In this document: in pieces, positions 1 to 64,000 of the stretch | How the letters are laid out: each line of letters starts with the position of its first letter | How positions within the stretch are numbered: position 1 is the first letter of the stretch | Assembly (NCBI GenBank): GCA_963727485.1 | Contig: CAVSGM010000001.1 | Coordinates: 274,006-338,005 of the forward strand | Length of the DNA stretch: 64,000 nucleotides | Direction: 5' to 3' | DNA from: an uncultured delta proteobacterium | GTDB lineage: Bacteria; Myxococcota; Myxococcia; SLRQ01 | The notes under the pieces: model-generated | The model's input: the letters and a program-made list of their open reading frames with translations, nothing else | Databases searched by the model: none | What the model was told of the DNA's origin: nothing | Translations under genes and position numbers: made by a program

Positions 1-677
1 GCCAGGTCCGGGACGACGACGGGAAGGTGGTCTCGAAGCGGGGCCCGGAGGCGGTGCGGCAGGTGATCTCCCGGCACACCGCCCGGGAGATGACGCAGAT
101 GATGGAGACGGTGGTCGAGCCCGGGGGCACCGCGCCGCTGGCCGCCGTCCCCGGCTACGTGGTCGCCGGCAAGACCGGGACCAGCCAGAAGGTCGACCCG
201 GTCACCCACGGCTACTCCCTGGAGAAGCGGGTGGGATCCTTCGGGGGCTTTCTCCCCGCGGACGATCCCCGATTGGTGATCCTGGTGGTGATCGACGAGC
301 CTTCGGGGGTGAAGTACGGCGGCATCGTCGCAGCCCCTGCGTTCCGGGAGATCGCCGAGAACGCCATGCGTTACCTGGGCATCCCCCCGTCCCGGCCCGT
401 GGACGACGCCTCGGCCCCCGTGGCCCGGGCGGCGCCTCCCCCGGACGACGGCAGCGACGTGGCGCTGCCCCCGGACCTCACCCCGCCCCCGGCGGGGAAG
501 ACCCTGGTCCCCGACCTCTCGGGCCTCGACCTGCGCCGGGCGGTGGGGCTCCTCGCCTCGCGCCACCTCGAGGCCCGGGTCGACGGCTCGGGCCTCGTCG
601 CCAAGCAGACCCCCGCCGCCGGCGCCATCGTGAGCCCCGGCCAGTCCGTCGCCCTCACCCTCTCGCCCACCGGTTGA
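1..677 (+). CDS. ftsI: Peptidoglycan D,D-transpeptidase FtsI / PBP3-like, C-terminal part (5' truncated by window edge)
   Basis: ORF 27..677 contains the transpeptidase KTG motif (GKTGTS) and a Pro-rich C-terminus. No stop upstream to base 1. Sits directly upstream of murE with a TGA/TTG-ATG overlap, as in dcw clusters. Confidence 0.75.
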   Translation, partial: QVRDDDGKVVSKRGPEAVRQVISRHTAREMTQMMETVVEPGGTAPLAAVPGYVVAGKTGTSQKVDPVTHGYSLEKRVGSFGGFLPADDPRLVILVVIDEPSGVKYGGIVAAPAFREIAENAMRYLGIPPSRPVDDASAPVARAAPPPDDGSDVALPPDLTPPPAGKTLVPDLSGLDLRRAVGLLASRHLEARVDGSGLVAKQTPAAGAIVSPGQSVALTLSPTG

Positions 678-2239
678 CCATGCGCCTCGACCAGGTCCTC
701 CACGGCGTCGACGCCGAAGCCCTCGCCGGCCCTCCACCGGACACGGTGGAGGTGCGCGCGGTGGCCAGCGACTCGAGGCAGGCGGGCCCCGGGGTCCTCT
801 TCGTCGCCGTCCCCGGGACCACCGGCGACGGCCACGCCTACGCCCCCGCGGCGGTGCGCGCCGGGAGCCCGGCGGTGATCGTGGAGCGGCAGGTCGACGG
901 CCTCGCCCCGGCCACCGTCCTCCGGGTCCCGAGCAGCCGGGTGGCCCTGGGCCAAGCCGCGGCCAACCTCCACCACCGCCCGGGCGAGCGCCTGCCCCTG
1001 GTGGGGGTCACCGGGACCAACGGCAAGACCACGGTGACCTGGCTCCTCGAGGCCATCGCCGCCGCCGCGGGCAGGCGGCCCGGGGTCCTCGGCACCACCG
1101 GCCACCGCTTCGCCGGCACCACCCGCGCGGCGACCCACACCACCCCCGGCCCCGAGGCCCTCCAGGCCCTCCTCGCCGAGATGCTCGACGCCGGCGTCGA
1201 CCTGGGGGTGATGGAGGTCAGCAGCCACGCCCTCGATCAGGCCCGGGTCGAGGGGTGCGCCTTCCGGGTGGCGGCGTTCACCAACCTCACCCGGGATCAC
1301 CTCGACTACCACCCGAGCCTCGAGGCCTACTTCGAGGCCAAGGCGCGCCTCTTCGGCCCCTACCTGGCCGACGGCGGCGCCGCGGTGGTCAGCGCCGACG
1401 ACCCGGCGGGGGTGCGCCTCCTCGACCGCCTCGCCGGCCGCCCGGTGCGCCGGATCGCCACCTCGGTGGCCCCGGCCCGCACCGAGCTCGCCGTGACCCC
1501 CGGCCCCGCCGGCGACGTCGAGTGGGTGCGCGCCGAGTCGGCGCAGGTGGGCCTCGAGGGGATCCGGGCCCAGGTCGCCCTCCCCTCCGGCCGGGTCCTG
1601 GCGCTGACCTCGCCGTTGACCGGGGTCCACAACCTCCAGAACCTCCTCACCGCCGTGGGCCTCGCGGTGGCCCTCGGGCTCCCGGACGACGCCATCGCCA
1701 GGGGCCTGGCCACCTGCCCCGGGGCCCCCGGGCGCCTTGAGCGGGTCGCCGACAAGGCGTCGCCCCCGCGCCACGTCTTCGTGGACTACGCCCACACCGA
1801 CGACGCCCTCGCCCGGGTCATCGGGGCCCTCCGGGAGCTCTCGCCCGCCGGCACCCGCCTGGTGGTGGTCTTCGGCTGCGGCGGCGACCGGGACCCGGGC
1901 AAGCGCCCGCTCATGGGGAAGGCCGCCTGCGGGGGCGACACGGTGGTGGTCACCTCGGACAACCCCCGGTCCGAGGATCCCAGGGCCATCATCGACGACA
2001 TCCTCCCGGGGATGGACCCGAACACCCCCCGGGCCGTGGAGCCCGACCGGCGGCGCGCCATCGAGCTGGCGGTGGGCCTCGCCCGCCCCGGCGACGTGGT
2101 GCTGGTGGCCGGCAAGGGGCACGAGACCACGCAGACCGCGGGCGGTGTCGCCCGCCCCTTCGACGACCGGGTGGTGTGCGCAGGCGCCCTCGCCGCCGTG
2201 GCACCCGGGACACGAGAGGTCGAGAAACCCCAGCCCTGA
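674..2239 (+). CDS. murE: UDP-N-acetylmuramoyl-L-alanyl-D-glutamate--2,6-diaminopimelate ligase MurE
   Basis: 521 aa. Mur ligase ATP-binding P-loop GVTGTNGKTTVT, conserved Mur ligase middle and C domains. Position between ftsI and murF. Start TTG 674 or ATG 680. Confidence 0.9.
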   Translation: MTMRLDQVLHGVDAEALAGPPPDTVEVRAVASDSRQAGPGVLFVAVPGTTGDGHAYAPAAVRAGSPAVIVERQVDGLAPATVLRVPSSRVALGQAAANLHHRPGERLPLVGVTGTNGKTTVTWLLEAIAAAAGRRPGVLGTTGHRFAGTTRAATHTTPGPEALQALLAEMLDAGVDLGVMEVSSHALDQARVEGCAFRVAAFTNLTRDHLDYHPSLEAYFEAKARLFGPYLADGGAAVVSADDPAGVRLLDRLAGRPVRRIATSVAPARTELAVTPGPAGDVEWVRAESAQVGLEGIRAQVALPSGRVLALTSPLTGVHNLQNLLTAVGLAVALGLPDDAIARGLATCPGAPGRLERVADKASPPRHVFVDYAHTDDALARVIGALRELSPAGTRLVVVFGCGGDRDPGKRPLMGKAACGGDTVVVTSDNPRSEDPRAIIDDILPGMDPNTPRAVEPDRRRAIELAVGLARPGDVVLVAGKGHETTQTAGGVARPFDDRVVCAGALAAVAPGTREVEKPQP

Positions 2240-2323
2240 CGCCCGGGTCCGCCCTGGCGCAGAGGCTGCAAACCATAGGATGACCGCACCCGCCGGGTGC
2301 AACAGGTCGCGACAGAGACGTAC

Positions 2324-3791
2324 ATGGCCGTCTTCACCCTCGACGAGATCCTCCGCGCCACCGGGGCGCGGCACCGGCCCGCCGCCACGGCGACGGGCAC
2401 GGCGTGCGCCGGTGTGTCCACCGACACCCGGACCCTCGAGCCCGGGGACCTCTTCGTGGCCCTCGCGGGCGAGCGCTTCGACGGCCACCGCTTCCTGGAG
2501 AAGGTCGCCGAGCGCGGGGCCTACGGGGCGGTGGTGGAGAAGGGTCACCCGGCCGTCGACGCCGCCGCCGGGGAGCTCGCCCTCTTCGAGGTCTTCGACA
2601 CCCTCCGGGCCCTCGGCGATCTCGGCCGCCTTCCACCGCGGGCGCCTCGCCCGGGTCCCGGTGGTCGCCATCACCGGCTCCAACGGGAAGACCACCACCA
2701 AGGAGCTCACCGCCGCCGCCCTCGGCGCCGCCCTCGGTCCCGGGCTCAAGACCCGCGGCAACCTCAACAACCTCATCGGCGTGCCCCTCACCCTCTTCGG
2801 CCTCGAGCCCGACCACCCGTTCGCGGTGGTGGAGATGGGCATGAACGCCCTGGGCGAGATCGCGCGGCTCACCGAGATCGCCGAGCCGAGGGTGGGCGTC
2901 ATCACCGGCGCCGGGCCGGTGCACCTCGAGGGGCTGGGGACGGTGGACCGGGTGGCCCAGGCCAAGAGCGAGCTCTACCGGGGGCTGGCCGACGGGGCCA
3001 CCTGCGTGGTGAACCTCGACGACCCCCGGCTCCCGGCGCTCGCCGACGCCGCCGGGGCGGGCACGCGCCTGGTGCAGGTGACCTTCGGCACCGGGGCCGG
3101 CGCCGACTTCCGCCCGCTGGACGTGGTCCAGGACGCCGAGGCCGGCCTTGGCTTCGAGGTCGAGGTGAGCGCGCGCTTCGGGGGCGGGCGCCTCCCGGTG
3201 CGCCTCCCGCTCCTGGGGATCCACAACGCCCTCAACGCCTGCGCCGCGCTGGCCGCCGCCGCGGCCCTGGGCGCCGACCTCGAGGCCGCCGCCGCGGGCC
3301 TGGCGCAGGTCGAGGGGGTGGGGCGGCGGCTGCGCCGGGCCGAGGGGCCCCGGGGGAGCCTCCTCCTCGACGACTGCTACAACGCCAACCTCGCCTCCAT
3401 GGAGGCGGCGCTGGCCACCGGGCGCGCCGTCGCCGACGCCCGGGGCGGGCGCCTCATCGCCGCCCTCGGGGACATGCTCGAGCTCGGTGGCGCCGAGGCG
3501 AGGATGCACCGCCGCCTCGGCGAGCTCGCCGCCGAGGCCGGGGTCGCCACCCTGGTCGCCTTCGGGCCAAGGGCCCAGGCGGCCCATGACGCCGCCGGCG
3601 ACGCCGTGCCCCGGCGCCTCCACACCGACGATCCCGCCGCCGCCGCCGCCTTCCTCGCCGAGGGCCTCGCCCCCGCCGACGTGGTGCTGATCAAGGGCAG
3701 CCGGGGGATGGCCATGGAGCGCATCGTCGAGCGCCTCGAGGTCGGCGCCGCGGCCACCGCCCCGGCTCCGGGGAAGGGAGGCCGCCGATGA
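2324..3791 (+). CDS. murF: UDP-N-acetylmuramoyl-tripeptide--D-alanyl-D-alanine ligase MurF; reading frame broken by an apparent +1 single-base insertion near 2624
   Basis: The N-terminal ~100 aa (MAVFTLDEIL...TDTRTLEPGDLFVALAGERFDGHRF...ALGDL) are in frame 2. The rest (AAFHRGRLARVPVVAITGSNGKTTTKEL... to the stop at 3791) is in frame 0. Deleting one G from ctcgGccgcc (2621-2630) restores a canonical full-length MurF of about 488 aa. Stop overlaps the mraY ATG (ATGA). Confidence 0.85.
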
Positions 3792-4927
3792 TCTACTGGC
3801 TCCTCTACCCCTTGGCCGGCCGGTTCCCGGTGTTCAACGTCCTGCGCTACCCGAGCTTCCGGATGATCATGGCCGGGCTCACCGCGCTCCTGTTCAGCCT
3901 GCTCCTCGGGCCCTGGTTCATCGAGCGCCTCCGGGTCGCCCAGCACGGCATGGACACCGTGCGCGAGGACACCCCCGAGAACCACCAGAAGAAGCGCGGC
4001 ACCCCGTCCATGGGCGGCCTGCTGATCCTGGCGGCGCTGCTCCTGGGCACCCTGCTCTGGGCCATCCCGACCAGCCCCCTGGTGTGGACGGTGGTCACGG
4101 TGACCGTGGGCTTCGGCGCCGTGGGCTTCGCCGACGACTGGATGAAGTTCCGCAACCGCTCCAAGGGCGTCCCCGGGAAGCTCAAGCTCCTCATCGAGGC
4201 GGCCATCACCGCGGTGGCCATCTACGCCTTCCTCACCGACCACCACCTCATCTTCTCCAGCCACTTCCCCTTCGCCACCGTCGGCTTCCGGCTCGACACC
4301 CACGTGGCCTTCCCCTTCGTGGCCACCCACACCTTCAACCCCAACCTCGGGTGGGCCTACCCCCTCTTCGCCCTCTTCGTGGTCATGGGGACCGGCAACG
4401 CGGTGAACCTCACCGACGGCCTCGACGGGCTCGCCATCGGCCCCACCATCGTCGCCGCCGTGACCTGGCTGGTGCTCGCCTACGCCGCGGGCACGGTCAT
4501 CGCCGGGTTCAACATCGCCGAGTACCTCTACATCCCCCACATCGCCGGGGCCGAGGAGCTCTCCGTCTACGCCGCGGCCATGGCCGGGGCCGGGGTCGGC
4601 TTCCTCTGGTACAACACCTACCCCGCGTCGGTGTTCATGGGCGACGTGGGGTCCCTGGCGCTGGGCGGCGGCCTGGGGATGCTGGCGGTGCTCACCAAGA
4701 ACGAGCTGGTGAGCGCCATCGTCCACGGGGTGTTCCTCCTCGAGGCCCTCTCGGTGATCCTCCAGGTGGCCTCGTTCAAGTCCACCGGGCGCCGGGTGTT
4801 CCGGATGGCGCCGGTGCACCACCACTTCGAGCTCAAGGGGTGGGCCGAGCCGAAGATCATCGTCCGCTTCTGGATCACCTCCATCATCCTCGCCGGGGTG
4901 GCGATCGCGGGGCTCAAGCTGCGATGA
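3788..4927 (+). CDS. mraY: Phospho-N-acetylmuramoyl-pentapeptide transferase MraY
   Basis: 379 aa polytopic membrane protein with classic MraY motifs (NxxNxTDGLDGLA, ...HHHFE...). Position in dcw cluster. Confidence 0.93.
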   Translation: MIYWLLYPLAGRFPVFNVLRYPSFRMIMAGLTALLFSLLLGPWFIERLRVAQHGMDTVREDTPENHQKKRGTPSMGGLLILAALLLGTLLWAIPTSPLVWTVVTVTVGFGAVGFADDWMKFRNRSKGVPGKLKLLIEAAITAVAIYAFLTDHHLIFSSHFPFATVGFRLDTHVAFPFVATHTFNPNLGWAYPLFALFVVMGTGNAVNLTDGLDGLAIGPTIVAAVTWLVLAYAAGTVIAGFNIAEYLYIPHIAGAEELSVYAAAMAGAGVGFLWYNTYPASVFMGDVGSLALGGGLGMLAVLTKNELVSAIVHGVFLLEALSVILQVASFKSTGRRVFRMAPVHHHFELKGWAEPKIIVRFWITSIILAGVAIAGLKLR

Positions 4928-6306
4928 CCGCGAAGCTCACCTACGGTCCGCCCTACGCCCTCGAGGGCCTCAAGGTGCTGGTGGTCGGCCTGGGCCGCTC
5001 GGGCCTCGCCGCGGCGCGCCTCTGCGCCCGGGAGGGGGCCACCGTGGTCGCCACCGATCGGCGCCCGGCCGCCGACCTCGACCTGGCGCTGCTCACCGGT
5101 CTCGAGGTGGAGCTGGTCCTCGGGGCGCACCGGGAGGCCGACTTCACCGGCGCCGACCTCGTGGTCCTCTCCCCGGGCGTGCCCCTGGCGGCGCCGATGG
5201 TCCAGGCGGCGGTGGACGCCTTGGTCCCGGTCCTGGGCGAGGTCGAGCTGGCGGCGAGCTTCCTCACCGGCATCCCGGCCATCGCCATCACCGGCACCAA
5301 CGGCAAGAGCACCACCACCGCGCTCGTCGGCCGGATCCTCGAGGCCGGTGGCCTGCGCCCCTTCGTCGGGGGGAACCTCGGCCGGGCCCTCTCCGAGGCG
5401 GCGCTGGCCGGCGAGAAGCCCAGGTCCCTGGTCCTCGAGCTCTCCAGCTTCCAGCTGGAGACCACCGCGCGCTTCCACCCCCAGGTGGCGGTGGTCCTTA
5501 ACCTCACCCCCGACCACCTCGACCGTCACGGGGACCTCGCCGGCTACGCCGCCGCCAAGGCGCGGATCTTCGCCGCCCAGACCGCCGGCGACCACGCGGT
5601 GGTCAACGGCGACGACCCCAGGGTCAGAGGCCTCGCCGCGAACGGCGCCGCCACCGTCCACCGCTTCGGCGTGGGCGAGCCCGCGCCCGGCGGCTGCGGC
5701 ATGGTCGACGGCGCGCTGGTCCTCGACCGACCGGGCGAGGCCGAGGAGCGCTACCGGGTGGACGGCCCGTCCCTCCGCGGACCCCACAACCTCGCCAACG
5801 CCGCCGCCGCGGTCCTCGCCGCCCGGTGCCTGGGCCTCGCCCCCGACGCGATCCAGTCCGGCCTCGACACCTTCCGGGGCCTGCCCCACCGCCTGGAGTC
5901 GGTGCGCAGCCGGGGCGGCATCGAGTGGGTGAACGACTCCAAGGCCACCAACCTCGAGTCGGCGCGCACGGCGCTCAACGCCTTCGACCACGGGGTCGTC
6001 TGGATTGCCGGGGGCCGGGGCAAGGGCGCGCCCTACGCCCCCCTCGCCGAGGTGGTGGGCGGCCGGGTCAAGGCGCTGCTCGGCATCGGCGAGGACGGGC
6101 CGGTGATCGCCGAGGCCCTCGCCGACGCCGTGGACGGACCGGTGGAGGTGGTGGGCACCCTGGAGGCGGCGGTGGCCCGGGCCGCCCAGCTCGCCGGCGC
6201 CGGCGACGTGGTCCTCCTCTCGCCGGCCTGCGCCTCCTACGACCAGTTCACCGACTACGAGGCGCGGGGCACCCGGTTCAAGCACCTGGTGGAGGCGCTG
6301 CCATGA
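4924..6306 (+). CDS. murD: UDP-N-acetylmuramoylalanine--D-glutamate ligase MurD
   Basis: In-frame ATG at 4924 overlapping the mraY stop. 460 aa. N-terminal Rossmann GLGRSG and Mur ligase P-loop ITGTNGKSTTT. The long 740-aa ORF in the track is an upstream out-of-gene extension. Confidence 0.92.
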   Translation: MTAKLTYGPPYALEGLKVLVVGLGRSGLAAARLCAREGATVVATDRRPAADLDLALLTGLEVELVLGAHREADFTGADLVVLSPGVPLAAPMVQAAVDALVPVLGEVELAASFLTGIPAIAITGTNGKSTTTALVGRILEAGGLRPFVGGNLGRALSEAALAGEKPRSLVLELSSFQLETTARFHPQVAVVLNLTPDHLDRHGDLAGYAAAKARIFAAQTAGDHAVVNGDDPRVRGLAANGAATVHRFGVGEPAPGGCGMVDGALVLDRPGEAEERYRVDGPSLRGPHNLANAAAAVLAARCLGLAPDAIQSGLDTFRGLPHRLESVRSRGGIEWVNDSKATNLESARTALNAFDHGVVWIAGGRGKGAPYAPLAEVVGGRVKALLGIGEDGPVIAEALADAVDGPVEVVGTLEAAVARAAQLAGAGDVVLLSPACASYDQFTDYEARGTRFKHLVEALP

Positions 6307-7427
6307 ACGAGCGCCGCATCGATCTGGTGCTCCTGTGCACCGTCCTCGCCCTGGCCGCCATCGGGGTGGTGATGGTCTACTCGGCGAGCGCGGTCTTCGC
6401 CGGCAAGACCCTCGGCGACCCGACCTTCTTCCTCAGGCGCCAGCTGGTGGCCCTGGCCATCGGCCTGTTGGGGATGGCGGCGATGGTGCGCCTCGGTCAT
6501 GAGCGCCTCCGCCAGCTGGGACCCATGGCGCTGCTGGTGGCGATGGTGGCCCTCATCGCCATCTTCGTCCCCGGCCTCGGCCACGCCGCCGGCGGCGCCC
6601 GGCGCTGGGTGCACCTGGGCCCGGTGAACTTCCAGCCCTCCGAGCTCGCCAAGCCCGCGCTCATCCTCTACCTCGCCTGGTCGCTGTCCCGGAAGCAGGA
6701 CCGGATGACCGACTTCAAGGCGGGCTTTCTGGGGCCGGTGCTCATCGCCGGGATCCCCATCGGCCTCATCCTCCTCCAGCCCGACTTCGGCACCGCGGTG
6801 TCGCTGGCCCTGGTGGTCTGCGTGATGCTCTTCGTCGCCGGCGCCCGGGTGAGCTACCTGATGGGCGCCGGGCTCCTGGCCCTGCCGGTGGTCTACCACC
6901 TGGTCGCCAGCACCCCCTACCGGATGCGCCGGATCATGGCCTTCCTCGACCCCTGGTCGACCCGCCACGACGCCGGCTACCAGGTCGCCGAGTCGCTGAT
7001 CTCCATCGGCTCCGGGGGGCTGGCCGGCGTCGGCCTCGGCGACGGACGCCAGAAGCTCTTCTTCCTCCCCGAGGCCCACACCGACTTCATCTACTCCATC
7101 ATCGGCGAGGAGCTCGGCCTCATCGGCACCGTGCTCATCATCGTCCTCTTCGCGCTCTTGGTGTGGCGGGGCCTCAAGGCCGCCTACGCCGCCGAGGACG
7201 CCTTCGGGGCCTACCTCGCCCTGGGGCTCACCGCCATCCTCGGTCTCCAGGCGAGCCTCAACATGGCCGTGGCCATGGGGCTGCTGCCCACCAAGGGCCT
7301 CACGCTCCCCTTCATCTCCTACGGGGGCACCAGCCTGGTCCTGTCGCTGGTGGCGGCGGGGATATTGCTCGCGGTCTCCGCCGGGCGCGGCGGGTACCTC
7401 AAGCCCGAGCCGGGGGCCAGGCGATGA
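6303..7427 (+). CDS. ftsW: Peptidoglycan glycosyltransferase FtsW (SEDS family)
   Basis: 374 aa, about 10 TM helices, SEDS-family conserved segments ([19 protein letters not shown]). ATG 6303 overlaps the murD stop. Confidence 0.9.
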
Positions 7428-8575
7428 CCCTGCGCGTCCTCATCACCGGTGGCGGCACCGGCGGCCACGTGTTCCCGGGGATCGCCCTCGCCGAGGAGTT
7501 CTCCACCCGGCACCACGAGAACGAGGTCCTCTTCGTGGGGACCGAGCGGGGCATCGAGCGCGAGGCGGTGCCCCGGGCCGGCTACCCCATCGAGTTCATC
7601 GAGGTGGTGGGCCTCAAGCGCAAGGGCGTCCTGGGCCTGGCGCGTGGCCTCCTGCGGCTGCCGCGGGCCCTGTTCCAGGCCCTGGGCATCGTGCGCCGCT
7701 ACCGGCCGGGGATCGTCATCGCCGTGGGGGGCTACGCCAGTGGCCCGGTGGCGCTGGCGGCCTGGCTGCTGCGGGTGCCGGTGGTGGTCCAGGAGCAGAA
7801 CGCGCTGCCGGGGCTCACCACGCGGGTGGTCTCCCGCTTCGCCCGGCGGATCTTCGTCGCCTTCGAGGCGGCGCGGTCCCACCTCCCGGCGCGCAAGGTG
7901 CTCCTCACCGGCAACCCCATCCGCCAGGCGTTGATGGAGAACTTCCTCCGCCCCACGCCCCCGCGGCCGGCCGACGCCGCGCCGGGGCTCCTGGTCTTCG
8001 GGGGCAGCCAGGGCGCCCGGGCCCTCAACGAGGCCCTGGTGGGCGCGGTGGGCCAGCTGCGCGCGCGCTTCCCCAACCTCAAGGTGGTGCACCAGACCGG
8101 CGAGCGGGAGCACGACACCGTGGTCGCCGCCTACCGGGAGGCCGGGCTCCTGGAGACCGTCGACGTGCGCCCCTTCATCCACGAGATGTCCGAGGCCTAC
8201 GCCGACTGCGACGTGGTGGTCTGCCGCGCCGGGGCCACCACCCTGGCCGAGATCACCGTGTGCAAGAAGGCGTCGATCCTGGTGCCCTTCCCCTTCGCCG
8301 CCGACGACCACCAGACCGTCAACGCGAAGGCGCTGGCCGACGCCGGGGCGGCGGTGCTCCTGCCCCAGGGAGAGCTCACCCCCGAGCGCCTCGCCGGCGA
8401 GGTGGCCGGCCTCCTCGGCGATGCCGGGCGCCGGAAGGCCATGGAGCGCGCCGCCGGCCTCATGGGTCACCCCGAGGCCGCCCGGGAGATCGCCGACGTC
8501 TGCGTGGAGACCTGGGTCGCCGCCGGCGGCCTGGAGCGCGAGCGGCGCCAGCTTCGCAACGGGGAGGGCGGCTAG
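7424..8575 (+). CDS. murG: UDP-N-acetylglucosamine--N-acetylmuramyl-(pentapeptide) pyrophosphoryl-undecaprenol GlcNAc transferase MurG
   Basis: 383 aa. N-terminal [19 protein letters not shown] motif and GT28 C-terminal domain. ATG 7424 overlaps the ftsW stop. Confidence 0.92.
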
Positions 8576-8577
8576 CC

Positions 8578-9978
8578 ATGGTCATGTTCCACGGCAAGGC
8601 GAGCCGCATCCACTTCGTGGGCATCGGCGGCATCGGGATGAGCGGCATCGCCGAGGTGCTCCTGAACCTGGGCTACGCGGTCACCGGCTCCGACCTCAAG
8701 CAGAGCGACACCACCCGCAGGCTCGAAGGCTTCGGCGCCAGCATCGTGAGGGGCCATGACCCGGCCCAGGTCGAAGGCGCCGACGTGGTGGTCATCTCCA
8801 GCGCCGTGCCCCGGACCAACCCCGAGGTGGTCGAGGCGAGGCGCCTGGGGATCCCCGTCATCCCCCGGGCGGAGATGCTCGCCGAGCTGATGCGCCTGAA
8901 GTACGGCGTCGCCGTGGGCGGCTCCCACGGCAAGACCACCACCACCTCCATGGTCGCCCACCTCCTCCAGGCCGGGGGCCTCGATCCCACGGTGGTCGTC
9001 GGCGGCAAGGTCAACACCCTTGGCACCAACGCCCGGGTGGGGCAGGGCGACTACCTGGTCGCCGAGGCCGACGAGAGCGACGGGAGCTTCTTGGTCTACG
9101 CGCCCACCATCGCCGTGGTCACCAACATCGACGCCGAGCACCTGGACCACTACGGCTCCATGGAGGCCCTGCGCGAGGCCTTCCTCCGCTTCGTCAACCG
9201 CCTGCCCTTCTACGGCCTGGCGGTGCTCTGCCTCGACCACCCCGAGGTGCAGCACCTGTTGCCCCGGGTGGAGAAGCGCCACGTCACCTACGGCGCCGCC
9301 TCCCAGGCCGACTGGCAGCTCGGCGAGGTGCGCTACCAGGGGATGCGCGCCGAGTTCGAGGTGGGCCTGCGCGGTGAGGCCCTGGGCACCTACGCCCTCC
9401 CCATGGTCGGCCGGCACAACGTCCTCAACGCCCTGGCGGCGCTGGCCGTCGCCGAGGAGATGGGCGTCCCCCGGGAGGTGGCCCGGGAGGCGCTGGCCAC
9501 CTTCGCCGGGGTGCAGCGGCGGTTCACCGTCCGCGGCGAGGTCGACGGAGTCACGGTGGTCGACGACTACGGCCACCACCCGGCGGAGATCCAGGCGGTG
9601 CTCAAGGGTGCCCGCAACGTCTTCGACCGGCGCATCGTCGCCGTGTTCCAGCCCCATCGCTACACCCGCACCCGGGACTGCCTCGACGGGTTCGCGATGA
9701 GCTTCAACGACGCGGACCTGGTCTGCGTCACCGACATCTACGCCGCCGGCGAGTCGCCCCTCGAAGGGGTGAGCGCCGAGGGGCTGGTCGACGCCATCCG
9801 CCGCCACGGCCACCGGGACGTGACCCACACCGGCGATCTCGAGCGCACCGTCGCCGAGCTCGCCCCGCGGATCCGCGAGGGCGACCTGGTGATCACCTTC
9901 GGCGCCGGGGACGTGTGGAAGGTCGGCACCGCCCTCCTCGAGCACCTGCGCGCGGGCCACGGGGAGGCGGCGTCATGA
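8578..9978 (+). CDS. murC: UDP-N-acetylmuramate--L-alanine ligase MurC
   Basis: 466 aa. [18 protein letters not shown]-terminus, P-loop [12 protein letters not shown], Mur ligase C-domain. Confidence 0.92.
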
Positions 9979-10916
9979 CCCGGGCCGCGACCCTGAGCAC
10001 CCTCGCCTGGCGGGACGACCTGGCGTCGACGGTGAAGGGCACCCTCCTCGCCGACGAGCCCCTGGCGCGCCACACCACGCTCGCCATCGGCGGCCCCGCC
10101 GAGGCCTGGTTCGAGCCGGCGGACACCGCGGATCTCGCCGGTGCCCTGTCGCTGGTGCGCCGGGCCCGGGTGCCCTACTGCGTGGTCGGCGGCGGCTCCA
10201 ACCTCCTGGTCGGCGACCGCGGGGTGCGGGGCCTGGTGGTCCACCTCGGCCGGGACTCCTCCCAGGTGGAGGAGACGGAGACCGACGGCGGCGTCCGCGT
10301 GGTCTACCCCGCGGGGATGCCCACCAGCATGGTGCGCCGCCACGCCCGGGAGCGGGGGCTCATCGGCCCCGAGTTCCTCATCGGCATCCCCGGGACCCTC
10401 GGCGGCGCCATCCAGATGAACGCCGGCACCCGCCTGGGGGAGATGGTCGACGTGGTCGCCGGCGCCGAGGTGGCGCTCCCCGAGGGGCCGCGGTGGCTCT
10501 CCGCCGAGGACTTCGGCTTCGCCTACCGGCAGGCCACCGTGCCCGAGGGCGGCGTCGTCACCCGCATCGCCCTCAACCTGAAGCGCGCCACCACCGAGGC
10601 GGCCGCCGCCGCCCGGGACGCCGCCAAGAACGAGCTGAAGCAGCGCCACGCCACCCAGCCCAAGGGAAAGAGCGCCGGCTCCATCTTCAAGAATCCCCCC
10701 GGCGACCACGCCGGCAGGCTCATCGAAGAGGTGGGCCTCAAGGGCCGTCGCGTCGGGGGCGCGGTGGTCAGCGAGGTCCACGCGAACTTCATCCTCAACG
10801 ACGGCGGCGCCACCGCCCGGGACGTCCTCGCGCTCATCGAGGTCTGCCGGGACACGGTGGCGCTGGCCACCGGGGTGTTCCTCGAGCTCGAGGTCCGCCT
10901 CCTGGGAAGCTTCTGA
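9975..10916 (+). CDS. murB: UDP-N-acetylenolpyruvoylglucosamine reductase MurB
   Basis: 313 aa from ATG 9975, overlapping the murC stop. FAD-binding PCMH domain (GGGSNLLV) and MurB C-terminal domain. Confidence 0.9.
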
Positions 10917-10918
10917 TC

Positions 10919-11857
<939 letters not shown>

Positions 11858-11862
11858 CGATC

Positions 11863-12696
11863 ATGGCGCGCAAGTCCAACAAGCGGCGGACGGATCCCAC
11901 GGTGGCCCGCGACAAGGTGCGCGGGGCGGCGCGGAGCGCGTTCGGCTTCGTGGCCCGGCTCCTCGGGGCGGCGGTGGTGGTCGCCGGCACCTTCGCCGCG
12001 GTCATCGCCACCTACCTGTGGATGACCACCTCCTCGCGTTTCGCGGTGCGCGAGGTGGACATCGCCGGCAACCACCACGCCACCCTCGCCGAGCTGGCGC
12101 CCCTGACCGGCCTGGCCCAGGGCACCAACCTGTTCCTGGTCAACGCCGACGAGGTCGCCGCCCGCCTCGAGTCCCACCCCTGGGTGCGCACCGCGGTGGT
12201 GCGCCGGGTCTTCCCCTCCACGGTGCAGGTCACGGTGGACGAGCACCACGCGGTGGCCCTGGTGGCCCTCGGGGGCCTCTACCTCGCCGACGCCGAGGGG
12301 CAGGTGTTCAAGCGCGCCGTCCCCGGCGACCCCATGGGGCTCCCGGTGATCACCGGCCTGAAGCGGGGCGAGGGCGAGGCCGGACGGGCCGCCCTCGAGG
12401 CCGGGGTGCGCCAGGCGCTCACGGTGGCCCGCGACTGGCGCCACTCGCCCATGGCCAAGGTGGCCCGGCTCTCGGAGATCCACCTCGATCCCCTCGCCGG
12501 CGTGAGCCTCACCGCCGCCGGCGACGCGGGGGACGGCAAGCCGATGGTGGTGCACCTCGGCCACCACGATCTCGTGCGGCGGCTTCTGCGACTGCACCAG
12601 CTCTGGACCACCCTGTCGGCGCGCGGGCAGCGCCCCCAGGAGGTCTTTCTCGACAACCACACGCGACCACAGTGGGTGGTGGCGCGGGTGGACTGA
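11863..12696 (+). CDS. ftsQ: Cell division protein FtsQ
   Basis: 277 aa from ATG 11863. Basic N-terminus, single TM (AAVVVAGTFAAVIATYLW), POTRA-like domain. Position between ddl and ftsA. Confidence 0.85.
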   Translation: MARKSNKRRTDPTVARDKVRGAARSAFGFVARLLGAAVVVAGTFAAVIATYLWMTTSSRFAVREVDIAGNHHATLAELAPLTGLAQGTNLFLVNADEVAARLESHPWVRTAVVRRVFPSTVQVTVDEHHAVALVALGGLYLADAEGQVFKRAVPGDPMGLPVITGLKRGEGEAGRAALEAGVRQALTVARDWRHSPMAKVARLSEIHLDPLAGVSLTAAGDAGDGKPMVVHLGHHDLVRRLLRLHQLWTTLSARGQRPQEVFLDNHTRPQWVVARVD

Positions 12697-12781
12697 ACGC
12701 GGCATCCACGAAGGACCGGACACGGGTGAGAGCCCGGGCGACAGGGGAGACCCGAGCCAACGTCACGGTCGAGGAGGGACA

Positions 12782-14013
12782 ATGGCAAAGCGAGGCGAGC
12801 TGATCGTCGGACTCGACATCGGGACCACCAAGATCTGCGCGATCGTCGGTGAGGTCACCGAGACCGGGTCCATCGACATCATCGGAATCGGCACCCACCC
12901 GTCCAAGGGGCTGCGCAAGGGCGTGGTGATCAACATCGAGTCCACGGTGGACTCCATCAAGAAGGCCATCGAGGAGGCCGAGCTCATGGCCGGCTGCGAG
13001 ATCAGCACGGTCTACGCCGGCATCGCCGGGGGGCACATCAAGGGGATTCAACAGCCACGGCGTCGTGGCGGTGAAGGACAAGGAGGTCACCAAGACCGAC
13101 GTGGACCGGGTGATCGACGCGGCCAAGGCCATCGCCATCCCCATGGACCGCGAGGTGATCCACATCCTCCCCCAGGAGTTCATCGTCGACGACCAGGACG
13201 GGATCCGCGAGCCCCTCGGGATGAGCGGGGTCCGCCTCGAGGCCCAGGTGCACATCGTCACCGGCGCGGTCACGTAGCGCCCAGAACATCATCAAGTGCG
13301 CCAACCGCTGCGGCCTCAACGTCGCCGACATCGTCCTGGAGCAGCTGGCCAGCTCCGAGGCGGTGCTCACCGACGACGAGAAGGAGCTGGGGGTGGCCCT
13401 GGTGGACATCGGCGGCGGCACCACCGACATCGCCATCTTCTCCGAGGGGGCCATCGTCCACACCAGCGTCCTGGCGGTGGGCGGCAACCACCTCACCAAC
13501 GACATCGCGGTGGGGCTGCGCACGCCCACCCACGAGGCGGAGAAGATCAAGCAGAAGTACGGCTGCGCCATGAGCGCCATGGTCGACCGCGAGGAGACCA
13601 TCGAGGTCCCCAGCGTCGGCGGCCGGCCGCCCCGGGTGCTCTCCCGGCAGATCCTCTGCGAGATCATCGAGCCCCGGGTGGAAGAGATGTTCATGCTGGT
13701 GCAGCGCGAGCTCCAGAAGTCGGGCTACGAGGACCTGCTGGCCAGCGGGGTGGTCATCACCGGCGGCTCCACGCTGCTGGAGGGGATGCCCGAGCTCGCC
13801 GAGGACGTGCTGGGCCTGCCGGTGCGGCGCGGGCTGCCCCGGGGAATCGGCGGGCTGGTCGATGTGGTCAGGAGCCCGATGTACGCCACCGGCGTGGGCC
13901 TGGTGCTCTACGGCAGCCAGAACACCGACGCCAAGCACTTCCGGGTGCGCGACGAGAACGTCTACGGGAAGGTCCGGGGCCGGATGAAGTCGTGGCTGGC
14001 GGATCTCTTCTAG
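12782..14013 (+). CDS. ftsA: Cell division protein FtsA; frame broken by two apparent +1 single-base insertions (about 13046 and 13275)
   Basis: Three consecutive pieces in frames 2, 0 and 1 together form a complete FtsA. Piece 1: MAKRGELIVGLDIGTTKICAIVGE...IAGGHIKG. Piece 2: FNSHGVVAVKDKEVT...VHIVTGAVT. Piece 3: SAQNIIKCANRCGLNV...VDIGGGTTDIAIFSEG... to KSWLADLF. Removing a from gggAttcaac and t from acgTagcgcc restores a contiguous ~409-aa actin-like ATPase. Confidence 0.88.
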
Positions 14014-14097
14014 GAACCAAGGCAGTGGACTCCACCCCGAGAGGGGCGAAGCGGACGCGAGAGCGGATGACGCGACGGAGAACGTGAGGAGGCAGAC

Positions 14098-15387
<1,290 letters not shown>

Positions 15388-15402
15388 CCTCGGGACGCGC
15401 GT

Positions 15403-15424
15403 CTTCCCGCCGGCGTCTGCCTCC
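15403..15424 (+). terminator. GC-rich stem-loop immediately downstream of ftsZ (GCCGGCG-N8-CGCCGGC); possible intrinsic terminator
   Basis: 7-bp perfect inverted repeat 16 nt after the ftsZ stop. No U-tract, which is common in high-GC genomes. Confidence 0.3.
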
Positions 15425-15485
15425 GCCGGCCGGGGAGGCGTGCGTCGCCTTGACCCCCCTCCGCCCGAGAGACTAGGAAGCCCCG

Positions 15486-16217
15486 ATGCCCACCCGCGAC
15501 CTCAACTGGCGAATCCACGAGAAGAGCGCCGACCAGACCCGGATCCTCGACGGGATCCTGGCCCGGCTGGAGGACGCCGGCGACACCCCGGTGGCCACCT
15601 TCGACCTCGACTCCACCCTCTTCGACAACCGCACCCGGCAGCTCGCCATCCTCACCGAGTTCGCCGAGCGCGCGGGCCTCGAGGGGGTGGGGCGCCTGAC
15701 GCCCGAGGAGATCGACGGGTGGCTGGTGGCCGACGCCATCGCGCGCCTCGACGGGGTCGACGGCCGCCTCGACGCCCTGAAGGCCGAGTTCAAGGCCTTC
15801 TGGCGCACCCGCTTCTTCACCAGCGAGATGTGCCGCCACGACGTGCCGCTCCCCGGCGCCGCCGACTTCGTGAACGACGTCGCCGGGGTGGGCACCCAGG
15901 TCATCTACCTCACCGGTCGCCACGAGCCCATGCGCGCCGGCAGCGCCGAGAGCCTGAAGGCCGGCGGCTTCCCCGAGGGGCGCCTGATCATGAAGCCCAC
16001 CCTGGAGATGACCGACACCGCGTTCAAGGAGCTGGCGGTCGGCGAGATCCGCCCCCTGGGCCCGGTGCTCGCCTGCTTCGACAACGAGACCACGCATGTG
16101 AACCGCCTCCGGGCGGCCTTCCCCGACGCCACGGTGGTCTGGATCCAGACCGACCACTCCCCGGAGGCGGAGCCGGTGGCCGACGGCGTGCCGGCGATCC
16201 ACGGGTTCCTGCGCTAG
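15486..16217 (+). CDS. HAD-superfamily hydrolase (phosphatase-like)
   Basis: 243 aa. HAD motif I FDLDSTLFDN (DxDxT), later conserved K and DD-type motifs. SD-like AGGAAG 8 nt upstream of the ATG. Confidence 0.75.
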   Translation: MPTRDLNWRIHEKSADQTRILDGILARLEDAGDTPVATFDLDSTLFDNRTRQLAILTEFAERAGLEGVGRLTPEEIDGWLVADAIARLDGVDGRLDALKAEFKAFWRTRFFTSEMCRHDVPLPGAADFVNDVAGVGTQVIYLTGRHEPMRAGSAESLKAGGFPEGRLIMKPTLEMTDTAFKELAVGEIRPLGPVLACFDNETTHVNRLRAAFPDATVVWIQTDHSPEAEPVADGVPAIHGFLR

Positions 16218-16248
16218 GCCGGGGCCCGCGCGTCCTCGAGGCGCCGCT

Positions 16249-16734
16249 TCATCGCCCTCGCGCGCGCCGGTGCTGCGGGAACTCGAAGTGGACGAGGGGG
16301 TGCCGGATCACCAGGCGCCCGGCCTCCCGCGTCCGGGCCGGGCGGGTGTCGCAGATTGTCGCGCCCAGGAGGCGATCCAGGCGCCGGTGACCCAAGGGCG
16401 TCAGCGCCAGGGCCAGGGTGCCGGCGACGGTGAGGGCGCCGACGGTCGCGAGGATCCCCCGGACGACTGGCCAGGCCCGCCGGCGCCGGGGCACCGGCGC
16501 GACCGCCTGCACCCCGTCGAGGAAGGCGAAGGGATCCTCGTCGGGACCGAGGCGCGGGCGGTGGCGGGCCGCGCGGCCGGCGGTGAGGGCGGCGCCAAGG
16601 GCGAGGGTGGCGAGGCCGAGGTCCCAGGGGGCGGGGAGCCAGGGGAAGCCGGCGACCCGGCCCACGAGGAGGCCGGCGGTGGCGAAGCTGGCGACGGCGG
16701 AGAGCTGCAGGGGCAGGCGGGGATCGCGGGTCAT
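16249..16734 (-). CDS. Hypothetical membrane protein (2-3 TM), probably co-transcribed downstream of the 16749..17387 gene
   Basis: 161-aa ORF from ATG 16734, found by hand inside the longer track ORF 16249..16980. Almost exclusively G/C at third codon positions, two hydrophobic helices. It lies 14 nt after the upstream gene's stop, and the opposite-strand ORF is G/E-rich junk. Confidence 0.45.
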   Translation of the reverse strand: MTRDPRLPLQLSAVASFATAGLLVGRVAGFPWLPAPWDLGLATLALGAALTAGRAARHRPRLGPDEDPFAFLDGVQAVAPVPRRRRAWPVVRGILATVGALTVAGTLALALTPLGHRRLDRLLGATICDTRPARTREAGRLVIRHPLVHFEFPQHRRARGR

Positions 16735-16748
16735 GGTGGCCTCTCGGG

Positions 16749-17387
16749 TCACAGGCAGGCCTCGGCGGTGTCGCTGCAGGAAGGGAAGCTGCTGCCGAAC
16801 ATTGCCCGGACGTTGTCGCCGAACGCCGAGATCAGGAAGGCGATCAGGGCCAGGATCGCCACCCCCTTCAGCACTCGGCCGGCCAGCCAGTGGGCGCCCC
16901 AGCGGCCCTGGCCCAGCGACCATCCCCGTCGCCCCAGGTACATCCCGGCACCGCCGGCAGCGGCCGCGATGGCGACCCACGGGGAGAGGACGGCGGCGGC
17001 GAGGTCCATGGCGTCATGCCAGGTGGCGGCAAAGGCCGCGCCGCCGACGAGGCCGTAGAGGGCCAGGCCGCCTACGGCGCCGGCGATGAGGGCCCAGAGG
17101 AGGAACGCGCCCCGGGCGCCGGCGAGGTGGCGGCGGGCGGCGCAGCGCAGCCGCCAGGCCCCCAGGCGCCGGGCACGGAAGAGGCCGTCGGTGAGGCGCC
17201 GGCGCCACCTGCGGCTCCGGGTCCAGGCGAGGTAGCCACCGGCGCCGGCGAGGGCGACGCCGAGGCCGACGCTGAGCACCTCGCCCGAGCCGTGCCCGCC
17301 CAACACGACGTCGGGCTTCAGGGCGACGCCGGCGACCACCCCGGCGATCAGGGAGGCGACGGGCATCTTGAGTGAACCGACGGTCAT
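16749..17387 (-). CDS. Small polytopic membrane protein of unknown function, family member P1 (C-terminal motif FGSSFPSCSDTAEAC)
   Basis: About 213 aa from ATG 17387 (alternative ATG at 17366). 4-5 TM helices, Arg-rich cytoplasmic loop LFRARRLGAWRLRCAARRHL. A clear paralog of the C-terminal half of ORF 17601..19043. Confidence 0.6.
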   Translation of the reverse strand: MTVGSLKMPVASLIAGVVAGVALKPDVVLGGHGSGEVLSVGLGVALAGAGGYLAWTRSRRWRRRLTDGLFRARRLGAWRLRCAARRHLAGARGAFLLWALIAGAVGGLALYGLVGGAAFAATWHDAMDLAAAVLSPWVAIAAAAGGAGMYLGRRGWSLGQGRWGAHWLAGRVLKGVAILALIAFLISAFGDNVRAMFGSSFPSCSDTAEACL

Positions 17388-17518
17388 CGGGAGGTGCCTC
17401 CCACGGCGAGGGCCGGGACCGGGCGACCGGGCTCGGGCGCGGTCAGAAGGACCGTCGGGCGAGGGGTGCGGGTGGCGTTCGACATGACCCGAGCATGACG
17501 CGCCCGGCCGCCCTCGAA

Positions 17519-17546
17519 AATCGGCCAGACGTCCGTCGGACGAACG
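17519..17546. promoter_or_regulatory. Conserved motif site A: AATCGGCCAGACGTCCGTCGGACGAACG containing the perfect palindrome CGTCCG-T-CGGACG
   Basis: Located in the 213-bp intergenic region upstream (coding-strand sense) of the 16749..17387 gene. Near-identical copy at 21192..21219 and a diverged copy at 21965..21992, each upstream of a minus-strand gene of the same family. Confidence 0.5.
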
Positions 17547-17600
17547 TTCGTCGGTCGGTTGACGTACCCGCTCCCGCACCGACCGCCACGGGGCCCGCCG

Positions 17601-19043
17601 TCACTGCGTGCCGCCGTGGAGGCGGGCGAAGGTCTCGAGGTTGAGGTGGCCGTCGAGGCGCTGGGACCGCGAGCGCGCGGCGTCCTGCTCCGCCTCGTAC
17701 ATCGCCTGACCCAGCTGGCAGCTCGGATGGGCGCCGAAGAGCTCGCGCAGGCGTGGACCGATCACCATCGCGGTCGCCTGGGTCGCCAGGGCGAGCACGG
17801 TCACCGCGCCGACCGCCGCGAGGCAACCGCGGACCAGGGGCCAGACCCGGCGCGGCCGCGCGGCCCGCCGGAGTCGGCGCCGCTCGCGGGCGCAGCGGTG
17901 GTTCCAGGCGGCAAGGCGTCGGGCGCGGTAGAGCGCGTCGAGGCCCCGGCGGCGCAGGCGCCGTGTCCCGGCCCAGAGGGCGGCGGCCGCCACCCCCGCC
18001 AGGAGCGCCGCCAGGTACGCCGGCGCCAGGGCGAAGCCCGCGACCATCCCCACGACCAGGGCGGCGCCGGCGCGCTTCGCCGCCGGGGCCCGGGCGTCGG
18101 TGGCCTGGAGGGGGACGGGCGGGGTGCGCTGGGGGGCAGCTCTCATGGTGGCGCTCCGGCAGGGGTGGGGGCGACGAGCTTCAGGGTCCCCGGCCGGGCC
18201 CGGGACCGGGGCGGGGTGGGCGGCGGGTCGGTGTCGAGGCGCAGGCACCGGGCGCCGTCGGTGCAGGGGCGATTCGAGCTCGGCCCCGCCGGCGTTCGAG
18301 GCCAGAGGTGAGCACGCGAGGTGCGCCCCGGGCTCCATCCCCCCGTGGCTCAGTTCGAGCTTGCAGAGCCGGGGGTGATGGCCCAGCCCGGCGACGAGCC
18401 CGGTCTGGGCGTCGAATCGCCAGAGGTCGGCCTGGGCGTCGGCGTCGTTGGTGTAGGGCGAAAGGTCGACGCGCCCGTGGGGGCGGTAGGCGACCGTCTC
18501 GGAGACCAGGAGCCGGGTGGCGACGCCCTTGGCCCGAAAGGGGCCCACGGTGACCCGGACCTCGTGCCTCGGGGCGCGGTACCCGACCACCTGGCACCGC
18601 TCGTCGAGGCGCACCGGGTGGCCGGGGAAGGCGGCGCGGACCCGGGCGAGGGCGTCGTGGTCCCAGTGCCAGGCGAGGAGGCCGAAGGGTCCGCAGGGCA
18701 GGCGCACGGGCCCGCTGTCGGTGCCGTGGTCGATGTGGCGCCAGGTGCGGTAGCTCGCGTCCGCGCTCCCGGCCACCAGGAGCCCGAAGCACACGGCGAC
18801 GAAGGTCAGGGTGCGACGGCCGCGCCGCCCGGCCCGGTGGCCCCGCCAGGTCCAGGCCAGCACGCCGCCGGCCACCAGCTCCAGGATCGCCAGCGTCGTG
18901 CCGTAGGCGCCGTCGAGGTGACGGTAGGCGGCCCAGGGGAGGACCAGGAGCACCGCCGCGGAGACGAGGGCGATGGCCCCGCCCAGGACGAAGGCGAAGG
19001 TCCCGAGGGAGTTCGGGGGATCGGTGCGGGGTGCGGTTTCCAT
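17601..19043 (-). CDS. Membrane protein of unknown function. N-terminal half (P3) has 3 TM plus one copy of the ARVRAAFPG repeat module. C-terminal half (P2) is a paralog of the 16749..17387 protein. Possibly two genes fused by a lost stop.
   Basis: Continuous ORF. The N-terminal part (METAPRT...) has 3 TM then ...ALARVRAAFPGHPVRLDERC... The C-terminal about 190 aa share LYRARRLAAWNHRCARERRRL and FGAHPSCQLGQA with P1. ATG 19043 chosen (GGAG 8 nt upstream). The longer track ORF start at 19097 would overlap the upstream gene. Confidence 0.5.
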   Translation of the reverse strand: METAPRTDPPNSLGTFAFVLGGAIALVSAAVLLVLPWAAYRHLDGAYGTTLAILELVAGGVLAWTWRGHRAGRRGRRTLTFVAVCFGLLVAGSADASYRTWRHIDHGTDSGPVRLPCGPFGLLAWHWDHDALARVRAAFPGHPVRLDERCQVVGYRAPRHEVRVTVGPFRAKGVATRLLVSETVAYRPHGRVDLSPYTNDADAQADLWRFDAQTGLVAGLGHHPRLCKLELSHGGMEPGAHLACSPLASNAGGAELESPLHRRRPVPAPRHRPAAHPAPVPGPAGDPEARRPHPCRSATMRAAPQRTPPVPLQATDARAPAAKRAGAALVVGMVAGFALAPAYLAALLAGVAAAALWAGTRRLRRRGLDALYRARRLAAWNHRCARERRRLRRAARPRRVWPLVRGCLAAVGAVTVLALATQATAMVIGPRLRELFGAHPSCQLGQAMYEAEQDAARSRSQRLDGHLNLETFARLHGGTQ

Positions 19044-19071
19044 GGGGTCTCCGGTGGACGGCGCGGTGGGT

Positions 19072-21156
19072 TCAGCCTCCCGAGGCCGGGGTGGCACCCG
19101 GGAGGCCCGGGACGCGGAGCTTGGCGCAGGGCTTGGGCACCTCGGGCATCTTGTCGCCGCTCGCCTCGACGACCGCCGCGTCGATGGGACAGCGGTTCTT
19201 CACCATCACGTCCGGGCGCATCAGGGTCACCCCGGCCTCCGCCACCCGCCGGGGCTCGCAGTACACCGCGGCGAAGGCCGGGGCGTTGGCGATGCCGGCG
19301 CTGTTGAGCACGCAGAGGCGCGGACCCTTCGCCGGCCGGGGACGGAAGCGGTGGCTCCGGTCGACCCGGCGCGCCAGGGCCCGGGCCGCCGCGAGGGTCG
19401 AGAGCGGCGAGAGGGAGACCCGGGGTGCCGAGAGGCTGCCCTCTACCACCACGTCCACGGTGAGGACGAGGTCGGTGCGCCCGTGGTGGAAGCGGCCGAC
19501 CTCGGCCCAGAGCCGTCGGGTGGTGCCCTGGGCCCGGCAGCCTTCGGTGAGGGCCACCATCTTGCCGGGGAAGGCGGCCCGCACCCGCGCCAGGGCCAGG
19601 CGGCGCCAGGCGTCGGTGTCGGGGCCGCAGCGGGAGTCCAGGGAGCCGAGGGGGCCGGGGTCGTCCCGGGCGGAGGCAGAGCGGGGCGGGGGCGCCGGGT
19701 GCCGGGGCACCTCGGGGACGCCCCGGCCGGAGATGGTGACGCAGTTCCACCCGCCGATGCGGCACGCCCGGCCGGCGTCGAGGGTCTGCTGGTGGAAGAC
19801 GTCGAGGTCGACGTCCTTCCACAGGAGCAGCGCGGTGCCCACCTGCCCCGCCTCGGCGGGGACACACCGGGCGGTCCAGCTCCCGATCCCGTCGGGGGTG
19901 CCGGGTCGCGACGGGTCGTCGCCGGGCTCCACCACGCACAGGTGCGCGGCGCCGCTCCGGGCGTCGAGGGCCCGGAGCACCTGGCGGGCGGCGCCGAGGT
20001 CGGCGAAGGGCCGGATGTGGACCTGGGTCTCGCGCCCGTGGCCGGTGACCGAGACGTGGAGATCGAGGATGAAGCTCGAGCCCACGCCCCGGGCGGTGAC
20101 CCGGCCGGCGCGGATCCAGAAGATGCCCGCCGGTGGGTGGTCGATGGCGTCGTCCTGGTCGGGCACGGTGCGGCGTACCGTCAGGCCGGGAAAGGCGGCG
20201 CGGGTCCGGGCGAGGGCGAGGCGTGCGGCCTTGGGCCCCTGGCGAAGCGCGGGCTTCGGAGGCGGGATCGCGGCCGGCGCGGAGGGGCGGGTGAACTCGG
20301 AGAGGCTCCGGTGGTGCACGAGCGGCATGGTGAGGCAGGGCGAGCCGACGGTGAAGCCGCAGTCGCCCACGTCGAGGGCGTGGCCGAAGAGGAACCCGGT
20401 GCCGGCGTCGGAGGTCAGGTTGCAGCCGATCTCCTCCGTGCCCGCGTCGGTGAGGCAGTCCACGTGCCTGTCCCCGAAGGCGAGGCGGACCCGGTCGCTC
20501 CGGGCGAGCCGGCGCAGGGCCTTCCGGGCCGCGGCGAGGTCGGCGTAGGGCGCCAGCGGCCGCGGCGTCCCCTCATCGTCGACCGGGGCGCTGGCCTGGA
20601 CGTAGAGGCGGACGTGGAGCCCGGGGACCACCACCGGGCCGACCTTGTAGCCGAGGTCCCAGTGGTCGTCGTCGTAGAGGGGACGGTCGTCGGTCTCCAT
20701 CTGCAGGCCCGGGAAGGCGGCCCGGATCCGGGCCCGCACCGCCGGGAGCGCCTCGCAGGGCTCGGTGTCGCCGTCGCAGGACGGACCGGCGAAGGTCTTC
20801 AGGCGGCGGTGCTCGTCCACGCCGGGCGCCAGCTTCACGGGGAGGCGCGGGGAGCCATCGTCGCTCGGCCAGTCCCCGTGGAACCAGGTGGCCCCGTCCA
20901 CGAGGAGGAACCCGCCGACCGTCAGGCCCAGGGCCAGCGCGGTCCAGCCCAGCCCCCGGAGCACCGACCACCAGGGGCTGAAGGGGTTGGGGGCGACGAG
21001 GAAGGCGGCCAGGAAGGTGAGTGCGCCAATCGCCAGGGTCCAGATCCCGGCGAGCACCGGCCAACCCAGGGCGCTCCCGGCGAGCCAGCCGACGAGGACG
21101 CTCGCCCCGAGCACGCGGAGGAGAAAGGCGAGGCGTCGGCGGAGGGGGGTGTTCAT
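19072..21156 (-). CDS. Large membrane-anchored protein of unknown function (P4): 3 N-terminal TM helices plus three tandem ~90-aa repeat modules (A-x-A-R-x-R-A-A-F-P-G ... A-D-L-x-A-A-R-x-x-L-R-x-L)
   Basis: 695 aa from ATG 21156 (MNTPLRRRLAFLL...). Internal repeats beginning AVRARIRAAFPGL, ALARTRAAFPGL and ALARVRAAFPGK. Cys motif FAGPSCDGDTEPCEAL resembles the C-termini of P1/P2. The opposite-strand 852-aa ORF is G/E/R-rich junk. Confidence 0.6.
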   Translation of the reverse strand: MNTPLRRRLAFLLRVLGASVLVGWLAGSALGWPVLAGIWTLAIGALTFLAAFLVAPNPFSPWWSVLRGLGWTALALGLTVGGFLLVDGATWFHGDWPSDDGSPRLPVKLAPGVDEHRRLKTFAGPSCDGDTEPCEALPAVRARIRAAFPGLQMETDDRPLYDDDHWDLGYKVGPVVVPGLHVRLYVQASAPVDDEGTPRPLAPYADLAAARKALRRLARSDRVRLAFGDRHVDCLTDAGTEEIGCNLTSDAGTGFLFGHALDVGDCGFTVGSPCLTMPLVHHRSLSEFTRPSAPAAIPPPKPALRQGPKAARLALARTRAAFPGLTVRRTVPDQDDAIDHPPAGIFWIRAGRVTARGVGSSFILDLHVSVTGHGRETQVHIRPFADLGAARQVLRALDARSGAAHLCVVEPGDDPSRPGTPDGIGSWTARCVPAEAGQVGTALLLWKDVDLDVFHQQTLDAGRACRIGGWNCVTISGRGVPEVPRHPAPPPRSASARDDPGPLGSLDSRCGPDTDAWRRLALARVRAAFPGKMVALTEGCRAQGTTRRLWAEVGRFHHGRTDLVLTVDVVVEGSLSAPRVSLSPLSTLAAARALARRVDRSHRFRPRPAKGPRLCVLNSAGIANAPAFAAVYCEPRRVAEAGVTLMRPDVMVKNRCPIDAAVVEASGDKMPEVPKPCAKLRVPGLPGATPASGG

Positions 21157-21191
21157 GGTCCCCAAGCTTCCGGCGTCGGTCGCCACGCGAC

Positions 21192-21219
21192 AATCGGCCG
21201 ACCGTCCGTCGGACGAATG
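21192..21219. promoter_or_regulatory. Conserved motif site B: AATCGGCCGACCGTCCGTCGGACGAATG (palindrome CGTCCG-T-CGGACG), 36-63 nt upstream of the P4 start codon
   Basis: 25/28 identical to site A. Followed by a partial third repeat, GACAATCGTCCG. Confidence 0.5.
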
Positions 21220-21527
21220 ACCGTTGGACAATCGTCCGATGCGTCGTCGTGCCATCTGGCAGTCCGTCAAAGTGCCATACGGCAGACTGGCGTCAGCGCG
21301 GGCCCACCCCGTTCAGGGGGGCGCAGCCGAGCCACCACCCGGGCACCACGGGGACCCGGCTCACCCGGAGCCGCACCACCCGGTCGCCGCCGCCAGCGCC
21401 ACAACGAGCCCCAGGTCCACGACCAGGATCCACTGGTGCACCCGGAGGCCCACGACCACAGCCCCGCGGAGAGGAGGGCCAGGAGCGCCGTGGTGGCGGC
21501 CAGGAGGGCGGTGCGCACCGGGCCTGC

Positions 21528-21932
21528 CTAGGGTCCGTCGCGCCCGGCGCGGAAGTAGCGCTCGATGGCCGAGGGCTTGTCGGCGCCGGGGCCGGTGTAG
21601 CGCTGGAGCTTCGGGCCCGCCGGCGCCGGCCTGGCCGCGGGCGCGTCGGGGTCATAGGCCTTGAGCGTCCGGTGGTCCGGTTTCGAGGCCGGCGGGGGCG
21701 CGCCGACCGGTGCCGGCCGGGACGGCTCCACCCCCGAGAAATCCGCGGTGCGGGCGCCGAAGAGCCGGCGGATCTGGGGGGCGAAGAGCACCATCCCGGC
21801 CCACAGCACCAGGACCAGGATGCCGACGGCGGCGAGGGCCTCGCGCCAGAGGCGGCGGCGGCGCGGGGCGGGCGTGGGGGGCGCCGGGGTCGCGGCGGGA
21901 TCGGGCGGGGGGATAGCGGGGCCGGGGGACAT
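21528..21932 (-). CDS. Small Pro-rich single-TM protein of unknown function (P5)
   Basis: 134 aa. Pro/Ala-rich N-terminus, one TM (ALAAVGILVLVLWAGMVLFA), then QIRRLFGARTADF resembling the R-x-(L/M)-F-G motif that precedes the Cys motif in P1/P2. Preceded by motif site C. Confidence 0.45.
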   Translation of the reverse strand: MSPGPAIPPPDPAATPAPPTPAPRRRRLWREALAAVGILVLVLWAGMVLFAPQIRRLFGARTADFSGVEPSRPAPVGAPPPASKPDHRTLKAYDPDAPAARPAPAGPKLQRYTGPGADKPSAIERYFRAGRDGP

Positions 21933-21964
21933 GGCCCGACCCTGCCGGATCCGGAAATCCCCGG

Positions 21965-21992
21965 CAATCGGTCACCCGACCGTCGGGCGATC
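21965..21992. promoter_or_regulatory. Diverged motif site C: CAATCGGTCACCCGACCGTCGGGCGATC upstream of the 21528..21932 gene
   Basis: Shares AATCGG(C/T)C and the CG(A/T)CCGTCGG(A/G)CGA core with sites A and B. Confidence 0.35.
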
Positions 21993-22045
21993 GACCAATC
22001 CCGGGAGACCGCCCGCCGCTCTCGCCACCCGCCCCCGGCCGGGGA

Positions 22046-23419
22046 TCAGGCGGGCTCGGCCGCCGGGGCCGCAGGCGCATCCCCACCGGAGGCGCCGTGG
22101 GGCTTGTCGTTCCACAGGCGGGTCATGATGAACGCGCCGATGAGCGAGAAGGGCACGATGGCCCAGGTCCACACGTGCCACCCGAAGTGGTCGAGGAGGA
22201 CGCCCATGAGGATGCTGGTGAAGCCACTGGCCACGTACTGGATTCCGTCGAGCATCCCCGCGGCGCTGGCGGCGCCCTTCTTGCCGCCGAAGTCCATGGA
22301 GGCGGTGCCCGAGAGCATCCCGTGGACCCCGAAGATCCAGGTGCAGGCGAAGCCGATGCCCAGGGCGGCGAGGAGGTCGCTGTGGACCAGGCCGAGGGCG
22401 ACGATGGCCACCACCTGCATCAGGTAGAAGAAGAACGCCACCGGCGGCCGCCGCGACTGGAAGAACCGGTCGGAGAGCCAGCCGGCCAGGAGCCCGCCGA
22501 CGATGCCGCCGACGGTGATGCTCGCGGTGGCGTAGTTGAACAGGGTGCTCCCGGGGGTGATGTGGTGCACCGTGGACAGCCACTCGGGGAAGAAGAAGAG
22601 GATCGACTGGCGGACGAAGCCGGTGCAGAACTCGGCGGCCATCAGGGTCAGCAGCACCGGGTTGGTGAACACCTTCCGGACGATGTACTTGAAGTCGACC
22701 GGGGTCTCGTCGCCGTCGGAGGCGTCGGCGGTGGAGAAGTCGTCGTAGCCCGCGTCCGAGGGCTTGTCCCGGACGAAGAGGAACGAGAGCACGAACATCA
22801 CCATCATGGCGATGCTGGGGAAGAAGAAGGTGAAGTACCAGGGGAAGATGTCCGGGTGCTTCATGATCCACCCGGCGGTGGACAGGGCCATCACGTAGCC
22901 CAGCGAGATCATGATCCCGAAGATCCCTCCGAACACCCCGCGCTCGTTCACGTGGAACCAGGGGGCGTTGACCTTCACCACGCTCATCGCCCCGAAGCTC
23001 TGGAAGAACATGTTGGCCGCGTAGAGCAGGCCCATGAGCAGCACCAGGTGGCTGGTGAAGCCGCCGAAGAAGAGCAGGCCGATGGCGAGGTTGAAGGTCG
23101 CCGCGCCCACCGCGCCGAGGAGGATCGCCTTGCGCCCGCCGATCTTGTCGGCGATGGGGCCGTTGACCAGCTCCGAGAGGGCGTACATCCAGAAGCCCGC
23201 GGCGGCGATCCAGCCGAACTGGGCCTGGCTGCCCCCGAGGAAGGTGGTCTCGATGTGGTGCTTGACGACGTTGACGTTGTAGCGACCCATGTAGAAGGTC
23301 GCGTAGGTCAGCCCCAGGAGGAACCAGTTCACGAACCGCCGGATCCGGTAGGCGGAGGAGTGGTTGGGAAAGCCGCGGGCGGGTGCGGCGGTCTCGAGGC
23401 TCGGGCTGATGTCGGTCAT
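22046..23419 (-). CDS. MFS transporter, organophosphate:phosphate antiporter family (GlpT/UhpT-like)
   Basis: 457 aa, 12 predicted TM helices. N-terminal YRIRRFVNWFLLGLTYATFYMGRYNVNV, typical of the GlpT/UhpT (OPA) family. Two 6-TM halves separated by an acidic loop. Confidence 0.8.
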   Translation of the reverse strand: MTDISPSLETAAPARGFPNHSSAYRIRRFVNWFLLGLTYATFYMGRYNVNVVKHHIETTFLGGSQAQFGWIAAAGFWMYALSELVNGPIADKIGGRKAILLGAVGAATFNLAIGLLFFGGFTSHLVLLMGLLYAANMFFQSFGAMSVVKVNAPWFHVNERGVFGGIFGIMISLGYVMALSTAGWIMKHPDIFPWYFTFFFPSIAMMVMFVLSFLFVRDKPSDAGYDDFSTADASDGDETPVDFKYIVRKVFTNPVLLTLMAAEFCTGFVRQSILFFFPEWLSTVHHITPGSTLFNYATASITVGGIVGGLLAGWLSDRFFQSRRPPVAFFFYLMQVVAIVALGLVHSDLLAALGIGFACTWIFGVHGMLSGTASMDFGGKKGAASAAGMLDGIQYVASGFTSILMGVLLDHFGWHVWTWAIVPFSLIGAFIMTRLWNDKPHGASGGDAPAAPAAEPA

Positions 23420-23591
23420 CGTCCGCCGTCATACCGGACCGGTCCCGTGCGGCGCAACCGAGCCGCCGGGCCAATCGGGCCCTGCGCCGACCCCGGCGAA
23501 GCGGGTACAATCCCCCCGGCCGGCAGGTCGCCGGGCCAAAGCCATCGCCCGCCCCACCGGGCCGCCGCACCCACGCCGAAAGGGGGAAGTC

Positions 23592-24029
23592 ATGCGCCAG
23601 CGCCTGATCCCGGTCCTCTTGACCCTGGCCCTCGCCGCCGCCGCGGCCCCACGCCCGGCCCGGGCCGCGACCCGCATCGGCCTCGGCGCCGACTACCACC
23701 TCGCCGGCCAGGGGATCTTCCAGCTCACCCTCGACGTGGACACACCGCTGGCCCGGCACCTCTCGGTGGGCGGGCGCTTCGGGGCGATGCTGTCGAGCAC
23801 GCCCACCACCTTCGGGGTTCCGCTGGATCTCTACCTGCGCCTGCGGATCCGGCGCATCTACGTCCAGGGCCTGGTGGGGCCGTGGATCTTCTTCGGGGGC
23901 CCCTCGGTGCGCGTCCACGCCGCCTTCGGCTTCGGCCTCGAGGCGGGGGGCGGGCTCTCGGTGGGCCTGGAGGTCGGCTGGCTCGACCCCTCGGCGATCA
24001 TCGGCCTGCGGCTGGCCTGGCGGATCTAG
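23592..24029 (+). CDS. Small secreted beta-rich protein, possible outer-membrane beta-barrel
   Basis: 145 aa from ATG 23592 (strong SD AGGGGGAAG). Signal peptide MRQRLIPVLLTLALAAAAAPRPARA. Alternating hydrophobic pattern, C-terminal aromatic-rich strand ...GLRLAWRI. Confidence 0.6.
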   Translation: MRQRLIPVLLTLALAAAAAPRPARAATRIGLGADYHLAGQGIFQLTLDVDTPLARHLSVGGRFGAMLSSTPTTFGVPLDLYLRLRIRRIYVQGLVGPWIFFGGPSVRVHAAFGFGLEAGGGLSVGLEVGWLDPSAIIGLRLAWRI

Positions 24030-24044
24030 GGCGCCCCGGCTCCG

Positions 24045-24452
24045 TCAGAGGGCGGCGAGGGCGGCGCGAATCGCCTCGGGGACCGGCACCGCCTTCATGG
24101 TGCGGTAGTCGACGATCACCACCGTCCCCTCGGCGACGGCCAGCGGCGTGTCCTCGTCCTCGGCCCGGGCCACCGCGTACTCGGTGACCACGCTCGACCG
24201 GCCGAGCTTCGCCACCCGCACCCCCACCACCAGGTCCGCCGGGTACACCACCGGCCGGCGGTAGGTGCAGGAGGTGGAGGCGAGGACCGGGCCCACGGGG
24301 TCGCCGGGGCGGGCGGCGAGCGCCAGGCGCTCGAAGAGCGCGATGCGCGCCGACTCGAACCAGGTGAAGTACCGGGCGTTGTTGGCGTGGCCCAGGGCGT
24401 CCATCTCGCCCCAGTGCATGGGAAACCGGATGGTGATCGGGTAGCCGTCCAT
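24045..24452 (-). CDS. Acyl-CoA thioesterase, hotdog fold (4HBT/YbgC-like)
   Basis: 135 aa. The MHWGEMDALGHANNARYFTWFE motif is characteristic of the 4HBT thioesterase superfamily. Confidence 0.75.
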   Translation of the reverse strand: MDGYPITIRFPMHWGEMDALGHANNARYFTWFESARIALFERLALAARPGDPVGPVLASTSCTYRRPVVYPADLVVGVRVAKLGRSSVVTEYAVARAEDEDTPLAVAEGTVVIVDYRTMKAVPVPEAIRAALAAL

Positions 24453-24553
24453 GGCGCCCGAGGGTATCGCCGGGACCCTTCGGGCGCCACGGTAGGGGCC
24501 CCCGCGGCGCCCGCGGACCCCGGCGGTGCTATCGTTCCCCCCTGGAGCCCGCC

Positions 24554-26323
24554 ATGACCCGACGCCTGTCCCTCCTCGTCCCCCTCGTCGTCCTCCTCGC
24601 CGCCTGCGGATCGCCCACGGGGCACGGGGGCGCTGACGGCGGCGCGGGCGACGGCGGCGGCGCGGCGGTCACCCTGAAGCTCGCCCCCGCCGACGCGACC
24701 CTCTCCACCGTCGACGGCCAGGTGCCGTCCCAGGCCTACACCCTCACCGCCGTCCACCCCGACGGCACCACCGAGGACGTCACCGCGGACGCGGCCTTCG
24801 GCCTCGCCGACGGGAGCCTCGGCTCGTTCGTGAAGGCGACCCTCACCGCCACCGGCACCGCCGCCGGGACCACCTCCGTGGAGGCCACGTGGCAGGGTCA
24901 CCAGGCCACCGCCACGGTCCACTTCGCGGTGGTCCGCCACGACCTCGGCTCCGGGGTCGACCCCTCAATCCCCGGCGCCATCTCTGGCGCCACCGCCGAC
25001 CCCGCCGACGCCCCGACGGTGGTCTACCCCTCGCCGAAGACCCTCTTCCCCACCAACCTCTCGGCCTTCGAGGTCCACTGGACGGGCCCGGCGGCGGTGA
25101 AGGACTACGCGGTGAACCTCAAGGGCCCCGGCGTCGACCTCACCCGCTACGTCACCGCCGACCCCAGCGGGAAGAACTACGCGAGCTTCGACGCCGGCAC
25201 CTGGGCCCTCGTCGGCACCGCCGCCGCCGGGGCCACCGTCACCGTCACCGTCACCGGTCTCGATCCCGTCGCCGGCACCACCGGCGAGGACCACCTGGAC
25301 GTCGCCGTGGCCCGGACCCGCCTCGACGGCGGCGTCTACTACTGGGCGGCGAAGAGCGCCGACGGGAGCCCCGAGGGCATCTGGCGCCACGACCAGGACC
25401 AGCCCGGGTCCGCGGCCGCGCCCTACTTCACCACCAACGACCTCGGGGGCACCGGCCACACCTGCGTCGCCTGCCACGTCCTCTCCCCCGACGGCACCAA
25501 GATGGCGGTCACCTTCGACGGGGGCAACGGCCCCAGCACCCTGGTCGACGTGGCGACCAAGACCGCGATCATCGACGCCACCAACCACTTCCACTGGAAC
25601 TTCGCCGCCTTCACCCCCGACGGCGCCAAGCTCCTCGGGTCGTTCAACGGTGCGCTCACCCTCTACGACGCCAGCAACGGCGGCACCCTGGGGACGGTGA
25701 CCACACCGGGCTACGGGACCCAGCCCCAGTTCTCCCCGAACGGCGACGCGGTGGTCTACGTCTCCCCCACCTCGCCCACCTCCGACTGGAAGTTCACCGG
25801 CGGGCGGATCGTCCTCCAGCCCTACGACGCCGCCGCCGGCACCTTCGGCACCGCGAAGATCATCCACCAGCACGCCGGGTTCAACGACTACTACCCGGCG
25901 TTCTCCCCGGACGGGACCTGGCTGCTCTTCGACGAGTCCACCGAGGACGCCTACGACGACGCCTCGGCGCAGCTCTACGCCCTCCCCGCCGACGGCAGCG
26001 GCCCCGCCATCCGCCTCGACCAGGCCAACGTGAAGGGCGGGCTCACCAACTCCTGGCCGAGGTGGGCACCCTTCGCGGCGACCGCCACCGGGCCCGACGG
26101 CAGGGCCGAGCGCTTCTACTGGTTCACCTTCTCGTCCAAGCGGGCCTTCGGGGTGCGCATGGCCGCGGGCCGGCCCCAGATCTGGGTGGCGCCGTTCTTC
26201 CCCGACCGGGCCGCCGCGGGCCAGCCGCCGACCCTGCCGGCCTTCCGCCTCCCGGACCAGAGCCTCCAGTCGAACAACCACATCGCCCAGTGGACCCAGC
26301 GGGTGGTGCTCCCGATCCACTAG
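24554..26323 (+). CDS. Lipoprotein with Ig-like N-terminal region and TolB-like beta-propeller repeats; contains a CxxCH heme-binding-type motif
   Basis: 589 aa. Lipobox LLAAC|G. Repeated FSPDG/FSPNG propeller blade signatures. TCVACHVLSPDG (nt about 25462-25476) is a CxxCH motif. Confidence 0.7.
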   Translation: MTRRLSLLVPLVVLLAACGSPTGHGGADGGAGDGGGAAVTLKLAPADATLSTVDGQVPSQAYTLTAVHPDGTTEDVTADAAFGLADGSLGSFVKATLTATGTAAGTTSVEATWQGHQATATVHFAVVRHDLGSGVDPSIPGAISGATADPADAPTVVYPSPKTLFPTNLSAFEVHWTGPAAVKDYAVNLKGPGVDLTRYVTADPSGKNYASFDAGTWALVGTAAAGATVTVTVTGLDPVAGTTGEDHLDVAVARTRLDGGVYYWAAKSADGSPEGIWRHDQDQPGSAAAPYFTTNDLGGTGHTCVACHVLSPDGTKMAVTFDGGNGPSTLVDVATKTAIIDATNHFHWNFAAFTPDGAKLLGSFNGALTLYDASNGGTLGTVTTPGYGTQPQFSPNGDAVVYVSPTSPTSDWKFTGGRIVLQPYDAAAGTFGTAKIIHQHAGFNDYYPAFSPDGTWLLFDESTEDAYDDASAQLYALPADGSGPAIRLDQANVKGGLTNSWPRWAPFAATATGPDGRAERFYWFTFSSKRAFGVRMAAGRPQIWVAPFFPDRAAAGQPPTLPAFRLPDQSLQSNNHIAQWTQRVVLPIH

Positions 26324-26352
26324 CGTGCCGGGCGTGTGCCCGGCGGGTGCCT

Positions 26353-26799
26353 TCAGTCGCCGACGTCGTCGACGGCGAGGCGGTGGGCGCGGTCGGGGGT
26401 GAGGTCGCCGTCGGCGAGGAGCTCGGGGAGCCGGGCGAGGATGCGCCGGGGGAGCACCCGCTCGATCTTGGAGATGACCCGGGTGATGGCCTCGTCCCAG
26501 GTGTCCTCGCCCTCGCGCTGGAAGCACAGCCGCGCCATGTAGAGGGCCGCGACCTCCTCCACCGAGAACGCCGGCCCCAGGCGAAGGCTCCGCGGCTCGA
26601 GGAGGCGCCAGCAGACCTGCCGCCCCTCCCGGTCCTGGACCAGGGGGATGCCGACCCGCTCGAGGATCTCCAGGTCCCGGTACACGGTGCGCACCGAGAC
26701 GGTGAGCTCCCGGGCGAGGTCCCTCGCCGGGGCCCCGCCGCTCCGGCCCGCGAGGGCCTGGAGGAGCTGCCACTGTCTTGCAATCTGATCGCCGCGCAT
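26353..26799 (-). CDS. HTH-type transcriptional regulator (DeoR/YafY-like N-terminal HTH, no obvious ligand domain)
   Basis: About 148 aa from ATG 26799. RGDQIARQWQLLQALAGRSGGAPARDLARELTVSVRTVYRDLEILERVGIPL is a typical HTH_11/DeoR-type helix-turn-helix. The upstream intergenic region has inverted repeats. Confidence 0.55.
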   Translation of the reverse strand: MRGDQIARQWQLLQALAGRSGGAPARDLARELTVSVRTVYRDLEILERVGIPLVQDREGRQVCWRLLEPRSLRLGPAFSVEEVAALYMARLCFQREGEDTWDEAITRVISKIERVLPRRILARLPELLADGDLTPDRAHRLAVDDVGD

Positions 26800-26942
26800 C
26801 GGTGTTCGAGCCCGTAGATGTCCCGAGAGAGTCTGCATGAGACCCGTGTCAGATCGGGACAAATCGGGGAGTTGCGCGATCGGTGTCCGCAGGCGAACAC
26901 GAAGGACGTTCGCCAGCGAACACAAAACCGGTTCGTCTGCGG

Positions 26943-28004
26943 GAGATCAGGGGGGGCGGGCTTCGGGGCGCGCGGCGTGGGGGCGGCTCCGGCGGTCCCG
27001 GTGATCGCCGCGCCGTGGGGGCGCTCGTCGAGGGTCAGGGGCGTGACCGCGTAGCGCTGGCCGTCGGTGCGCACCCGCACCGGCCCCCCGACCACCGTCA
27101 CCGCCTCCGGGAGGTGCAGGGGCGGGCAGCCGCGGCCCGGGCGGGGCCGGCCGGTGAGGAGCACCCGGGCGCCGCTGCGCACCAGCCGCTCGAGGACCGC
27201 CTCGCCGGGCCCGCAGCGCCCGGGGCCGGTGGAGACGATGGCCACCGCCGGGGACACCGCCCGGAGAAACGCCGCGGAGGTCGAGGTGTCGGCGCCCCCG
27301 GCGGAGACCCGGAGGACGTCGACGTGGCCCACCGCCGACCCCAGGGGGGTCTCCACGTCCGCGGTCCCCTCGCCGCCCCCGGGGAGCGCGCCGGCGGTGA
27401 GGTAGCGGAAGGCGCCGTCGGTGAGGAGCAGCGCCAGCGACCGCCCGGCGGCGTCGTGGACCTTCACCCGGGCGCCGCCTACCACCGCACCGTTCACCGC
27501 CATCACCCGGGCGACCACGCCGTCCCCGAGGTCGATGCGGTCGCCGGGGCGGGCGGTGGTGTGGTGGCCGGCGGCGAGGGTGCCGTAGCCCAGGCACTCG
27601 AGGCTGGTGCAGGTGAAGTCACGGCCGTAGTCGAGGAGGACGCCCCTTGGGACCGTGTCGTCGGCGGTCCCCGGCTGGCCGTCGCGACCGGCGAGGAGCA
27701 TCACCAGCCCGCCCACGGTGGAGGTGGCGAGGTGGCTGACCACCACGTGGTCCGGGGGCAGGGCGTGGTGGCGGCGCAGGGTGGTGAAGAGGACCGCGGT
27801 CGAGGGGCCCGGGGGGCCGCCGTCGATGAGGAGGCTGTCCCCGCGCGGGGCGTCGACCAGGGTGGCCTCGCCGGCGCCCACGTCGAGGACGGTGATCTCC
27901 AGGACCTGCTTGCCGGCGAGGGCCGGGGCGGTGGGGACCGGGGCGGCGGTGCGGCAGCCGGAGGCGGCGAGGACCAGGACGACGGCGGCGGCGCGGAGGC
28001 GCAT
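26943..28004 (-). CDS. Lipoprotein with metallo-beta-lactamase fold (ComEC C-terminal-domain-like); 3' end uncertain because the ORF reads through a G7 homopolymer with no stop
   Basis: Lipobox VLAASGC. ITVLDVGAGEATLVDAPRGDSLLIDGG is the MBL-fold motif of ComEC/Rec2-type hydrolases. As written, the ORF continues to 26124 through the neighboring regulator gene in another frame. One extra C in the 26951-26957 run would create a TGA, giving a protein ending ...PKPAPP. Confidence 0.55.
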
Positions 28005-28031
28005 GGGGACGACGGGGGCCCGGGGGCGGCG

Positions 28032-29078
28032 CTAGCGGCGCAGGAAGATCAGCCCGGCGACGAGGAGGGCCAGGGCCCCGGCGGCGCCGAGGACCAGGGC
28101 CAGGAGCCGGCCGTGCCTGGCTTCGGCGACCTGCGGCGGTGGCGTCGCGGCGGGCGCGGTGGGGGGCGGCGCGGCCGGGGCCCTGGGGGCGGCGGCCTTC
28201 GCCGGGGCGGCCGGGGGCGCGGCGGTGTCGGCCCGGGCGGCGGGGGCGGGCGGCGCCGGGGCGGCGGGGGCGGCGGCCTTCGCCGGCGGGGACGCCGAGG
28301 GCGCGAAGGCCGCCCGGGAGGCGTGGAGCCGGGGCCGGGGATGGCGGCGCGGGATCCGGTGCCGGGGGTGGGGCCGGGGGGGCGCCGCCCGGGCCACCAC
28401 CCGGGCCGGGTGCCCGGCGTCGGCCTTGGCGTCGGCCTCGGCGAGGGCCACCGTCCCCCCGTCGGCCGCTCCGGCGGCCACCTTCCTGGCGCCGGCATCG
28501 GCGGTGCCCCCGTCGGGGGCGAAGGCGAGCAGCCGCGCCTTGGGTGGCGGCGGGAGGTCGGTGCTGTCGACCCGGGCCAGCATCGTCGGGGTCGCGCGCA
28601 TCGCCAGGCGGTAGTGGTGCTGCGGGTCCTCGACCTTCGGCCGGGCGGCGAGGCGGGTGCGCACGTCGACGGCGAGGCCCTTCTGGGCGGTGAGGCGCAG
28701 GCCCCCGGCGAGGGTGATCTCGAAGTGGCGCCCGTAGGACGCCTGGCGATCCCAGGTGACCTCGAGGCTCACCTGGTGGGGCCCCGGCGCGACCGTCCCC
28801 GACCACAGCCGCACCGAGGTGATCCCGGGCCCCGCGGCGGCGCCGCCGAGGTGGACCACCTTCCCGTCGAGCCTGGCGGTGACCGTGTCGAGGACCATCC
28901 CCTCGGGGCCCGCGGGCTCGATGGTGAGGCTAAGCCGGGGCGCCGGGATCTTCACCAGGGCGTGGAGCTCCTGGTCCAGCTCCTGGCGGGCCCGGGCCTC
29001 GTCGCTCCCGGCGGCGTGGGAGGCCGCCGGGGCCAGGATCACCAGGCAGGCGAGGATGATGCGGATGCGCACGAACAT
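28032..29078 (-). CDS. Secreted, C-terminally membrane-anchored protein with a long Ala/Pro-rich low-complexity linker
   Basis: 348 aa from ATG 29078. Signal peptide MFVRIRIILACLVILAPAASHA, a ~200-aa globular region, then a PAAPAKAAAP-type repeat linker and a C-terminal TM (LLALVLGAAGALALLVAGLIFLRR). Confidence 0.5.
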   Translation of the reverse strand: MFVRIRIILACLVILAPAASHAAGSDEARARQELDQELHALVKIPAPRLSLTIEPAGPEGMVLDTVTARLDGKVVHLGGAAAGPGITSVRLWSGTVAPGPHQVSLEVTWDRQASYGRHFEITLAGGLRLTAQKGLAVDVRTRLAARPKVEDPQHHYRLAMRATPTMLARVDSTDLPPPPKARLLAFAPDGGTADAGARKVAAGAADGGTVALAEADAKADAGHPARVVARAAPPRPHPRHRIPRRHPRPRLHASRAAFAPSASPPAKAAAPAAPAPPAPAARADTAAPPAAPAKAAAPRAPAAPPPTAPAATPPPQVAEARHGRLLALVLGAAGALALLVAGLIFLRR

Positions 29079-29207
29079 GGACCTTCCCCCGGCCGGCATC
29101 CTACCATCCCCCCTGCCGCCGGGGGAGGGCACCCGGTCCCGCGCTTGCATTCCGTGGTATCGGTGTAAACTTCCGGGTCGGATTCCTGTGTCCGGGGGAA
29201 AAGAAGC

Positions 29208-29666
29208 ATGTCGCGCGTCCGATTCACCGTCGAGCTGGTCAAGCGTGGCCAGACCCTGTGCTTCGAGCTGCCAGAGGTGGCCAGCGCCAAGCTCGTGCAC
29301 CGGGGACGGGTGCCGATCAGCGGGAGCCTCAACAGCTTCCCGGTCCACACCTCGATCTTCCCCGACGACGACGGTGGCCACTTCATGACCGTGAGCCCGG
29401 ACATCCAGCGGATGGCCGGGGTGAAGGCCGGGGACCACGTGAAGGTCATCCTCGACCTCTCCAGCCAGCCGCGCACCGTCGAGGTGCCCGGCGACCTGGC
29501 CCGGGCCCTGGAGCGGGTCGCCGAGGCCCAGGAGGCCTTCGAGCGCCTCGCCTACTCCCACCAGCGGGAGTACGTGGAGTGGATCGAGGAGGCCAAGCGC
29601 CCGGAGACCCGGGCCCGGCGGATCGAGAAGACCGTCGAGCGCCTCCGCGAGACCCCGGCGCCCTGA
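29208..29666 (+). CDS. DUF1905 plus YdeI/OmpD-associated (OmdA) domain protein
   Basis: 152 aa. N-terminal RVPISGSLNSFPVHTSIFPDDDGGHFMTV pattern of DUF1905. The C-terminal AQEAFERLAYSHQREYVEWIEEAKRPETRARRIEKTVERL matches the YdeI/OmdA helix. SD GGGGGAAAAG upstream. Confidence 0.6.
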   Translation: MSRVRFTVELVKRGQTLCFELPEVASAKLVHRGRVPISGSLNSFPVHTSIFPDDDGGHFMTVSPDIQRMAGVKAGDHVKVILDLSSQPRTVEVPGDLARALERVAEAQEAFERLAYSHQREYVEWIEEAKRPETRARRIEKTVERLRETPAP

Positions 29667-29755
29667 TCCGGCCACCGCGCGAGGCGCGGGGTATTTGACC
29701 CGTCCCCGGTCGTGGCCTAGCTTCGCCAACGTTTCCCAGGCGAACCCAGGAGACG

Positions 29756-31879
29756 ATGGCGACGAAGGGCAAGGGCGGCGGCCGGAGGCCCCGGGCGAAG
29801 CAGGGCGACGAGCCCGCCGAGCCCCCCCGGACGCAGGCGGAAGGGCGGGCACGACCCGGGCCGAGCTCCGTCGTCCCCGCGCTCCCCGCCGGAGACGGAG
29901 GCCGGCGCCGGGTGGTCATCGAGGCGGTCTCCCCGGAGATCGACGGCGGGCGCCACGCCGCCAAGGCGGTCCTCGGAGACGCGGTGCCGGTGGGCGCCGA
30001 CGTCTACGCCGACGGCCACGATCTCCTCCGGGTGGTCTGCCGCTATCGCCGGGACGGTGACCGCGCCTGGCGCGAGGTCGCCCTGGCGCCCGAGGGGAAC
30101 GACCGCTGGTCCGGGCGCTTCCCGGTCACCGGGCTCGGCCCCTGGCGCTTCACCGTGGTCGCCTGGATCGATCGCTTCGGGACCTGGCGCCGGGACCTCG
30201 CCCGCAGACAGGCCGCGTCGGTGGTCACCGCCGCCGACCTCGCCCTCGGCGCCAACCTGGTCGACGCCGCCGCCGCCCGGGCCGAAGGCGACGACGCCCG
30301 GGACCTCGCCCGGGTCGCCCGCCGGCTCCGGGGCCGGGGGCGCCTCGAGGCCCGGGTCGCCACCGCCCTCGAGGAGGGCCTCGCCGAGCGCGTCGCCCGT
30401 CACGCCGAGCGCACCTACGAGGTGACCTACGCCCAGGAGCTGCCGGTGTGGGTCGACCCGGTGCGGGCGCGCTTCTCCGCCTGGTACGAGCTCTTCCCCC
30501 GCTCGGCCTCCCCGGATCCCTCGCGCCCGGGCACCCTGAAGGACGTGGAGGCGCGGCTCCCCTACGTGGCCCGCCTCGGCTTCGACACCCTCTACCTGCC
30601 GCCCATCCACCCCATCGGGCGGGCCAAGCGCAAGGGCCCCAACAACCGCACCGAGGCCGAGCCCGGCGATCCCGGGAGCCCCTGGGCCATCGGCAGCGCC
30701 GAGGGCGGGCACCTTTCGGTCAACCCCGAGCTGGGCACCCTCGACGACCTGCGGCGCCTGGTGGCCCGGGCCCGGGATCACTTCGGCCTCGAGGTGGCCC
30801 TCGACATCGCCTTCCAGTGCGCCCCCGACCACCCCTGGGTGAAGGCCCACCCGAGCTGGTTCGCCCACCGCCCCGACGGCACCCTCCAGTACGCCGAGAA
30901 CCCGCCGAAGAAGTACGAGGACATCGTCCCCTTCGACTTCGAGAGCGCCGACTGGCAGGCCCTGTGGCAGGCGCTCCTCGGGGTCTTCGAGCACTGGATC
31001 GCCGCGGGGGTGAAGACCTTCCGCGTCGACAACCCCCACACCAAGAGCCTGCGCTTCTGGGCCTGGTGTCTGGAGGCGGTCAAGCGCCGGCACCCCGAGG
31101 TGGTCTTCCTCTCCGAGGCCTTCACCCGGCCGCGGGTGATGTACGGGCTGGCCAAGGTCGGCTTCACCCAGAGCTACACCTACTTCGCCTGGAAGAACGC
31201 CAAGTGGGAGCTCGAGCAGTGGTGGAACGAGACCCTGCGTCCGGAGATCCAGGCGATCTACCGGCCCAACCTCTGGCCCAACACCCCCGACATCCTCAAC
31301 GCCTACCTCCAGGACGGCGGGGTGGGGGCGTTCCGGGTGCGCCTGGTCCTCGCGGCGACGCTGGGGGCGAGCTACGGGATCTACGGCCCCCCCTTCGAGC
31401 TGATGGCGCACACCCCGAGGGCGCCCGGGAGCGAGGAGTACCTCGACTCGGAGAAGTACCAGGTGCGCCACTGGGACCTCGACCGGCCGGAGAGCCTGGC
31501 GCCGCTGATCACCCGCATCAACCGCATCCGCCGGGAGAACCCGGCGCTCCACGGCTACACCGGCTTCGCCTTCCATCCGGTGGACAACGACCAGCTGATC
31601 TGCTTCTCCAAGCACACCGAGGATCTGTCGAACGTCATCGTGGTGGTGGCGAACCTCGACCCCCACCACCGCCAGAGCGGCTGGGTGACCCTGCCCCTCG
31701 AAGCGCTGGGGATCGCAGGCGACCGGCCCTACCAGGTCCACGACCTCATCGGCGACGCCCGCTACCTCTGGTCCGGCGCCACCAACTACGTGGCGCTCGA
31801 CCCGGCGGTGATGCCCGCTCACGTGTTCCAGGTGCGCCGTCACCTGCGCACCGAGCGCGACTTCGACTACTACCTCTAG
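29756..31879 (+). CDS. glgE: Alpha-1,4-glucan:maltose-1-phosphate maltosyltransferase GlgE
   Basis: 707 aa. GH13_3-type catalytic core ([38 protein letters not shown]). Domain order typical of GlgE, including an N-terminal Gly/Arg-rich tail. Confidence 0.88.
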
Positions 31880-31886
31880 GACGGCC

Positions 31887-35249
<3,363 letters not shown>

Positions 35250-35250
35250 G

Positions 35251-37346
35251 ATGGACGCTCACGTGTCGGAGGCGCTCCAGGCCCTGGCCACCGCCTCCGG
35301 GGTGCAGCTCTCCTATACCGACCTCTCGGGGCAGCGGCAGGAGGCCTCCGACGAGGCGCTGCTGGCGGTGCTCGAGGTCCTGGGCGTGGGCCTGGCCCGC
35401 CCCGAGGACGCCGCCGAGCGCCTCGCCGCCGTCCACGCCGACCGGGCCCGGGCCCTGCTCCCGGCGGTGACCGTGGCCTGGGAGGGCCAGCCGGCGGCGC
35501 TCCACCTGCGCCTCCCGCCGGGGTCGGCGCGGCGGGTCGAGGGGGTGGTCGAGCTCGAGGACGGGACCCCCGTGGAGCTGGCCGCCGACCTCGAGCCGGT
35601 GGACGCGCCCGCCGCGGACGGGAGCCTCCGCCACCGCCTGCCGCTCCCGGCGGACCTGCCGGTGGGCTACCACCGGGTGCGCCTCTCGGCGGCCGGGCGC
35701 CTCGGCGAGGGGCACCTGCTGGTGGCGCCGTCGCAGGCCTTCTCCCCGGACGACGCCGGCCGGGACTCCGGGGTGGTCATGCCCCTCTACGCCCTCCGGG
35801 GCCGGGCCGCCGCGGGCCTCGCCGACCTCTCGGACCTCGAGGCGCTGGTGGACCTCGCTGCCCGGCACGGGGCGAAGGCGGTGGGCACCCTGCCGCTGCT
35901 CGCCTCGTTCCTCGACACGCCCTTCGAGCCCAGCCCCTACGCCCCGGCGAGCCGGCTCTTCTTCAACGAGCTCTACCTCGACCTCGAGGCCGTCCCCGAG
36001 CTCGCCGCCGCCAGCGAGGCCCGGGCGGTGCTGGGGTCCGGCGCCTGGCGCGCCCGGGCAAAGGCGGTAAGGGACGCCGACCTGGTGGACTACCGGGAGG
36101 CCGGGGCGCTGGTGCACGCGGTCCTCCAGCCCCTGGCCGACGCCGCCTTCGCCGGCACCGGTGCCCGGCGCGACGCCCTCGACGCCTTCATCCGCGCCCA
36201 CCCCGAGGCCGAGGACTACGCCCGGTTCCGCGGGGCGCTGGCCGCCCGGGGCGAGGCCTTCTGGACCTGGCCGGCGGCGATGCGCGACGGCGAGATCCAG
36301 ACCGACGCCGTGGACCAGGCCGCCTGGCGCCGGCACCTCTACGCCCAGTTCGCCCTCGCCGAGCAGCTCGAGGGCCTCGCGGGCCGGGCCCGGGACGCGG
36401 GGACCGAGCTCTACCTCGACCTCCCGGTGGGGGTGCACCCGGACGGCTACGACGTGTGGCGCGAGCGCGACGCCTTCGCCCTGGGCCTCTCCGCCGGCGC
36501 CCCCCCGGACCCGTTCTTCACCGGGGGCCAGGACTGGGGCTTCCCGCCGCTGCACCCGGCCCGGAGCCGGGAGACCGGCCACCACTACTTCGCCGCCTGC
36601 GTCCGCGCCCACATGCGCTACGCCGGCCGCCTGCGCATCGACCACGTGATGGGCCTCCACCGGCTCTTCTGGGTTCCCCGGGGCCTCGGGCCCCGGGAGG
36701 GCGTCTACGTGCGCTACCCCGCCGAGGAGCTGTGGGCGGTGGTGTGCATCGAGTCGCAGCGCCACCGGACCCGGGTGGTGGGCGAGAACCTGGGGACCGT
36801 CCCCGAGGCGGTGAACGAGGCCATGGGCCGCCACCGCATCGGCGGGATGTACGTGGCCCAGTTCGCCGTGGGGACCGACGCCGGCCAGGCGGTGCAGCCG
36901 CCGCCCGCCGGGAGCACCGCCAGCTTCGACACCCACGACACCCCGACCTTCGCCGGGTGGTGGCACGGCGACGACATCGGGCAGCGGGTGGACCTGGGCT
37001 TCCTCGACCCGGGCGCCGCCGAGCACGAGCGGGGGCTGCGCGGGGCCCAGGTCGACGCCCTCAAGCGGTGGCTCGCGGGGATGGGCCTCGCCGCCGACGA
37101 CGCCGAAGAGGCCGCCTGCCACCAGGCGCTGGTCACCTGGCTCGGGAGCACGGGCGCCGGCACCGTCCTGGTGAACCTCGAGGACGTGTGGGCCGAGCGC
37201 CACCCCCAGAACGTTCCGGGCACCCACCGCGAGGTGCCCAACTGGAGACACAAGGCGCGCCACCCCCTCGCCGAGATCGAGGAGATGGACGCGGTGAAGG
37301 ACCTCCTCGAGGCCCTGGCCCGCGCGCGCCACACCGGGAGCCCGTG

Positions 37347-37347
<1 letters not shown>
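35251..37347 (+). CDS. malQ: 4-alpha-glucanotransferase (amylomaltase) MalQ
   Basis: 698 aa. GH77 motifs (GVVMPLYALRG, DLPVGVHPDGYDVW, RIDHVMGLHRLFWVP). Confidence 0.85.
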
Positions 37348-39541
<2,194 letters not shown>

Positions 39542-39695
39542 TCCAAATTCCGCAGCGGCGGCGGACCGTTTCGTCCAACTAGGGTGGATCCTCCCCTTTG
39601 CCCCACCTTCCCCCATGTCTAACTGAGAGGGGTAACGGGGGAGGCGGAGATGGCGCTGGCCACGTCGGCCAGGCGTCTCCGGCTGGGAAGGATCC

Positions 39696-40805
39696 ATGGA
39701 TCTCCAGCGTGCGCCGCAAGGCCGGACACAACACCAGGGTTACGCAGAGCGCGTCCGACGGAAGGTGCGGCGCTACCGGCCCGACACCGATCGCGAGGCG
39801 CTCCTCGCCTTTCGCCGGGCCGCCTGGGGGGACGTGACCCAGGCGTCGGCGGCCTATCTCGACTGGCGCTACCCGGCGACCGACGGGGAGATCCCCCTGT
39901 GGGTCGTCAGCGAGGACGGCCGCATCGTGGCCACCCAGGGCGCGGTGCCGGTGCCCCTCACCGTCGAGGGCACCGTGTACCGCGGGGCCTGGCTCATCGA
40001 GCTCTTCGTGGACCCGAAGCACCGGTGGCGGGGCCTCGGGGCCGCGCTGACCCTGGTGGCCAGCGAGGGCTTCGAGGTGGTGATGGGCACCGAGCTCTCC
40101 GACGCCGCCTGGCAGACCTTCGACCGGGCCGGGTGGACCGATCTGGGGACCCTGCCGCTCTGGGCCCGGCCCCTCGACCTGGACGAGGTGCTGGCCACGC
40201 GCTTCCCGGGCCGGGTGCCGGAGGTGGCGCGGCGCGCGGCGGGGCCGGCGCTCCGGGCCGTCGACGCCACCGTCGACGGGCTCCTCGCCATCGCGGGCCT
40301 CGAGGTCCGGGAGGTCCGCCGCTTCGGGGACGAGGTGGACGCCCTGTGGCAGGAGGTGGGCGGGACCTCCCCGGTGATCGCCCGCCGGGACGCGGCGATC
40401 CTCAACCAGCGCTTCGCCGCCTATCCCGAGCCCGGGCGCTACCGGCTCCAGGCCTTCCACCGGGGCCGGCGCCTGGTGGGCTGGTCGGTGCTCCGCCTCG
40501 GCGAGCGCCACGGCCTGCCCTCGGGCGAGGTGGTCGACTTCCTCGCCGCGCCGGGCTTCACCCTCCCGGTGCTGGCCCGGAGCCTCCGGGTGCTCGCCCG
40601 GGCCGGGGCCCGGATGGCCTACGTGATTCATCTCGGACCCGATGCCGATGCCCTGCGGTGGCTCGGGTTCTCCCGGCGCGACACCGGCTGGCGCACCATG
40701 GTGAACGCGCCGGGGCTCCCGGCGGCGTCGCAGGCGCGCGTCTCCCGGCGGGACGGGTGGTACCTCACCGCGGGCGACAGCAATCTCGACCGGCCACGGG
40801 AGTGA
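39696..40805 (+). CDS. GNAT-family N-acetyltransferase domain protein (FemAB-like size)
   Basis: 369 aa. Central acetyl-CoA-binding motif VDPKHRWRGLGAAL (R/Q-x-x-G-x-G/A). First gene of the plus-strand EPS-modification operon. Confidence 0.55.
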   Translation: MDLQRAPQGRTQHQGYAERVRRKVRRYRPDTDREALLAFRRAAWGDVTQASAAYLDWRYPATDGEIPLWVVSEDGRIVATQGAVPVPLTVEGTVYRGAWLIELFVDPKHRWRGLGAALTLVASEGFEVVMGTELSDAAWQTFDRAGWTDLGTLPLWARPLDLDEVLATRFPGRVPEVARRAAGPALRAVDATVDGLLAIAGLEVREVRRFGDEVDALWQEVGGTSPVIARRDAAILNQRFAAYPEPGRYRLQAFHRGRRLVGWSVLRLGERHGLPSGEVVDFLAAPGFTLPVLARSLRVLARAGARMAYVIHLGPDADALRWLGFSRRDTGWRTMVNAPGLPAASQARVSRRDGWYLTAGDSNLDRPRE

Positions 40806-40826
40806 CCGGCGCAGTCAGGGGGGCAC

Positions 40827-42767
40827 ATGTGCGGTATTGCGGGGATCCTCGACACCCGGGGTGAGGGTGTCGACACCGGCGTCCTGGAGCGGATGATCAC
40901 CACCGTCCGCCACCGGGGGCCGGACGAGGTGGGCGTGCGCACCGACGCGTACCTCGGCCTCGCCCACGCGCGCCTGTCGATCATCGACATCGACGGCGGC
41001 CGCCAGCCCATGTCCATCGACGACGGGCGCCTGTGGATCGCCTTCAACGGCGAGATCTTCAACTTCGTGGAGCTGCGCGAAGAGCTCGAGGCCAGGGGCC
41101 ACCGCTTCCGCACCCGCTCGGACACCGAGGTGCTGCTGCGCCTCTACGCCGAGAAGGGCGACGACTTCGTCCACGACCTCAACGGCCAGTGGGCGCTGGC
41201 CATCTGGGACAGCCGGGCCCGCCGCCTGCTCCTCTCCCGGGACCGGGTGGGCATCGTGCCCCTCTACTGGACCCGGGTGGGCGCCCAGCTGGTCTTCGGC
41301 TCCGAGCTCAAGACCCTGCTGGCCCACCCGGACGTCCCCAGGCGCCTCGACCTCGAGGCCCTCGACGAGGTGCTCACCTTCTGGTCCCCGGTGGCCCCGC
41401 GGACCCTCCTCGAGGGCGTGAACGAGCTGCCGCCGGGGACCCAGATGGTCGTCGACGCCGCCGGCCACGTCCGCGAGCGGCGCTACTGGGCCTTCGCCCC
41501 GCGCCCCGACCCGGACCTCGGCGAGCCCGAGGAGATCGCCGCCGAGCTCCGGCGCCTCCTCCTCGACGCCACCCGCATCCGCCTGCGCTCCGACGTCCCG
41601 GTGGGCGCCTACCTCTCCGGCGGCCTCGATTCCTCGGTGATCTCCGCCCTCATCAACGAGGTCCGCGGGGAGCCGCCGAGGACCTTCTCGGTGACCTTCT
41701 CCGACCACGAGTTCGACGAGGCGCCGTTCCAGGACGACATGGTCCGCCACCTGGGCAGCGACCACCGCCAGGTGGCCATCGGCGCCGGCGACATCGCCCG
41801 GGTCTTCCCCGACGTCATCTGGCACGGGGAGAAGCCCATCCTCCGCACCGCCCCGGCGCCGCTCTTCCTGCTCTCGGAGCTGGTCCACCGCGAGGGCTAC
41901 AAGGTGGTGCTCACCGGCGAGGGCTCCGACGAGTACCTGGGCGGCTACGACATCTTCAAGGAGGCCAAGGTCCGGGCCTTCTGGGCGGCGATGCCCGCCT
42001 CGCAGCTTCGCCCCCAGCTCCTCCGGCGCCTCTACCCCTACCTGCCGAGGATGCAGGCCCAGAGCCCGGCGTTCCTCATGGCCTTCTTCCAGGTGCGCCC
42101 CGGGGCCGCCGCCGACCCCTTCTTCTCCCACCAGCCCAGGTGGCAGCTCACCAGCCGCATCAAGCCTTTGCTCTCCGATGCGGTGCGCGCGGATCTCGGC
42201 GATCGCGACGCGGTGGCCGAGCTCTCGACCCGGGTGCCCGCGGACTTCGGGAGCTGGGACCCCTTCTCCCGGGCCCAGTGGCTCGAGGCCACCCTGCTCA
42301 TGCCCGGCTACATCCTCTCGTCCCAGGGCGACCGGATGGCCATGGGCCACGCGGTGGAGGGGCGCTTCCCGTTCCTCGATCACCGGGTCATCGAGCTCGC
42401 CGCCCGGATGCCGGTGAAGGTGAAGATGCGCGGCCTCGACGAGAAGCACGTCCTCAAGGCCGCGGCCAAGGGGCTCATCCCCGAGTCGGTGCGCCGGCGC
42501 AAGAAGCAGCCCTACCGCGCCCCCGACGCGGCGAGCTTCTTCGGCGACGGCGCCCCCGAGTGGGTCGACGCGATGCTCTCCGAGACGGCGCTGCGCGAGG
42601 CCGGTCTCTTCAATCCCCGGGCGGTGGCGCACCTCACGGCCAAGGCCCGCGCCGGTCGCGCCGCCGGCGCCCGGGACAACATGGCGCTGGTGGGAGTCCT
42701 CTCCGCCCAGCTCTTCCACGATCAGTTCATCTCCCACAACCGGAGGCTCACCGATGCAGGCCATTGA
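40827..42767 (+). CDS. asnB: Asparagine synthase (glutamine-hydrolysing) family amidotransferase
   Basis: 646 aa. N-terminal nucleophile MCGIAGIL (class II GATase), PP-loop SGGLDSS in the synthetase domain. Confidence 0.85.
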   Translation: MCGIAGILDTRGEGVDTGVLERMITTVRHRGPDEVGVRTDAYLGLAHARLSIIDIDGGRQPMSIDDGRLWIAFNGEIFNFVELREELEARGHRFRTRSDTEVLLRLYAEKGDDFVHDLNGQWALAIWDSRARRLLLSRDRVGIVPLYWTRVGAQLVFGSELKTLLAHPDVPRRLDLEALDEVLTFWSPVAPRTLLEGVNELPPGTQMVVDAAGHVRERRYWAFAPRPDPDLGEPEEIAAELRRLLLDATRIRLRSDVPVGAYLSGGLDSSVISALINEVRGEPPRTFSVTFSDHEFDEAPFQDDMVRHLGSDHRQVAIGAGDIARVFPDVIWHGEKPILRTAPAPLFLLSELVHREGYKVVLTGEGSDEYLGGYDIFKEAKVRAFWAAMPASQLRPQLLRRLYPYLPRMQAQSPAFLMAFFQVRPGAAADPFFSHQPRWQLTSRIKPLLSDAVRADLGDRDAVAELSTRVPADFGSWDPFSRAQWLEATLLMPGYILSSQGDRMAMGHAVEGRFPFLDHRVIELAARMPVKVKMRGLDEKHVLKAAAKGLIPESVRRRKKQPYRAPDAASFFGDGAPEWVDAMLSETALREAGLFNPRAVAHLTAKARAGRAAGARDNMALVGVLSAQLFHDQFISHNRRLTDAGH

Positions 42768-43017
42768 GACCGAGATCAGGCAGTTCGTGGTGGACAACTT
42801 CCTCTTCGGCCGGGACGAGCCGAAGCTCCGTCCCGACGACTCCTTCCTCGACGCCGGCGTCATCGACTCCACCGGCGTCCTGGAGCTGGTGAGCTTCCTC
42901 GAGCGTCACTTCGGGATCCAGGTGGACGACGCCGACCTCGTCCCCGAGAACCTCGACTCCATCGCCGGCATCGTGCGCTACGTGTCGGGCAAGCGCCCCG
43001 CGGTGGCCCAGGCCTGA
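42754..43017 (+). CDS. Acyl carrier protein
   Basis: 87 aa. Phosphopantetheine attachment motif LDAGVIDSTGVLELV (DSx). Start overlaps the asnB 3' end by 14 nt. Confidence 0.75.
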   Translation: MQAIETEIRQFVVDNFLFGRDEPKLRPDDSFLDAGVIDSTGVLELVSFLERHFGIQVDDADLVPENLDSIAGIVRYVSGKRPAVAQA

Positions 43018-43025
43018 AGGAGGGC

Positions 43026-44582
43026 GTGATGCTGCTCGAAGGCTTCCTGGAGCAAAGCGCGAGCGCCCGGCCCGACCACCTGGCGCTGGTCGCCGGCGAG
43101 GCGCGGCTGACCTATGCCGAGGTGGAGGCGAGGGCCAACGCGCTCGCCCACGGCCTCCAGGACCTGGGGGTCCGCCGGGGCGACCGGGTGCTCATCCACC
43201 TGGAGAACGGCGTCGACGCGGTACTGGCGATCTTCGCCACCCTCAAGGCCGGGGCGACCTTCGTGATGGTCAACCCCACGGCCAAGAGCCACCGCCTCGC
43301 CTACCTCCTCGAGGACACCCGGGCCACCGCGCTGTTCACCGACCCCAGAAGGCTCACCGCCACCTCCGGGGCCTGGGCGCTCTCACCCCACCTCCTCGCG
43401 GTGGTGGTCGCCGGCGACCCCGAGGACCCGGTGGGCGCCGACGGCAAGCGCCTCGCGGGCCTCGACGGGCTCCTCGCCGCCTTCCGCGACCGGGCGGACG
43501 CCCCGCCCCCCAAGCGGCACATCGACCAGGACCTCGCCGCCCTCATCTACACCTCGGGCTCCACCGGGAGCCCCAAGGGCGTGATGTCCACCCACCGGAA
43601 CATGCGCTTCGCCGCCCGGTCGATCCTCACCTACCTGGAGAACGTGCCCGAGGACGTCCTCCTCCTGGTGCTGCCGCTGTCCTTCGACTACGGCCTCTAC
43701 CAGGTGCTCATGGCGTTCGCCGTGGGGGCCACGGTGGTGGTGGAGCGCGGCTTCACCTACCCCCACGCGGTGTTGAACCGGGCGGTGGCCGAAGGGGTCA
43801 CGGGCCTGCCGGTGGTGCCCACGCTCCTGGCGATGCTCCTCGAGCTCGACCTCGAGCGCTACGACCTCTCGAAGCTGCGCTACCTCACCAACACCGGCGC
43901 GGCGCTCCCGGTGGAGCACATCCGCCAGGTGCGCCAGCGCCTGCCGGGGATGCGCGTCTACTCCATGTACGGCCTCACCGAGTGCAAGCGCGTGGCCTAC
44001 CTCCCGCCCGAGGAGATCGACGCCCGCCCCGGCTCGGTGGGCCGGGCCATCCCCGGCACCGAGGTCTACCTGGTCGACGACGAGGGCCACCGCCTCGGCC
44101 CCGGGCAGGTGGGCCAGCTGGTGGTCCGCGGCAGCCACGTGATGCGCGGCTACTGGGAGCGCCCGGAGGACACCGACCGGGTCTACCGCCCGGGCCCCAT
44201 CCCCGGCGAGAAGGTGCTCCACACCGGCGACCTCTTCCGCCAGGACGACGAGGGCTTCCTCTACTTCGTCGGCCGGCGCGACGACATCATCAAGTCCCGG
44301 GGCGAGAAGGTCAGCCCCCGGGAGGTGGAGGACGTGCTCCACGCCATGCCCGGCATCGCCGAGGCGGCGGTGGTCGGCGTCCCCAATCCCTTCCTCGGCC
44401 AGGCGGTGAAGGCGGTGGTCCGGGCGGTCCCCGGCGCCACCCTCACCGAGCCCGAGGTCCGTGCTCACTGCCGCCGCCACCTCGAGGACTTCATGGTCCC
44501 CTCGTCGGTGGAGGTGGTGGACGAGCTTCCCCGCACGCCCAACGGAAAGATCGACAAGGCGCGTCTCACCCGCGCGCCTTGA
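43026..44582 (+). CDS. AMP-dependent synthetase/ligase (acyl-CoA or acyl-ACP ligase)
   Basis: 518 aa. AMP-binding signature IYTSGSTGSPKGV, plus TGD and conserved C-terminal GKIDK motifs. Confidence 0.85.
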   Translation: MMLLEGFLEQSASARPDHLALVAGEARLTYAEVEARANALAHGLQDLGVRRGDRVLIHLENGVDAVLAIFATLKAGATFVMVNPTAKSHRLAYLLEDTRATALFTDPRRLTATSGAWALSPHLLAVVVAGDPEDPVGADGKRLAGLDGLLAAFRDRADAPPPKRHIDQDLAALIYTSGSTGSPKGVMSTHRNMRFAARSILTYLENVPEDVLLLVLPLSFDYGLYQVLMAFAVGATVVVERGFTYPHAVLNRAVAEGVTGLPVVPTLLAMLLELDLERYDLSKLRYLTNTGAALPVEHIRQVRQRLPGMRVYSMYGLTECKRVAYLPPEEIDARPGSVGRAIPGTEVYLVDDEGHRLGPGQVGQLVVRGSHVMRGYWERPEDTDRVYRPGPIPGEKVLHTGDLFRQDDEGFLYFVGRRDDIIKSRGEKVSPREVEDVLHAMPGIAEAAVVGVPNPFLGQAVKAVVRAVPGATLTEPEVRAHCRRHLEDFMVPSSVEVVDELPRTPNGKIDKARLTRAP

Positions 44583-44594
44583 GGAGGTGACCCG

Positions 44595-45647
44595 ATGACC
44601 ACCCAGCGCTTCTCCCCCGACGTCCTCGAGCTCGACACCGCCAAGGAGACCGCGCGGATCGTCGACGCCATTCGCGACCAGGTCTTCGCCACCCTCCACA
44701 AGAAGGGCGTGGTGGTGGGGCTCTCAGGCGGCATCGACTCCTCGGTGACCGCGGCGCTGTGCGCCCGGGCGCTGGGCCCCGAGCGGGTGGTGGGCCTGCT
44801 CATGCCCGAGGGCGAGAGCGCCGGCGACACCCTGCGCCTCTCGCACCTGGCCGCCGCGCGCATCGACGTCGCCACCGTCCTCGAGGACATCACCATGATC
44901 CTCGAGGCCACCGGCTGCTATCGCCGCCGCGACACCGCCATCCGCAAGGTGATGCCCGAGTACGGCCCCCTCTACCGGGCGACCCTCGCCCACTCCAACG
45001 TCCTCGACCACGACGGGATGCTCACCTACAGCCTCCTGGTCGCCGACCCCGAGGGCAACCGCAGCCACCGCCGGCTCACCCCCGAGGCGTTCCTGGAGAT
45101 CGTCGCCGCCACCAGCTTCAAGCAGCGGGTGCGCAAGATGATGGAGTACCACCACGCCGACCGCCTCGGCTTCGCCGTCGCCGGGACCCCCAACCGCCTG
45201 GAGTACGACCAGGGCTTCTTCGTGAGGAACGGCGACGGGGCCGCCGACCTCAAGCCCATCGCCCACCTCTACAAGACCCAGGTCTACGCCCTGGCCGAGT
45301 ACCTGGCGGTGCCCGAGGAGATCCGCGCCCGGCCGCCGACCACCGACACCTACCCCCTGGAGGCGTCCCAGGACGAGTTCTTCTTCCCCCTGCCCTACAA
45401 GGAGATGGATCTCACCATGTGGGGCCTCGACCACTCGGTGCCCGCCGGCGAGGTGGCCGAGGTCATCGGCAAGACCGAGAAGCAGGTGGCGAGGGTCTAC
45501 CGGCACATCCAGCAGCGCCGGGTGGCGACCCGGAGCCTGCACCTGGCGCCCCTGACCGTGGAGCCGGTGCTCGCCGAGCTCCCGGCGAAGGACGGGCCCC
45601 GGCGCGCCGGCCGGCCGGCGGGCAACGGCGCACATCTGAGGACCTAG
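44595..45647 (+). CDS. NAD synthetase-like N-type ATP pyrophosphatase (PP-loop) family protein
   Basis: 350 aa. PP-loop VVGLSGGIDSSVTAAL and NadE-like core. Embedded in the ACP/ligase/amidotransferase operon. Confidence 0.7.
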   Translation: MTTQRFSPDVLELDTAKETARIVDAIRDQVFATLHKKGVVVGLSGGIDSSVTAALCARALGPERVVGLLMPEGESAGDTLRLSHLAAARIDVATVLEDITMILEATGCYRRRDTAIRKVMPEYGPLYRATLAHSNVLDHDGMLTYSLLVADPEGNRSHRRLTPEAFLEIVAATSFKQRVRKMMEYHHADRLGFAVAGTPNRLEYDQGFFVRNGDGAADLKPIAHLYKTQVYALAEYLAVPEEIRARPPTTDTYPLEASQDEFFFPLPYKEMDLTMWGLDHSVPAGEVAEVIGKTEKQVARVYRHIQQRRVATRSLHLAPLTVEPVLAELPAKDGPRRAGRPAGNGAHLRT

Positions 45648-45659
45648 GCGGGCCAGACC

Positions 45660-46884
45660 TCACTTGGCCAGGTAGGGGCGCACCAGCCCCCCGGGGTGGC
45701 GGAGGATCCGCGCGGCGAAGGCCAGCGACGGCAGGGGATCCGCCGGGTCGTGGACGATGTCCACGTGGGGCCGGCGCCGGGCCTCGAGGTAGGCGCCGAG
45801 GCGCGCCCGGCGCCCGGGCCCCCGGGCCACGCCCACCCACTGGCCCACGTGCCAGGGGATGCCGTTGACGAAGACCTCGGGCCCCCCGGCGGCCTCGGCG
45901 GTCGCCGCGACCTGGCCCAGGGTGGCGCGGTACCAGATGAGGGGCAGGTCCACCTGCCGGGCCACGTCGAAGCGGATCTGGCCGTGGGCCCGGGGGTTCA
46001 GGTCGATGGCGAGGGTGGTGCCGTCCCGGAGGCGGACCAGCTCCAGCTCGAAGAGCCCCCGGCCGAGGATGCGCCGGACCACGGTCACCGCGGTGTCCAG
46101 GACCTCGGCGCCGGCGAACGGCTCGAAGACCGTGCCCACGCCCACCCGCGGCGGCCACTGCCCGCGCTTGACGTGACCGGTGCGGGCGAGGAGGACGCCG
46201 CCATCGCCGAGCATCCCGCTCACCGCCACCAGGTCCTCGACCCCGGCGCCGATCCACGCCTGGATCACCGGGAGCCCCAGGTCGTTGCGGCGCAGGAGCC
46301 GGCGCCAGGCGTCCGGGACCGGGTAGGGGCGGAAGGCGGCGCGAAGCTCGCGGGCGTCGTTGACCACCACCCCCCGGGCGAGGGGCACCGCCACGTGGCT
46401 TTGGGGCTTGAGCACCACCGGGTAGGGGAGCTCACCGGCGACCTCGAGGGCCGCCTCCACCGACGGCGGCGCCAGGGTGAAGGGCGTGGCGACGCCGGCG
46501 GCGCGGCAGGCCTCGTCGAAGCGGTCCTTGAAGAGGGTCGCCTCCACCGCCGCCCGCCCCGGGAGCACCGCCCGCACCGCCGGCGGCAGCCGGTCCCGGA
46601 CCAGGGACAGGTAGAAGGCGATGAGGTCCGAGGTGGGCGCGACCCGGAGGAGGCGGCCGGCGGCGACCTCGGCCTCGAGCCAGGGGAGGAAGCGCCCCGG
46701 GTCCGCCGGGTCGGGGCTGCGCCGGTAGCCGGTGTGCCACCGGGAGAGCCGGGCGGCGGGCAGGGCGCTGGGGCCGCTGACGATCACCGGGACCCCGGCC
46801 CGGCCCAGGGAGCGGACGAAGGCGAGGGCGCCGGGGCTGTCGGCGTCGAAGACGGTGACCGGGGGCAGGGCGCTGGGGCGCATC
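45660..46884 (-). CDS. ATP-grasp domain protein (carboxylate-amine ligase-like)
   Basis: About 408 aa from ATG 46884. ATP-grasp central and C-terminal domains (PYPVVLKPQSHVAV...; LELELVRLRDGTTLAIDLNPR). The long N-terminal extension of the track ORF is an out-of-gene Gly/Arg-rich artifact. Confidence 0.65.
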
Positions 46885-47650
46885 ACCGGGCCCCCTGCAG
46901 GCGGCGCCGGGCGCGGAGCTGACGCCACACGATGCCCAGGAACTTCGGGTCCCGGACCAGGTACCGGCGCCAGAGGCGGCGGGGCTCGTGGACCAGCCGG
47001 TAGAACCACTCCAGCCCCAGGCGCGAGACCCACCGCGGCGCCCGGCGCACCACCCCGGCGACGAAGTCCAGGGAGGCGCCGATCCCGAGCGCCACCGCCG
47101 GGCCCAGGCGCGCGGCGTGGTGATGGATCCACAGCTCCTGCTTGGGGCAGCCCAGCGCCACCAGCACCAGGTCCGGGTGGGCGGCCCGGATCCGGTCGGC
47201 GGCGGCGGCGGCCTCGGCGTCGTCGGGGGCGGCGATGCGCGGGGCGTCGACCCCGGCGATGCGCAGGGCCGGCAGCCGCGCCCGGAGCACCGCCGCCGCC
47301 TTCTCCCCCACCCCCGGGGCGCCGCCGAGGAGGTAGACCGACCACCCCCGGGAGGCGGCCAGCGCCAGGAGCGGCTCCACCAAATCCGAGCCCGAGACCT
47401 TCGCGGGCAGGGGCCGGCCCAAGAGCCGGCTGGCCCAGAGGATGGGCATCCCGTCGGCGAGCGAGAGGGCGGCCTCGGCGTAGGCGGCCTTCAGCGCCGG
47501 CTCGACCTCGGCGAGGACCACGTGGTCGACGTTGGGCGTGAGCACGTAGCCGCCGTGGCGCGCCTCCACCAGGGTGCCGATGGCGTCGAGGGCCCCGGCG
47601 AAGGTCACCTCGTCCACCGTGACCGCGCCCACCTGCATCATCGCTCGCAT
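46883..47650 (-). CDS. WecB/TagA/CpsF-family glycosyltransferase (N-acetylmannosaminyltransferase-like)
   Basis: 255 aa. Family motifs VTPNVDHVVLA, GCPKQELW, LGIGASLDF. Stop overlaps the ATP-grasp start. Confidence 0.8.
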   Translation of the reverse strand: MRAMMQVGAVTVDEVTFAGALDAIGTLVEARHGGYVLTPNVDHVVLAEVEPALKAAYAEAALSLADGMPILWASRLLGRPLPAKVSGSDLVEPLLALAASRGWSVYLLGGAPGVGEKAAAVLRARLPALRIAGVDAPRIAAPDDAEAAAAADRIRAAHPDLVLVALGCPKQELWIHHHAARLGPAVALGIGASLDFVAGVVRRAPRWVSRLGLEWFYRLVHEPRRLWRRYLVRDPKFLGIVWRQLRARRRLQGAR

Positions 47651-47678
47651 CGTGTTTCCCCCCTCTGGTGATCGGCGC

Positions 47679-49396
47679 CTACGGCGCCAGGACGTAGGTG
47701 GTGACGCTCATCGCCGGCAGGGTGTCCCGGAAGCCGTTGGCCACCACGGGCTTCAGGGTCCCCGCGGGGACGGGCGCCGGCTTCGCCCGCGTGAGGCGGA
47801 ACACCCGGGCGCCTTCGAGGCACGAGGCCCCGGAGACGCGGAGGGCCACCGTCAGCGGCGCGCTCGACTTGTTGAGGGCCACCACCGTGACCCGTCCCGG
47901 GTGGGCGGTGTCGGTGGCCGCGTAGACGGTGACCCGGGCGAGCTTTGGGGTGGTCGCCTTCACCGAGGTGTCCCCGAAGGCCAGCCCGTGGCCGTCGAGG
48001 TCCCGGTACATGGCGAAGGCCGGGTAGATGAAGGCGTGGGGCCGGTCGGCGGTCCACACCGCGGCGGCGAAGAGCCCCTCGCGGCCGAAGATCCCCAGGG
48101 CGTCGGCCTGGGCCAGGGCCCCGGAGATGTCGTCGCCGCCGCCGAAGAAGTACTCGCTGATGGCGAGCTTCGTCCCCGGGTCGTGGCGGGCGATGAGCGC
48201 GAAGAGCCGGGGGATGAGGCGGATGGGGCCGCCGGTGCCCGCGCGGCTCACCCAGGAGCCCTCGTCGTAGCCCGGATCCCAGAGCGAGCGGGTGGACTGG
48301 AGCCGGGCGGCGACCACCGCGGGGCTGGCGTCGGGGCTGGAGGTGCGCTTTCCGCCCGCGCGGACCTCCGGGTACCAGTGGACGTCGAGGACGTCGAGGA
48401 GCCGGTGGCCGCCCTCGGCGCTCGCCCGGCGCATGGCGTCGAGGTAGGCGGCGAGGAAGAACCGGCCGTGGCCGTCGGGGGCGCGCTGGAGGTTCGCCAT
48501 CCCCATCCACCCGTAGCTCGCCGGGCCGAAGGTGAGCGCCCGCCGGTCCACCGCCTTCACCGCCTGGGCCAGGGCCACCGAGCGGGAGATGAGCTCCTCG
48601 TAGCCGGTGGGGTCGGGGTGGATCCGGGCGTGGGTCGAGGGCCAGAGCGCCGGCTCGTTGTCGAGGCTGTAGAAGATCCGCGAGGGGCCCGTGTCGGCGT
48701 CGGGGAAGCGCTTCTCCAGCCAGGCCACCAGCTCGTCCTGGTAGACCACCCCGTCCTTCAGGTCCGGGGGGTAGACGAAGGGCGCGTTCTTCTTCGGGGC
48801 GTTCCGGACGAAGCGACGGTCCCGGTAGTCGGGGGTCTTCGCCACGTCGCCGTCCTTGCCCTTGTCCGCGGCGACCCGCTCGAGGAGCGGGAGGGTGACC
48901 AGGATGCTCGCCCGGTGGGCCCGGGCCTCGTCGACCCGCTCGCGCACGGCGGCCCCGGGGACGTCGCCGCCGCCGAGGAGCCCGTCGTTCTGGTGGTGCC
49001 AGTCGCTGCCGGCGTTGGAGGCGTTGTTCTCCCAGTCGTAGGTGCTCCAGCGGTTCCCCCCGGCGCGGACGAAGGTCAGGCCCTCCACCGCGCGGGTCCA
49101 CTTCCAGTCGTGGGAGAGGTTGGAGCCGTAGACGTAGGGCGAGATGGGGTGGACCGCCTCGTTCACCGAGACGTCCAGGGTCATCGCCACCCCGGGCACC
49201 CGGCCGGCCACCACGTTCGCCTGGCCCGGGCGGCAGGTGCCCGAGCCCGCCTCCGCCTGGGCGAGGGACTGGGCGGCGGCGGGGCGGGCGCCGACGGTGC
49301 AGCCGCCGACGAGGAGCGCCAGGGTGAGGACGCCCAGGGCCCGGGCCCGATCCCGGGCCTTGCCGCAGTCGCCCGGCGGAAATAACTGGCGACCAT
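47679..49396 (-). CDS. Glycoside hydrolase family 44-like lipoprotein; start codon uncertain
   Basis: About 570 aa. Lipoprotein signal ...ALGVLTLALLVGGC. The GH44-type core (NRWSTYDWENNASNAGSDW, ISEYFFGGGDD) and a C-terminal beta-sandwich both match the partial paralog at 63789..64000. There is no in-frame ATG/GTG/TTG near the signal peptide. The ATG at 49396 is one frame off and would need a 1-nt indel in the GGGCCCGGGCCC run. It also shares its AT with the divergent deacetylase start (CATG). Confidence 0.6.
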
Positions 49397-50363
49397 GACC
49401 CCTCTGTCGGCCAGCCTCCGCGCGGCCACCCGGGACGTGGTCCTGGGCGCCGGCCCCCGGCTGCCCCGGAGCGCGGTGGCCGGGCTCCTCCGGCGCGCCA
49501 CCCGTGGCCTCGAGGTGGCTCTCTGCCTCCACCGGGTGGGCCCGGTCCGGGCCACCGATCCCCTGCCGTGGATGACCATCCCGGAGGACACCCTCGACGA
49601 CTTCCTCGAGCTCGCCCGGGGTGTGAGGCTCACCGTCACCTTCGACGACGGCTACGCCGACGCGGTGGCCTGGCTCCGGGCGCGGGCGCCGCGCCACCCG
49701 GAGGTGGACTTCGTCCTCTTCGTCTGCCCCGAGAAGCTGGAGACCCGGGCGGGCTTTCGCTGGGATCTCTTCGAGCGCCGCCGCGCCGAGGGCGCCGATC
49801 CCGGGCCCCTGCGGCCCTTCGTCGACGCGCCCTTCGATCCCGGGTCGGAGAACCATCGGCCCGAGCTCGTGGGCCTCGCCGACCGGCCGGAGCTGGCGCT
49901 GGCCACCGTCGAGGCCTGCCGGGAGATGGCGGCCCTGCGAAACGTCCGCCTCGGCGACCACGGCGACACCCACCTGCGCCTCACCGGCCTCGCCCCCGAG
50001 GTCGCCCGCGCCGAGCTCGAGGCCTCGGCGGCCCACTTCGCGGCGCGCTTCGGGCCTGCCGAGGACTTCGCCTTCCCCTTCGGGGTGCCGGGGAGGGACT
50101 ACGACGGGACCCACGTGGCCACCCTGCGGAGGCTGGGCTACCGCCGGCTGTGGAGCACGGCGCCCCGGGCGTTCCGGCCCGAGGCCCGATCGGGCGAGTC
50201 AGGTGCTGCCGAGGTTTCCGGTGATGGGGAACTGGCATGCGAAGGCCCTCGCGGTGTGGGTGGCGGCGTCGGCCATGAGGCGGGGGCCCCTAGAGGACCC
50301 CGTGCTCGACGAGATAGCGGCGGGTGCGCTGGGCCAGTGACCAGGCGGGCGGGCTGGCCCTGA
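49395..50363 (+). CDS. Polysaccharide deacetylase family protein (NodB homology domain); 3' end uncertain
   Basis: 322 aa. TFDDGY motif and downstream His motifs. The last about 60 aa are Gly-rich and overlap the convergent GNAT gene by about 225 nt, suggesting a 3' frame error. Confidence 0.65.
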   Translation: MTPLSASLRAATRDVVLGAGPRLPRSAVAGLLRRATRGLEVALCLHRVGPVRATDPLPWMTIPEDTLDDFLELARGVRLTVTFDDGYADAVAWLRARAPRHPEVDFVLFVCPEKLETRAGFRWDLFERRRAEGADPGPLRPFVDAPFDPGSENHRPELVGLADRPELALATVEACREMAALRNVRLGDHGDTHLRLTGLAPEVARAELEASAAHFAARFGPAEDFAFPFGVPGRDYDGTHVATLRRLGYRRLWSTAPRAFRPEARSGESGAAEVSGDGELACEGPRGVGGGVGHEAGAPRGPRARRDSGGCAGPVTRRAGWP

Positions 50364-51283
50364 CCGCGGCGGCGAGGCCGTGGCGAACCGGAGACCAGAG
50401 GCGGCTCGCCAGGGGCAGCGTGGCCCACCGGCCCCACCACCCGGACGTCGGTGGCGTAGTGCCACTTGTAGTCCTCGTCGCCGTAGAGGAACTCGAAGCT
50501 CCGATCGCCGGCGTGGTGGCTCGCCTCGAGGAGGTGGTGGAGGAGCAGGCGGCCCGGGGCGTAGCGGGAGAGCGCCGGGTCGTAGACGGGCATCCAGTAG
50601 TGGAACCGGCCCTGCCAGGTGGCCCCGAGGTGGATCGCCGCCGGCCGGGTGCCCGCCCGGAGGACGGCGACCTGGAGCAGGCCCCGGCGCCACAGGGCGC
50701 GGAAGAGCTCGGCGTTGCGCCGGGGCGCGAGGAAGTCCGGCGCCCCGGTGCGGCGGTACTGGTCGCGCTTCCAGGTGAGGGCCAGCTCCAGGAGCTCCGG
50801 GGCCGGGTGGTGGAGGTAGAGGGCGACCGGGCCCACCTCCTCCTCGAGGCGCCGGAGGCGACGGCGGGCTTCGGAGAAGGTGTTGCGCTGCCGCGCCTTC
50901 ACCGAGGCCTCGAAGTCGGCCCACCGGGGGAAGCGCGCCCAGTCCACGAAGGGCGCGGCGCCGAAGCCGGGCTCGGGGAGGCGGCCGAGGAACACCTCCG
51001 CCGGCACCACCTCCACCACCGCGTTGCCCAGCAGGCTCAAGGGGCGCTCGGCGCCGGTGGCCGGGCCCAGGGGCGCGTGGAGATCCACGAAGGCCACGTC
51101 GGCCAGCAGCCGCCCGCCGGCCTCCACCGCCCGGTAGCGGCGGCCGTCCACCGCGAGCTCCACCAGGCGCGCCTCGGCCCCGGGGGCCCAGGCCTCGGCG
51201 AGGGCCTCGAGGAACGGCGGGGCGTCGAAGAAGGTCTCCCGGCTCGCGTCGGCGGCGAGGACTTCAGGCACGGAGGGCATCAC
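50138..51283 (-). CDS. FemAB/CelD-like GNAT-fold acyltransferase (EPS-locus type); 3' end uncertain
   Basis: 381 aa as written. BioF2/CelD-like core ending ...FEFLYGDEDYKWHYATD. After this, a -1 shifted frame gives a more protein-like tail (...ATLPLASRLWSPVRHGLAAAVRASPPAWSLAQRTRRYLVEHGVL, stop near 50290), while the in-frame tail is Gly/Pro/Arg junk. Confidence 0.6.
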   Translation of the reverse strand: MMPSVPEVLAADASRETFFDAPPFLEALAEAWAPGAEARLVELAVDGRRYRAVEAGGRLLADVAFVDLHAPLGPATGAERPLSLLGNAVVEVVPAEVFLGRLPEPGFGAAPFVDWARFPRWADFEASVKARQRNTFSEARRRLRRLEEEVGPVALYLHHPAPELLELALTWKRDQYRRTGAPDFLAPRRNAELFRALWRRGLLQVAVLRAGTRPAAIHLGATWQGRFHYWMPVYDPALSRYAPGRLLLHHLLEASHHAGDRSFEFLYGDEDYKWHYATDVRVVGPVGHAAPGEPPLVSGSPRPRRRGQGQPARLVTGPAHPPLSRRARGPLGAPASWPTPPPTPRGPSHASSPSPETSAAPDSPDRASGRNARGAVLHSRR

Positions 51284-52865
51284 GCTGTCTCCCTTCCTGG
51301 GTGGGGACCACCGGCGCCCGGCGCTTGGGCCGCGGGCGCACCTCGGCGGCCGGGGCCCGGGCCACCGCGCCCGGGGCCAGGGGGCGGTCGAGGACCACCC
51401 CGGGGCCGACCCGGGCGCCAGCGCCGATGGTGATGGGGCCGAGGAGGGTGGCGCCGGGGCCGACCTCCACGTCTCGCTCCAGGGTCGGCGCGCCCCGGAC
51501 GCGGGTGGCGGCGTCCACCGCGTCGCCCAGGGTCACGTGCTGGGCGAGGCGGACCCCCGAGGCGACCCGGGCGGCGTGGCTGATGGTCAGCCCCTGGCCG
51601 TGGTCGAGGCGCAGCCCCGGGGCCAGGTCCGCGGCCCAGTGGATCTCGGCGCCGAAGAGGTGGCGCAGGCTCCGGGAGAGGACCTGGGGCAGGAGCGGCA
51701 CCCCGGCCCGGTGGGCCGCCTGCATGGTCCGGATGAGCAGGAGCATCTGCCCCTCGGGGCGGGCGAGGAAGCGGCGCTGCGGGTGGTCCTCGCGGGCGGC
51801 GCGGGCGTCGGCGGTGACGGCGGTGGCGAGGAAGCCCAGGGCGTCGGCGACCCGGTAGCGCCGGGAGCCCGCATTGGCGGCGGCGGCGTGGCGCATCATC
51901 TCCGCGGCGGCGGCGACCAGCGACCCCGAGGCCACCCGCACCCCCCGGAAGTACTCGATGCCGTAGGCCAGCGTGGTGCCGGCGATGGCCGGGCCCTCGA
52001 GCCCCACCCGGTCCACCCCCACGGCCACGGCCATCACCCCCCGGGCGAGGTGCCGGGTGCGCCTGGGCGCCAGGACCACCGAGAGGAGCACCGGCCGGGA
52101 GACCGGGCTCACCCGGGGCAGGAACGCCCAGGGATCGGCCTCGATCACGGTCGGGTGCTTCCGGGCGATGATGTGGTCGTAGCGCCCGTAGCGGAAGGCC
52201 CGGCCGAGCCAGACGTCGAGGGCCTCGTGGTCGGAGGCGTGGATGGTGTCGGCGTCGTCCACCAGGGTGAACTCGAGGCCCCGGTCGGCGAGGCGGATGC
52301 CCAGCTCCCGGTCCTCGGAGCGCAGCAGGGTCCGGTCGAAGCCCCCGGCGGCGAGCAGGTCCACCCGGCGCACCGAGACGTTCCCGGTGGAGAGGCGAAG
52401 CGGCGAGATCGGCGCCCCCCGGAGGGCCTCGCGCTCGAAGGTGGCGAGCTGCCGGGCGTGGAAGCGTTCGAAGAGGGGCATCGTGTGGATCCCCGGCGCC
52501 GGACGGATCCGCCCCAGGACCACCCGCGGCGGGGCGGTCTCGTGGGCCAGGAGGTGGCCCTCGAGGAAGCCCGGGCGCACCTGCATGTCGTCGTCGACGA
52601 AGACCAGGATCGTCCCCTCGGCCAGCCGCGCGCCCCGGTCCCGGGCGGCCGCGGCCCCGGCGTTGGCCTGGCGCTCGAGGCGCAGGTCGTAGCGCACCGC
52701 GAGGCCGGCGAGGCCCTCGGCCGCCGGGGGATCCGAGCCGTCGTCGACCACGATCACCTCGTAGGCGTCCGGCGGGAGGGTCTGGGTGTCGAGCTGCGTC
52801 AGCAGCCGGCGAAGGGACTCCGGGCGCCCGAAGGTGGGCACCACCACCGAGACGCGGATCATCAT
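51264..52865 (-). CDS. GT2-family glycosyltransferase fused in-frame to a serine O-acetyltransferase-like (left-handed beta-helix, hexapeptide) domain
   Basis: 533 aa from ATG 52865. N-terminal MMIRVSVVVPTFGRPESL...VIVVDDGSD (GT2 DXD region). C-terminal about 170 aa with CysE-like helical region (RAGVPLLPQVLSRSLRHLFGAEIH) and hexapeptide repeats. No stop separates the two parts in the given sequence. Confidence 0.6.
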   Translation of the reverse strand: MMIRVSVVVPTFGRPESLRRLLTQLDTQTLPPDAYEVIVVDDGSDPPAAEGLAGLAVRYDLRLERQANAGAAAARDRGARLAEGTILVFVDDDMQVRPGFLEGHLLAHETAPPRVVLGRIRPAPGIHTMPLFERFHARQLATFEREALRGAPISPLRLSTGNVSVRRVDLLAAGGFDRTLLRSEDRELGIRLADRGLEFTLVDDADTIHASDHEALDVWLGRAFRYGRYDHIIARKHPTVIEADPWAFLPRVSPVSRPVLLSVVLAPRRTRHLARGVMAVAVGVDRVGLEGPAIAGTTLAYGIEYFRGVRVASGSLVAAAAEMMRHAAAANAGSRRYRVADALGFLATAVTADARAAREDHPQRRFLARPEGQMLLLIRTMQAAHRAGVPLLPQVLSRSLRHLFGAEIHWAADLAPGLRLDHGQGLTISHAARVASGVRLAQHVTLGDAVDAATRVRGAPTLERDVEVGPGATLLGPITIGAGARVGPGVVLDRPLAPGAVARAPAAEVRPRPKRRAPVVPTQEGRQRDALRA

Positions 52866-53362
52866 GGGGCCCTCGAGGCGAAGCGCCGGGGTACGGCGAC
52901 GGTCCCGAGGAAGCGGTGACGTCCCACCAGCTCCACCACCTTCCGGGCCTCGGGGACCGGGGTCTCGCCGAGGGTCACCACCAGGAGCGCGGCGTCGGCG
53001 GCGGTGGCCAGCGGCATGGCCGCCGGGCGGTAGAGGGGCGAGTCCACGGCCACCAGCCGGCTCCCTCCGCCGGGGCCCGGGTCCAGGGTGCCGAGGAGCT
53101 CCCGGGCGGCGCCGAGGGTGAGGCGGGTGGCGTCGACCACCGCCAGCCCATGGCCCTCGAACACCCGCCCCACCTCGTGGAGCGAGTTGGCGACATAGAG
53201 GCTGGTGCCCGCCTCCTCCACCGGCACCACCGCCAGGGTGCGGAAGGCCCGCTTGCGCAGGTCGAACCACACCTGCTGCCAGACCGAGAGGGGCTCGAGG
53301 GTGGGCGTGGGGCGCCGGCCCCGGCGCTTGATGTGGAAGTAGGTGGTGTCGATGTCGGACAT
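52862..53362 (-). CDS. BY-kinase (Wzc/MinD-fold) catalytic-domain homolog with a degenerate Walker A motif (no P-loop lysine) and no Tyr-rich tail
   Basis: 166 aa. Aligns with bacterial tyrosine autokinase domains (GHGLAVVDAT ~ GKRVLLIDAD; LVAVDSPLYRPAAMPLATAADAALLVVTLGETP ~ IIDTPPVLAVTDAALLA..VLLVVRAGKT). Where GEGKS/T is expected the sequence reads EEAGTS. Confidence 0.5.
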   Translation of the reverse strand: MSDIDTTYFHIKRRGRRPTPTLEPLSVWQQVWFDLRKRAFRTLAVVPVEEAGTSLYVANSLHEVGRVFEGHGLAVVDATRLTLGAARELLGTLDPGPGGGSRLVAVDSPLYRPAAMPLATAADAALLVVTLGETPVPEARKVVELVGRHRFLGTVAVPRRFASRAP

Positions 53363-53388
53363 CTTCGACTCCTGGTTCGCGGAAGGGT

Positions 53389-53931
53389 TCAGGCCGCGCT
53401 GGGCGCGGGACGGGTGTTGCGGCGGGACACGATGCGGGCGGGAACGCCCACGGCGACGGCGTCCTCGGGGACGTCGTCGAGGACCACGGCGCCGGCGCCG
53501 ATCACCGCCCGGTCGCCGACGCGCACCGGCCCCAGGATCCTGGCGCCGATGCCCACGATCACGTCGTCCCCCACCACCGGGTAGCCGTCCTCCCGGGCGG
53601 TGCCGAGGACGTTGCCCCCCATCAGGCGCACCCGGTCGCCGACCTTCGCGTCGCCGCCGACCACGGTGCCCACGGTGTGGACGAAGTAGACCCCGTGCCC
53701 CAGGCGCACCTCCCGGTCCACCTCCACCCCGTAGATCGCGGTGCCGGCGAGGCGGAGGAGGTGGGGCAGGAGCGGCACCCGGCGGCGGTGGAGCGCCACC
53801 CGGGCGCGGAAGAGGAGGTCCACCGCGAAGCTGTCGGTGGTGGCGGCGGCCAGCAGCCGCCGCACCCCGCTCCCCGGGAGGTCGGCGGCCCGGGCCAGGG
53901 CCGAGAGGTCGGCGCGGAGGGTGTCGAGCAT
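53389..53931 (-). CDS. Serine O-acetyltransferase-like hexapeptide-repeat acyltransferase
   Basis: 180 aa from ATG 53931. CysE-like N-terminal helices (HRRRVPLLPHLLRLAGTAIYGVEV) followed by hexapeptide repeats (VVGDDVIVGIGARILGPVRVGDRAVIGAGAVV). Confidence 0.75.
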   Translation of the reverse strand: MLDTLRADLSALARAADLPGSGVRRLLAAATTDSFAVDLLFRARVALHRRRVPLLPHLLRLAGTAIYGVEVDREVRLGHGVYFVHTVGTVVGGDAKVGDRVRLMGGNVLGTAREDGYPVVGDDVIVGIGARILGPVRVGDRAVIGAGAVVLDDVPEDAVAVGVPARIVSRRNTRPAPSAA

Positions 53932-55160
53932 CAGCGTTCTCCCTTGCGCGGGGTGCGGACCCAGGGGGCGGCGGCCCGGGCGTAGCGCCCCCGGCGGAGC
54001 ACCAGCTTCCAGGCGAGGTAGGCGGGGGCGGTGGCGAGCGCCATCAGGCCCCGAACGCCCAGGCCGCTGATGGCGAGGCCCCGGGCGAGGTAGACGCCGA
54101 TGGCCAGCGCGGCCCCGGCGAAGGCCACCACCGCCACCGTGGGCGTGCCCCCGGCGAGGTGGAGGCCCAGGGAGGCCATCAGCCCCAGCGCCACCAGGCC
54201 CACCAGGTCGGCCAGCGGGGGGACCAGGAGATCGAGGCCGAGGTCGAGGGCGACGAGGCTGCGCCGGCGCCAGGCGGCTCGGAGCAGCGGCCCGAGGTGG
54301 CGGCGCACCAGCGCCCGGCGGCCGCCCTCCCACCTGCGGCGCTGGCCGGCGGCGGCAGCCGGGCCCGCGGGCATCTCGCCCAGGACCCGCGCCTCGGGGA
54401 CGTAGGTCACCCGGATCCCCGCCAGCCCCAGGGCGATGCCCTGCTCGAGGTCCTCGACGATGGACCCGGCGTCGTGGGGCACGGCCCGGAGGGCGCCGGT
54501 GGTGAAGCACATGCCGTTGCCCCGCAGCCCCGCCGAGAGCCCGAGGCGGGCCCGGCCCAGGGAGCGCACCCCGTGGAAGAGGGCGAAGGCGAGGGTGAGC
54601 AGCCGGGTGCGCCAGCTCTCCAGGGGGTTGGCGACGCCGTAGTCGGCCTGGAGGGCCGTGGCCCCGGCGGCGATCCGGGCGTCGAAGGCCCGGAGGAGGT
54701 TGGGGGTGACCACGGTGTCGGCGTCGACCACCACCAGGGCGTCGGCCAGGCCGTCGTCGAGGAGCCGGGCGAAGGCAAAGGCCAGGGCCTGCCCCTTGCC
54801 CGGCCGGGCGGGGTCCACCCGGGTGAGGACCATGGCTCCGGCGCGCCGGGCCACCGCCGCGGTGTCGTCGCTGCAGTTGTCGGCGATGACCACCAGCCGG
54901 CGCCGGTCCCTGGGGTAGTCGAGGGTCTCGAGGCTCGCCAGGGTGGGGCCGAGGTTTGGCGCCTCGTCGTGGGCGGGGACCACCAGGTCGAAGCGGGTGA
55001 GACCGCGACCGGCCGGGGGCGTCCGTCCCGGGCGGGCGAGGAGGGCCAGGAGGGCGAGGTAGCCGCCGAGGACCAGGGCGAGGATCCCGAAGACCGCGAG
55101 GCCCCCCTCGCCAAGCCTCACCAGGAACCCCGCCGAGAGGGTGAGGGCCAGCTCGCTCAT
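53931..55160 (-). CDS. GT2-family glycosyltransferase with C-terminal transmembrane region
   Basis: 409 aa from ATG 55160. N-terminal TM, GT2 core (FDLVVPAHDEAPNL...VVIADNCSDDT...VVVDADTVV), QRRRW-like motif (AGQRRRWEGG), C-terminal TM helices. Confidence 0.75.
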   Translation of the reverse strand: MSELALTLSAGFLVRLGEGGLAVFGILALVLGGYLALLALLARPGRTPPAGRGLTRFDLVVPAHDEAPNLGPTLASLETLDYPRDRRRLVVIADNCSDDTAAVARRAGAMVLTRVDPARPGKGQALAFAFARLLDDGLADALVVVDADTVVTPNLLRAFDARIAAGATALQADYGVANPLESWRTRLLTLAFALFHGVRSLGRARLGLSAGLRGNGMCFTTGALRAVPHDAGSIVEDLEQGIALGLAGIRVTYVPEARVLGEMPAGPAAAAGQRRRWEGGRRALVRRHLGPLLRAAWRRRSLVALDLGLDLLVPPLADLVGLVALGLMASLGLHLAGGTPTVAVVAFAGAALAIGVYLARGLAISGLGVRGLMALATAPAYLAWKLVLRRGRYARAAAPWVRTPRKGER

Positions 55161-56677
55161 GCCGTACCTCCCTGGAGGGCCATGGCCCCCGTCCGGATCC
55201 GCGCGGTGGCCCGGGCCCCGAGGGCCCCCGACGCCACCGCCAGGTTCGCCGCCGCCCCGCCGAGGGCGCTCATCACCAGCAGCGGCATCCAGTCCTGGAG
55301 CCCGATGTCGCCGAAGGCCTGGACCTCGAAGGCGATCACCGCCACCACCGCCGCCATCGCCACCACCCGCCGCCCGGGGGTGCGGGCGAAGCGGTGGGCC
55401 CTGACCCCGATGAACAGGAGGATTGGCAGCACCATCCAGATCGCCGAGAACCCCACCAGCCCCCCGGCGGTGAGCAGCCAGAGGACGCTGTTGTGGGGGA
55501 GGAAGCGGTACTGCTTGAAGAACTGCGAGAGGTCGTAGGCGGGGACGAGCTCCTCGTAGGGGTGGCCGAACCCCCGGCCGAAGAGGGGGTGGCCGTGGAG
55601 GGTGTAGACGAGGTTGAGGTCCTCGACCTCCCGCGACTTGCTCGACGAGTCCTGCTGCTCGCCCACCGAGTGGAGGGCCTCCACCGGGGCGAAGATCTTG
55701 GAGTGGCTCCCCAGCCCCATCACCACGTAGGCGAGGAGCAGGGGGCTCGCGGCCACCCCCACCTTGAGGAAGATCCCACGCAGGGGCCGGCGCAGGAGGA
55801 GGACGAAGGCGAGGAGGGCGTAGATCAGGGCCACGTAGGCCAGGCGCCGGTCGTTGAGGATCATCACCACGCCGATGAACGGCGCCACGGTGACGAAGGC
55901 GAGCGTGCGCAGGAGGTCCCGGTGCTCCATCAGCCCGTGGAGGAGGAGCACCAGCACCAGCACGTAGAGGACCGAGTCGGAGTGGGTGGTGATGTAGTGG
56001 GCCTGGAAGCCCACCGGGCGGCAGTAGCGCAGCCAGTACCAGAGCCCGAGGAGCCCCCGGATCACCGTCACCGCCACCAGGCCCACCACCAGGACCCGGC
56101 GGACGCCGTCGGTGGAGAAGGCGTGGAGCGCGAGGACGACGAGGACCGGGAGCCAGAGGAGCTGGCGCATCTGCCACAGGGACTGCTGCACGTCGCCGCC
56201 CCGGGCGAGCCCGAAGACCTCCAGGCCCAGCACCGCCAGGAAGCACACCGCCAGGGCCAGGATCAGGGGCCGGAGCGCCGGGTCCAGGGGGGGCACCTCG
56301 CCCTTGAGCCGCCGGATCACGAGCGCCACCAGCATCAGCAACAGGCCCACCTCGAGGAGCGAGAGGTGGACGGCGCCGAAGCCGAGGGAGGTGTTGAGGT
56401 TGTCGTAGAGGAGCTTGCCCGGGGCGTAGAGGGGCGAGCGCCACCGGCCCTGCATCGGGTTCGACGAGGGGTCCGGGAGGAGCACCGACCCCAGGACCAC
56501 GGCGGTCATCAGCCAGGAGAAGGGCGCCCGGGCGAGGAGCCACACCGCGAGCACCACCAGCGCCGGCGCCAGGGCGAACACCGGCCGGGTGGCCGCGCCG
56601 AGGAAGGCGCTGGCCACCATCACCACCGGGAGCACCAGCCACAGGGTGCGGCGGCGCAGCTTTCGGGTCGGGGTCAC
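55157..56677 (-). CDS. O-antigen ligase/polymerase-like (Wzy_C domain) polytopic membrane protein
   Basis: About 506 aa. At least 10 TM helices. Periplasmic loop motif FLPHNSVLWLLTAGGLVG matches the Wzy_C signature H-N-x-x-L-x(4)-x-G-x-x-G. Probable GTG start overlapping the upstream gene's stop (GTGA). Confidence 0.7.
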   Translation of the reverse strand: MTPTRKLRRRTLWLVLPVVMVASAFLGAATRPVFALAPALVVLAVWLLARAPFSWLMTAVVLGSVLLPDPSSNPMQGRWRSPLYAPGKLLYDNLNTSLGFGAVHLSLLEVGLLLMLVALVIRRLKGEVPPLDPALRPLILALAVCFLAVLGLEVFGLARGGDVQQSLWQMRQLLWLPVLVVLALHAFSTDGVRRVLVVGLVAVTVIRGLLGLWYWLRYCRPVGFQAHYITTHSDSVLYVLVLVLLLHGLMEHRDLLRTLAFVTVAPFIGVVMILNDRRLAYVALIYALLAFVLLLRRPLRGIFLKVGVAASPLLLAYVVMGLGSHSKIFAPVEALHSVGEQQDSSSKSREVEDLNLVYTLHGHPLFGRGFGHPYEELVPAYDLSQFFKQYRFLPHNSVLWLLTAGGLVGFSAIWMVLPILLFIGVRAHRFARTPGRRVVAMAAVVAVIAFEVQAFGDIGLQDWMPLLVMSALGGAAANLAVASGALGARATARIRTGAMALQGGTA

Positions 56678-58134
56678 TCGTCCACCCCTCCGAGGTAGGG
56701 GAGGCGCAGCTGCCGCTCGACCTGCCAGGGCAGGAGCAGCCGCTGGCCCAGGACCTCGAGGCCGAGGGCGAAGCCCATGGACACCAGCATCCCCGCCAGG
56801 ACCCCCATCACCAGGACCAGCGGGACGTTGGGCTTGTCCGCCTTCTCCGGGAGCTTGGGCCGGCCGATGACGCTGTAGCGGTACTTGAACGCCGCGTTCG
56901 CCACGTCGAGCTCGATGGTGGCCGAGCTGATCCGGCCGAGCAGATCGTCGTAGCTGTCCAGGGCGCGCAGCAGCTGGTTTCTGGCGCTGGCGATGTCCGG
57001 GTCCCGGTTCTCCGAGGGATCCCCCTCGGCGACCTCGTTGCGCGCCAGGTCCACCGCCCGCTGGGCGAGGGTGGTGTCGGTGCGCAGGGTCCCCTCGGCG
57101 CGCTGGGCCGCGTCGTAGCGGGCCTGGAGCTGCGCCGCCTGGGCCCGGAGGTGCTGGAGCTCCGGCGAGGGGGCCTCGAGGGCCAGGATGCTCTGCTTGA
57201 GCGCCACGATGTCCGGGTGGCCCGGGGTGAGCACGGTGCTCTTCTCCCGGAGGGTGGCCCGGAGCTGGGCGAGCCGTCCCTCGCGGGTGGCCTCCACCGC
57301 GGCGATGGCCTGCCGCTTGGCGGAGAGATCGCTGGCGAGCTGGGTGATCTGGAGGTTCTGGCTCCGGCTCCGGCGCCGCGTCGTCACCGCCGGCTTCTCG
57401 GCCTTCACCTCCTGCTTCTGCCGGCTCTGCCGGAGCTTGCGCAGGGTGACGAGGCCCTGGTCCACGCGGCTCTTCTCCTGGGCGGCGTGGGAGTCGAGGA
57501 CCTGGAGGGCGTCGGTGATGCCGCTGACCTCCCGGCTCCGGCGCTGCTCCAGGAACCGGTCGGAGAGGAGCCGGGCGAGGAGCGCGGTGGTCTCCGGGTC
57601 GAACCAGCTCACGTAGATCGGAGATCACGTTGTTCCCCGCCGACACGCCAAGGTGCTCGCGGAGCAGCTTCACCAGCGCGTCCTTGGTCTCCGCCGGGGT
57701 CAGGGGCCCGAGGATCAGGTCGTGGAGCTGGTCCTTGAGGCGGAGGATCGGGGTGCGCGAGGCCTTGAACCGGCGCTCGAGCTGGGCCTCGTCCACCACC
57801 CACTCCAGGTTCTGCTCGGAGAGGAGCATCGGCGCCGCGGCCCGGGTGGGGTCGTCGCCGTACATGGGGATGGTGCGGTGGGGGTTGGCGAGGGCCGGCA
57901 TCTGGTAGTCGGTCATCGCCAGGATCCGGGCCTCGGCGCTGTAGGTCCGGGGCACGGCGAAGAGGAAGCCCACGGTGAGGGCGACGACCCCCAGCGCCAC
58001 GCCGAACATCAGTCGGCGGCGGCGCGCGAGGGCGACGCGCACGTAGGCGAGGACGTCTCCCACCTCCCGCAGGCCCAGGGCGGGCTCGGGGGGCGGCGGG
58101 GGGGCGACGGTCTGGAGCTCGGCAGGATGGGGCA
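56674..58134 (-). CDS. Polysaccharide chain-length determinant protein (GumC/Wzz/Wzc N-terminal-domain family); frame broken by an apparent +1 insertion near 57614
   Basis: N-terminal part (MPHPAELQ...RRRRLMFGVALGVVALTVGFLFAV, TM1, ...LVKLLREHLGVSAGNNVISDL) in one frame. The C-terminal coiled-coil periplasmic domain and TM2 (VSWFDPETTALLARLL...LVLVMGVLAGMLVSMGFALG...) are in the +1 frame. Removing one base from gatctAcgtg joins them as ...ISDLVSWFDPE... Confidence 0.75.
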
Positions 58135-58140
58135 TGGCGT

Positions 58141-58542
58141 TCACCGCGCCTCCCGGCGCGGCGCCTCCACGGGCTCGCCGGCCAGCGCCTGCACGGCGGC
58201 GCGGAACTGGCCGGGGGTGAATGGCTTGAGCAGGTAACCGTTGGCCCCGAGCGCGATGGCCAGCGCCCGGTCCTGGGGCATCCACCGGCCGGTGGTCATC
58301 AGGATCGGGGCCTGCGCCCCGTGGGGGTGCCGGCGGACGGCCTCGCACACGTCGAAGCCGGAGATGGTGGGCAGGCCGATGTCCACGCACACCAGGGCCA
58401 GGGGCCCCTCGTCGAGGAGGGTGAGGGCGGTCCGGCCGTCGTCGGTGGCCTCCACCTCGAAGCCCATCCGGGAGAGGAGCACCGTCAACAGCTGGCGGGC
58501 GCTGGCATCGTCTTCGACCACGAGAGCTCTGCGAACAGCCAT
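58141..58542 (-). CDS. Response regulator, receiver domain only (CheY-like)
   Basis: 133 aa. Conserved receiver residues (VVEDD..., phospho-acceptor region ALVCVDIGLP, T and K in LMTTGR...YLLKPF). No output domain. Confidence 0.8.
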   Translation of the reverse strand: MAVRRALVVEDDASARQLLTVLLSRMGFEVEATDDGRTALTLLDEGPLALVCVDIGLPTISGFDVCEAVRRHPHGAQAPILMTTGRWMPQDRALAIALGANGYLLKPFTPGQFRAAVQALAGEPVEAPRREAR

Positions 58543-58554
58543 GGGAGTCTCACT

Positions 58555-58722
58555 TCAGAGGCGCGGGTAGAGGTAGCGGAGGGCCAGGAGGTAGAGGGCG
58601 GCGACGCCGGCCATGGTCACCACCACCTGGAGCAGGGCGCGGCGGGGGCGCTCGGTCCGGGCGAGGAGCACCGGCACCGCGATGGTCGCCAGGAGGATCG
58701 AGGTGAGGACCAGGGACTTCAT
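58555..58722 (-). CDS. Small (55 aa) two-TM membrane protein, translationally coupled to the upstream OM-protein gene
   Basis: Hand-translated: MKSLVLTSILLATIAVPVLLARTERPRRALLQVVVTMAGVAALYLLALRYLYPRL. Its ATG overlaps the TGA of the 58719..59982 gene (ATGA). G/C-biased third positions. Below the ORF-track size cutoff. Confidence 0.4.
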   Translation of the reverse strand: MKSLVLTSILLATIAVPVLLARTERPRRALLQVVVTMAGVAALYLLALRYLYPRL

Positions 58723-59982
58723 GGCGTCCGGCCTCCGCGGGTGGGATCGTCCTTGGCCGAGGTCTCGCCCGGGCGCACCTCACGGCCGGTGCGCGGATCG
58801 AGGGCGCGCTTCTCGGGGGTGGTGCCGAAGAAGGCGCGCAGCCCCACGAACACGTCCCAGCCGCTGCCGTCGAGGCCCGGCCCCCGGTACCGCTGGGGGA
58901 GCTGCTGGTAGTAGAAGCGCAGCCCGGTCTGGAGCTGGACCCCGGTGGTGAGGGTGTAGCTGCCCTGGGCCCCGAGGGACTGGAGGGCGCCGTCGATGAG
59001 GGGCCCCCGGGCGAGGATCCACACCTGGTCCATGAGGAGGCTGGCGCTGCCCCGACGGGTCAGCTGCAGGGTGGCGGCGGCGTGGATGCCGGCCCGGGAC
59101 TCGAGGGAGCCGTCGAGGCGGTTGAGGGCCGGGCCGGTCCACAGCCGCCCCTCGAGGTCGAGGCTGGAGCCGGGCCAGCGGAACCGGTGGCTCGCCGCCA
59201 GCGAGAGGGCCGGGTGGATGAGGAAGGCGTCGGGGCCCAGCGGCAGCCGGGCGTCCCGGGAGACCACCACCCCCGCCGAGGGCGTGAGCCGGGTGTCCGA
59301 GGCCAGGCGCCGCGCCCAGTCGAGGCTGACCCCGGCGAGATCGTAGGCGGGGCCCGTGGAGAACTCGGTGTGCTGCCAGGTGAGGTGGCCGCTGACCAGG
59401 TCGCGACCGGTGACCGCCTGGCGGAGCGTGAGAATCCGCCCTGGGGCCGTAGCCCAAAGGCAGCACCGCCCGGGCGAGGGTGTCCATGCCCCCGGAGGCG
59501 TCGTAGCCGGCGCTCGCCTCCCAGGTCTGGGTGGGGCTCGCCCGGTAGCGCACGGTGGCCAGCGCGGTGGCGGCGCCGACGGTGATCCGGCTCACCTGGG
59601 GCACCAGGTCGGGGAGGGCGCCGTCGGGGGTGAGGGAGAAGAGCCAGGTCTCCTGCCCATAGCGGGCCCACCCGGCGGCGAAGACCTCGAAGCGGGGGCC
59701 GAGGCGGGCGGTGTAGGAGAGCCGACCGCTCTGGAGCAGGGTGGGCGCCGGCTGGAGGGCGCCGGAGAGCCAGGCGGCCCGGAGGCGGTAGTCGAGGACG
59801 AGCTGCTGGGTCTCCCCGGTGAGGGCCAGCGCCATCTCGGGGCTGATGGCCAGCTCCATCCCCGCGCCCCCGGGCTGGGCGCTGAAGGCGTCCGGCGCCC
59901 GGGCGTGGGTGTCCACCGAGACCCCGGCCTGGACCTGGGGCACCACCGCGGCGGCGAAGAGGAGGCTCAAGACGAAGGACAT
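58719..59982 (-). CDS. Secreted outer-membrane beta-barrel-like protein of EPS locus (unknown function); frame broken by an apparent +1 insertion near 59415-59425
   Basis: ATG 59982 with GGAG upstream. Signal peptide MSFVLSLLFAAAVVPQVQA. The N-terminal 180 aa are in one frame (...DTLARAVLPLGYGP). The remainder (...ILTLRQAVTGRDLVSGHLTWQHTEF...SYTLTTGVQLQTGLRFYYQQ...VFVGLRAFF...) is in the +1 frame. Alternating beta-strand-like pattern. Confidence 0.65.
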
Positions 59983-59984
59983 GG

Positions 59985-60578
59985 CTACTCCACCAGGACC
60001 GTGTCCCGGGGCCGGAGGACGTAGCTGGCGGCCCGGCTCTGGCCCGACACCAGGTCGTCGAAGGTGAAGCGGATGGGCCGCTCCTGGGGGTCGCCCGGGA
60101 CCACGAAGATCCGCGTGGGGTCGGCGAAGTTGTTCAGGCCCCCGGCCCGGGAGAGCGCCTGGAGGATCCCGCTGCCCCGCTGGAGGTCGAACATCCCCGG
60201 GGTGACCACCTGGCCCAGCACCCCGATGCGCAGGGGCTCGGCGGCGACCACGCTCACCACCACCTTGGGCTTGAGCACCACCGCGGAGAGCTTGCCGGTG
60301 ATGGCGCTGGCGGCGGCCTCCGGGGTCATCCCCGCCACGTGGATGTCGCCGACCAGCGGCAGGGTGATCACCCCGTCGCTGCGGACCTTCATCTCGCCGG
60401 AGAGCGGGGTCTGCTTCCACACCTCGACCTTGAGCTGGTCGCCGGGCGCGATGCGGAAGGCGTGACCGTCGGCCAGGGCCGGGTCGACGCTCTTGTACCA
60501 GACGTAGCTGTCGACGTGCTCGCAGCCGGCGGCGGCGAGGACGAGGAGCAGCGGGAGGAGGAGACGCGGGCGGATCAT
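59985..60578 (-). CDS. Polysaccharide export protein, Wza/GumB/EpsA-like periplasmic lipoprotein
   Basis: 197 aa from ATG 60578 (SD GGGAGG). Lipobox LAAAGC. Poly_export and SLBB motifs (PGDQLKVEVW, VTLPLVGDIHVAGMT). Confidence 0.8.
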   Translation of the reverse strand: MIRPRLLLPLLLVLAAAGCEHVDSYVWYKSVDPALADGHAFRIAPGDQLKVEVWKQTPLSGEMKVRSDGVITLPLVGDIHVAGMTPEAAASAITGKLSAVVLKPKVVVSVVAAEPLRIGVLGQVVTPGMFDLQRGSGILQALSRAGGLNNFADPTRIFVVPGDPQERPIRFTFDDLVSGQSRAASYVLRPRDTVLVE

Positions 60579-62119
60579 CGGGAGCCTCCCTGGGGGCGCA
60601 GGAGATGGCGGAGGTCGCGGAGGTCGGTGCGGCGGATGGCGCCGAAGGCGAACGCGAAGCCGACGTAGGCGGCGGCGTCGACCAGCAGCCGGAAGTGGCC
60701 CAGCGGCGCCAGGAGGAAGTGGAGGCCCACCACCGCCCCGGCCGCCGCCGCCGAGCGCATCAGCGGTGGGAGGATCGCCGGGACCACCGAGCGCTTCCCG
60801 GCGGCGAGGTGCATCAGCACCACCGCCAGGACCTCGGTGAGAAAGGTGGCCAGCGCCGCCCCGGTGCCGGCGCCCCCGGGGCCCAGGTGCGTGACGCCCC
60901 AGGGGATGAGCAGGAGGTTGGCCACCGGGTTGAAGGCCAGCGCCGACAGCGAGGTCCAGGCGACCGCCCAGGCCTTGCCCAGCTGGTAGAGGTAGACCGA
61001 GGAGATGGTGGCGACGTAGGTGAGGACGAAGGTCACGCCGAGCAGCTGCAGGGCGCGCACCGCCGGGAGGAAGTCGGCGCCGAAGAGGACCTGCACCGCG
61101 AAGTGGGCCCCCAGCGCCAGCATCAGGGCGATGGGCACCGCCACCGCGGTGGTCAGCCGCAGGGTCCCGTGGATGAAGCCCTTGAGGGCCACCTCGCTCT
61201 CCGCGGCGGCCTTGGAGCTCGAGGGGAGGACCACCGCCACGATCAGGGGCAGCATCAAGAGGGTGACCCCGGTGAGGCTCCCGGCGGCGCCGTACCAGCC
61301 GGCCTCGGTCTCGTTCGCCATGAAGGTGATCATGGTGACGTCGACCTTGTCGTAGACGGTCCGCGCCAGGCCGGCGACGTACCAGGGGAGGCTGGCGACG
61401 ATCACCCCGAAGGTGGCCCGGAGGCGCCAGGTGAGCTCGAGGCCCACGTGGCGCTTCGCCAGGCGCACCAGCACCGCGGTCTTCACCCCCTCGCTGACGA
61501 TCAGCACCGCCGGGATCACGGTCACCGGGAGCCCCGCCGCCAGGCCCCCGGCGATGCCGCCCCCCCAGATGAGCTTGGTGACCACGCTGAGGCGCGCGAG
61601 CCCCTTCACCTCGCCGACCGCCTGGAGGAGCGCGGCGTAGGTGACGTTGGTGGTGAACAGGATCTGGGCGAAGCCGAAGAGCACCGCCAGGTGCAGGGCC
61701 AGGCCCCGGCGCCCGGTGGCCCAGAGCACCCAGGCCATCAGGGCGACCAGCCCGAAGCCCCCGACCACCCGGATCGCCAGCAGCCCCCCGAAGAAGTCCG
61801 AGGCGTGGGTCGGGCGGGTGGCGACCTCCTTGCGGATGTAGTTGTCGACGCCCAGGGAGATGAGGACGAAGAAGGTCGCGGCGAAGTACTCGGCGAAGTA
61901 GAGGGTGCCGAAGAGGGTGGGGCCCAGGAGCCTCGGCAGGGCGAGGCGGACGACGATGGCCACCGCCCAGGTGCCCAGGAGCGCGCTGCCGAGGATCGAG
62001 GCGTTCTTCATCGCCCCGGCGGCCGTGCTCTCCACGCCTCCGGCCGCCGGTTGCCCGGCGCCCGGCCGCAGGGGGATGACCTCCGCGGTGTGGGTCCGCT
62101 CCGCCGCTGGCTCGCCCAT
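60575..62119 (-). CDS. Polysaccharide biosynthesis flippase (Wzx / MOP superfamily)
   Basis: 514 aa, about 12-14 TM helices, typical Wzx-like hydrophobic profile. True start may be the internal MKNASILGSALLG. Confidence 0.75.
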   Translation of the reverse strand: MGEPAAERTHTAEVIPLRPGAGQPAAGGVESTAAGAMKNASILGSALLGTWAVAIVVRLALPRLLGPTLFGTLYFAEYFAATFFVLISLGVDNYIRKEVATRPTHASDFFGGLLAIRVVGGFGLVALMAWVLWATGRRGLALHLAVLFGFAQILFTTNVTYAALLQAVGEVKGLARLSVVTKLIWGGGIAGGLAAGLPVTVIPAVLIVSEGVKTAVLVRLAKRHVGLELTWRLRATFGVIVASLPWYVAGLARTVYDKVDVTMITFMANETEAGWYGAAGSLTGVTLLMLPLIVAVVLPSSSKAAAESEVALKGFIHGTLRLTTAVAVPIALMLALGAHFAVQVLFGADFLPAVRALQLLGVTFVLTYVATISSVYLYQLGKAWAVAWTSLSALAFNPVANLLLIPWGVTHLGPGGAGTGAALATFLTEVLAVVLMHLAAGKRSVVPAILPPLMRSAAAAGAVVGLHFLLAPLGHFRLLVDAAAYVGFAFAFGAIRRTDLRDLRHLLRPQGGSR

Positions 62120-62122
62120 CGT

Positions 62123-63491
62123 CTAGCTCGCCCCCCGGGCGCTGAACACCGCCGGGATGGTCTTGACCAGGAGCTTGAGGTCCAGCGGCAGGCTCCAGTG
62201 GTCGATGTACTGCATGTCGAGGAGCATCCAGCGGTCGAAGGAGATCTCGTTGCGGCCGCTGACCTGCCAGATGCAGGTGATGCCCGGGCGCACCGAGAGC
62301 CGCCGGCGCTGCCAGGTCTCGTAGAGGTCGACCTCGGTGGGGATGGGCGGCCGGGGGCCGACCAGGCTCATCTCGCCGCGCAGCACGTTGAGGAGCTGGG
62401 GCAGCTCGTCGATGGAGAAGCGGCGGATGAACCGGCCGATGGGCGTGATCCGCGGGTCGTGGCGGATTCTTGAACACCGGCCCGTCCTGCTCGTTGAGGG
62501 CCTCGAGGGCGGCGCGCCTGGCCTCGGCGTCGATCACCATCGAGCGGAACTTCAGCATGTCGAAGGGGCGGCCGTGGAGGCCCACCCGCCGCTGGCGGTA
62601 GAAGATCGGACCGCCGTCGAGCTTGATGAGGGCCGCCACCACGCCGAGCAGCGGCGAGAGCACCAGGAGGGCCACCGCCGAGGCGGTGACGTCGAGGAGG
62701 CGCTTGGCGGCGCGCTGGTAGGGCTTGGCCTCGTCGGGCCAGTAGTGGATGTAGCCGTCGTCGGCGCCGGCGGCCCGGGCGCGTCCGAGGCGGAAGGTGG
62801 GCAGGGGCACGGCGAAGGCCAGGCCCAGCGACTCGCAGATCGAGGCCACCCGGGAGAGGATCTCGGCGTTGGCGCCGGCGTCCTCGGCGACGTAGACCTC
62901 GTCCACCGGGTTGTCCACCAGCACCTGGCAGAGCCCCGGGAGCTCCCCGAGGACCTGGGGGCCGTCCACGTCGGGGGCGTCGCCGGGGACCCGGACGAAG
63001 CCCTTGATCCGCACCCGGTCGCCGAGGGCGTCGGCGGTGGCCCGGGCCAGGGCGCCGGTGCCCACGATGATGGCCTCGGCGGCCGGGGCGTCGGCGCCGT
63101 AGCGCGGCCGGAAGATGAACAAGCGCAGGAAGACGATGGGTGCGAAGACCACCGGGACCAACAGCTCCAGGGTGGGCATCGGCGTGCCGTCGGGGAGCAG
63201 GAGCTCGCTGCCGGTGAGCACCACGATGACGCTGGCGACCAGCAGGGAGGTCACCCCCAGGTCCTCGACCCGGGCCCGGAGCCGGGTGGGGTCGTAGTGC
63301 CCGAGGATGAGGCCGAGGAGGAGCCAGAGGCAGGTCACCAGGCCCAGGACCAGGAGGTGACCCTGGAGCCCGAGCGCCAGGCTCCGGCCGTCGGCGACGA
63401 GGAGGCTCCCCGTCCAGATGATGGCCAGATCCGTCGCGAGGTTCACCCTCGCGGTCCGGCCAGGCAGTAGCCGATCCGCAGCCGCGGTCAT
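62123..63491 (-). CDS. Initiating polyprenyl-phosphate sugar-1-phosphate transferase (WbaP/EpsB-type bacterial sugar transferase); frame broken by an apparent +1 insertion near 62455
   Basis: N-terminal TM region plus Rossmann-like domain. Catalytic C-terminal domain motifs: [24 protein letters not shown], then after the shift (K)[40 protein letters not shown]. Removing the extra a from aagAatccgcc restores a continuous protein. Confidence 0.8.
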
Positions 63492-63675
63492 GATGCCCCC
63501 CCGGGCGCTGTGGCGCCGTCATCGGTCCGAAGCAGGACCCGACCCGCGACCTGCGGCCGGGCCGCCCGACAGCGGCAACGCTGGCCTGACGAGGAGCAAG
63601 GGCCGTGCCGCCGGCCCCCTGGGGGAGCGAAGTCCCCGATTCCCCCACACCGTGTGGGTGTGGGTACGATTGAGC

Positions 63676-63707
63676 CCCCCGGGGCGGGCGCGGATCCGCC
63701 CCGGGGG
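63676..63707 (-). terminator. 12-bp perfect GC stem-loop (CCCCCGGGGCGG-N8-CCGCCCCGGGGG) downstream of the GH44-paralog stop
   Basis: Perfect inverted repeat 82 nt after the stop at 63789 on the minus strand. No U-tract. Confidence 0.3.
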
Positions 63708-63788
63708 TGCACAACTTGACCCGAGGCCGGATCCTACCGGGCAAACTCTGCTGCGCCCCGCCGGGTCACCGGGACCCCGGCCGCGCGG

Positions 63789-64000
63789 CTAGGGCGTGAG
63801 CACGAAGGTGGTGACGCTCTGGGCGGGCAGGGTGGCCACGAAGGCGTTGGTCGCCGAGAGGGTCGGCGCAGGGACCGGGGCCGGATCGGCATTCCCTGCC
63901 GTCACCGCGTAGGCCGCCACCGTGCCGTAGGTCGTGGTCCCGGTGACCTGGATCCCGGCGGAGAGATCCCCACTCGAGCGGTTGATGGCCACCACCACCA
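63789..64000 (-). CDS. C-terminal end of a second GH44-like hydrolase paralog (gene continues beyond the window)
   Basis: The C-terminal 69 aa (...VVAINRSSGDLSAGIQVTGTT...PAPVPAPTLSATNAFVATLPAQSVTTFVLTP) align residue-for-residue with the C-terminus of the 47679..49396 protein (...VVALNKSSAPLTVALRVSG...PAPVPAGTLKPVVANGFRDTLPAMSVTTYVLAP). Confidence 0.6.
   Translation of the reverse strand, partial: VVVAINRSSGDLSAGIQVTGTTTYGTVAAYAVTAGNADPAPVPAPTLSATNAFVATLPAQSVTTFVLTP

Follow-up and report, generated by a model that had tools for sequence, protein, structure and literature searches.

Frame-breaking indels in a 64-kb stretch of a deposited Myxococcota-like genome are very probably long-read consensus errors concentrated at GATC

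Introduction

A documented pipeline assembles metagenomes from Nanopore reads alone, using Flye and a single Medaka round, and its authors report Nanopore-associated errors in metagenome-assembled genomes (MAGs) of low coverage (PMC12313526). In assemblies built only from R10.4.1 reads, the error-prone sites were found to coincide with modification motifs, with GATC being dominant in several species; the emphasis of that study was on strand-specific substitutions (PMC11610603). Genuine pseudogenes and programmed frameshifts of the prfB and dnaX type also interrupt the reading frame within a recognisable gene.

Here, we describe frame breaks in a stretch of 64,000 nucleotides, referred to as the window, which has a GC content of ~74% and derives from a Myxococcota-like uncultured bacterium. 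The breaks resemble the residual indels of long-read-only MAGs (Nanopore, metaFlye, one Medaka round) in that they are single-base events by which conserved genes are fragmented or scrambled, in that their density varies among assemblies of the same species and in that independent assemblies do not carry them; moreover, the contig names of a sister assembly match the style of a Nanopore MAG pipeline (PMC12313526). They differ from the usual errors of such MAGs, which are deletions in long homopolymers, as the window, whose platform is presumably Nanopore, contains mostly +1 insertions outside homopolymers. Like the Nanopore errors at modification motifs (Dam GATC, Dcm CCWGG), the errors of the window concentrate on one short palindrome, GATC. 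Unlike the substitutions described in PMC11610603, the lesions are insertions (GATC to GAATC or GATTC), and the modification of GATC is putative here. In contrast to pseudogenes and to frameshifts of the prfB and dnaX type, the breaks are not conserved in close relatives, have no slippery site, strike single essential genes several times and bear no signature of relaxed selection.

Results

Number and detection of frame breaks

Same-strand frame switches inside single genes were located using a codon-phase Viterbi track and the continuity of Pfam domains, and most of the indels were placed at the base level by nucleotide alignments with same-species contigs. The window contained 15 frame-breaking indels (~1 per 4.3 kb), a density much above that of a healthy genome, comprising 13 firm events, one that was common to a sister assembly and one that was suspected. 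A first-pass annotation had estimated about 1 frameshift per 6 kb; the breaks that it reported were real, but their density was slightly higher. Nine to ten of the ~54 genes in the window were affected: murF, ftsA (two events), ftsZ (three), glgB (three), a deacetylase gene, a GNAT gene, wzz, an epsX-like gene and a sugar transferase gene, to which an MBL-fold lipoprotein gene, probably hit at its stop codon, is added. Eleven of the 15 events were +1 insertions, located in runs of 1-2 bases. The statement that the indels lie in intact-looking conserved genes was borne out, and all five of the sequence contexts quoted for them were found and confirmed in the window.

Several further candidates were rejected. 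The junctions at 16751, 52877 and 53411 were normal gene boundaries with identical calls in the contigs L086 and L002; the Viterbi phase was unbroken at a gene near 28350, where a gene of corresponding extent (343 aa) is called in the contig L005; and at a supposed hidden compensated pair (23579/23890), the window ORF was continuous and the deletion belonged to L005. Two earlier suspicions were also dropped, as there was no window-specific gap relative to L002 across 48139-50195, where an indel at a GH44 start had been proposed, and the GT2-hexapeptide gene call, proposed as a possible fusion, was identical in a relative. The tRNA and Rfam scans gave no matches.

Frame breaks in murF, ftsA and ftsZ

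The murF gene (2297..3791, plus strand) contains one extra base at 2624-2627 (CTC[G]GCC); one frame encodes the N-terminal Mur-ligase domain and the next one the middle and C-terminal domains (Pfam). In a tblastn search with Corallococcus MurF, frame +2 ended at 2623 (query residue 121) and frame +3 started at 2628 (residue 123), and the Viterbi change point was at 2619. This search was restricted to the true MurF orthologue, since a wider query gave spurious matches in high-GC alternate frames. The break had initially been placed at 2567 from a gap against the ENA contig L001; this gap is an insertion of L001 itself. The extra base at 2624-2627 is also carried by L001, and its presence in both would call for a systematic error specific to this context or for a genuine lesion.

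The ftsA gene (12782..14013, plus strand) contains an additional T at 13047, which splits a GATC (GA[T]TC), and an additional C at 13273, and it is therefore read in three frames. The FtsA, SHS2 and FtsA Pfam domains were accordingly found in three different frames, and L001 lacks both extra bases and keeps its phase. After repair, FtsA was 409 aa in length and aligned without gaps to the public FtsA P0129 with 91% identity. In ftsZ (14098..15387, plus strand), we found an additional C at 14356, an additional C at 14611 and a loss of two bases at 14633, which together produce a net shift of zero. As a result, a 429-aa ORF persists in the unrepaired gene with residues ~87-178 (about 92) scrambled. 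The Tubulin domain lies in two frames and FtsZ_C returns to the first frame (Pfam), while L001 is in phase at all three sites. The repaired FtsZ showed 98.6% identity to that of L001 over 429 aa; without repair, the identity collapses at residues 87-178.

Frame breaks in glgB and the MBL-fold lipoprotein gene

The branching enzyme gene glgB (37347..39541, plus strand) contains one deletion of a base at ~37483-37495, another at ~37503-37509 and an additional A at 38086, which splits a GATC (G[A]ATC). The N-terminal tail of GlgB is rich in Lys and Ala, and the phase of its AAGAAG repeat moves from 0 to 2 to 1; CBM_48 and the catalytic domain occupy separate frames (Pfam), with a Viterbi change point at 38087. 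The comparators for 22-40 kb, L004 and L005, are two sister contigs of one ENA sample, and with 87-89% identity and 180-373 gaps they were decisive only at 38086, where both lack the A and the phase changes only in the window.

At the 3' end of the MBL-fold lipoprotein gene (minus strand, ~28025 to 26950), a loss of one base is suspected in a coding-strand C7 run at 26950..26956. The coding signal stops near 26990 (Viterbi), and the present ORF continues to the next in-frame stop at 26124; one added C in the run would end the protein at ...KPAPP-TGA. The run is C7 in L004 and C6 in L005. Judging from the reading frame, we suspect that the stop codon was lost to a 1-base undercall.

Frame breaks between 49 and 64 kb

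The first-pass annotation had suspected indels at the 3' ends of the deacetylase and GNAT genes, and both were found. The polysaccharide deacetylase gene (49395-50341 after repair, plus strand) has an additional C at 50195, and the Acetyltransf_6 GNAT gene (50290-51280 after repair, minus strand) has an additional C, given as the plus-strand base, at 50416; both bases are missing from L002. The repaired deacetylase (314 aa) aligned gap-free with its L002 counterpart at 99.7% identity, and the repaired GNAT (329 aa) showed 99.4% identity.

The remaining three genes lie on the minus strand, and their inserted bases are given for the plus strand. The chain-length determinant gene wzz (56674-58144) has an additional G at 57620 adjoining a GATC, which places the Wzz and GNVR domains in different frames (Pfam). 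This G is missing from both L002 and the independent contig L003, and the repaired Wzz (489 aa) showed 99.8% identity. In the epsX-like gene (58719-59982), an additional A is present at 59431/59433, where the window reads GAGAATC, L002 reads GAGATC and L003 reads GGAATC; the repaired product (420 aa) matched the L002 protein with 100% identity. In the sugar transferase gene (Bac_transf, 62123-63491), an additional T at 62467 splits a GATC (GA[T]TC), and Pfam positions 1-69 and 65-178 of Bac_transf fall in two frames. L002 lacks this T and keeps its phase, and the repaired protein and its L002 counterpart are both 455 aa long and aligned gap-free.

Comparison with independent assemblies

Overall, repairs in seven genes yielded gap-free, full-length proteins with 90-100% identity to relatives. 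Throughout the out-of-frame segments, third-position GC was 95-100% in the true frame with no sign of decay, and the Viterbi phase track was continuous except for single-base jumps. In the base-level comparison, 11 sites were specific to the window and only the murF +1 was common to L001; the relatives gave no resolution at 26950-26956 and at the two sites in the glgB tail. The window's indels are missing from the same-species ENA contigs (96-98% identity), which over 15 kb have ~35-40 of their own elsewhere.

Two independent Logan contigs of the run ERR11594398, L003 and L086, belong to the same strain (99.9% identity over 5.7 kb) and covered 2 of the 15 sites. L003 (2,456 bp) differed from the window by two substitutions and by exactly the two predicted insertions (57620 and 59431/59433), and L086 (3,279 bp), which lies in a region without a predicted indel, differed by three substitutions and no indels. 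A scan of GTDB genomes with Ddl revealed that the species is not represented there, the best match having 62% identity (outgroups only), and exact searches with FtsQ and MraY found no further independent contigs on record.

The deposited record

The public protein collection lists four products that depend on the frameshifts and attributes them to a 1,252,212-bp NCBI/ENA contig, from which the window very probably derives. The four products are P0127, a C-terminal fragment of FtsA; P0134, a C-terminal fragment of Wzz; P0259, the unrepaired 380-aa GNAT with an out-of-frame tail; and P0258, a 182-aa C-terminal fragment that is the sole EpsX contribution of this contig. In addition, the Ddl of the window is 100% identical to P0126 of the same contig. 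Because products that arise only by frameshift are publicly listed from the 1.25-Mb contig, the errors belong to the record as deposited and are no later addition. No repaired products are on record for this contig in the public protein collection, in which neither the scrambled FtsZ ORF of 429 aa nor the deacetylase ORF of 322 aa was found. The indels of ftsZ, glgB, murF, the deacetylase gene and the Bac_transf gene are presumably present in the deposited record as well.

GATC enrichment and sequence context

Four of the 11 insertions split a GATC, compared with a baseline of 1.56% (P=1.8e-5), and seven were no more than 3 nt from one (P=5e-7), whereas none of 62 isolated insertions in the comparators split or neighboured a GATC. 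Five events fell within 1,586 nt (P=0.004), which is not as expected from uniform random noise. All 11 insertions that could be placed precisely lay outside homopolymers of at least 3 nt, and only one of the 58 homopolymers of at least 6 nt was suspect. The earlier view that the indels are not driven by homopolymers thus stood, but its remark that some fall in homopolymers was overstated. It had also called the occurrence in mixed sequence odd; the mixed contexts were confirmed, but the strong GATC enrichment provides a specific explanation. An enrichment of inserted A or T bases, which had also been raised, was not observed (4/11 against 26% A+T; binomial estimate, P about 0.3).

Mismatches between the window and ENA contigs at GATC numbered 13 against 11.7 expected, 8 against 5.3 and 12 against 5.4, the last being the only excess. 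Of the five substitutions that separate the Logan contigs from the window, two were GATC to GATT. Both the enrichment of substitutions at GATC and the effect of a GAGATC flank were weak or non-significant, and Pfam revealed no methyltransferase genes in the 64-kb window.

Discussion

The indels are very probably consensus errors of a deposited long-read MAG rather than features of the organism's DNA, as judged from the sequence comparisons. A poorly polished consensus, one of two origins suggested in the first-pass annotation, is the best explanation, since repairs restore conserved proteins and independent assemblies are without the indels. The GATC enrichment points to a modification-linked long-read consensus error. 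Base modification at GATC, combined with read support that is weak in places or drawn from mixed strains, may disturb the long-read signal, and the assembler and polisher would then fix an extra base in the consensus. We infer a role of methylation in the GATC insertions, and the platform was probably Nanopore with a Flye/Medaka-type pipeline; platform and project are deduced here, as searches of literature and supplements for ERZ25039500 and ERR11594398 returned no matches. A variant of this explanation, in which the consensus fuses two alleles of co-assembled strains with no part for methylation, is possible but rather unlikely. The window's GAGAATC at 59431-59433 does resemble a merger of GAGATC (L002) and GGAATC (L003), one ENA sample holds two sister contigs, and the errors are clustered; however, the available strains do not differ in allele near most of the insertion sites, and strain mixing alone leaves the GATC enrichment unexplained.

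The presence of the indels in the deposited record and the murF +1 common to two assemblies could instead suggest genuine mutations, so that the organism, or its dominant population, would harbour true pseudogenes like those of a lineage that is degrading or depends on a host. This reading is largely refuted and is highly improbable: ftsZ and ftsA, which like murF are essential, are broken at three and two sites, respectively; no other decay is visible, as GC3 remains at 95-100% in the true frame and the repaired proteins are 99-100% identical to those of relatives; same-strain L003, with only 2 SNPs in 2.4 kb, lacks both testable indels; and relatives of 96-98% identity are broken at other sites. 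It is similarly improbable that the murF +1 is a genuine, inherited frameshift in this essential peptidoglycan gene, with which the organism copes by recoding or by means of a split MurF, or, more broadly, that the change of GATC to GAWTC reflects a real mutational process at modified GATC. Synthetic indels deliberately placed into a clean public sequence, the other origin suggested previously, would fit insertions in mixed sequence outside homopolymers and the fact that several of the broken products to be expected, the scrambled 429-aa FtsZ among them, are missing from the public record. We consider this exceedingly improbable, because the indel-dependent ftsA, wzz, GNAT and epsX products are public from the source contig without any repaired counterpart, the events are clustered and GATC-enriched rather than uniformly random, and public sister assemblies are similarly damaged. 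Decoding of the breaks by ribosomal frameshifting or transcriptional slippage has nothing specific in its favour; high-GC alternate frames stay open over long stretches, which makes the shifted ORFs look long. With no slippery heptamer or homopolymer tract common to the sites, two or three shifts of mixed sign per gene and no conservation in near-identical relatives, its probability is close to nil.

The value of the consensus-error finding is practical rather than biological, in that it identifies an assembly artefact and gives a warning for annotation. The earlier caution that annotation and inference of essentiality would be misled was justified, as the ftsZ ORF stays at 429 aa despite ~92 scrambled residues, and such damage can be overlooked by quality control based on ORF length. 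The deposited genome leads to false pseudogene calls, to truncated or chimeric proteins and to essential genes being wrongly inferred as missing, and the garbled P0127, P0134, P0258 and P0259 in public collections can seed spurious families. The concentration of the insertions at GATC offers a simple handle for motif-aware polishing of both the window and its sister assemblies.

Detection and placement of frame breaks

Because long open reading frames (ORFs) were present in all six frames of the window (GC content, 74%), third-position GC was used together with a Viterbi model of codon phase for which intact genes served as the training set. A same-strand phase switch without a coinciding stop codon was scored as a frameshift, the frames of Pfam domains provided independent confirmation, and gaps were polarised by asking which sequence of each alignment pair shifted codon phase. 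In total, 15 events were identified, affecting 9-10 of the roughly 54 genes in the window; the load of about one frameshift per 6 kb claimed in the first-pass annotation for intact-looking genes was borne out and had been slightly understated. The window-specific events were single-base insertions of T at 13047 and 62467, of C at 13273, 14356, 14611, 50195 and 50416, of G at 57620 and of A at 38086 and 59431/59433, together with a two-base loss at 14633. Viterbi change points were located 0-4 nt from most of them.

Pfam assignments revealed a complete dcw cell-wall and division cluster (1-16.2 kb; ftsI, murE, murF, mraY, murD, ftsW, murG, murC, murB, ddl, ftsQ, ftsA and ftsZ), a GlgE-pathway block (29.7-39.5 kb; glgE, treS-mak, malQ and glgB), a small acyl-activation block (39.6-45.6 kb) and an exopolysaccharide (EPS) cluster on the minus strand (45.6-63.5 kb). 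Homologues were from Myxococcota/Deltaproteobacteria, and tRNA and Rfam scans of the window gave no match.

Affected genes

In MurF, the N-terminal domain was found in one frame and the middle and C-terminal domains in another; the break was placed at 2624-2627 with a Corallococcus MurF as outgroup. The FtsA domains were dispersed over three frames. The FtsZ tubulin domain extended over two frames, with the C-terminal domain back in the first. In particular, the three indels in ftsZ (14098-15387, plus strand) net to zero and leave a 429-residue ORF of the right length in which residues ~87-178 are scrambled, so that tests for pseudogenes or completeness that rely on ORF length would let it through. 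The Wzz and GNVR domains occupied different frames, as did profile positions 1-69 and 65-178 of Bac_transf.

The CBM_48 and catalytic domains of GlgB were also in different frames. Within its Lys/Ala-rich N-terminal tail, AAGAAG repeats take two successive -1 phase steps, after which the conserved N-terminus is in frame with the ATG at 37347. This apparent extension (37347-37640, plus strand) comprises ~90 residues, is histone-H1-like in appearance with a weak Pfam HC2 match, and varies greatly in length between the window and two comparator sequences, L004 and L005. The gene for the MBL-fold lipoprotein has lost its stop codon, and lengthening a C7 run by one C would restore an ending of KPAPP followed by TGA; since both comparators are also short there, this indel is kept as suspected. 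A 533-residue ORF (51264-52864, minus strand) joins a GT2 glycosyltransferase domain to C-terminal hexapeptide-repeat acyltransferase repeats; an indel-made fusion in the window was ruled out, as comparator sequence L002 gave the same 533-residue call.

Comparison with related assemblies

The closest public relative was the 354-kb contig_38491 of ENA ERZ25039500, accompanied by its sister contig_38488; comparators L001, L002, L004 and L005 were taken from these two contigs. Their identity to the window was 96.3% in the dcw cluster and 98.3% in the EPS cluster. The ENA contigs were broken elsewhere, with mraY, murD and murB split, ftsW-murG-murC fused and ~35-40 events in 15 kb. This damage was uneven, at about one indel per 400 bp in the dcw cluster versus one per 3 kb in the EPS cluster. 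The 22-40 kb locus was covered by both sister contigs (L004 and L005), each breaking different genes, at 87-89% identity to the window with 180-373 gap openings.

Both comparators also lack a segment (33 bp in L004, 32 bp in L005) at window positions 26322-26354, just past the stop of a PD40-repeat gene. A perfect 7-bp GC hairpin (GCCGGGC-GTGT-GCCCGGC) lies within this segment, which probably represents a true intergenic polymorphism and is possibly terminator-like.

Two Logan contigs from run ERR11594398 represented the same strain as the window. L003 (2,456 bp) differed from the window by two substitutions and exactly the two insertions predicted there, and L086 (3,279 bp) by three substitutions and no indels, none being predicted in that stretch.

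Repair and origin of the frameshifts

Upon deletion of the inserted bases, and with two bases put back in ftsZ, seven products became full-length and gap-free: FtsA (409/409 residues, 91% identity with FtsA from a public MAG), FtsZ (429 residues, 98.6%), Wzz (489, 99.8%), an EpsX-like protein (420, 100%), Bac_transf (455, 90%), GNAT (329, 99.4%) and a deacetylase (314, 99.7%). GC3 in the true frame was 0.95-1.0 within every shifted segment. Repair, the lack of decay, the independent assemblies and the different damage in relatives all argue against the indels being real in the organism. Genuine pseudogenes are contradicted by the essential nature of the affected genes, several events within single genes, the absence of decay and a same-strain assembly without the two insertions in the stretch it spans; programmed recoding, by which such breaks would be decoded, is contradicted by sites with neither a slippery motif nor conservation. 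The frameshifts are not a biological feature. A real lesion stays live only at murF, where it is unlikely. The murF +1 (CTC[G]GCC) also occurs in L001 (~1680) and is the sole frameshift common to both sequences among comparable sites, with GATC in the window versus GACC in L001 four bases upstream.

The public record bears on whether the window itself had been altered. The window Ddl and response regulator were 100% identical to public proteins P0126 and P0121, both attributed to a 1,252,212-bp NCBI/ENA contig. Products that exist only through the frameshifts also had exact public matches from this source contig, namely a 216-residue FtsA C-fragment (P0127) and a 312-residue Wzz C-fragment (P0134); a 380-residue GNAT whose tail is out of frame (P0259) and a 182-residue EpsX C-fragment starting at an internal GTG (P0258) were likewise public, frameshift-dependent and from the source contig. 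Exact-sequence look-ups found no repaired product attributed to the source contig, and an intact control product from it was on record (P0261). Since broken products of the source contig are public and no repaired ones are, we assign the indels to the assembly as deposited. The predicted broken products of ftsZ, glgB, murF, the deacetylase and Bac_transf were not found in the public collection, and for this reason we only infer, by extension, that their indels are also in the deposited record. The first-pass annotation had proposed either a poorly polished consensus or deliberate perturbation; the former was right, while the latter is contradicted by the frameshift-dependent public fragments and the non-random distribution of events.

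Association with GATC

All 11 insertions with a precise position lay outside runs of at least three identical bases, although the window contained 58 homopolymers of at least 6 nt. Four insertions (13047, 38086, 59433 and 62467) split a GATC that was intact in a comparator, yielding GAATC or GATTC (4/11 versus a 1.56% baseline, P=1.8e-5). The insertion at 57620 abutted a GATC, and those in murF and at 50195 were 2-3 nt from one, so that 7/11 were within 3 nt (P=5e-7). In the ENA contigs, 62 single-base insertions occurred in isolation, and none of them split a GATC. Events were also clustered, with ftsA and ftsZ accounting for five in 1.6 kb (P=0.004). Two of the five Logan-window substitutions (15262 in L086 and 59342 in L003) were GATC in the window versus GATT in Logan, so in that dataset, too, the motif appears to be prone to error or polymorphic. 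Window-ENA substitutions showed no clear GATC enrichment and a GAGATC flank effect was only marginal; neither was relied on. GATC occurred 330 times in window 1-64000, about twice our composition estimate (~150), so the genome does not avoid this motif.

The indels most likely arose as consensus artefacts during long-read assembly. Their preference for GATC points to a modified base in this motif that would disturb basecalling, and we infer both the sequencing platform and GATC methylation for the window assembly. Weak or mixed-strain local support may contribute; GAGAATC at 59.43 kb resembles two merged alleles. Published work fits a consensus artefact. In R10.4.1-only assemblies, positions prone to error coincide with motifs for base modification, among which GATC dominates in several species (PMC11610603), although that paper stresses substitutions whereas the window lesions are insertions. 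In a large MAG project on soils and sediments, Nanopore reads were processed with metaFlye and only one Medaka round, and Nanopore-associated errors were reported for low-coverage MAGs (PMC12313526). The nearest GTDB relative (L008) is a MAG from that project, and its contig name, in Flye style, is similar to those of the ENA comparators. The value of the finding is as a quality warning for the deposited record, and the window clearly illustrates both GATC-linked insertion errors and how an ftsZ ORF can stay open although scrambled.

Follow-up and report, generated by a model that had tools for sequence, protein, structure and literature searches.

A hypervariable island of paralogous membrane proteins bearing an orphan, predicted periplasmic module in an uncultured bacterial lineage

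The 64-kb stretch of DNA analyzed here (the window) carries, between positions 16249 and 21932 of its minus strand, a cluster of related genes designated P0 to P5. These open reading frames are real coding genes, because their third-position GC content (GC3) reaches 0.87–0.97 in exactly their own phases (P0, P1, P2+P3, P4 and P5). GC2 is lower than GC1 across the same ORFs, as expected for the minus strand. The ORFs on the opposite strand were rejected as true genes, since the GC1, GC2 and GC3 phases match the minus strand only. Public gene calls contain the same five products, with P2 and P3 as one. Together with the alignments and a family HMM, these data confirm the suggestion of an earlier note that five or six adjacent minus-strand genes are related.

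Four of the genes encode a membrane anchor followed by a short tail only. P0 (16249..16734, minus; 161 aa) has three transmembrane (TM) helices, an Arg-rich loop between the second and the third, and the sequence R-L-D-R-L-L-G-A past the last helix; its assignment draws on GC3 phase, an exact public gene call, alignment and the TM scan, and alignment with P2, P5 and their relatives groups it with the anchor-only paralogues. P1 (16749..17387, minus; 212 aa), identified by GC3, public gene call, alignment and TM scan, has five TM helices, a cytoplasmic loop with 13 Lys and Arg in 36 residues, and a predicted periplasmic tail V-R-A-M-F-G-S-S-F-P-S-C-x5-C. P1-like genes are found in two related loci, L001 and L002. 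Directly upstream of P1 is an ORF of 33 codons (17384..17485, minus), which starts 33 nt past an operator-like motif and whose end shares an ATGA with the start codon of P1. Its N-terminus resembles that of the P1-like gene of L001, so P1 may truly start in this ORF, with a frame problem in between. P2 (17601..18146, minus; 181 aa) has three TM helices in the TM scan, 18 Lys and Arg in a cytoplasmic loop of 39 residues, the post-TM motif P-R-L-R-E-L-F-G-A-H-P-S-C and a tag-like C-terminal H-L-N-L-E-T-F. P5 (21528..21932, minus; 134 aa), supported by GC3 phase, public gene call, alignment and TM scan, has a single TM helix, the post-TM motif Q-I-R-R-L-F-G-A and the tag D-H-R-T-L-K-A-Y. Between P5 and P4 lies a small ORF (21267..21518, minus) with a hydrophobic N-terminus and weak GC3; its frame is uncertain, because a near-identical contig carries an additional A at 21454 and encodes there a 52-aa peptide with two hydrophobic helices.

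Alignments display the kinship of P0, P1, P2 and P5 and their membrane-adjacent R-x-L-F-G-A motif. The relationship of P1 and P2, and the R-x-L-F-G motif they share with P5, had been noticed earlier. The previous estimate of four to five TM helices for both P1 and P2 holds for P1 (five), whereas hydropathy gives three for P2, as it does for P0, P3 and P4, and one for P5. Comparison of the TM anchors of the module-bearing and anchor-only gene types by hhalign gives a probability of 67% over 26 columns only. The TM scan and the positive-inside loops suggest that each protein spans the membrane with one to five TM helices, most often three, that an Arg-rich loop in the cytoplasm precedes the final helix, and that the C-terminal part lies in the periplasm. 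This part consists of one or more copies of a repeat module in P3 and P4.

P2 and P3 had been treated as one unit (17601-19043), but are two genes. In a contig of 99.78% identity the T at 18273 is absent, and the genes for P3 (299 aa) and P2 (181 aa; P0010) are separate, overlapping by ATGA. In the window, the GC3 phase slips where the T is inserted. The extra T is therefore an indel artifact that fuses P2 to P3 and breaks the P3 frame, and a natural fusion was rejected. The data derive entirely from metagenome assemblies, which are prone to error, of an uncultured lineage. Frameshifted copies of the family occur in L001, L002 and the window. The window assembly contains further indels, at 21454 and 21774 and, in ftsZ, at 14356, 14611 and 14632, and we attribute the frameshifts of the island to assembly errors for this reason.

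P3 (18143..19043, minus; 299 aa in the corrected frame) combines three TM helices with one predicted periplasmic module, the typical form of the family. P4 (19072-21156, minus), called from GC3 phase and present in public gene calls, joins a 3-TM anchor to three modules. The anchor (residues 1-119; 20800..21156, minus) ends in the tag E-H-R-R-L-K-T-F just before module A (residues 120-305; 20242..20799, minus), which itself ends with the tag H-H-R-S-L-S-E-F and a Pro-rich linker. Module B (residues 306-502; 19651..20241, minus) has no Cys ahead of its first helix, and module C (residues 503-694; 19075..19650, minus) is, of the three, the one most similar to the other family members. With P4 left out, an HMM of P3 and 13 homologues matches P4 three times (i-E 2e-8, 3e-9 and 1e-23); this and the TM scan bear out the architecture of one module in P3 and three in P4 after a 3-TM anchor. 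A-R-x-R-A-A-F-P-G is invariant among the four aligned copies, which at the DNA level form a 65-nt family of four copies. Measuring about 170–190 aa rather than the proposed 90 aa, the repeat unit comprises a core of about 95 aa and a Cys-bearing beta-hairpin part, PRLC...C. The Cys motif said to precede every module is missing from module B. In the family alignment the conserved module positions are mainly core hydrophobic residues, Gly/Pro turns and Cys, with no recognizable catalytic motif among them. The invariant motifs are CGPFG, AFPG, VGPF, PY and PRLC, and V-G-P-F is the most conserved motif of the hairpin. The Cys, AFPG, GPF and PY positions are kept even in a relative with an MFS gene only 72% identical.

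The AlphaFold model of P3 exceeds a pLDDT of 90 over residues 120-230, a confident fold from just 17–18 sequences. The predicted module consists of a helix packed on a four-stranded antiparallel sheet, a second helix, and then a Cys-bridged beta-hairpin. The P3 ectodomain contains six Cys, and the module cysteines probably form two or three disulfides. The module matches no described sequence family in the libraries searched, in line with the earlier note calling it unrecognized, but is structurally recognizable: it models as a cystatin/PepSY-like alpha+beta roll, a likeness at the level of the fold only. Profile searches assign it to no well-characterized domain. Models from Pfam, NCBIfam, PADLOC and PHROGs give no significant match to the family proteins (nothing at E ≤ 1 in PADLOC-DB, only E ≥ 0.07 in PHROGs), and the family profile finds TM noise only among PDB sequences. 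Weak structural matches include the ToxR periplasmic domain and histidine-kinase-associated folds.

A shared upstream DNA motif, already suspected, is present in three exact copies. The 64 kb contain the sequence CCGACGGNCGNNNGNCCGATT three times, once each upstream of P1, P4 and P5 and nowhere else, whereas 0.25 occurrences were expected and none of 100 shuffles reached three. The element of P1 (17488..17554, core 17519-17539, minus) contains the palindromic TCGTCCG-A-CGGACG, followed by GGCCGATT. Those of P4 (21161..21227, core 21192-21212, minus) and P5 (21935..22001, core 21966-21986, minus) end 35 and 33 nt before the ATG, respectively. Exact or near-exact copies are found in L001, L002 and L003, nine of which have their 3' end 33–37 nt away from a start codon, and other loci hold 53 matches with ≤3 mismatches in 1.26 Mb. 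Scans for sigma-70 promoters and terminators found nothing, and Rfam has no match in the window. The genes would form three transcription units: P5, P4-P3-P2 and P1-P0. Since the same palindromic operator/promoter element precedes every unit, all three are probably under the control of a single dimeric regulator.

The family is exceedingly rare. A profile of the four repeat units, compared with 1.84 billion proteins, recovered 18 including P4; about 14 of the other 17 are credible members, nearly all of them 228–331 aa long with one module. A word-indexed protein search with P4 returned P4 itself only, and with family alignments only members from the same loci. Pattern scans found no relative among GTDB species representatives, scanned with P3, or among IMG/VR viral contigs, and one 1.1-kb contig in JGI metagenomes. 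The relatives P0014 and P0020 are also on contigs no longer than 1.1 kb. Across the public data searched, the family is seen in about six samples; it is a genuine orphan family confined to one rare uncultured bacterial lineage.

Related loci carry 8–11 paralogues without Pfam matches and differ in gene content, always between the same MFS and HAD phosphatase genes. The order is thioesterase-MFS-[island]-HAD-ftsZ in L001, L002 and L085, and MFS-island-HAD in L003. Module-type and anchor-type genes, whose co-occurrence the earlier note had proposed to check, are found together in each of the four loci whose length permits a judgment. DNA identity is 96% and 89% in the flanks, while the island retains only patches of 66–80%, and P4, P5 and P1 have no DNA match. 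Synonymous divergence jumps from a dS of 0.01 on the HAD/ftsZ side to 0.28–0.6 inside the island. The dN/dS of island pairs is 0.71–1.11, against 0.17–0.55 in four of five flanking genes (the fifth, HAD, shows no non-synonymous change); all of these ratios are inflated because dS is compressed at a genome GC3 of about 0.95, and values near 1 could also mean weak constraint. A single metagenome sample, ERZ25039500, contains three variants of the island. The island is hypervariable, rapidly diversifying and lineage-restricted, and occupies a fixed chromosomal site. An origin from a prophage or mobile element was rejected, with no integrase or phage match and an island GC of 75–77%, not below the flanks.

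We tentatively propose that the island encodes co-regulated, inner-membrane-tethered periplasmic binding proteins of an inhibitor or immunity type, a reading that is possible but short of probable. Stoichiometric binding by the tethered periplasmic domains would be the most likely mechanism, because the module combines the absence of a catalytic motif with a predicted fold of the kind found in cystatins, in PepSY/FTP propeptides and in Cmi, the immunity protein against colicin M. The domains would capture and neutralize or restrain proteins acting in the periplasm, for example proteases or hydrolases of the cell wall, made by the cell itself or sent in by competitors. The rapid evolution of the proteins and their turnover between strains fit a role in an arms race or immunity better than housekeeping. 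On the other hand, the conserved V-G-P-F hairpin suggests a common target, which suits a diverse immunity array less well. No gene for a target enzyme, toxin, secretion system or regulator was found in the 64-kb window, and a Pfam scan of ORFs throughout it gave no gene for a toxin, Rhs, T6SS or bacteriocin.

In a less likely reading, the proteins are PepSY-type regulators of cell-wall synthesis or hydrolysis, similar to TseB, CopD or YpeB, whose tethered domains and TM anchors position or stabilize penicillin-binding proteins or lytic enzymes, as a lineage-specific accessory of the dcw/ftsZ cluster. A functional tie to ftsZ or division is unsupported: the cluster is convergent with ftsZ, the HAD gene lies in between, and HAD and FtsZ are 99–100% identical in protein sequence between relatives whose islands are hypervariable. 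The position beside ftsZ looks incidental. Of the dedicated envelope-associated system proposed previously, the related proteins with their modular, predicted extracytoplasmic part and the shared DNA motif stand, and the link to ftsZ does not. It is rather improbable that the proteins are accessory sensors or co-receptors, as in ToxR/ToxS, with the module sensing an envelope cue and signaling through its TM helices to a kinase, protease or anti-sigma factor whose gene lies elsewhere. The weak matches to ToxR and histidine-kinase-associated folds agree with sensing, the shared operator suggests a regulated response, and the TM anchor with its Arg-rich loop is more conserved in its architecture than plain tethering needs. 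However, the proteins have no cytoplasmic output domain; the island and the surrounding ±20 kb contain no kinase, sigma factor or site-2 protease gene; P0-P5 have no Pfam or NCBIfam match to an anti-sigma domain, and no sigma gene is among the window ORFs scanned. High copy number and turnover are also unusual for sensors.

The three variants in one sample and the jump in divergence at the island are what a polymorphic family of self/non-self recognition or cargo proteins might produce, with variable paralogues marking strains or passing between cells. We consider this very unlikely, as predicted inner-membrane anchoring keeps the domains beyond the reach of other cells, and no lipobox, outer-membrane signal or known recognition domain was found. 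A dN/dS of 0.7–1.1, the frameshifted copies and the orphan status in databases could instead signify decaying, functionless ORFs, the residue of recent duplications drifting neutrally. This is highly improbable given a GC3 of 0.92–0.97 in all the genes, the motif positions retained out to the relative with the 72%-identical MFS, the confident fold, the preserved spacing between upstream motif and start codon, and the frameshifts being assembly errors. A further observation concerns the tag H-R-[TS]-L-[KE]-[TS]-F, located 6–14 residues from the C-terminus in both module-bearing and anchor-only proteins and internal in P4, before and after module A. Conceivably, although the odds are clearly against it, the tag is a lineage-specific sorting, processing or docking signal. 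The island would then be a cassette system in which tag-bracketed modules are shuffled between anchors by recombination, yielding co-regulated periplasmic binders that are specific to each strain. P4 would then have arisen by fusion or be a polyprotein that is cut at the tags.

The locus adds a previously undescribed family of foldable, predicted extracytoplasmic domains and a companion family of small Arg-rich membrane anchors, in an evolutionary setting of a fixed site, a shared operator and gene content varying among strains of the same sample. Under the inhibitor or immunity reading, it would represent a new type of periplasmic self-protection or defense array in an uncultured lineage, the nearest MAGs of which carry a delta-proteobacterial label, and the conserved C-terminal tag would indicate an unknown recognition machinery. 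If the tag reading were true, the island would be a diversifying envelope immunity locus of a new kind, equipped with a recognition tag of its own. Extreme rarity (about six samples) and the frequent occurrence of orphan paralogue islands in metagenome-assembled genomes limit the importance of the finding.

Several known domains resemble the module in part. Its 17-residue helix P-Y-A-D-L-A-A-A-R-K-A-L-R-R-L is similar to helix 2 of SPOR, and the cluster lies near division genes. SPOR (PF05036) was nevertheless rejected: P4 scores 15.7 bits against a cut-off of 21 with 17 residues covered, one of 17 members matches (best E 1e-4), and the predicted module fold does not match the beta-alpha-beta-beta-alpha-beta (RNP-like) fold of SPOR. 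Compared with PepSY/FTP domains (YpeB, YpmB, TseB/CopD, fungalysin propeptide), the module is about twice as long and adds a second helix, a Cys-bridged hairpin, probable disulfides and invariant motifs of its own; PF03413 and PF07504 give nothing at E ≤ 1 in the 17 members or the five window proteins. Cystatins and tandem multicystatins resemble the modeled fold only, with no Pfam cystatin match, and the module proteins are bacterial and membrane-anchored. The QxVxG hairpin, PW loop and N-terminal Gly of cystatins (PF00031) are absent from the family alignment, where V-G-P-F is the sequence of the conserved hairpin. The NTF2-like periplasmic domains of VirB8, DotI and TraM likewise resemble the module at the fold level only, and no type IV secretion genes are near the island. 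Cmi (PDB 2xgl) matches with a low structural score and without sequence similarity, and no toxin gene adjoins the island. In toxin-immunity pairs such as colicin M/Cmi or the T6SS effectors with their immunity proteins, the immunity gene adjoins its cognate toxin, whereas no toxin gene is among the window ORFs scanned here. The island does share with these systems small, predicted membrane-tethered or periplasmic domains and strain-variable arrays of paralogues, and an orphan immunity array is possible.

Since the window has a G+C content of about 74%, third-position GC reveals its coding frames. From 16240 to 21940, GC3 reaches 0.87-0.97 in the exact phases of five minus-strand ORFs with GC2 below GC1, the order expected of the minus strand, and public gene calls on a 1.25-Mb NCBI contig agree on all five products (161, 212, 480, 694 and 134 aa). 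The minus-strand genes proposed in the earlier note are therefore real: P0 (16249-16734), P1 (16749-17387), P2+P3 (17601-19043), P4 (19072-21156) and P5 (21528-21932). P2+P3, however, is not one gene. A contig from ENA sample ERZ25039500 (L085), 99.78% identical to the window across 12.8 kb, lacks the T found at 18273, so that P3 (299 aa) and P2 (181 aa) are separate genes with an ATGA overlap; in the window, the GC3 phase shifts at the same place. We infer that the fusion is an assembly artefact, since the window assembly carries further indels in ftsZ and the nearest database genomes are metagenome MAGs. Compared with an intact 429-aa orthologue on contig L001, ftsZ (14098-15387, plus strand) has indels at 14356, 14611 and 14632, comprising two separate extra C and one 2-nt deletion. 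They put about 92 codons, among them those of the GGGTGTG tubulin signature, out of frame without closing the ORF, and are almost certainly assembly indels and not the mark of a pseudogene. Neither assembly is fully correct: the C at 21774 is absent from L085 (7312-7683 region), where the P5 frame is therefore broken and 67 aa are called, and at 21454 L085 has an extra A, so that the small ORF separating P5 from P4 encodes there a 52-aa peptide containing two hydrophobic helices.

Several other stretches of the window (2239-3788, 4927-7163, 10916-13038, 26925-29208 and 53362-56674) have no single GC3-supported ORF; they fall within gene clusters such as dcw, and are probably more genes frameshifted by assembly indel errors. 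In the FtsI-type transpeptidase that opens the dcw cluster, the C-terminal part (27-677, plus strand) contains a PASTA domain (E 5e-10). PASTA domains occur mostly in Gram-positive PBPs, and their presence is unusual in a lineage whose nearest MAGs carry a delta-proteobacterial label. The GlgE-pathway alpha-glucan cluster at 29756-39541 (plus strand; GlgE, a TreS-maltokinase-type fusion, MalQ and another alpha-amylase-family protein) and the polysaccharide biosynthesis cluster at 46883-62119 (minus strand; WecG, GH44, GT2 and a flippase-like protein) are ordinary and bear no relation to the island.

Across its four copies, of which P4 has three and P3 has one, the module keeps A-R-x-R-A-A-F-P-G invariant at an overall identity of 23-29%; in the DNA these copies are visible as a 65-nt family with four members. 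An HMM built from P3 and 13 homologues, with P4 left out, recovers all three P4 copies (i-E 2e-8, 3e-9 and 1e-23), which bears out the proposed repetition. The unit is not the suggested ~90 aa but ~170-190 aa, consisting of a ~95-aa core and a part bearing a conserved P-R-L-C...C, to which most family members add a further C-x(3-8)-C strand. The Cys motif said to precede each module fails for module B of P4, where no Cys lies ahead of the first helix. The C-terminal part of the flanking HAD phosphatase (15486-16217, plus strand) reads N-R-L-R-A-A-F-P-D-A-T-V-V, near the module's A-R-x-R-A-A-F-P-G-x-x-V; this likeness, in which a helix cap leads into a strand, is probably a coincidence.

The family is exceedingly sparse in available data. 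As a query, P4 matches itself alone in a word-indexed set of 5.8 billion proteins. A four-unit profile run without a word filter against 1.84 billion representative proteins returned 18, including P4; among the 17 others, approximately 14 are credible members, and almost all of these have the P3 architecture (228-331 aa, two or three TM helices, one module), so the three-module P4 is unique. Pattern scans detected no relatives in 185,579 GTDB species genomes or in IMG/VR, and a single 1.1-kb contig with a relative in JGI metagenomes. The anchor-only family (P0, P1, P2 and P5) is equally restricted at the available search sensitivity. Profile searches of Pfam, NCBIfam, PADLOC, PHROGs and PDB sequences gave no significant match to the island families, in agreement with the earlier failure to assign them.

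The anchor-only proteins align across their last TM helix and a membrane-adjoining motif, [LVI]-R-x-[LM]-F-G-A, which supports their proposed paralogy. A hydropathy scan finds three TM helices in P0, P2, P3 and P4, five in P1 and one in P5; of the 4-5 helices claimed for both P1 and P2, the figure holds for P1 only. Between module-bearing and anchor-only proteins, the TM anchors may be homologous (hhalign probability of 67%, over 26 columns). Ahead of the last TM helix lies a basic loop (K+R 18/39 in P2, 13/36 in P1, 8/35 in P0 and 5/11 in P3). By the positive-inside rule, the C-terminal parts, which hold all conserved Cys, would be periplasmic, and disulfides may form in the module ectodomain. 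Module-bearing and anchor-only proteins alike carry a short tag, [RHG]-[RTSHN]-L-[KESDT]-[TESDA]-[FY] (consensus H-R-[TS]-L-[KE]-[TS]-F), with 13 occurrences in the 8,856 residues of the island proteins versus one in 12,890 residues of other window proteins. Ten of the 13 are close to the C-terminus, 6-14 residues away from it. P4 has internal tags, one before and one after module A, and thus looks as if paralogous cassettes had been fused.

Also confirmed is the DNA motif shared upstream of the genes: CCGACGGNCGNNNGNCCGATT occurs three times in the 64 kb, only before P1, P4 and P5, whereas 0.25 occurrences are expected and none of 100 shuffles reached three. Its unit is a 15-nt palindrome, TCGTCCG-A-CGGACGA, in one to three overlapping tandem copies followed by GGCCGAT(T/G). 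Exact or near-exact copies precede island genes on three further contigs (L001, L002 and L003), and at most three mismatches give 53 matches at other loci in 1.26 Mb scanned. Nine times, a start codon is found 33-37 nt from the 3' end of the element. In the window the element delimits three units: P5, P4-P3-P2 (28-nt gap, then overlap) and P1-P0 (14-nt gap). A 33-codon minus-strand ORF (17384-17485) has its ATG at the canonical 33 nt from the element, and the ATGA at its end overlaps the annotated P1 start. At its N-terminus it resembles the P1-like gene in L001; it would be either a leader ORF coupled to P1 or the real start of P1, hidden by a frame error. Scans for a sigma-70 consensus, a terminator or an Rfam family found none, and no regulator gene for the element was identified. 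Being palindromic and keeping its distance to the start codon, the site fits an operator that would overlap a promoter and be bound by a dimeric regulator, and the island genes are likely to be co-regulated.

AlphaFold2, given only 17-18 family sequences, models a P3 orthologue with pLDDT > 90 at residues 120-230. Long helices (12-40, 47-70 and 76-105) and a short strand are followed by a helix ending in A-F-P-G (124-138), four strands (144-153, 159-169, 176-186 and 192-195), two helices (200-211 and 214-220) and three more strands (225-231, 240-246 and 267-271). P4 module C is modelled with the same element order (pLDDT > 90 at residues 10-100). Structural comparison scores highest with a designed cystatin fold (4r80, 6.5), followed by the fungalysin propeptide, multicystatin, cystatins, VirB8 and YpeB C-terminal PepSY domains (5.0-5.2), YpmB (4.8), the ToxR periplasmic domain and latexin (4.6), FoxB and UipA PepSY domains (4.3) and colicin M immunity protein (4.2). 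Conservation falls on core hydrophobics that alternate along strand 3, on Gly/Pro turns (AFPG, VGPF, PY) and on Cys, with no recognisable catalytic motif among these positions; the ectodomain is confidently predicted to be alpha+beta and non-enzymatic. A SPOR assignment was rejected: it covered one helix only, below the Pfam cut-off, in 1 of 17 members, the element order is unlike that of the module, and no SPOR domain is among the structural matches listed.

Three further loci have usable context, L001 and L002 from ERZ25039500 and L003 from a Logan run. In all three the family lies between the same MFS transporter and HAD phosphatase, with ftsZ-ftsA-ftsQ-ddl-murB after HAD in L001. Each locus holds 8-11 genes without Pfam matches, differing in content but including several P3-like genes plus P1-, P2- and P0/P5-like genes; the two gene types thus co-occur wherever a locus is long enough to judge, a point that the earlier note had proposed to check for P1-like and P4-like genes. 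The more distant L003 also encodes, inside the island on the opposite strand, a 340-aa membrane protein (2036-3058, minus strand) with a weak SecDF P1-head match and no window counterpart. Between the window and L001, DNA identity is 96.3% in the dcw flank (7.7 kb) and 88.9% in the MFS flank (4.5 kb), but within the island only patches of 66-80% align, and P4, P5 and P1 lack a DNA counterpart. Nei-Gojobori dN/dS is 0.71-1.11 for island pairs versus 0.17-0.55 for four of five flanking genes, the fifth, HAD, having zero non-synonymous changes; the very high genome GC3 inflates the absolute values, while the contrast between island and flanks stands. The step in dS, from 0.01 (HAD, FtsZ) to 0.28-0.60 in the island and 0.25 in MFS, suggests a recombination boundary at the island. 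Within the ERZ25039500 metagenome, L001, L002 and L085 present three different island versions, each between the same flanking genes. The closest GTDB genomes (MFS 78-80% identical) lack the family within 10 kb of the MFS orthologue, where synteny is not kept.

The island holds a genuine multigene family of membrane proteins, orphan and restricted to one lineage, which occupies a fixed site in the chromosome; its proteins diverge fast and its genes turn over. The fold class of the family, its tethering to the membrane, its arms-race-like evolution and the absence of any recognisable catalytic motif lead us to favour, tentatively and at somewhat less than even odds, tethered periplasmic binders of inhibitor or immunity type; the tethered domains would act on proteases or cell-wall hydrolases, whether these belong to the cell itself or come from outside. 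The chief alternative is that the proteins regulate cell-wall enzymes in the PepSY manner and are tied to the dcw cluster next to them, with TseB, CopD and YpeB as precedents (PMC10653890). The earlier note described the system as sitting right beside ftsZ. The island is convergent on ftsZ, the HAD gene lies between them, and the island varies among strains with nearly identical FtsZ, all of which weaken the case for such a regulator. Readings of the island as a sensor, as a recognition locus or as junk ORFs are less likely.

The family itself is solid, if extremely rare and confined to an uncultured lineage, and is unusual in its tag, putative operator, three-module fusion and strain polymorphism. 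The island proteins belong to no described family and come near known kinds at the fold level only. With the putative binder role, the island is similar in kind to the known hypervariable arrays of small tethered periplasmic binders.

Follow-up and report, generated by a model that had tools for sequence, protein, structure and literature searches.

Several described systems resemble parts of the control region analysed here. In two of them, small dimeric repressors bind cooperatively to arrays of short boxes at co-regulated promoters: the met-box arrays of MetJ, consisting of 2–5 tandem 8-bp AGACGTCT boxes, and the heptad arrays of the omega repressor of inc18 plasmids. Activator-dependent promoters with a poor -35 element include those with class II CRP/FNR sites near -41.5, PhoB pho boxes, and LysR-type recognition and activation sites. 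The leaderless-mRNA promoters of high-GC bacteria, known from Actinobacteria and Deinococcus, carry the sequence TANNNT a few bases before the start codon. ECF-sigma promoters are composed of a GGAAC-like -35 and a CGTC-like -10 element 16–17 nt apart, usually with a linked pair of sigma and anti-sigma genes, and sigma-54 promoters of GG-N10-GC (TGGCAC-N5-TTGC) at -24/-12.

In the window, the whole stretch of 64,000 nucleotides that was analysed, three look-alike sites, A (17519-17546), B (21192-21219), and C (21965-21992), are real copies of one conserved control region. Re-reading of the sequence returned all three exactly as quoted in the preliminary description, with the perfect 6-1-6 palindrome CGTCCG-T-CGGACG in both A and B and the weakened form CGACCG-T-CGGGCG in the diverged copy C. 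The 13-mer palindrome alone is not rarer than chance in the window (10 matches with up to 2 mismatches versus 12.6 expected), and a string search of the literature for the 13-mers revealed no occurrences. The composite AATCGGCC-N3-CGTCCGTCGGACGAA with up to 3 mismatches was found in the window only at A and B, with 0 expected, and TCGNCCGACGGNCGNNNGNCCGATT, read on the minus strand with up to 3 mismatches, only at A, B, and C, with 0.14 expected and none of 100 shuffles reaching three matches. Rather than recurring at random density, the composite motif is thus highly specific, and no copies outside 17519-21992 were found in the 64-kb window or in about 30 kb of conserved flanks of the homologous loci L018/L019. 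Two further matches were rejected: the one at 39751-39765 is inside a coding region with its own Shine–Dalgarno sequence and was attributed to chance, and the one at 22603 falls within the MFS gene.

All three sites are located on the coding strand upstream of minus-strand genes, as previously proposed, with an ATG (17485, 21156, and 21932, respectively) 33–35 nt past the last base of the motif, the final T of CCGATT, a word that occurs 10 times on both strands of the 64 kb, three of them at these sites. At site A, however, this nearest ATG is not that of P1, which starts 132 nt away from the motif behind a Shine–Dalgarno sequence of its own, GGGAGG, at 17402-17397; it opens a 33-codon ORF, not clearly coding by its GC3, which overlaps the P1 start (17387) as ATGA. 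Apart from the shared block, the intergenic regions of the three sites cannot be aligned. The features are listed below; array units are given in minus-strand reading, the operator arrays are predicted, and the core promoters were placed by spacing.

16249..17387 (-), site A operon, comprising P1 (16749-17387, 212 aa) and P0 (16249-16734, 161 aa), membrane proteins
17384..17485 (-), ORF of 33 codons, or leader, separating the site A promoter from P1
17483..17520 (-), putative site A core promoter: -35 slot TTTTCG 17520-17515, 17-nt spacer, -10-like CATGCT 17497-17492, CGGGTC, ATG 17485-17483
17519..17573 (-), predicted site A operator array: distal element GGGTACGTCAA 17569-17559, degenerate unit CCGACCGACGAACGT 17558-17544, proximal unit TCGTCCGACGGACGT 17543-17529, then CTGGCCGATT 17528-17519; orthologous blocks at L019 9277-9390 and L020 4718-4781
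17601..21156 (-), site B operon, comprising P4, P3, and P2
17601-18146 (-), P2, 181 aa
18143-19043 (-), P3, with a frameshift in the window caused by an extra A at 18273
19072-21156 (-), P4, 694 aa, three tandem modules
21154..21193 (-), putative site B core promoter: -35 slot TTGTCG 21193-21188, 17-nt spacer, -10-like GAAGCT 21170-21165, TGGGGACC, ATG 21156-21154, the start of P4
21192..21246 (-), predicted site B operator array: half-unit ..ATCGGACGA 21246-21232, degenerate unit TTGTCCAACGGTCAT 21231-21217, proximal unit TCGTCCGACGGACGG 21216-21202, then TCGGCCGATT 21201-21192
21249..21285 (-), two TGCCA-NN-TGGCA palindromes spaced 23 bp apart, lying distal to site B
21361..21932 (-), site C operon, comprising P5 (21528-21932, 134 aa) and P5b
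about 21361-21518 (-), P5b, a small two-helix membrane ORF, frameshifted in the window, without the T that L017 has at 21454
21930..21967 (-), putative site C core promoter: -35 slot TTGCCG 21967-21962, 17-nt spacer, -10-like CAGGGT 21944-21939, CGGGCC, ATG 21932-21930, the start of P5
21966..22005 (-), predicted site C operator array: weak unit CCCGGGATTGGTCGA 22005-21991, proximal unit TCGCCCGACGGTCGG 21990-21976, then GTGACCGATT 21975-21966

The operons belong to a lineage-specific, fast-evolving island of membrane-protein genes located between an MFS gene and a HAD gene. No Pfam domains were found in the island genes. A word-indexed search with P4 returned only P4 itself, and a full HMMER search among 1.84 billion representative proteins yielded three genuine relatives and one spurious repeat protein. 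The entry P0013 (JGI) is a 978-bp contig without upstream DNA.

A homologous island is present in two further lineages, one represented by the near-identical copies L018 and L019 and the other by L020, with proteins 30–54% identical to those of the window. In these loci the motif is found in fixed orientation at every same-strand operon head, with 5, 7, and 5 matches in L018, L019, and L020, respectively, versus 0.01–0.09 expected; the copy nearest the promoter always lies on the gene strand and ends 33–37 nt before the called start codons, and the minus-strand matches are overlapping matches to the palindromic units. Little aligns between the islands by blastn beyond parts of the P3/P2, P1, and P0 genes; the promoter blocks are among the few short segments that still do, and the intergenic DNA around them is no longer alignable between lineages. 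Five close MFS relatives (76–84% identity) carry neither the island nor the motif, and in two of the five the MFS gene directly adjoins a HAD-family gene. The source labels of the closest MFS homologues disagree, naming Elusimicrobiota, Deltaproteobacteria, Myxococcales, and Eisenbacteria; weak NCBIfam matches to Myxococcus-type EpsV and Wzx_EPS were also noted. A scan of species-representative genomes with TCGNCCGACGGNCGNNNGNCCGATT gave 16 single matches in unrelated taxa, consistent with chance, and a metagenome scan with TCGYCCGACGRACGNNNNGCNGAT gave 101 single matches, none with island features, located in lower-GC contigs or in recurring conserved segments resembling coding sequence. Therefore, the element is known from three lineages only.

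Alignment of 10 promoters revealed that the 28-mer of the preliminary description, while indeed a conserved element, is not a single site but part of a larger module, in which 7-bp half-sites are arrayed with a 15-bp period. The array consists of 1–3 contiguous 15-bp units, TCGTCCG-A-CGGACGA, formed by alternating inverted half-sites, and ends with an additional half-site, GGCCGAT(T/G), that is directional and not palindromic. Three promoters in the window and no fewer than 9 in the other loci carry such 7-1-7 palindrome units. In the anchored alignment of the 10 promoters, 14 positions are invariant (T0, C1, C4, C5, G6, A7, C8, G9, G10, C12, C19, G21, A22, and T23), while the spacers around them vary. 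A -10-like hexamer, nAnnnT, lacking the usual first T, is located 20–22 nt past GAT(T/G) in all 10 promoters (0.46 on average in shuffles) and is followed after 6–10 nt by ATG in 9 of them (0.012 on average); these statistics overstate the significance, since the 10 promoters are mutual paralogues and orthologues related by descent and not independent. The stretch between the hexamer and the start codon is G-rich and discriminator-like. The exception is promoter L019 11999, which has no ATG at the expected place; promoter L020 4757 has a 10-nt gap and a possible ribosome site, GGGGA, 5 nt upstream of ATG. In the -35 slot only the first one or two bases are kept (T, then T or G) and the rest vary, as in TTGTCG, TTTTCG, TTGCCG, TGTGGG, and TTCCCC, and a consensus scan of 16000-23600 found no canonical promoter and no recognisable TTGACA-like -35 element. 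The TGCCA-NN-TGGCA pair forms a second conserved element, carried by one promoter per lineage.

Like the MetJ and omega arrays, the module contains a variable number of contiguous 7–8-bp dyad-related half-sites at promoters that appear co-regulated, the number of boxes varies by promoter, and neighbouring half-sites form overlapping palindromes. Unlike them, it has a period of 15 bp (7-1-7, with the next unit following without a gap) and an unrelated sequence, its array is located upstream of the -35 slot and not over the -35/-10 region, and no ribbon-helix-helix or other regulator was found. The weak -35 slot with an abutting factor site is similar to the arrangement at class II CRP/FNR, PhoB, and LysR-type promoters; counted from the presumed start, the last half-site GGCCGAT lies at about -41 to -35 and the others at about -51, -66, and -81, but neither the half-site sequence nor the 15-bp period matches any of these systems. 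The downstream part resembles leaderless promoters in the position of nAnnnT 6–10 nt before ATG and in the G-rich discriminator-like stretch, but conservation of the hexamer does not extend to its first T, and the host is a diderm, with an outer-membrane-type protein and FtsA, rather than a member of a known leaderless-rich group.

The control region is probably a protein-binding array joined to a promoter, and it is likely, judging from sequence comparison, that the sites form the upstream halves of conserved promoter–operator modules, each heading an operon and all co-regulated by one factor. The block combines dyad symmetry, occurrence at several promoters, and position-specific conservation across lineages, as expected of an operator, and the motif sites seen in the 64-kb window and the L018, L019, and L020 loci are confined to the island. 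The earlier proposal of a common operator or specialised promoter is therefore retained as operator plus promoter, given the recurrence at operon heads, but not as an ECF-type element, since the -10-like nAnnnT and the start codon at fixed downstream spacing point to a leaderless promoter of the sigma-70 type. By inspection, most of these ATGs have no Shine–Dalgarno sequence at a working distance, only a run of G 1–3 nt upstream, while the control genes ftsZ, ftsA, and an OMP gene have GGAGG-type sites; a neighbouring 4HBT gene likewise looks leaderless (TACCCT-N8-ATG). On these assignments of the -10 element and of leaderlessness, drawn from spacing and composition, RNA polymerase with a housekeeping-type sigma factor would start at or a few bases from the ATG and produce a leaderless or near-leaderless mRNA. 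The half-site array, at about -35 to -73 and up to -88 from the presumed start, would be the cooperative binding site of a transcription factor, dimeric or oligomeric, that co-regulates all island operons. An activator is slightly favoured over a repressor, a guess from position, because the array sits just upstream of, and abuts, the weak -35 slot. The island genes include none for an HTH or RHH protein, either in the window or in the L018, L019, and L020 loci. The nearest HTH gene (26353-26799; HTH_11, E 1.3e-9), suggested earlier as a candidate regulator, is in the conserved flank with no site near it, and nothing links it to the sites.

One could alternatively read the block itself as the site recognised by an alternative sigma factor, whether ECF or of another group, with TCGTCCGAC or CGGACG as -35, GGCCGAT(T/G) as -10, and a start about 7 nt past GAT, giving a 25-nt leader. 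The fixed orientation and gene distance, the directionality of GGCCGAT(T/G), and the rarity in the genome of AT-containing words such as CCGATT would all agree with this, but the aligned sites have no GGAAC-N16-17-CGTC-like arrangement, and 1–3 repeated palindromic units are operator-like rather than sigma-like. Such a layout would also leave unexplained the separate nAnnnT at fixed spacing with a start codon 6–10 nt later, its 25-nt leader would have no Shine–Dalgarno sequence at a working distance, and in none of the three lineages did a Pfam search reveal a sigma or anti-sigma gene within the island or next to it; we consider it unlikely. A sigma-54 promoter was rejected upon inspection of the aligned sites, since the spacing of GGCCGATTGTCGC is off by one base, site C has no GG, and none of the TGGCAC words at 21249-21285 has a TTGC at the N5 distance. 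A role at the RNA level, whether as a hairpin in the 5'-UTR, as an attenuator, or in terminating the preceding gene, is suggested by GC-rich palindromes downstream of that gene's stop codon, but is extremely improbable: there is no Rfam match and no terminator-like site in 16000-23600, the folding z-scores of -0.7, -1.8, and +0.4 for A, B, and C are not significant, the predicted stems form in a different register at each site, only 1 nt is left for the loop of the core palindrome, and the arm change at site C is uncompensated (C opposite T). Moreover, with a start near the ATG, the element would not be transcribed from its own promoter.

The genomic setting could also suggest that the modules serve as junctions or recombination sites within a cassette-like island, where such repeats between blocks of genes would favour shuffling, duplication, or insertion, the promoter-like position of the modules being secondary. 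Close relatives lack the island, an insert between the MFS and HAD genes; its gene content and number of paralogues vary by lineage while the repeats stay about 80% identical, and all genes but one have the same orientation. Still, no recombinase or integrase was found in or next to the island, the repeats are located at operon heads and not at every gene boundary, and a recombination site has no need of fixed spacing to a -10-like hexamer and start codons, which makes this reading very unlikely. An integron attC-like element was dismissed, with no integrase nearby and no R/L core boxes seen by eye, and no further copies that would suggest a dispersed palindromic repeat of the REP/BIME type were present in the window or the approximately 30 kb of L018/L019 flanks. 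That the similarity is a functionless leftover of gene duplication together with upstream DNA would fit with the downstream genes being paralogues and with L018 and L019 being near-identical copies of one lineage. However, the intergenic regions in the window are unalignable except for the block, and 14 positions are invariant amid randomised spacers between lineages whose proteins are 30–54% identical; such position-specific conservation indicates selection on the block, so that a mere leftover appears highly improbable. A broader possibility, for which the odds appear distinctly low, is that the island is a self-contained, horizontally inserted set of rapidly diversifying envelope-protein cassettes, in which the conserved modules of 60–90 bp serve both as promoters and as homologous cassette junctions, allowing cassettes to be duplicated, swapped, or lost, under a dedicated regulator of an unrecognised type, e.g., an arginine-rich island membrane protein acting as a membrane-tethered DNA binder. 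If this were true, the element would mark a novel type of system for variable surface proteins, carried by an uncultured lineage. As a predicted promoter–operator module, it is an ordinary lineage-specific example, a solid but common kind of regulatory element.

The module provides a testable handle on a block of genes otherwise without annotation. As far as sequence can tell, a single factor appears to switch all of the island's operons jointly by way of a well-defined DNA array, and the promoters would add evidence for leaderless transcription in an uncultured high-GC diderm. The module could serve as bait for the regulator and could reveal the condition under which these variable envelope proteins are made.

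The three motif copies of the preliminary description, lying upstream of minus-strand operons, were all found in the window at the positions it had given, namely site A (17519-17546), site B (21192-21219) and site C (21965-21992). The window has a G+C content of about 74%, and the 13-bp palindrome alone is not rarer than chance there (10 matches with up to two mismatches, versus 12.6 expected). The composite motif TCGNCCGACGGNCGNNNGNCCGATT (minus-strand reading) matches, with up to three mismatches, only at 17519-17543, 21192-21216 and 21966-21990, versus 0.14 matches expected across the 64 kb, and none of 100 shuffles reached three matches. Unlike the bare palindrome, the composite motif is highly specific. 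It includes the rare AT-containing word CCGATT, three of whose 10 occurrences in the window (both strands) fall at sites A-C. No copies were found outside the gene island served by these sites, either in the 64-kb window or in conserved flanks; a dispersed repeat finds no support within these sequences. Scans of species-representative genomes and JGI metagenomes returned chance or coding matches only, and the exact 13-mers did not occur in the searchable literature.

The gene set of the island was established from a GC3 frame plot and from gene calls on L017 (ENA ERZ25039500), a metagenome contig 99.83% identical to the window.

Membrane-protein genes of the window island
21528-21932, minus strand, P5 (site C)
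minus strand, P5b, a 52-codon membrane ORF (site C)
19072-21156, minus strand, P4, 694 aa (site B)
18143-19043, minus strand, P3 (site B)
17601-18146, minus strand, P2 (site B)
16749-17387, minus strand, P1 (site A)
16249-16734, minus strand, P0 (site A)

The encoded proteins carry an N-terminal membrane anchor, and no Pfam domains were found in them. P3 and P4 have in common a module with ...RVRAAFPG..., while P1, P2 and P0 have an arginine-rich loop (...LYRARRLAAW..RC...). P4 is almost an orphan: a word-indexed search matched only P4 itself, and among 1.84 billion representatives a full HMMER search picked out three genuine relatives plus a spurious repeat protein. A short R-x-L-K/E-x-F motif (such as HRTLKTF, RSLKSF, RSLSEFT) appears repeatedly at the C-terminus of proteins from both families of the island (P2, P5, P3 and many proteins of the related islands) and, within P4, at the borders of its three tandem modules (residues ~114-122 and 281-289); it could serve in sorting or processing. 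Between the window and L017 there are 24 substitutions and five single-base indels (18273, 21454, 21774, 26464, 29822), none within the motifs. Because of the indels, P3 and P5b are broken in the window, as are P5 and the HTH gene call in L017; long-read assembly error seems a likelier cause than genuine pseudogenes.

Three further loci were reached through a profile of P3 relatives. Two of them, L018 and L019, come from the same sample and represent a second lineage (88-89% identity to the MFS protein of the window), while L020 represents a third (Logan SRR31012007; 71%). The same kind of cluster is bracketed by an MFS transporter gene and a HAD-family gene in all three lineages.

Extents of the island
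16249-21992, window
8030-16253, L018
4580-12583, L019
772-7691, L020

Flanking DNA is 87-96% identical between lineages versus just 30-54% for island proteins, and the number of genes and paralogues varies. In blastn comparisons, little of the island aligns beyond parts of the P3/P2, P1 and P0 genes; the short segments that do align include the promoter blocks. With up to three mismatches, the motif has five matches in L018, seven in L019 and five in L020, versus 0.01-0.09 expected, and it stands at every same-strand operon head. The promoter-proximal copy is always on the gene strand, ending 33-37 nt before the called start codons; minus-strand matches are overlapping matches to the palindromic units. 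Since five MFS relatives (76-84% identity) have neither island nor motif, and in two of their loci (L128, L125) a convergent HAD-family gene directly follows the MFS gene, the island is an insertion between these two genes, with which the motif travels.

The end of the dcw cell-division cluster adjoins the island in the window (mraY at ~3590-4927, then ftsQ, ftsA and ftsZ up to ~15387), and window 8523-16215 is 96% identical to L019 12985-20687. In L019, FtsW, MurG and Mur-ligase domains are joined in one unusually long call (at least 1085 aa), possibly an artefact of gene calling.

An anchored alignment of 10 non-redundant promoters gave a consensus composed, in order, of ccG.ccgaCGGaCGa, TCGTCCGACGGACG, nnn and GGCCGAT(T/G), with 14 invariant positions and variable spacers. 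The repeat of the array is the 15-bp palindrome TCGTCCG-A-CGGACGA in one to three contiguous copies: two perfect or near-perfect units at L020 4742-4781, and about two and a half each at the site B promoter and at L018 9941. GGCCGAT resembles a further CGGACGA-type half-site (six of seven positions), which accounts for the 26-bp palindrome of site A and the 38-bp-spaced GACAATCG(G/T)CCGA repeat of site B. In each lineage a single promoter (that of P4 in the window) also carries, upstream of the TCGTCCGACGG array, two 12-bp palindromes TGCCA-WW-TGGCA, 23 bp apart centre to centre, probably the site of a putative second regulator.

Positions of the TGCCA-WW-TGGCA pair
21249-21285, minus strand, window
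9873-9909, L018
~6447-6470, L019
708-744, L020

Downstream of GAT(T/G), an nAnnnT hexamer (catgct, gaagct, cagggt, acacct, gaaggt, catcct, tagcgt, cagact, gaggat) follows after 20-22 nt in all 10 promoters, with an ATG 6-10 nt further on in nine of them, versus means of 0.46 and, for hexamer plus ATG, 0.012 in composition-matched shuffles. In the slot lying 17 nt upstream of the hexamer, only the initial T(T/G), which belongs to GAT(T/G), is conserved, and the -35 element is therefore weak. The hexamer-ATG interval usually holds a G-run, too near the ATG for a Shine-Dalgarno role; normally spaced GGAGG-type sites are present at control genes from these organisms (ftsZ, ftsA and the gene of an outer-membrane-type protein). 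We infer a promoter of the sigma-70 type whose mRNA would be leaderless or nearly so. At the start of the neighbouring 4HBT thioesterase gene stands TACCCT-N8-ATG, with no Shine-Dalgarno sequence (L017 8940-8970; L019 2090-2120; window ~24452-24480, minus strand), which suggests leaderless transcripts outside the island as well. At site A, the canonically spaced ATG (17485) begins only a 33-codon ORF (17384-17485, minus strand) whose end overlaps the P1 start as ATGA. P1 has its own ribosome site, GGGAGG; sites B and C have no such intervening ORF, and in L019 the orthologous ATG directly starts a P1-like protein. The ORF could be a translationally coupled leader peptide or a decayed N-terminus.

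An RNA structure was rejected, with no Rfam family, a stem register differing between sites and z-scores of -0.7, -1.8 and +0.4; the change of one palindrome arm at site C, without compensation, also counts against a stem. No terminator was detected in 16000-23600. On inspection, the aligned sites do not show the consensus spacings of sigma-54 or ECF promoters, and no sigma or anti-sigma genes were found near the islands. A relic of duplication is contradicted by position-specific conservation across lineages. The modules may serve secondarily as recombination junctions; no recombinase turned up, however, and their constant distance to the -10 and the ATG speaks for a promoter. The original proposal of a common operator or specialised promoter is supported by the recurrence across lineages and refined by the array units and the -10 and ATG spacing.

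Numbered from the inferred promoter, GGCCGAT would occupy about -41 to -35, the proximal palindrome would be centred at about -51, and further units at about -66 and -81. Such a layout fits a binding array for a putative dimeric or oligomeric transcription factor that would touch RNA polymerase at the weak -35. An activator role is slightly favoured on these grounds, while repression by occlusion or oligomerisation may be the alternative.

No DNA-binding protein encoded in the island was found. A genuine HTH_11 gene (Pfam E 1.3e-9, with agreement of the frame plot) lies at 26353-26799, in the conserved flank of the island; it is also conserved in the L018 flank, with no motif site nearby and no tie to the motif. 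A long minus-strand ORF (26124-28004) is open across it by chance; a GC3 frame switch near 26800-26950 indicates two genes at 26353-28004 instead of the single 550-aa product called on L017. The host is a diderm with FtsA, showing weak similarities to Myxococcus-type EPS proteins; its closest MFS homologues carry source labels that disagree (Elusimicrobiota, Deltaproteobacteria, Myxococcales, Eisenbacteria).

Altogether, the evidence describes a lineage-specific, probable promoter-operator module of a well-known kind. Of mild interest are its association with an island of orphan membrane proteins that is both inserted and hypervariable, and the likely leaderless transcription.

Follow-up and report, generated by a model that had tools for sequence, protein, structure and literature searches.

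The closest described counterpart of the genes analyzed here is the asnB-smb20651-smb20650-nadE operon of Sinorhizobium meliloti, which is already known but has no assigned function (PMC5686131). In this operon smb20650 is cotranscribed with smb20651, SMb20651 has been reported biochemically to be a genuine phosphopantetheinylated carrier, and co-expression of SMb20650 yields acylated SMb20651 (PMC7232532). SMb20650 is unable to support growth on oleate or to remove free fatty acids, and because it fails to substitute for FadD it does not qualify as a general fatty acyl-CoA synthetase (PMC7232532). The names asnB and nadE are those used for the genes in RefSeq and GenBank. C12:0 and C18:0 acyl forms of the acyl carrier protein (ACP) were reportedly found in E. 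coli by Ramos-Vega et al. in 2009; such forms would speak for fatty acids and not for amino acids.

Several other systems share parts of this arrangement. In DltA/DltC an adenylation enzyme that carries an FD A4 motif charges a small carrier dedicated to it, and the cargo ends on a cell-surface glycopolymer. In the VinN/VinL/VinO (vicenistatin) and BtrI/J/K/H (butirosin AHBA side chain) routes an acidic amino acid is placed on a stand-alone ACP, tailored and transferred; VinN loads 3-methylaspartate onto its carrier protein, and the acceptor in the butirosin pathway is the amine of an amino sugar. Among AsnB-like amidotransferases, OxyD amidates a malonyl starter, and WbpS, AsnH and LtsA act on envelope polymers, at uronic acids or peptidoglycan carboxylates. 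None of TsnB9, OxyD, WbpS, AsnH and LtsA is known to have both a NadE-like enzyme and an ACP of its own as partners. An amidotransferase, an acyl-CoA ligase and an ACP associated with XrtA/PEP-CTERM systems (TIGR03108, TIGR03098) were reportedly described by Haft et al. in 2006, and PEP-CTERM proteins are often encoded elsewhere in the genome.

Gene layout of the locus

The window, i.e. the whole stretch of 64,000 nucleotides analyzed here, has a GC content of ~74%, at which most long open reading frames (ORFs) are spurious; genes were therefore picked by codon-position GC and then checked by profile searches. By these two measures every gene listed in the earlier note exists at the coordinates claimed. 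Five genes lie on the plus strand: a tandem-GNAT acyltransferase (39696-40805, 369 aa), regarded as an accessory partner, an AsnB-type glutamine-dependent amidotransferase (40827-42767, 646 aa), a small acyl/aminoacyl carrier protein (42754-43017, 87 aa), an adenylating AMP-ligase (43026-44582, 517-518 aa; with the ATG at 43029 as its start, the database protein has 517 aa) and a NadE-like PP-loop ATP pyrophosphatase (44595-45647, 350 aa). The order of a dedicated ACP followed by an AMP-ligase, as read earlier, was borne out by PP-binding and AMP-binding domain matches, and profiles confirmed that the pair is flanked by two ATP-dependent amidating enzymes, the AsnB-type and NadE-like proteins. 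The five genes are co-oriented with, and downstream of, the GlgE/TreS-Mak/MalQ/GlgB alpha-glucan genes (29756-39541, plus strand), and they converge stop-to-stop with the minus-strand EPS operon across a gap of 12 bp. The cassette abuts the EPS operon, lies on the opposite strand and is co-oriented with the alpha-glucan genes.

The earlier note had extended a single module to position 47650 and had included an ATP-grasp ligase. The ATP-grasp enzyme (45660-46883, 407 aa) is genuine, but it is encoded on the minus strand, where it closes the EPS operon, and lies outside both the plus-strand module and the conserved cassette. It has no direct Pfam match; a profile built from 26 homologues matches the carbamoyl-phosphate synthetase ATP-grasp domain (E=1.8e-24), and its structure model (pLDDT 92.6) resembles PurK, PurT, biotin carboxylase and L-amino-acid ligases. 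A homologue was found in none of the 85 cassette loci, and homologues elsewhere occur in other contexts. The last stretch of the span (46883-47650, minus strand) encodes a WecG/TagA/CpsF-family, EpsA-like glycosyltransferase outside the module (Glyco_tran_WecG 219 bits; TIGR00696 160, above the cutoff of 69; NF041872 EpsA 284, below the cutoff of 500). Top matches across the EPS operon were the EpsZ, Wzx_EPS, EpsY, EpsV, Wzy_EPS, EpsU, EpsC, EpsD, EpsB and EpsA models, with EpsC alone exceeding its equivalog cutoff (158.7 against 150). Judged by these matches, the operon is related to the Eps (Wzx/Wzy) locus of the Myxococcus xanthus type and is no strict equivalog.

The 369-aa GNAT protein had been called FemAB-like; it is not an Acetyltransf_6 protein, and the genuine FemAB-like member of that family is encoded in the EPS operon (50138-51283, minus strand; PF13480, 113 bits). 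In the GNAT protein, Acetyltransf_9 (31 bits) and Acetyltransf_1 cover the N-terminal half only (Pfam). Its AlphaFold model (pLDDT 86.6, pTM 0.85) contains two GNAT-like halves, an architecture shared with N-acyltransferases such as N-myristoyltransferase, and N-myristoyltransferases are its best Foldseek matches in the PDB (E=3e-14, TM ~0.55). GNAT homologues lie 3-125 bp from the cassette in four distinct loci (L003 and L007 being one contig) and 1.3-3.8 kb from it in four further loci. Analysis of N-acyltransferase types by the cassette revealed this GNAT in 8 other distinct loci, Acetyltransf_6 in 7, GDSL/SGNH in 14 and Antibiotic_NAT in L014. The tandem-GNAT protein is a candidate transferase of the cassette product, and the Acetyltransf_6 protein, which lacks any NCBIfam match and hence is not TIGR03019, is an alternative candidate for acyl or aminoacyl transfer. 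Inside the EPS operon, a NodB-type polysaccharide deacetylase-like gene (49395-50363, plus strand) passes Polysacc_deac_1 (27.1 against 23.1) and contains a plus-strand coding-frame signal at 49501-50101. It overlaps a long minus-strand GH44 ORF, which probably places the start of the GH44 gene at 49214 or before. Its homologue in Archangium (L073) adjoins WecG (41% identity, E=2e-41), and L089 has a call for this gene as well.

Families of the four core proteins

The AsnB-type protein matches Asn_synthase (321 bits) and GATase_7 (155 bits) in Pfam and passes the general asparagine synthase model TIGR01536 (491, cutoff 267). It keeps the N-terminal MCGI cysteine and the SGGLDSS PP-loop, and its closest PDB structures are the hydroxyamidotransferase TsnB9 (7ylz, the best) and AsnB (1ct9). 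As for TsnB9, OxyD, WbpS, AsnH and LtsA, the glutaminase cysteine and PP-loop would fit amidation of a carboxylate other than that of Asp. The locus is not of the NAGGN (asnO-ngg) type: the protein scores 372 on TIGR03104, below the cutoff of 570, and an Ngg-like GNAT/ATP-grasp fusion is absent. The asnB stop and the ACP start overlap by 14 bp, and this translational overlap, together with the usual adjacency of the two genes, suggests a shared intermediate.

The ACP matches PP-binding with 34.9 bits, its serine lying within the motif GVIDSTG. It passes no NCBIfam ACP model; the top model is the ornithine-lipid ACP (54.7, cutoff 130), and the match to the DltC model is weak (24.7 bits, cutoff 68). 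The ligase matches AMP-binding with 328 bits (Pfam), many fatty-acid-CoA ligase models at 335-385 bits and TIGR01733 at 292, below the cutoff of 317 (NCBIfam). Its nearest solved single-domain relatives in the PDB are VinN (3wvn) and then malonyl-CoA synthetase. The SFDYG motif of the ligase, invariant among its orthologues, falls opposite the A4 motif FDxS in alignments with LgrA adenylation domains, and the lysine of NGKID is kept, so that the A4 Asp and A10 Lys typical of amino-acid adenylation domains are both retained. The ligase is the probable loader of the carrier protein. The pair recalls DltA/DltC, with the difference that the window adds two amidating enzymes and that the DltC model is not passed; profile searches found no DltB/DltD homologues, i.e. 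no MBOAT or DltD gene, in the window. It likewise recalls the vicenistatin and butirosin routes, VinN being the top-ranking single-domain structure for the ligase, but amidation by AsnB and the NadE-like enzyme takes the place of decarboxylation, and the context is a polysaccharide and not an antibiotic.

The NadE-like protein matches NAD_synthase with 153 bits (Pfam), passes NF002048 (466, cutoff 313) and TIGR00552 (143, cutoff 63.65), and falls in the long (~330 aa) NF002048/PRK00876 subfamily, in which the S. medicae protein scores 532 against the cutoff of 313. Its PP-loop is SGGIDSS, and its C-terminal half, containing GDGAAD, aligns to the NH3-dependent NadE structures 2e18 and 3p52; between the two aligned blocks it has ~98 residues in place of ~43 in 2e18. 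Public genomes label the protein 'NAD(+) synthase'. AsnB and the ACP are linked to the NadE-like gene in ~90% of loci, and the enzyme is presumably something other than a housekeeping NAD synthetase. It may nevertheless have true NAD synthetase activity, given that NF002048 is passed and the NadE catalytic motifs are kept.

Conservation and genomic context of the cassette

Comparison with four distant genomes reached through ligase homologues (L001-L004) revealed all four proteins, 49-63% identical to those of the window and encoded in the same order. A scan seeded with the NadE-like protein recovered at least 590 species genomes/loci from more than 10 phyla. Among the 54 loci with at least 5 kb of flank on both sides, AsnB was present in 50, the ACP in 48 and all four genes in 43, and the commonest order among loci was that of the window, AsnB-ACP-ligase-NadE. 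Recurrence of this core set in dozens of unrelated genomes places the grouping far beyond chance. A ligase of another type was found in 23 loci and none in five, suggesting that the loaded group may vary.

The window core is, on sequence and gene order, orthologous to the S. meliloti operon. The same four genes occur in identical order on pSymB of S. meliloti and S. medicae, including S. medicae pMl3, with tblastn identities of 52-54% for AsnB, 51% for the ACP, 53-54% for the ligase and 56% for NadE over essentially full length, and the NadE-like proteins fall in the same NF002048 model. The Sinorhizobium operon is a stand-alone unit close to minCDE; a polysaccharide cluster lies ~9 kb off. 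The window cassette differs in being preceded by the tandem-GNAT gene and in abutting the Myxococcus-type EPS and GlgE operons. Sinorhizobium and Mesorhizobium carry the cassette on megaplasmids and plasmids. The earlier reading had missed the identity with this known operon.

Polysaccharide genes were found in at least 31 of 60 long loci, a lower bound, since L004 was missed by the markers; the other 29 lack marker clusters. The most frequent neighbours are Wzz/GNVR, phosphoglycosyl transferase, GT4, BY-kinase, Wza, WecG, polysaccharide deacetylases and Acetyltransf_6. NodB-type deacetylases and a changing set of N-acyltransferases adjoin the cassette across loci. In the Myxococcota loci L020, L059 and L073 the cassette lies beside EpsA/EpsD/EpsU homologues, and adjacency to GlgB is confined to the close relatives L089 and L094. 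L002 and L003, in which sigma-54 activators lie upstream of the cassette, are not obviously polysaccharide loci; FabH, KR, FabA and thioesterase genes adjoin it in L004 and an acyl-CoA dehydrogenase gene in L001. Overall, the four-gene cassette is widely conserved, usually within polysaccharide loci. The proposed tie to polysaccharide genes is in agreement with comparative genomics, the recurrent neighbours being assembly and export genes and deacetylases.

Proposed function and alternative explanations

We propose, with a probability of roughly 0.55, that the cassette assembles a modified acyl or aminoacyl group on its dedicated ACP and passes this group to a cell-surface polysaccharide. The ligase would adenylate a small carboxylic acid, most likely one that bears an amino function or an additional carboxylate (Asp/Glu-like or malonate-like), and attach it as a thioester to the phosphopantetheine of the 87-aa ACP. 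AsnB, its gene translationally coupled to that of the ACP, would convert the free carboxylate to a carboxamide with glutamine and ATP, and the NadE-like enzyme would use ATP for a further activation of the ammonia type. Its substrate would not be NaAD but perhaps a second carboxylate, possibly that of a uronic acid. A variable N-acyltransferase, here the tandem-GNAT and/or the Acetyltransf_6 protein, would transfer the product to a sugar amine that the NodB-type deacetylase in the Myxococcus-type EPS pathway would have unmasked. That the polymer is N-acylated or amidated is our inference, as are the identity of the substrate, the sequence of the steps and the acceptor. The co-orientation of the cassette with the glycogen/alpha-glucan genes and not with the EPS operon, the stand-alone Sinorhizobium operon, and the contexts of L002 and L003 count against polysaccharide decoration.

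The gene combination had been read earlier as a signature of exosortase-type EPS loci, and the cassette might be an accessory module of an XrtA/PEP-CTERM EPS system, AsnB being EpsI-like and the ligase/ACP an exosortase-A-associated pair. A dedicated ACP, a ligase and an AsnB-like enzyme in EPS loci with deacetylase and FemAB-like genes are indeed common to both, TIGR03098 is the best specific model for the ligase and TIGR03108 the second for AsnB, behind TIGR01536, and the sigma-54 activators of L002 and L003 fit as well, as do deacetylases with DUF3473 in 7 related loci, the one tested (Nitrospira L072) passing the XrtA-system deacetylase model TIGR03006 (374, cutoff 276). The signature fits in part only, since the NadE-like gene, the most constant partner, is outside the described one, where the partners are a PLP decarboxylase and hydrolases. 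Both scores are below cutoff (TIGR03108 416.9 against 816.9; TIGR03098 498.9 against 592.35), as in orthologues (443-461 and 457-506), and in L001 a second AsnB scores 657 on TIGR03108 against 461 for the cassette AsnB. The absence of exosortase and PEP-CTERM genes from the window, remarked on earlier, was upheld: Pfam and/or NCBIfam scans of gene-sized ORFs found no EpsH/XrtA family member, and a heuristic motif scan of all ORFs gave no PEP-CTERM tail in the window or the 85 related loci, only three spurious matches. The window has no PLP decarboxylase, its Acetyltransf_6 and deacetylase genes match neither TIGR03019, the FemAB-like model of that system, nor TIGR03006 (NCBIfam), the adjacent operon is of the Myxococcus Eps type, and Sinorhizobium and actinobacterial loci carry the cassette without such markers; we regard this explanation as unlikely. 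An equally improbable alternative is a lipid pathway, in which the ligase loads long-chain fatty acids on the ACP and the amidotransferases make an amide lipid or lipid anchor. The acylation of SMb20651 on co-expression (PMC7232532), the fatty-acid-CoA ligase matches, the sub-threshold ornithine-lipid ACP model and the lipid-type neighbours in L004 and L001 speak for it, as do the resemblance of the GNAT model to N-myristoyltransferase and the reported C12/C18 forms of the ACP. Against these stand the FD A4 motif of the ligase and the failure of SMb20650 on oleate growth and free fatty acid removal (PMC7232532); moreover, lipid-synthesis genes are not consistently linked to the cassette, whereas polysaccharide genes are.

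The enzymes might also act separately on sugars, AsnB forming a uronamide (WbpS-like), the NadE-like enzyme a second amide or amidino group, and the ligase/ACP adding an unrelated N-acyl group. WbpS, AsnH and LtsA are precedents, the WecG family of the EPS operon's transferase handles ManNAc/ManNAcA-type sugars, and NaAD and NDP-uronic acids would both be nucleoside-diphosphate-linked carboxylates; but the four genes travel together even without adjacent sugar genes, as in Sinorhizobium, and the AsnB/ACP overlap argues for a shared intermediate, making this account decidedly improbable. That an asparagine synthetase, a NAD synthetase, a fatty acyl-CoA ligase and a spare ACP of housekeeping function are adjacent by chance is very unlikely. 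TIGR01536 and NF002048 are passed and the database names agree, but this account has to contend with co-occurrence in 43-50 of 54 loci and more than 10 phyla, translational coupling, carriage on megaplasmids and plasmids in Sinorhizobium and Mesorhizobium, and the finding that SMb20650 is not FadD (PMC7232532).

For the preferred reading, assembly and transfer of a carrier-bound group to a polysaccharide, a broader proposal is made tentatively and at somewhat less than even odds: the AsnB-ACP-(ligase)-NadE-like group may represent an undescribed, very widespread pathway for polysaccharide amidated acyl/aminoacyl groups, in at least 590 species and more than 10 phyla. If this is true, hundreds of NF002048 'NAD(+) synthase' genes would encode amidating enzymes of a carrier pathway (or of NDP-uronic acids) and not NAD synthetases.

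Module genes and their surroundings

With a GC content of about 74%, the window yields raw ORF lists crowded with shadow ORFs; genes were chosen by codon-position GC and then checked against Pfam and NCBIfam. These checks confirmed the presence and positions of all the genes that an earlier note had grouped into one exosortase/PEP-CTERM-type exopolysaccharide (EPS) module spanning 39696-47650. Five of them lie on the plus strand: a 369-aa GNAT protein (39696-40805), a glutamine-dependent AsnB-type amidotransferase (40827-42767; Asn_synthase, 321 bits; TIGR01536, 491 against a cutoff of 267), an 87-aa carrier protein (ACP; 42754-43017; PP-binding, with the serine within GVIDSTG), an adenylating ligase (43026-44582; AMP-binding, 328 bits) and a NadE-like PP-loop enzyme (44595-45647; NF002048, 466 against 313). 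AsnB carries the MCGI nucleophile and SGGLDSS PP-loop motifs, with the glutaminase cysteine intact. The five genes are closely packed, with gaps of 21, 8 and 12 bp and a 14 bp overlap between the AsnB stop and the ACP start. Exact-sequence database look-ups with AsnB and the ligase (the latter queried with its GTG start read as V) gave no match, and promoter and terminator scans over 39400-47000 gave nothing informative. The top NCBIfam match of the ACP is the ornithine-lipid OlsHI ACP model (cf. PMC12493201); this identity was dropped on score (54.7 against 130) and on the absence of a GH3-like OlsH gene. The NAGGN system was ruled out by the TIGR03104 cutoff.

The five plus-strand genes converge on an EPS operon, the two facing stops lying 12 bp apart. 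The ATP-grasp enzyme (45660-46883, minus strand, 407 aa) and the WecG/TagA/CpsF glycosyltransferase (46883-47650, minus strand) are encoded by the last genes of that minus-strand operon, and the proposed module is confirmed in its gene content and corrected in strand and operon membership. Members of the operon best match Myxococcus xanthus Eps models, in the transcription order EpsZ, Wzx, EpsY, EpsV, Wzy, EpsU, EpsC, EpsD, an Acetyltransf_6 protein, GH44 EpsB and EpsA. A NodB-type deacetylase-like gene lies inside it on the plus strand (49395-50363) and covers the first ~250 codons of the over-extended GH44 ORF (47679-50114, minus strand, 811 aa); the GH44 gene probably starts at or before 49214. 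For EpsZ (phosphoglycosyl transferase; 62123-63491, minus strand), one frame covers model positions 1-350 and ORF 62123-62386 covers 374-459; for EpsV (PCP; 56674-58050, minus strand), one frame covers positions 20-159 and 56674-57612 covers 171-479. These apparent frameshift splits could be assembly errors or pseudogenes. The operon also contains a stand-alone response-regulator receiver protein (58141-58542, minus strand), and the adjoining 183-aa ORF (58719-59270) had no family match.

Directly upstream of the GNAT gene is a GlgE-pathway alpha-glucan operon, made up of GlgE, a TreS-maltokinase fusion (TreS-Mak), MalQ and GlgB (29756-39541, plus strand). The GlgB ORF (38036-39541, plus strand) begins at about profile position 138 of 619, so that its N-terminal part is missing, and coding signal in another frame precedes it (37501-37951), which suggests another frameshift in 37500-39541. 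The first quarter of the window holds a complete dcw cell-wall and division cluster (1-16217; PBP, MurE, MurF, MraY, MurD, FtsW, MurG, MurC, MurB, Ddl, FtsQ, FtsA and FtsZ), which bears no relation to the present finding. Within it (13065-15387), FtsA is apparently split (13065-13277 and 13363-14013, plus strand) and the Tubulin domain of FtsZ gave a partial match only. Such splits, in FtsA as in the genes described above, point to the indel errors that long-read metagenome assemblies typically contain; L089, a second assembly from the same organism or a close one, is much more fragmented. Minus-strand ORFs of 167, 212, 498, 719 and 606 aa (16249-21231 and 26124-29852) had no Pfam or NCBIfam match, and ORF 26124-28004 matched only the C-terminus of ComEC, and that weakly.

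A four-gene cassette and its polysaccharide neighbourhood

The module is a true unit, but one of four genes: AsnB, ACP, ligase and NadE-like enzyme. Planctomycetota, Acidobacteriota and other phyla hold many ligase homologues (58-65% identity), and four distant contigs (L001-L004) repeat the order AsnB, small ACP, ligase and NAD_synthase-like gene, with 49-63% identity to the window for all four proteins. A scan seeded with the NadE-like enzyme, using one genome per GTDB species, identified at least 590 loci, the best 80 of which came from Planctomycetota, Acidobacteriota, Nitrospirota, Myxococcota, Actinomycetota, Pseudomonadota, Gemmatimonadota, Chloroflexota and further phyla. Among the 54 loci flanked on each side by 5 kb or more, AsnB was present in 50, ACP in 48, both in 47 and all four genes in 43, and the commonest arrangement was that of the window. 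The ligase was of the orthologous type in 26 of these loci, a different adenylating enzyme in 23 and absent from five; the motif LPLSFDYGLYQ is invariant in the orthologous type.

Several variants of the cassette were observed. A Planctomycetales locus (L002, 10001-13241) has two tandem ligase copies, mutually 88% identical, the second with the A4 Asp replaced (SFGYGL). Three Mesorhizobium loci (L056, L062 and L085; 7254-9992) encode a 912-aa adenylation and thioesterase protein directly upstream of the NadE-like gene, in the order NadE-AsnB-ligase-ACP followed by a methyltransferase in opposite orientation. Two loci (L037, 7727-14572; L014, 7769-11881) have AsnB-ACP-NadE without a ligase within 10 kb, so the ACP there must be loaded in another way; after the trio come GT4/GNAT369/GT4 in L037 (GNAT369 being the homologue of the 369-aa GNAT) and an Antibiotic_NAT-family acyltransferase in L014.

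A search of plasmid proteins found the NadE-like gene on 116 replicons, mainly pSymB-type megaplasmids of Sinorhizobium. The annotation of S. medicae lists asnB, acyl carrier protein, AMP-binding protein and nadE in the order of the window, with 52-56% identity over the full length, and the cassette corresponds to the SMb20651 operon of S. meliloti. SMb20651 is described as 'another acyl carrier protein' (Ramos-Vega et al., 2009); smb20650 and smb20651 are cotranscribed, co-expression of smb20650 in E. coli results in acylated SMb20651, and SMb20650 does not replace FadD in either species (PMC7232532). The function of the operon 'needs further investigation' as of 2017 (PMC5686131), and our literature search found no later functional assignment; a search for the gene combination returned only Sinorhizobium papers. 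The operon has been known in S. meliloti since 2009, and the window adds a further member to a functionally orphan family.

Clustering of all ORFs from 85 loci revealed the genes that accompany the cassette. After the core four, the most frequent neighbours are Wzz/GNVR, Bac_transf phosphoglycosyl transferase and GDSL/SGNH proteins (14 loci each), followed by hexapeptide acyltransferase (12 loci), GT4 and methyltransferase (10 each), polysaccharide deacetylase and BY-kinase (nine each), Wza (eight), and Acetyltransf_6, deacetylase with DUF3473 and WecG (seven each). Polysaccharide markers occur in at least 31 of the 60 loci of at least 15 kb, a lower bound. In three other Myxococcota loci (L020, Anaeromyxobacter L059 and Archangium L073) the cassette lies beside EpsA/EpsD/EpsU homologues. 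The arrangement of GlgE operon, GNAT and cassette is repeated in L094, whose GNAT is 80% identical; L089 and L094, both close relatives, are the only loci in which GlgB adjoins the cassette. Hence, despite the strand arrangement in the window, the functional neighbour of the cassette is the EPS locus and not the alpha-glucan operon.

Accessory genes and the relation to exosortase systems

The N-acyltransferase adjacent to the cassette varies by genome (tandem-GNAT, FemAB-like Acetyltransf_6, SGNH or, in L014, aminoglycoside-N-acetyltransferase-family), in keeping with a core that makes the donor and can be combined with different transferases. As an accessory partner, the 369-aa GNAT has homologues 3-125 bp from the cassette in four separate loci (counting L003 and L007, which share a contig, once) and 1.3-3.8 kb away in four more. 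Its confident predicted model (pLDDT 86.6, pTM 0.85) has two GNAT-like halves, with N-myristoyltransferases as the top structural matches (E=3e-14, TM ~0.55). The ATP-grasp protein had no match in a direct Pfam search; a profile from an alignment of 26 homologues matches the carbamoyl-phosphate synthetase ATP-grasp domain (E=1.8e-24), and its model (pLDDT 92.6) resembles PurK, PurT, biotin carboxylase and L-amino-acid ligases. It was rejected as a cassette member because no homologue was found in the 85 cassette loci; relatives elsewhere occupy other contexts. In the unrelated context of L093 (8609-11242), the gene for a 47%-identical homologue directly follows one for a 460-aa Acetyltransf_6 protein, which hints at an ATP-grasp/FemAB-like pair independent of the cassette.

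The exosortase-type reading in the earlier note held in part. The exosortase-associated model TIGR03098 is indeed the best for the ligase and TIGR03108 the second for AsnB, after the general TIGR01536; both scores fall below cutoff (499 against 592 and 417 against 817), as do those of orthologues from an acidobacterial locus and S. medicae. A second, non-cassette AsnB in L001 comes much closer to TIGR03108 (657). The Acetyltransf_6 protein and deacetylase of the window matched no XrtA-specific model, exosortase families were not found in the scanned ORFs, and a motif scan of the window and the 85 loci found no PEP-CTERM tails, in agreement with what the note had said of the window. In a Nitrospira locus (L072) a bona fide XrtA-system deacetylase (TIGR03006, 374 against 276) adjoins the cassette, and its gene cluster is common to six further loci. 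The cassette is accordingly a sister of the exosortase-associated ligase/AsnB set that at times lies within XrtA-type loci; unlike these, the window cassette accompanies a Myxococcus-type Wzx/Wzy locus and, on the sequence features compared, appears to fall outside the XrtA system.

Proposed role of the cassette

The ligase has the A3 motif, A4 Asp and A10 Lys in alignment with NRPS adenylation domains. Among single-domain proteins of solved structure it is closest to VinN and malonyl-CoA synthetase, two enzymes that act on small dicarboxylic acids. A PDB match to linear gramicidin synthetase (357 bits) is not special, as it sums two A-domain matches with a best single domain of 141 bits. The NadE-like enzyme retains the PP-loop and the C-terminal catalytic half of NadE, with ~98 residues in place of ~43 between the blocks aligning to P. 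horikoshii NadE; this region is strongly conserved across the cassette family.

We propose that a carrier-bound, amidated acyl or aminoacyl group decorates the polysaccharide, and give this general model a probability of about 0.55; any individual step is much less secure. A small amino or dicarboxylic acid would be adenylated and loaded on the ACP, and its free carboxylate may then be amidated by AsnB; that AsnB acts on the tethered group is suggested by its gene, which nearly always adjoins the ACP gene and is translationally coupled to it. The NadE-like enzyme might perform a second ammonia-dependent activation on a substrate other than NaAD, and a GNAT, FemAB-like or other acyltransferase would pass the product to an amine that the NodB-type deacetylase had exposed on a sugar. 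DltA/DltC, VinN/VinL/VinO, butirosin BtrI/J/K/H and NodB/NodF/NodA serve as working analogues.

Other roles were considered. Service in a lipid pathway is improbable; a true exosortase accessory module, to which the Nitrospira locus lends itself and the sub-cutoff scores do not, is equally improbable. That the enzymes act independently on sugars is somewhat less probable still, given the coupled AsnB and ACP genes. Chance adjacency of housekeeping genes, as the NAD synthase annotation could imply, is very unlikely for an order that recurs across phyla.

The main interest of the finding lies in these pointers to polysaccharide decoration and in the probable over-annotation of the NadE-like gene as NAD synthase. 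New here are a cross-phylum cassette that usually resides in polysaccharide loci alongside deacetylases and N-acyltransferases, and a 'NAD synthase' almost always tied to AsnB and ACP; together they yield a concrete hypothesis, open to testing, on an orphan ACP system, and make systematic over-annotation likely. If true, the model would extend the chemistry of bacterial exopolysaccharides by a new kind of amide-bearing substituent and the enzymology behind it, and would bear on the biofilm matrix properties of soil and water bacteria.

Follow-up and report, generated by a model that had tools for sequence, protein, structure and literature searches.

A probable stand-alone BY pseudokinase of the EcpK type in an eps-like polysaccharide locus with a kinase-less co-polymerase

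A 64,000-nt stretch of DNA (the window) carries a polysaccharide locus in which a 166-residue protein was described, from the sequence alone, as a homologue of the catalytic domain of BY kinases with a dead Walker A motif. The chain-length determinant of the locus was described as having no kinase domain of its own. The preliminary description suggested a pseudokinase, acting as a non-catalytic partner or regulator of polymerisation, and this idea is supported by the BY-like fold, the dead motifs and the Wzx/Wzy context with a kinase-less co-polymerase (PCP) reported below. We consider it very probable that the protein is a stand-alone BY pseudokinase of the EcpK type and that it likely serves as a docking partner of the kinase-less PCP for polymerisation. 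The gene, its signals and its downstream neighbour are as follows.

52862..53362, (-) strand: probable BY pseudokinase gene (EcpK-like), 166 aa, assigned from the open reading frame, the codon comparison with the syntenic locus L001, AF2, Foldseek and hhalign
53369..53373, (-) strand: Shine-Dalgarno-like AGGAG, 6 nt before the ATG, seen in the sequence itself
52862..52865, (-) strand: ATGA stop/start overlap with the downstream GT2-acyltransferase gene, from the sequence
51264..52865, (-) strand: GT2 glycosyltransferase fused to a hexapeptide acyltransferase, 533 aa (Pfam Glycos_transf_2, 8.5e-21; Hexapep, 3.2e-08)

The open reading frame is intact, begins with ATG and is preceded directly by 26 nt of intergenic DNA, and its start (MSDIDTTY) is common to its homologues. 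The stop codon TGA (52864-52862) overlaps the ATG (52865-52863) of the gene for the GT2 and hexapeptide-acyltransferase fusion, which bears out the translational coupling proposed earlier, and the identical 4-nt ATGA overlap is found in L001, L005 and L006. Comparison with the L001 orthologue gives 28 synonymous and 12 non-synonymous codon differences, distributed 7/5/33 over the three codon positions, and the GC content at third positions (GC3) is 0.96. The sequence is a real gene under purifying selection. A functionless relic of a decaying polysaccharide locus, or a spurious reading frame in GC-rich DNA, is a very improbable alternative: neighbouring genes (PGT, EpsX-like, PCP and GNAT) carry single-base frameshifts, and long spurious reading frames are common in DNA of 74% GC, as is that of the window, but errors of assembly would explain the frameshifts equally well, and the intact frame, the codon pattern and GC3, the large family, the confident fold and the conserved Shine-Dalgarno and coupled stop/start signals all argue against it. 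A spurious reading frame in particular is ruled out by the codon differences from L001.

An exhaustive HMMER search, with clustering at 50% identity, placed the protein in a family of about 758 clusters, for which neither Pfam nor NCBIfam has a model. The family includes a Gemmatimonadaceae MAG and is present in exosortase/PEP-CTERM loci. A word-indexed homologue search with the protein returned only three close relatives, and of two scans of genome contigs the first gave no match and the second reached one Deltaproteobacteria MAG (L009) and not Myxococcus; tblastn of plasmids gave no match. Long family members have N-terminal extensions in which a Pfam search detected no domain. Column statistics for the family were taken from 138 sequences.

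Single-sequence searches with the protein gave no match in Pfam and nothing relevant in NCBIfam or, by phmmer, in the PDB, and the 138 family members matched no relevant Pfam or NCBIfam model. Structure prediction had been suggested previously as a check. The AF2 model calculated from the 138 sequences has a pLDDT of 89.2 and a pTM of 0.81 (an earlier run with four sequences gave a pLDDT of 57, too poor for use). Residues 1-22 are predicted to be disordered (pLDDT < 60) and residues 23-157 to form a five-stranded, five-helix Rossmann-like core with helices at 23-36, 53-69, 83-90, 115-121 and 136-146 and strands at 42-47, 73-78, 101-106, 124-130 and 151-157. In a Foldseek comparison of this model with the PDB, the top 28 matches were all BY-kinase domains (Wzc, CapAB, VpsO and Etk), with a probability of 1.00 and query-normalised TM-scores of 0.58-0.66. 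Another P-loop-less fold is ruled out, as non-BY matches have TM-scores of 0.28-0.45; the family is P-loop-less but BY-kinase-derived, and not a different P-loop-less family.

The relationship can also be followed in sequence. Since an hhalign comparison of the family with Wzc alone was not significant (E = 0.082), a profile was built from 13 diverse annotated BY kinases from plasmid records, against which the family aligned with E = 4.2e-4 over 126 columns at a probability of only 34%; the reversed control gave E = 0.11 and 30 shuffled controls E = 0.15-0.95. The register is correct, with strand 1 at Walker A, strand 2 at Walker A' and strand 3 at Walker B, and two weak matches, to VpsO (E = 0.088) and to MinD (E = 0.45), both cover this Walker B stretch. 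The alignment spans Wzc residues ~515-695, of which ~50 residues between strands 2 and 3 (Walker A' to Walker B) have no counterpart in the protein, so that it may be regarded as a trimmed BY-kinase domain that keeps the five-stranded core and has lost this insert. The alignment to the BY-kinase catalytic domain claimed in the preliminary description therefore holds, at a level that is visible only in profile-profile and fold comparisons and to which ordinary searches are blind.

53201..53218, (-) strand: degenerate Walker A position, codons 49-54 (EEAGTS), placed by the hhalign register against Wzc and the BY-kinase profile and by the family columns

As had been noticed, EEAGTS (residues 49-54) occupies the strand 1-helix 2 loop, the Walker A site of P-loop NTPases, and supplies no P-loop lysine: residues 48-56 contain neither Lys nor Arg, and in the alignment VEEAGTSL lies over the Walker A loop (G-x4-G-K-[ST]) with Ser54 opposite Wzc Lys540. 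The family column at the Walker A lysine is A/T/S/V, with no Lys among the residues listed; a P-loop was found in 0 of the best 150 family members, and GK or GR in the equivalent loop in only 4 of 138, by chance. Walker A' (hhhhDxDxR) corresponds to VVDATR, with DAT over DxD, so that Asp77 is kept and the second Asp is Thr79; across the family the first position is Asp in 103 of 138 members and the second is T/E/R. Walker B (hhhhD[TS]PP) persists as a remnant, VAVDSPL, with Asp107-Ser-Pro over DTPP, and its Asp is conserved in just 61 of 138 members (44%). The C-terminus (...VAVPRRFASRAP) contains no Tyr, in line with the missing tyrosine cluster reported before, and the last 25 residues of 132 of the 138 members are likewise without Tyr. 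Judged from these columns, the motif loss is family-wide and not a recent decay of this gene. A Walker A hidden by a frameshift or an alternative start can be dismissed, as none lies upstream in any frame of the window and the homologues share the MSDIDTTY start; in the six frames of the 64,000 nt, no [AG]xxxxGK[ST] that is part of a kinase was found.

Because the Walker A Lys, the second Walker A' Asp and the Tyr cluster are lost, the protein is incapable of autophosphorylation and is unlikely to bind ATP, though Asp77 and Asp107-Ser-Pro could still allow some residual contact with a nucleotide. That the protein retains enzymatic activity, as an NTPase or kinase whose nucleotide site is non-canonical, is scarcely credible. 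Retention of Asp77, the first Walker A' Asp, and of the Walker-B-like Asp107-Ser-Pro would speak for such a site, whereas the lack of a basic residue in the P-loop-equivalent loop, the low conservation of the Walker B Asp and the absence of a substrate Tyr tail speak against it; selected catalysis would entail conserved catalytic positions, and these are not conserved in the family.

The gene context also supports the pseudokinase reading. Upstream of the gene the locus contains the following genes.

53389..53931, (-) strand: hexapeptide-repeat acetyltransferase (EpsC-like), directly upstream of the pseudokinase gene (Pfam Hexapep; 180-aa L001 orthologue)
53931..55160, (-) strand: GT2-family glycosyltransferase (Pfam Glyco_tranf_2_3, 1.5e-24)
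55157..56677, (-) strand: Wzy-type polymerase (Wzy_C / O-antigen ligase domain; Pfam Wzy_C, 4.5e-12)
56674..58134, (-) strand: kinase-less PCP-2 (EpsV-like), presumed partner (Pfam Wzz on the N-terminal part; intact 486-aa L001 orthologue)
58141..58542, (-) strand: single-domain response regulator (EpsW-like; Pfam Response_reg, 8.5e-24)
58719..59950, (-) strand: EpsX-like outer-membrane barrel, split by a 1-bp insertion near 59434 (from the indel list; the L001 orthologue matches Pfam PF28089 EpsX)
59985..60578, (-) strand: short OPX protein (EpsY-like; Poly_export and SLBB), 197 aa (Pfam Poly_export, 7.3e-22)

This layout is that of the Myxococcus xanthus eps genes, with a PGT, Wzx, a short OPX, an EpsX barrel, an EpsW-like regulator, a kinase-less PCP, Wzy and glycosyltransferases. 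The linkage to PCP and Wzy is conserved: L001, L003, L005 and L007 share the order EpsX, (small ORF), (response regulator), PCP, Wzy_C, (GT2), (Hexapep), homologue, and their PCPs (~490-500 aa) have no kinase. In L005 and L007, Wzx and OPX lie upstream of EpsX, together with PGT in L005. The single-base insertions in the window are at 62465 (approximate position), 59434, 57619, 50420 and 50199; that at 57619 splits the PCP gene in the assembly relative to its intact L001 orthologue. As described earlier, the chain-length determinant has no kinase domain: Wzz is its sole Pfam match, and the protein ends ~24 residues past the second TM helix.

56677..56748, (-) strand: cytoplasmic tail at the PCP C-terminus, GQRLLLPWQVERQLRLPYLGGVDE, where the pseudokinase presumably docks (conserved tail motif; likeness to the Wzc linker)

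The PCP tail motif R[IL]L..WQ[VL]ER..G[LV]P[VI]LG is conserved across six loci, with tails of ~24-30 residues, and resembles the Wzc linker RGIESPQVLEEHGISVYASIP. In one family member (P0017), two copies of the family domain follow the second TM helix of a PCP in one fusion protein, at the place where Wzc carries its kinase domain.

The downstream side of the gene suggests another partner. It is quite improbable that the protein scaffolds or regulates the coupled glycosyltransferase/acetyltransferase rather than the PCP, for example by tethering the GT2-acyltransferase fusion to the assembly machine. In favour of this arrangement, the gene shares its ATGA with the GT2-Hexapep gene both here and in the three loci named above, and the N-terminal peptide MSDIDTTYFH[IV]K, which is conserved, predicted to be disordered and restricted to the clade of this protein, could be a second docking motif. 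However, the downstream gene is not constant (GH44 in L002 and L007, a second GH44 in L012 and the exosortase EpsH in L013), a Wzy_C gene lies close by in most family loci of this set, the upstream PCP-Wzy pair recurs in L001, L003, L005 and L007, and EcpK is described in the literature as partnering the PCP EpsV; yet both roles are compatible. Given the size of the family, its Gemmatimonadaceae member and its presence in exosortase/PEP-CTERM loci, the EcpK type might be pictured as one branch of a much larger module. In it the present clade, with its conserved peptide and its obligatory coupling to the GT2-acetyltransferase fusion, could bridge the PCP to a modifying enzyme and couple polymerisation to O-acetylation or side-chain addition instead of scaffolding PCP oligomers alone, an extension that we regard as unlikely.

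The preferred reading, a stand-alone pseudokinase docked to the kinase-less PCP, has a close precedent in EcpK (MXAN_7447) of M. xanthus, a BY pseudokinase that has the PCP-2 EpsV as its binding partner and on which EPS depends (Blocher et al., J Bacteriol 2025; PMC12004946). EcpK has five strands, five helices and a disordered N-terminus, is without Wzc helices 6-7 and strands 4-5, and has the same Foldseek matches (Wzc, Etk, VpsO and CapAB) as the protein studied here (PMC12004946). Both are small stand-alone proteins that have lost Walker A and A' and have no Tyr tail, and both belong to eps-type Wzx/Wzy clusters with a short OPX, an EpsX barrel, an EpsW-like regulator, a kinase-less PCP (tail of ~25 residues), a serine-acetyltransferase-like gene and a glycoside hydrolase. 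As a proxy for the EcpK sequence, published ecpK-internal primers (PMC12004946) were translated and scored against 3000 random primers. QRLWF (family position 29; 19.5 bits) exceeded all 3000 and FLGSV (position 151; 16.2 bits) exceeded the 99th percentile, while RRSTWK and VIDSL fell at positions 36 and 105; all four are colinear and on the right strands, and the motifs in common are Q.LWF, R...W.[ST], DS[PL] and FLG[ST]V. These four peptides and the synteny are indirect but strongly suggestive signs of homology between the family and EcpK.

There are also differences. EcpK begins MAADSS..., whereas the present protein begins MSDIDTTY..., and only the latter keeps a DSP remnant of Walker B, EcpK having none of the motifs (PMC12004946). 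The Lys/Arg-rich C-terminal helix of EcpK, which ends ...AASQKKKA, is thought to act at the membrane and occurs in 'several' orthologues only (PMC12004946); the present protein has just nine residues (PRRFASRAP) past the last strand and no such helix, and in the family the median tail is six residues, with a long K/R-rich tail in only 8 of 138 members. The whole pathway lies here in one compact cluster, with the gene coupled to the GT2-acyltransferase fusion, whereas ecpK is in the second of two eps clusters of M. xanthus.

HfsB and HfsA of Caulobacter crescentus (holdfast) form a similar pair, in which a stand-alone BY-like protein with neither catalytic residues nor a Tyr tail accompanies a kinase-less PCP-2 whose C-terminal tail has been modelled as binding HfsB (PMC12004946); unlike in the present case, a C-terminal helix of HfsB is predicted to contact the base of the PCP TM region, and the polysaccharide and locus differ. 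CapB/CapA of Staphylococcus aureus and other split BY kinases of PCP-2b systems share the separate cytoplasmic polypeptide and the fold (4jmp, 2ved and 4jlv were matched), and CapB needs the C-terminal tail of its membrane PCP; however, CapB is catalytically active and carries Walker A GK[ST], DxD, DTPP and a Tyr cluster, each of them absent or degenerate here. The best structural matches, the PCP-2a kinases Wzc, Etk and VpsO (3la6, 7nib, 3cio and 6u1q), differ in being PCP-fused and active, in the longer stretch between Walker A' and B and in their Tyr-rich tails.

By analogy with EcpK/EpsV and CapA/CapB, the protein would reside at the cytoplasmic face of the inner membrane, bound to the ~24-residue C-terminal tail of the putative partner, the PCP-2 co-polymerase encoded three genes upstream. 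The 25-residue EpsV tail has been modelled in a groove of EcpK (PMC12004946), and the PCP tail may similarly provide the helix-1/strand-1 element, which in Wzc is joined covalently to the domain. The pseudokinase would in turn act as a scaffold for an oligomeric, probably octameric, state of the PCP without a phosphorylation cycle. Wzy-dependent polymerisation and export via the OPX/EpsX translocon would rely on this scaffolded state, and the protein would be needed for polysaccharide synthesis.

The idea of a non-catalytic co-polymerase partner is not new: a 2025 study put forward the concept, the partner and the mechanism for EcpK/EpsV and HfsB/HfsA, with EcpK-type proteins as a third, phosphorylation-independent PCP-2 subfamily whose mechanism was claimed to be widespread (PMC12004946), and the present case opens no new question. 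With it, an uncultured, high-GC Myxococcota-like lineage joins that subfamily, and a pseudokinase family of hundreds of sequence clusters comes to light that is entirely absent from current domain databases. In compact eps-type clusters the family is linked to kinase-less co-polymerases, and it is also found in exosortase/PEP-CTERM clusters; its size and linkage support the published claim of a widespread mechanism and provide material for a family model.

The 166-residue protein under study is encoded by an ATG-initiated ORF (52862–53362, minus strand) with an AGGAG 6 nt 5′ of the start codon. Its TGA stop shares an ATGA with the start codon of the following gene, in agreement with the coupling proposed in the preliminary description; this 3′ gene encodes a GT2 glycosyltransferase–hexapeptide acyltransferase fusion. 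Compared with L001, a metagenomic contig that is 90.5% identical, 28 codons carry synonymous and 12 carry non-synonymous differences, distributed 7/5/33 over codon positions one to three; the GC3 value is 0.96. Thus, the ORF is a genuine gene under purifying selection.

Searches of the protein against Pfam, NCBIfam and, using phmmer, PDB sequences gave no relevant match, and a word-indexed protein search retrieved only three close homologues. An exhaustive HMMER search seeded with these four sequences matched 758 cluster representatives at E ≤ 1e-3, of which 415 reach E ≤ 1e-10. Almost all members are 150–220 residues long and match residues ~28–158 of the protein; the closest relative with a taxon name is a Deltaproteobacteria MAG (38% identity). 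The family hallmarks are WQxLWFxLxRxxWxSLAxVP, VxxxDA, RhVAhdSPLxxPAxIPxARAADAAxLxVxLG and GRxRFxGxV. Since hundreds of clusters are involved, none of the best 150 of the 758 matches has a Walker A motif and no Pfam family matched the members consistently, the sequences indicate a family that is large, old, unannotated and without a P-loop throughout; this protein is a member of it and not a recently broken kinase. The size of the family and the purifying selection on the gene both argue against a relic or spurious ORF, which we consider very unlikely.

An AlphaFold2 model built with 138 family sequences is confident (pLDDT 89.2, pTM 0.81) and consists of a disordered segment (residues 1–22) followed by a five-stranded sheet with five helices. 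The top Foldseek matches in the PDB are exclusively BY-kinase domains (probability 1.00, query-normalized TM-score 0.58–0.66), namely Wzc (3la6, 7nib, 7nhr, 9r64), CapAB chimeras (4jmp, 4jlv, 2ved), VpsO (6u1q) and Etk (3cio); the TM-scores for other folds are 0.28–0.45. The family profile matched VpsO (E = 0.088) and MinD (E = 0.45) weakly, on the Walker B stretch, and hhalign against E. coli Wzc alone gave E = 0.082 in the expected register. Against a profile of 13 diverse annotated kinases (Wzc and 12 from plasmid records of Proteobacteria, Firmicutes, Cyanobacteria, Bacteroidota and Planctomycetota), E was 4.2e-4 over 126 columns (family 29–156 on Wzc ~515–695), compared with 0.11 for the reversed control and 0.15–0.95 for 30 column-shuffled controls. 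The previously proposed relation to the BY-kinase catalytic domain and the pseudokinase reading are therefore upheld, being visible to profile and fold methods only.

Strand 1 and the Walker A loop (LAVVPV, then VEEAGTSL) align with GVSPSIGKT of Wzc, placing Ser54 on Lys540. Residues 49–54 are EEAGTS, confirming the lysine-less Walker A reported earlier, and the lysine column is A/T/S/V across the 138 family members. Walker A′ (VVDAT; LIDCD in BY kinases) has lost the second aspartate, and Walker B (VAVDSP; LIDTPP in BY kinases) retains its aspartate, as do only 61 of the 138 members. Between these two motifs, ~50 Wzc residues have no counterpart. The absence of a C-terminal tyrosine cluster also holds: there is no tyrosine at the C-terminus of the protein, nor within the last 25 residues of 132 of the 138 members. 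No kinase-type P-loop occurs in any frame of the 64 kb window, and a hidden upstream Walker A, which had been named as a possible refutation, is thus excluded. A cryptic enzyme is extremely unlikely, as the catalytic positions are not conserved in the family.

Codons 1–12 (53327–53362, minus strand) encode MSDIDTTYFH[IV]K, which is nearly invariant among the four closest homologues (MEPIDTSYLYVK in the homologue P0004). This peptide, with a conserved tyrosine, is predicted to be disordered and is missing from more distant members; it could be a docking motif particular to this clade.

The minus-strand genes of the locus are, in order:
1. Bac_transf phosphoglycosyl transferase (PGT)
2. gene in the Wzx position, its identity judged from loci L005 and L007
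3. short OPX protein, 197 aa
4. EpsX-like barrel
5. single-domain response regulator
6. kinase-less PCP (56674–58134) with a Wzz domain
7. Wzy_C polymerase
8. GT2
9. hexapeptide acetyltransferase
10. the 166-residue protein (52862–53362)
11. GT2–acyltransferase fusion
12. GNAT-type Acetyltransf_6 gene
13. GH44 hydrolase, beyond an intervening plus-strand polysaccharide deacetylase

As described earlier, the PCP carries no kinase domain. In L001 the arrangement is the same between EpsX and the Acetyltransf_6 gene; L005 and L007 match it from Wzx as far as the homologue, L005 having the PGT as well; and the core EpsX–small ORF–PCP–Wzy–homologue is present in L003. Which gene lies downstream differs from one family locus to another, whereas a nearby Wzy recurs and the upstream PCP–Wzy pair recurs in four loci, making a scaffold for the coupled GT2–acyltransferase an unlikely role. 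More distant members are encoded in different polysaccharide clusters, two of them next to exosortase (EpsH) genes in exosortase/PEP-CTERM loci (L013 4533–12184; L011 7882–12459), so that the module is not confined to myxobacterial eps-type clusters. The order in L013 is AAA_22 ATPase–unannotated 575-aa protein–Wzy_C–GT2–member–EpsH–EpsI–TPR.

A small ORF of 50–56 aa without a Pfam match is conserved between the EpsX-like barrel and response regulator/PCP genes in L001 (846–1013), L003 (1817–1987) and L007 (3586–3738); the corresponding window region is 58546–58716. Window positions 1–12000 contain unrelated cell-wall/division genes, with Ddl-like and MurB-like motifs in the P-loop scan.

Relative to L001, single-base insertions shift the frame of four EPS genes in the window, either through assembly error or through real decay of the locus, and the ORF of the 166-residue protein is itself intact:
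57619, PCP, not in a homopolymer
~59434, EpsX-like barrel
50420 and 50199, Acetyltransf_6 gene
~62465, Bac_transf phosphoglycosyl transferase, frame change after ...NEQDGPVFK

The PCPs of six loci have in common a conserved cytoplasmic tail of ~24–30 residues, R[IL]L..WQ[VL]ER..G[LV]P[VI]LG, resembling the Wzc linker RGIESPQVLEEHGISVYASIP that joins TM2 to the kinase core. In the homologue P0017 (L008 13–1287), whose gene runs to the contig start, a PCP end (periplasmic motif and TM2) is followed by two tandem pseudokinase domains, at the position of the kinase in Wzc; this is a version of the module in which the domain is both fused and duplicated.

The closest described parallel is EcpK (MXAN_7447) of the M. 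xanthus eps clusters, a stand-alone protein with an important role in EPS that binds EpsV, a PCP-2 lacking a kinase domain (Blocher et al., J Bacteriol 2025, PMC12004946). AlphaFold models EcpK as a five-stranded sheet with five helices, preceded by a disordered N-terminus; helices 1–2, strand 1, helices 6–7 and strands 4–5 of Wzc are missing, the Foldseek matches are Wzc, Etk, VpsO and CapAB, and Walker motifs and a tyrosine tail are absent (PMC12004946). The modelled 25-residue C-terminal tail of EpsV occupies a groove of EcpK, mimicking helix 1 and strand 1 of Wzc; a third PCP-2 subfamily, independent of phosphorylation, is defined in the same paper and also takes in the Caulobacter pair HfsB/HfsA (PMC12004946). 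The window locus has matching content, with EpsY-, EpsX-, EpsW-, EpsV-, EpsC- and EpsB-like genes. Judged from four translated ecpK primers of PMC12004946, EcpK probably belongs to the same family: two internal primers give QRLWF (19.5 bits, family position 29) and FLGSV (16.2 bits, position 151), against a maximum of 16.3 and a 99th percentile of 12.0 bits for 3000 random primers; the RT-qPCR primers match best at positions 36 (RRSTWK) and 105 (VIDSL); and all four are colinear with the family, the forward primers reading in the sense and the reverse primers in the antisense direction. Unlike EcpK, which ends ...AASQKKKA, our protein has no Lys/Arg-rich C-terminal helix, has its own clade-specific N-terminal peptide and keeps a DSP remnant of Walker B.

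The fold, the loss of the motifs and the genetic linkage are seen directly in these data; by analogy with EcpK/EpsV and CapA/CapB, the protein is very likely a non-catalytic scaffold. At the inner face of the membrane it would bind the PCP by its C-terminal tail and support the oligomeric state needed for polymerization and export, without phosphorylation.

Four homologues (P0041, P0048, P0085 and P0119) have a common ~180-aa N-terminal extension fused to the pseudokinase (consensus LWxRLxLxDxAMVLxLExIVRSVR...LPRLAxxxLI...NPWLRLALxEAGL), an uncharacterized domain without a Pfam match. The protein is an uncharacterized addition, from an uncultured high-GC lineage, to a kind described in 2025. 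Its family is far larger than the published examples, has no database model and includes unexplored architectures, namely tandem pseudokinase domains attached to a PCP and, in some members, this N-terminal extension.
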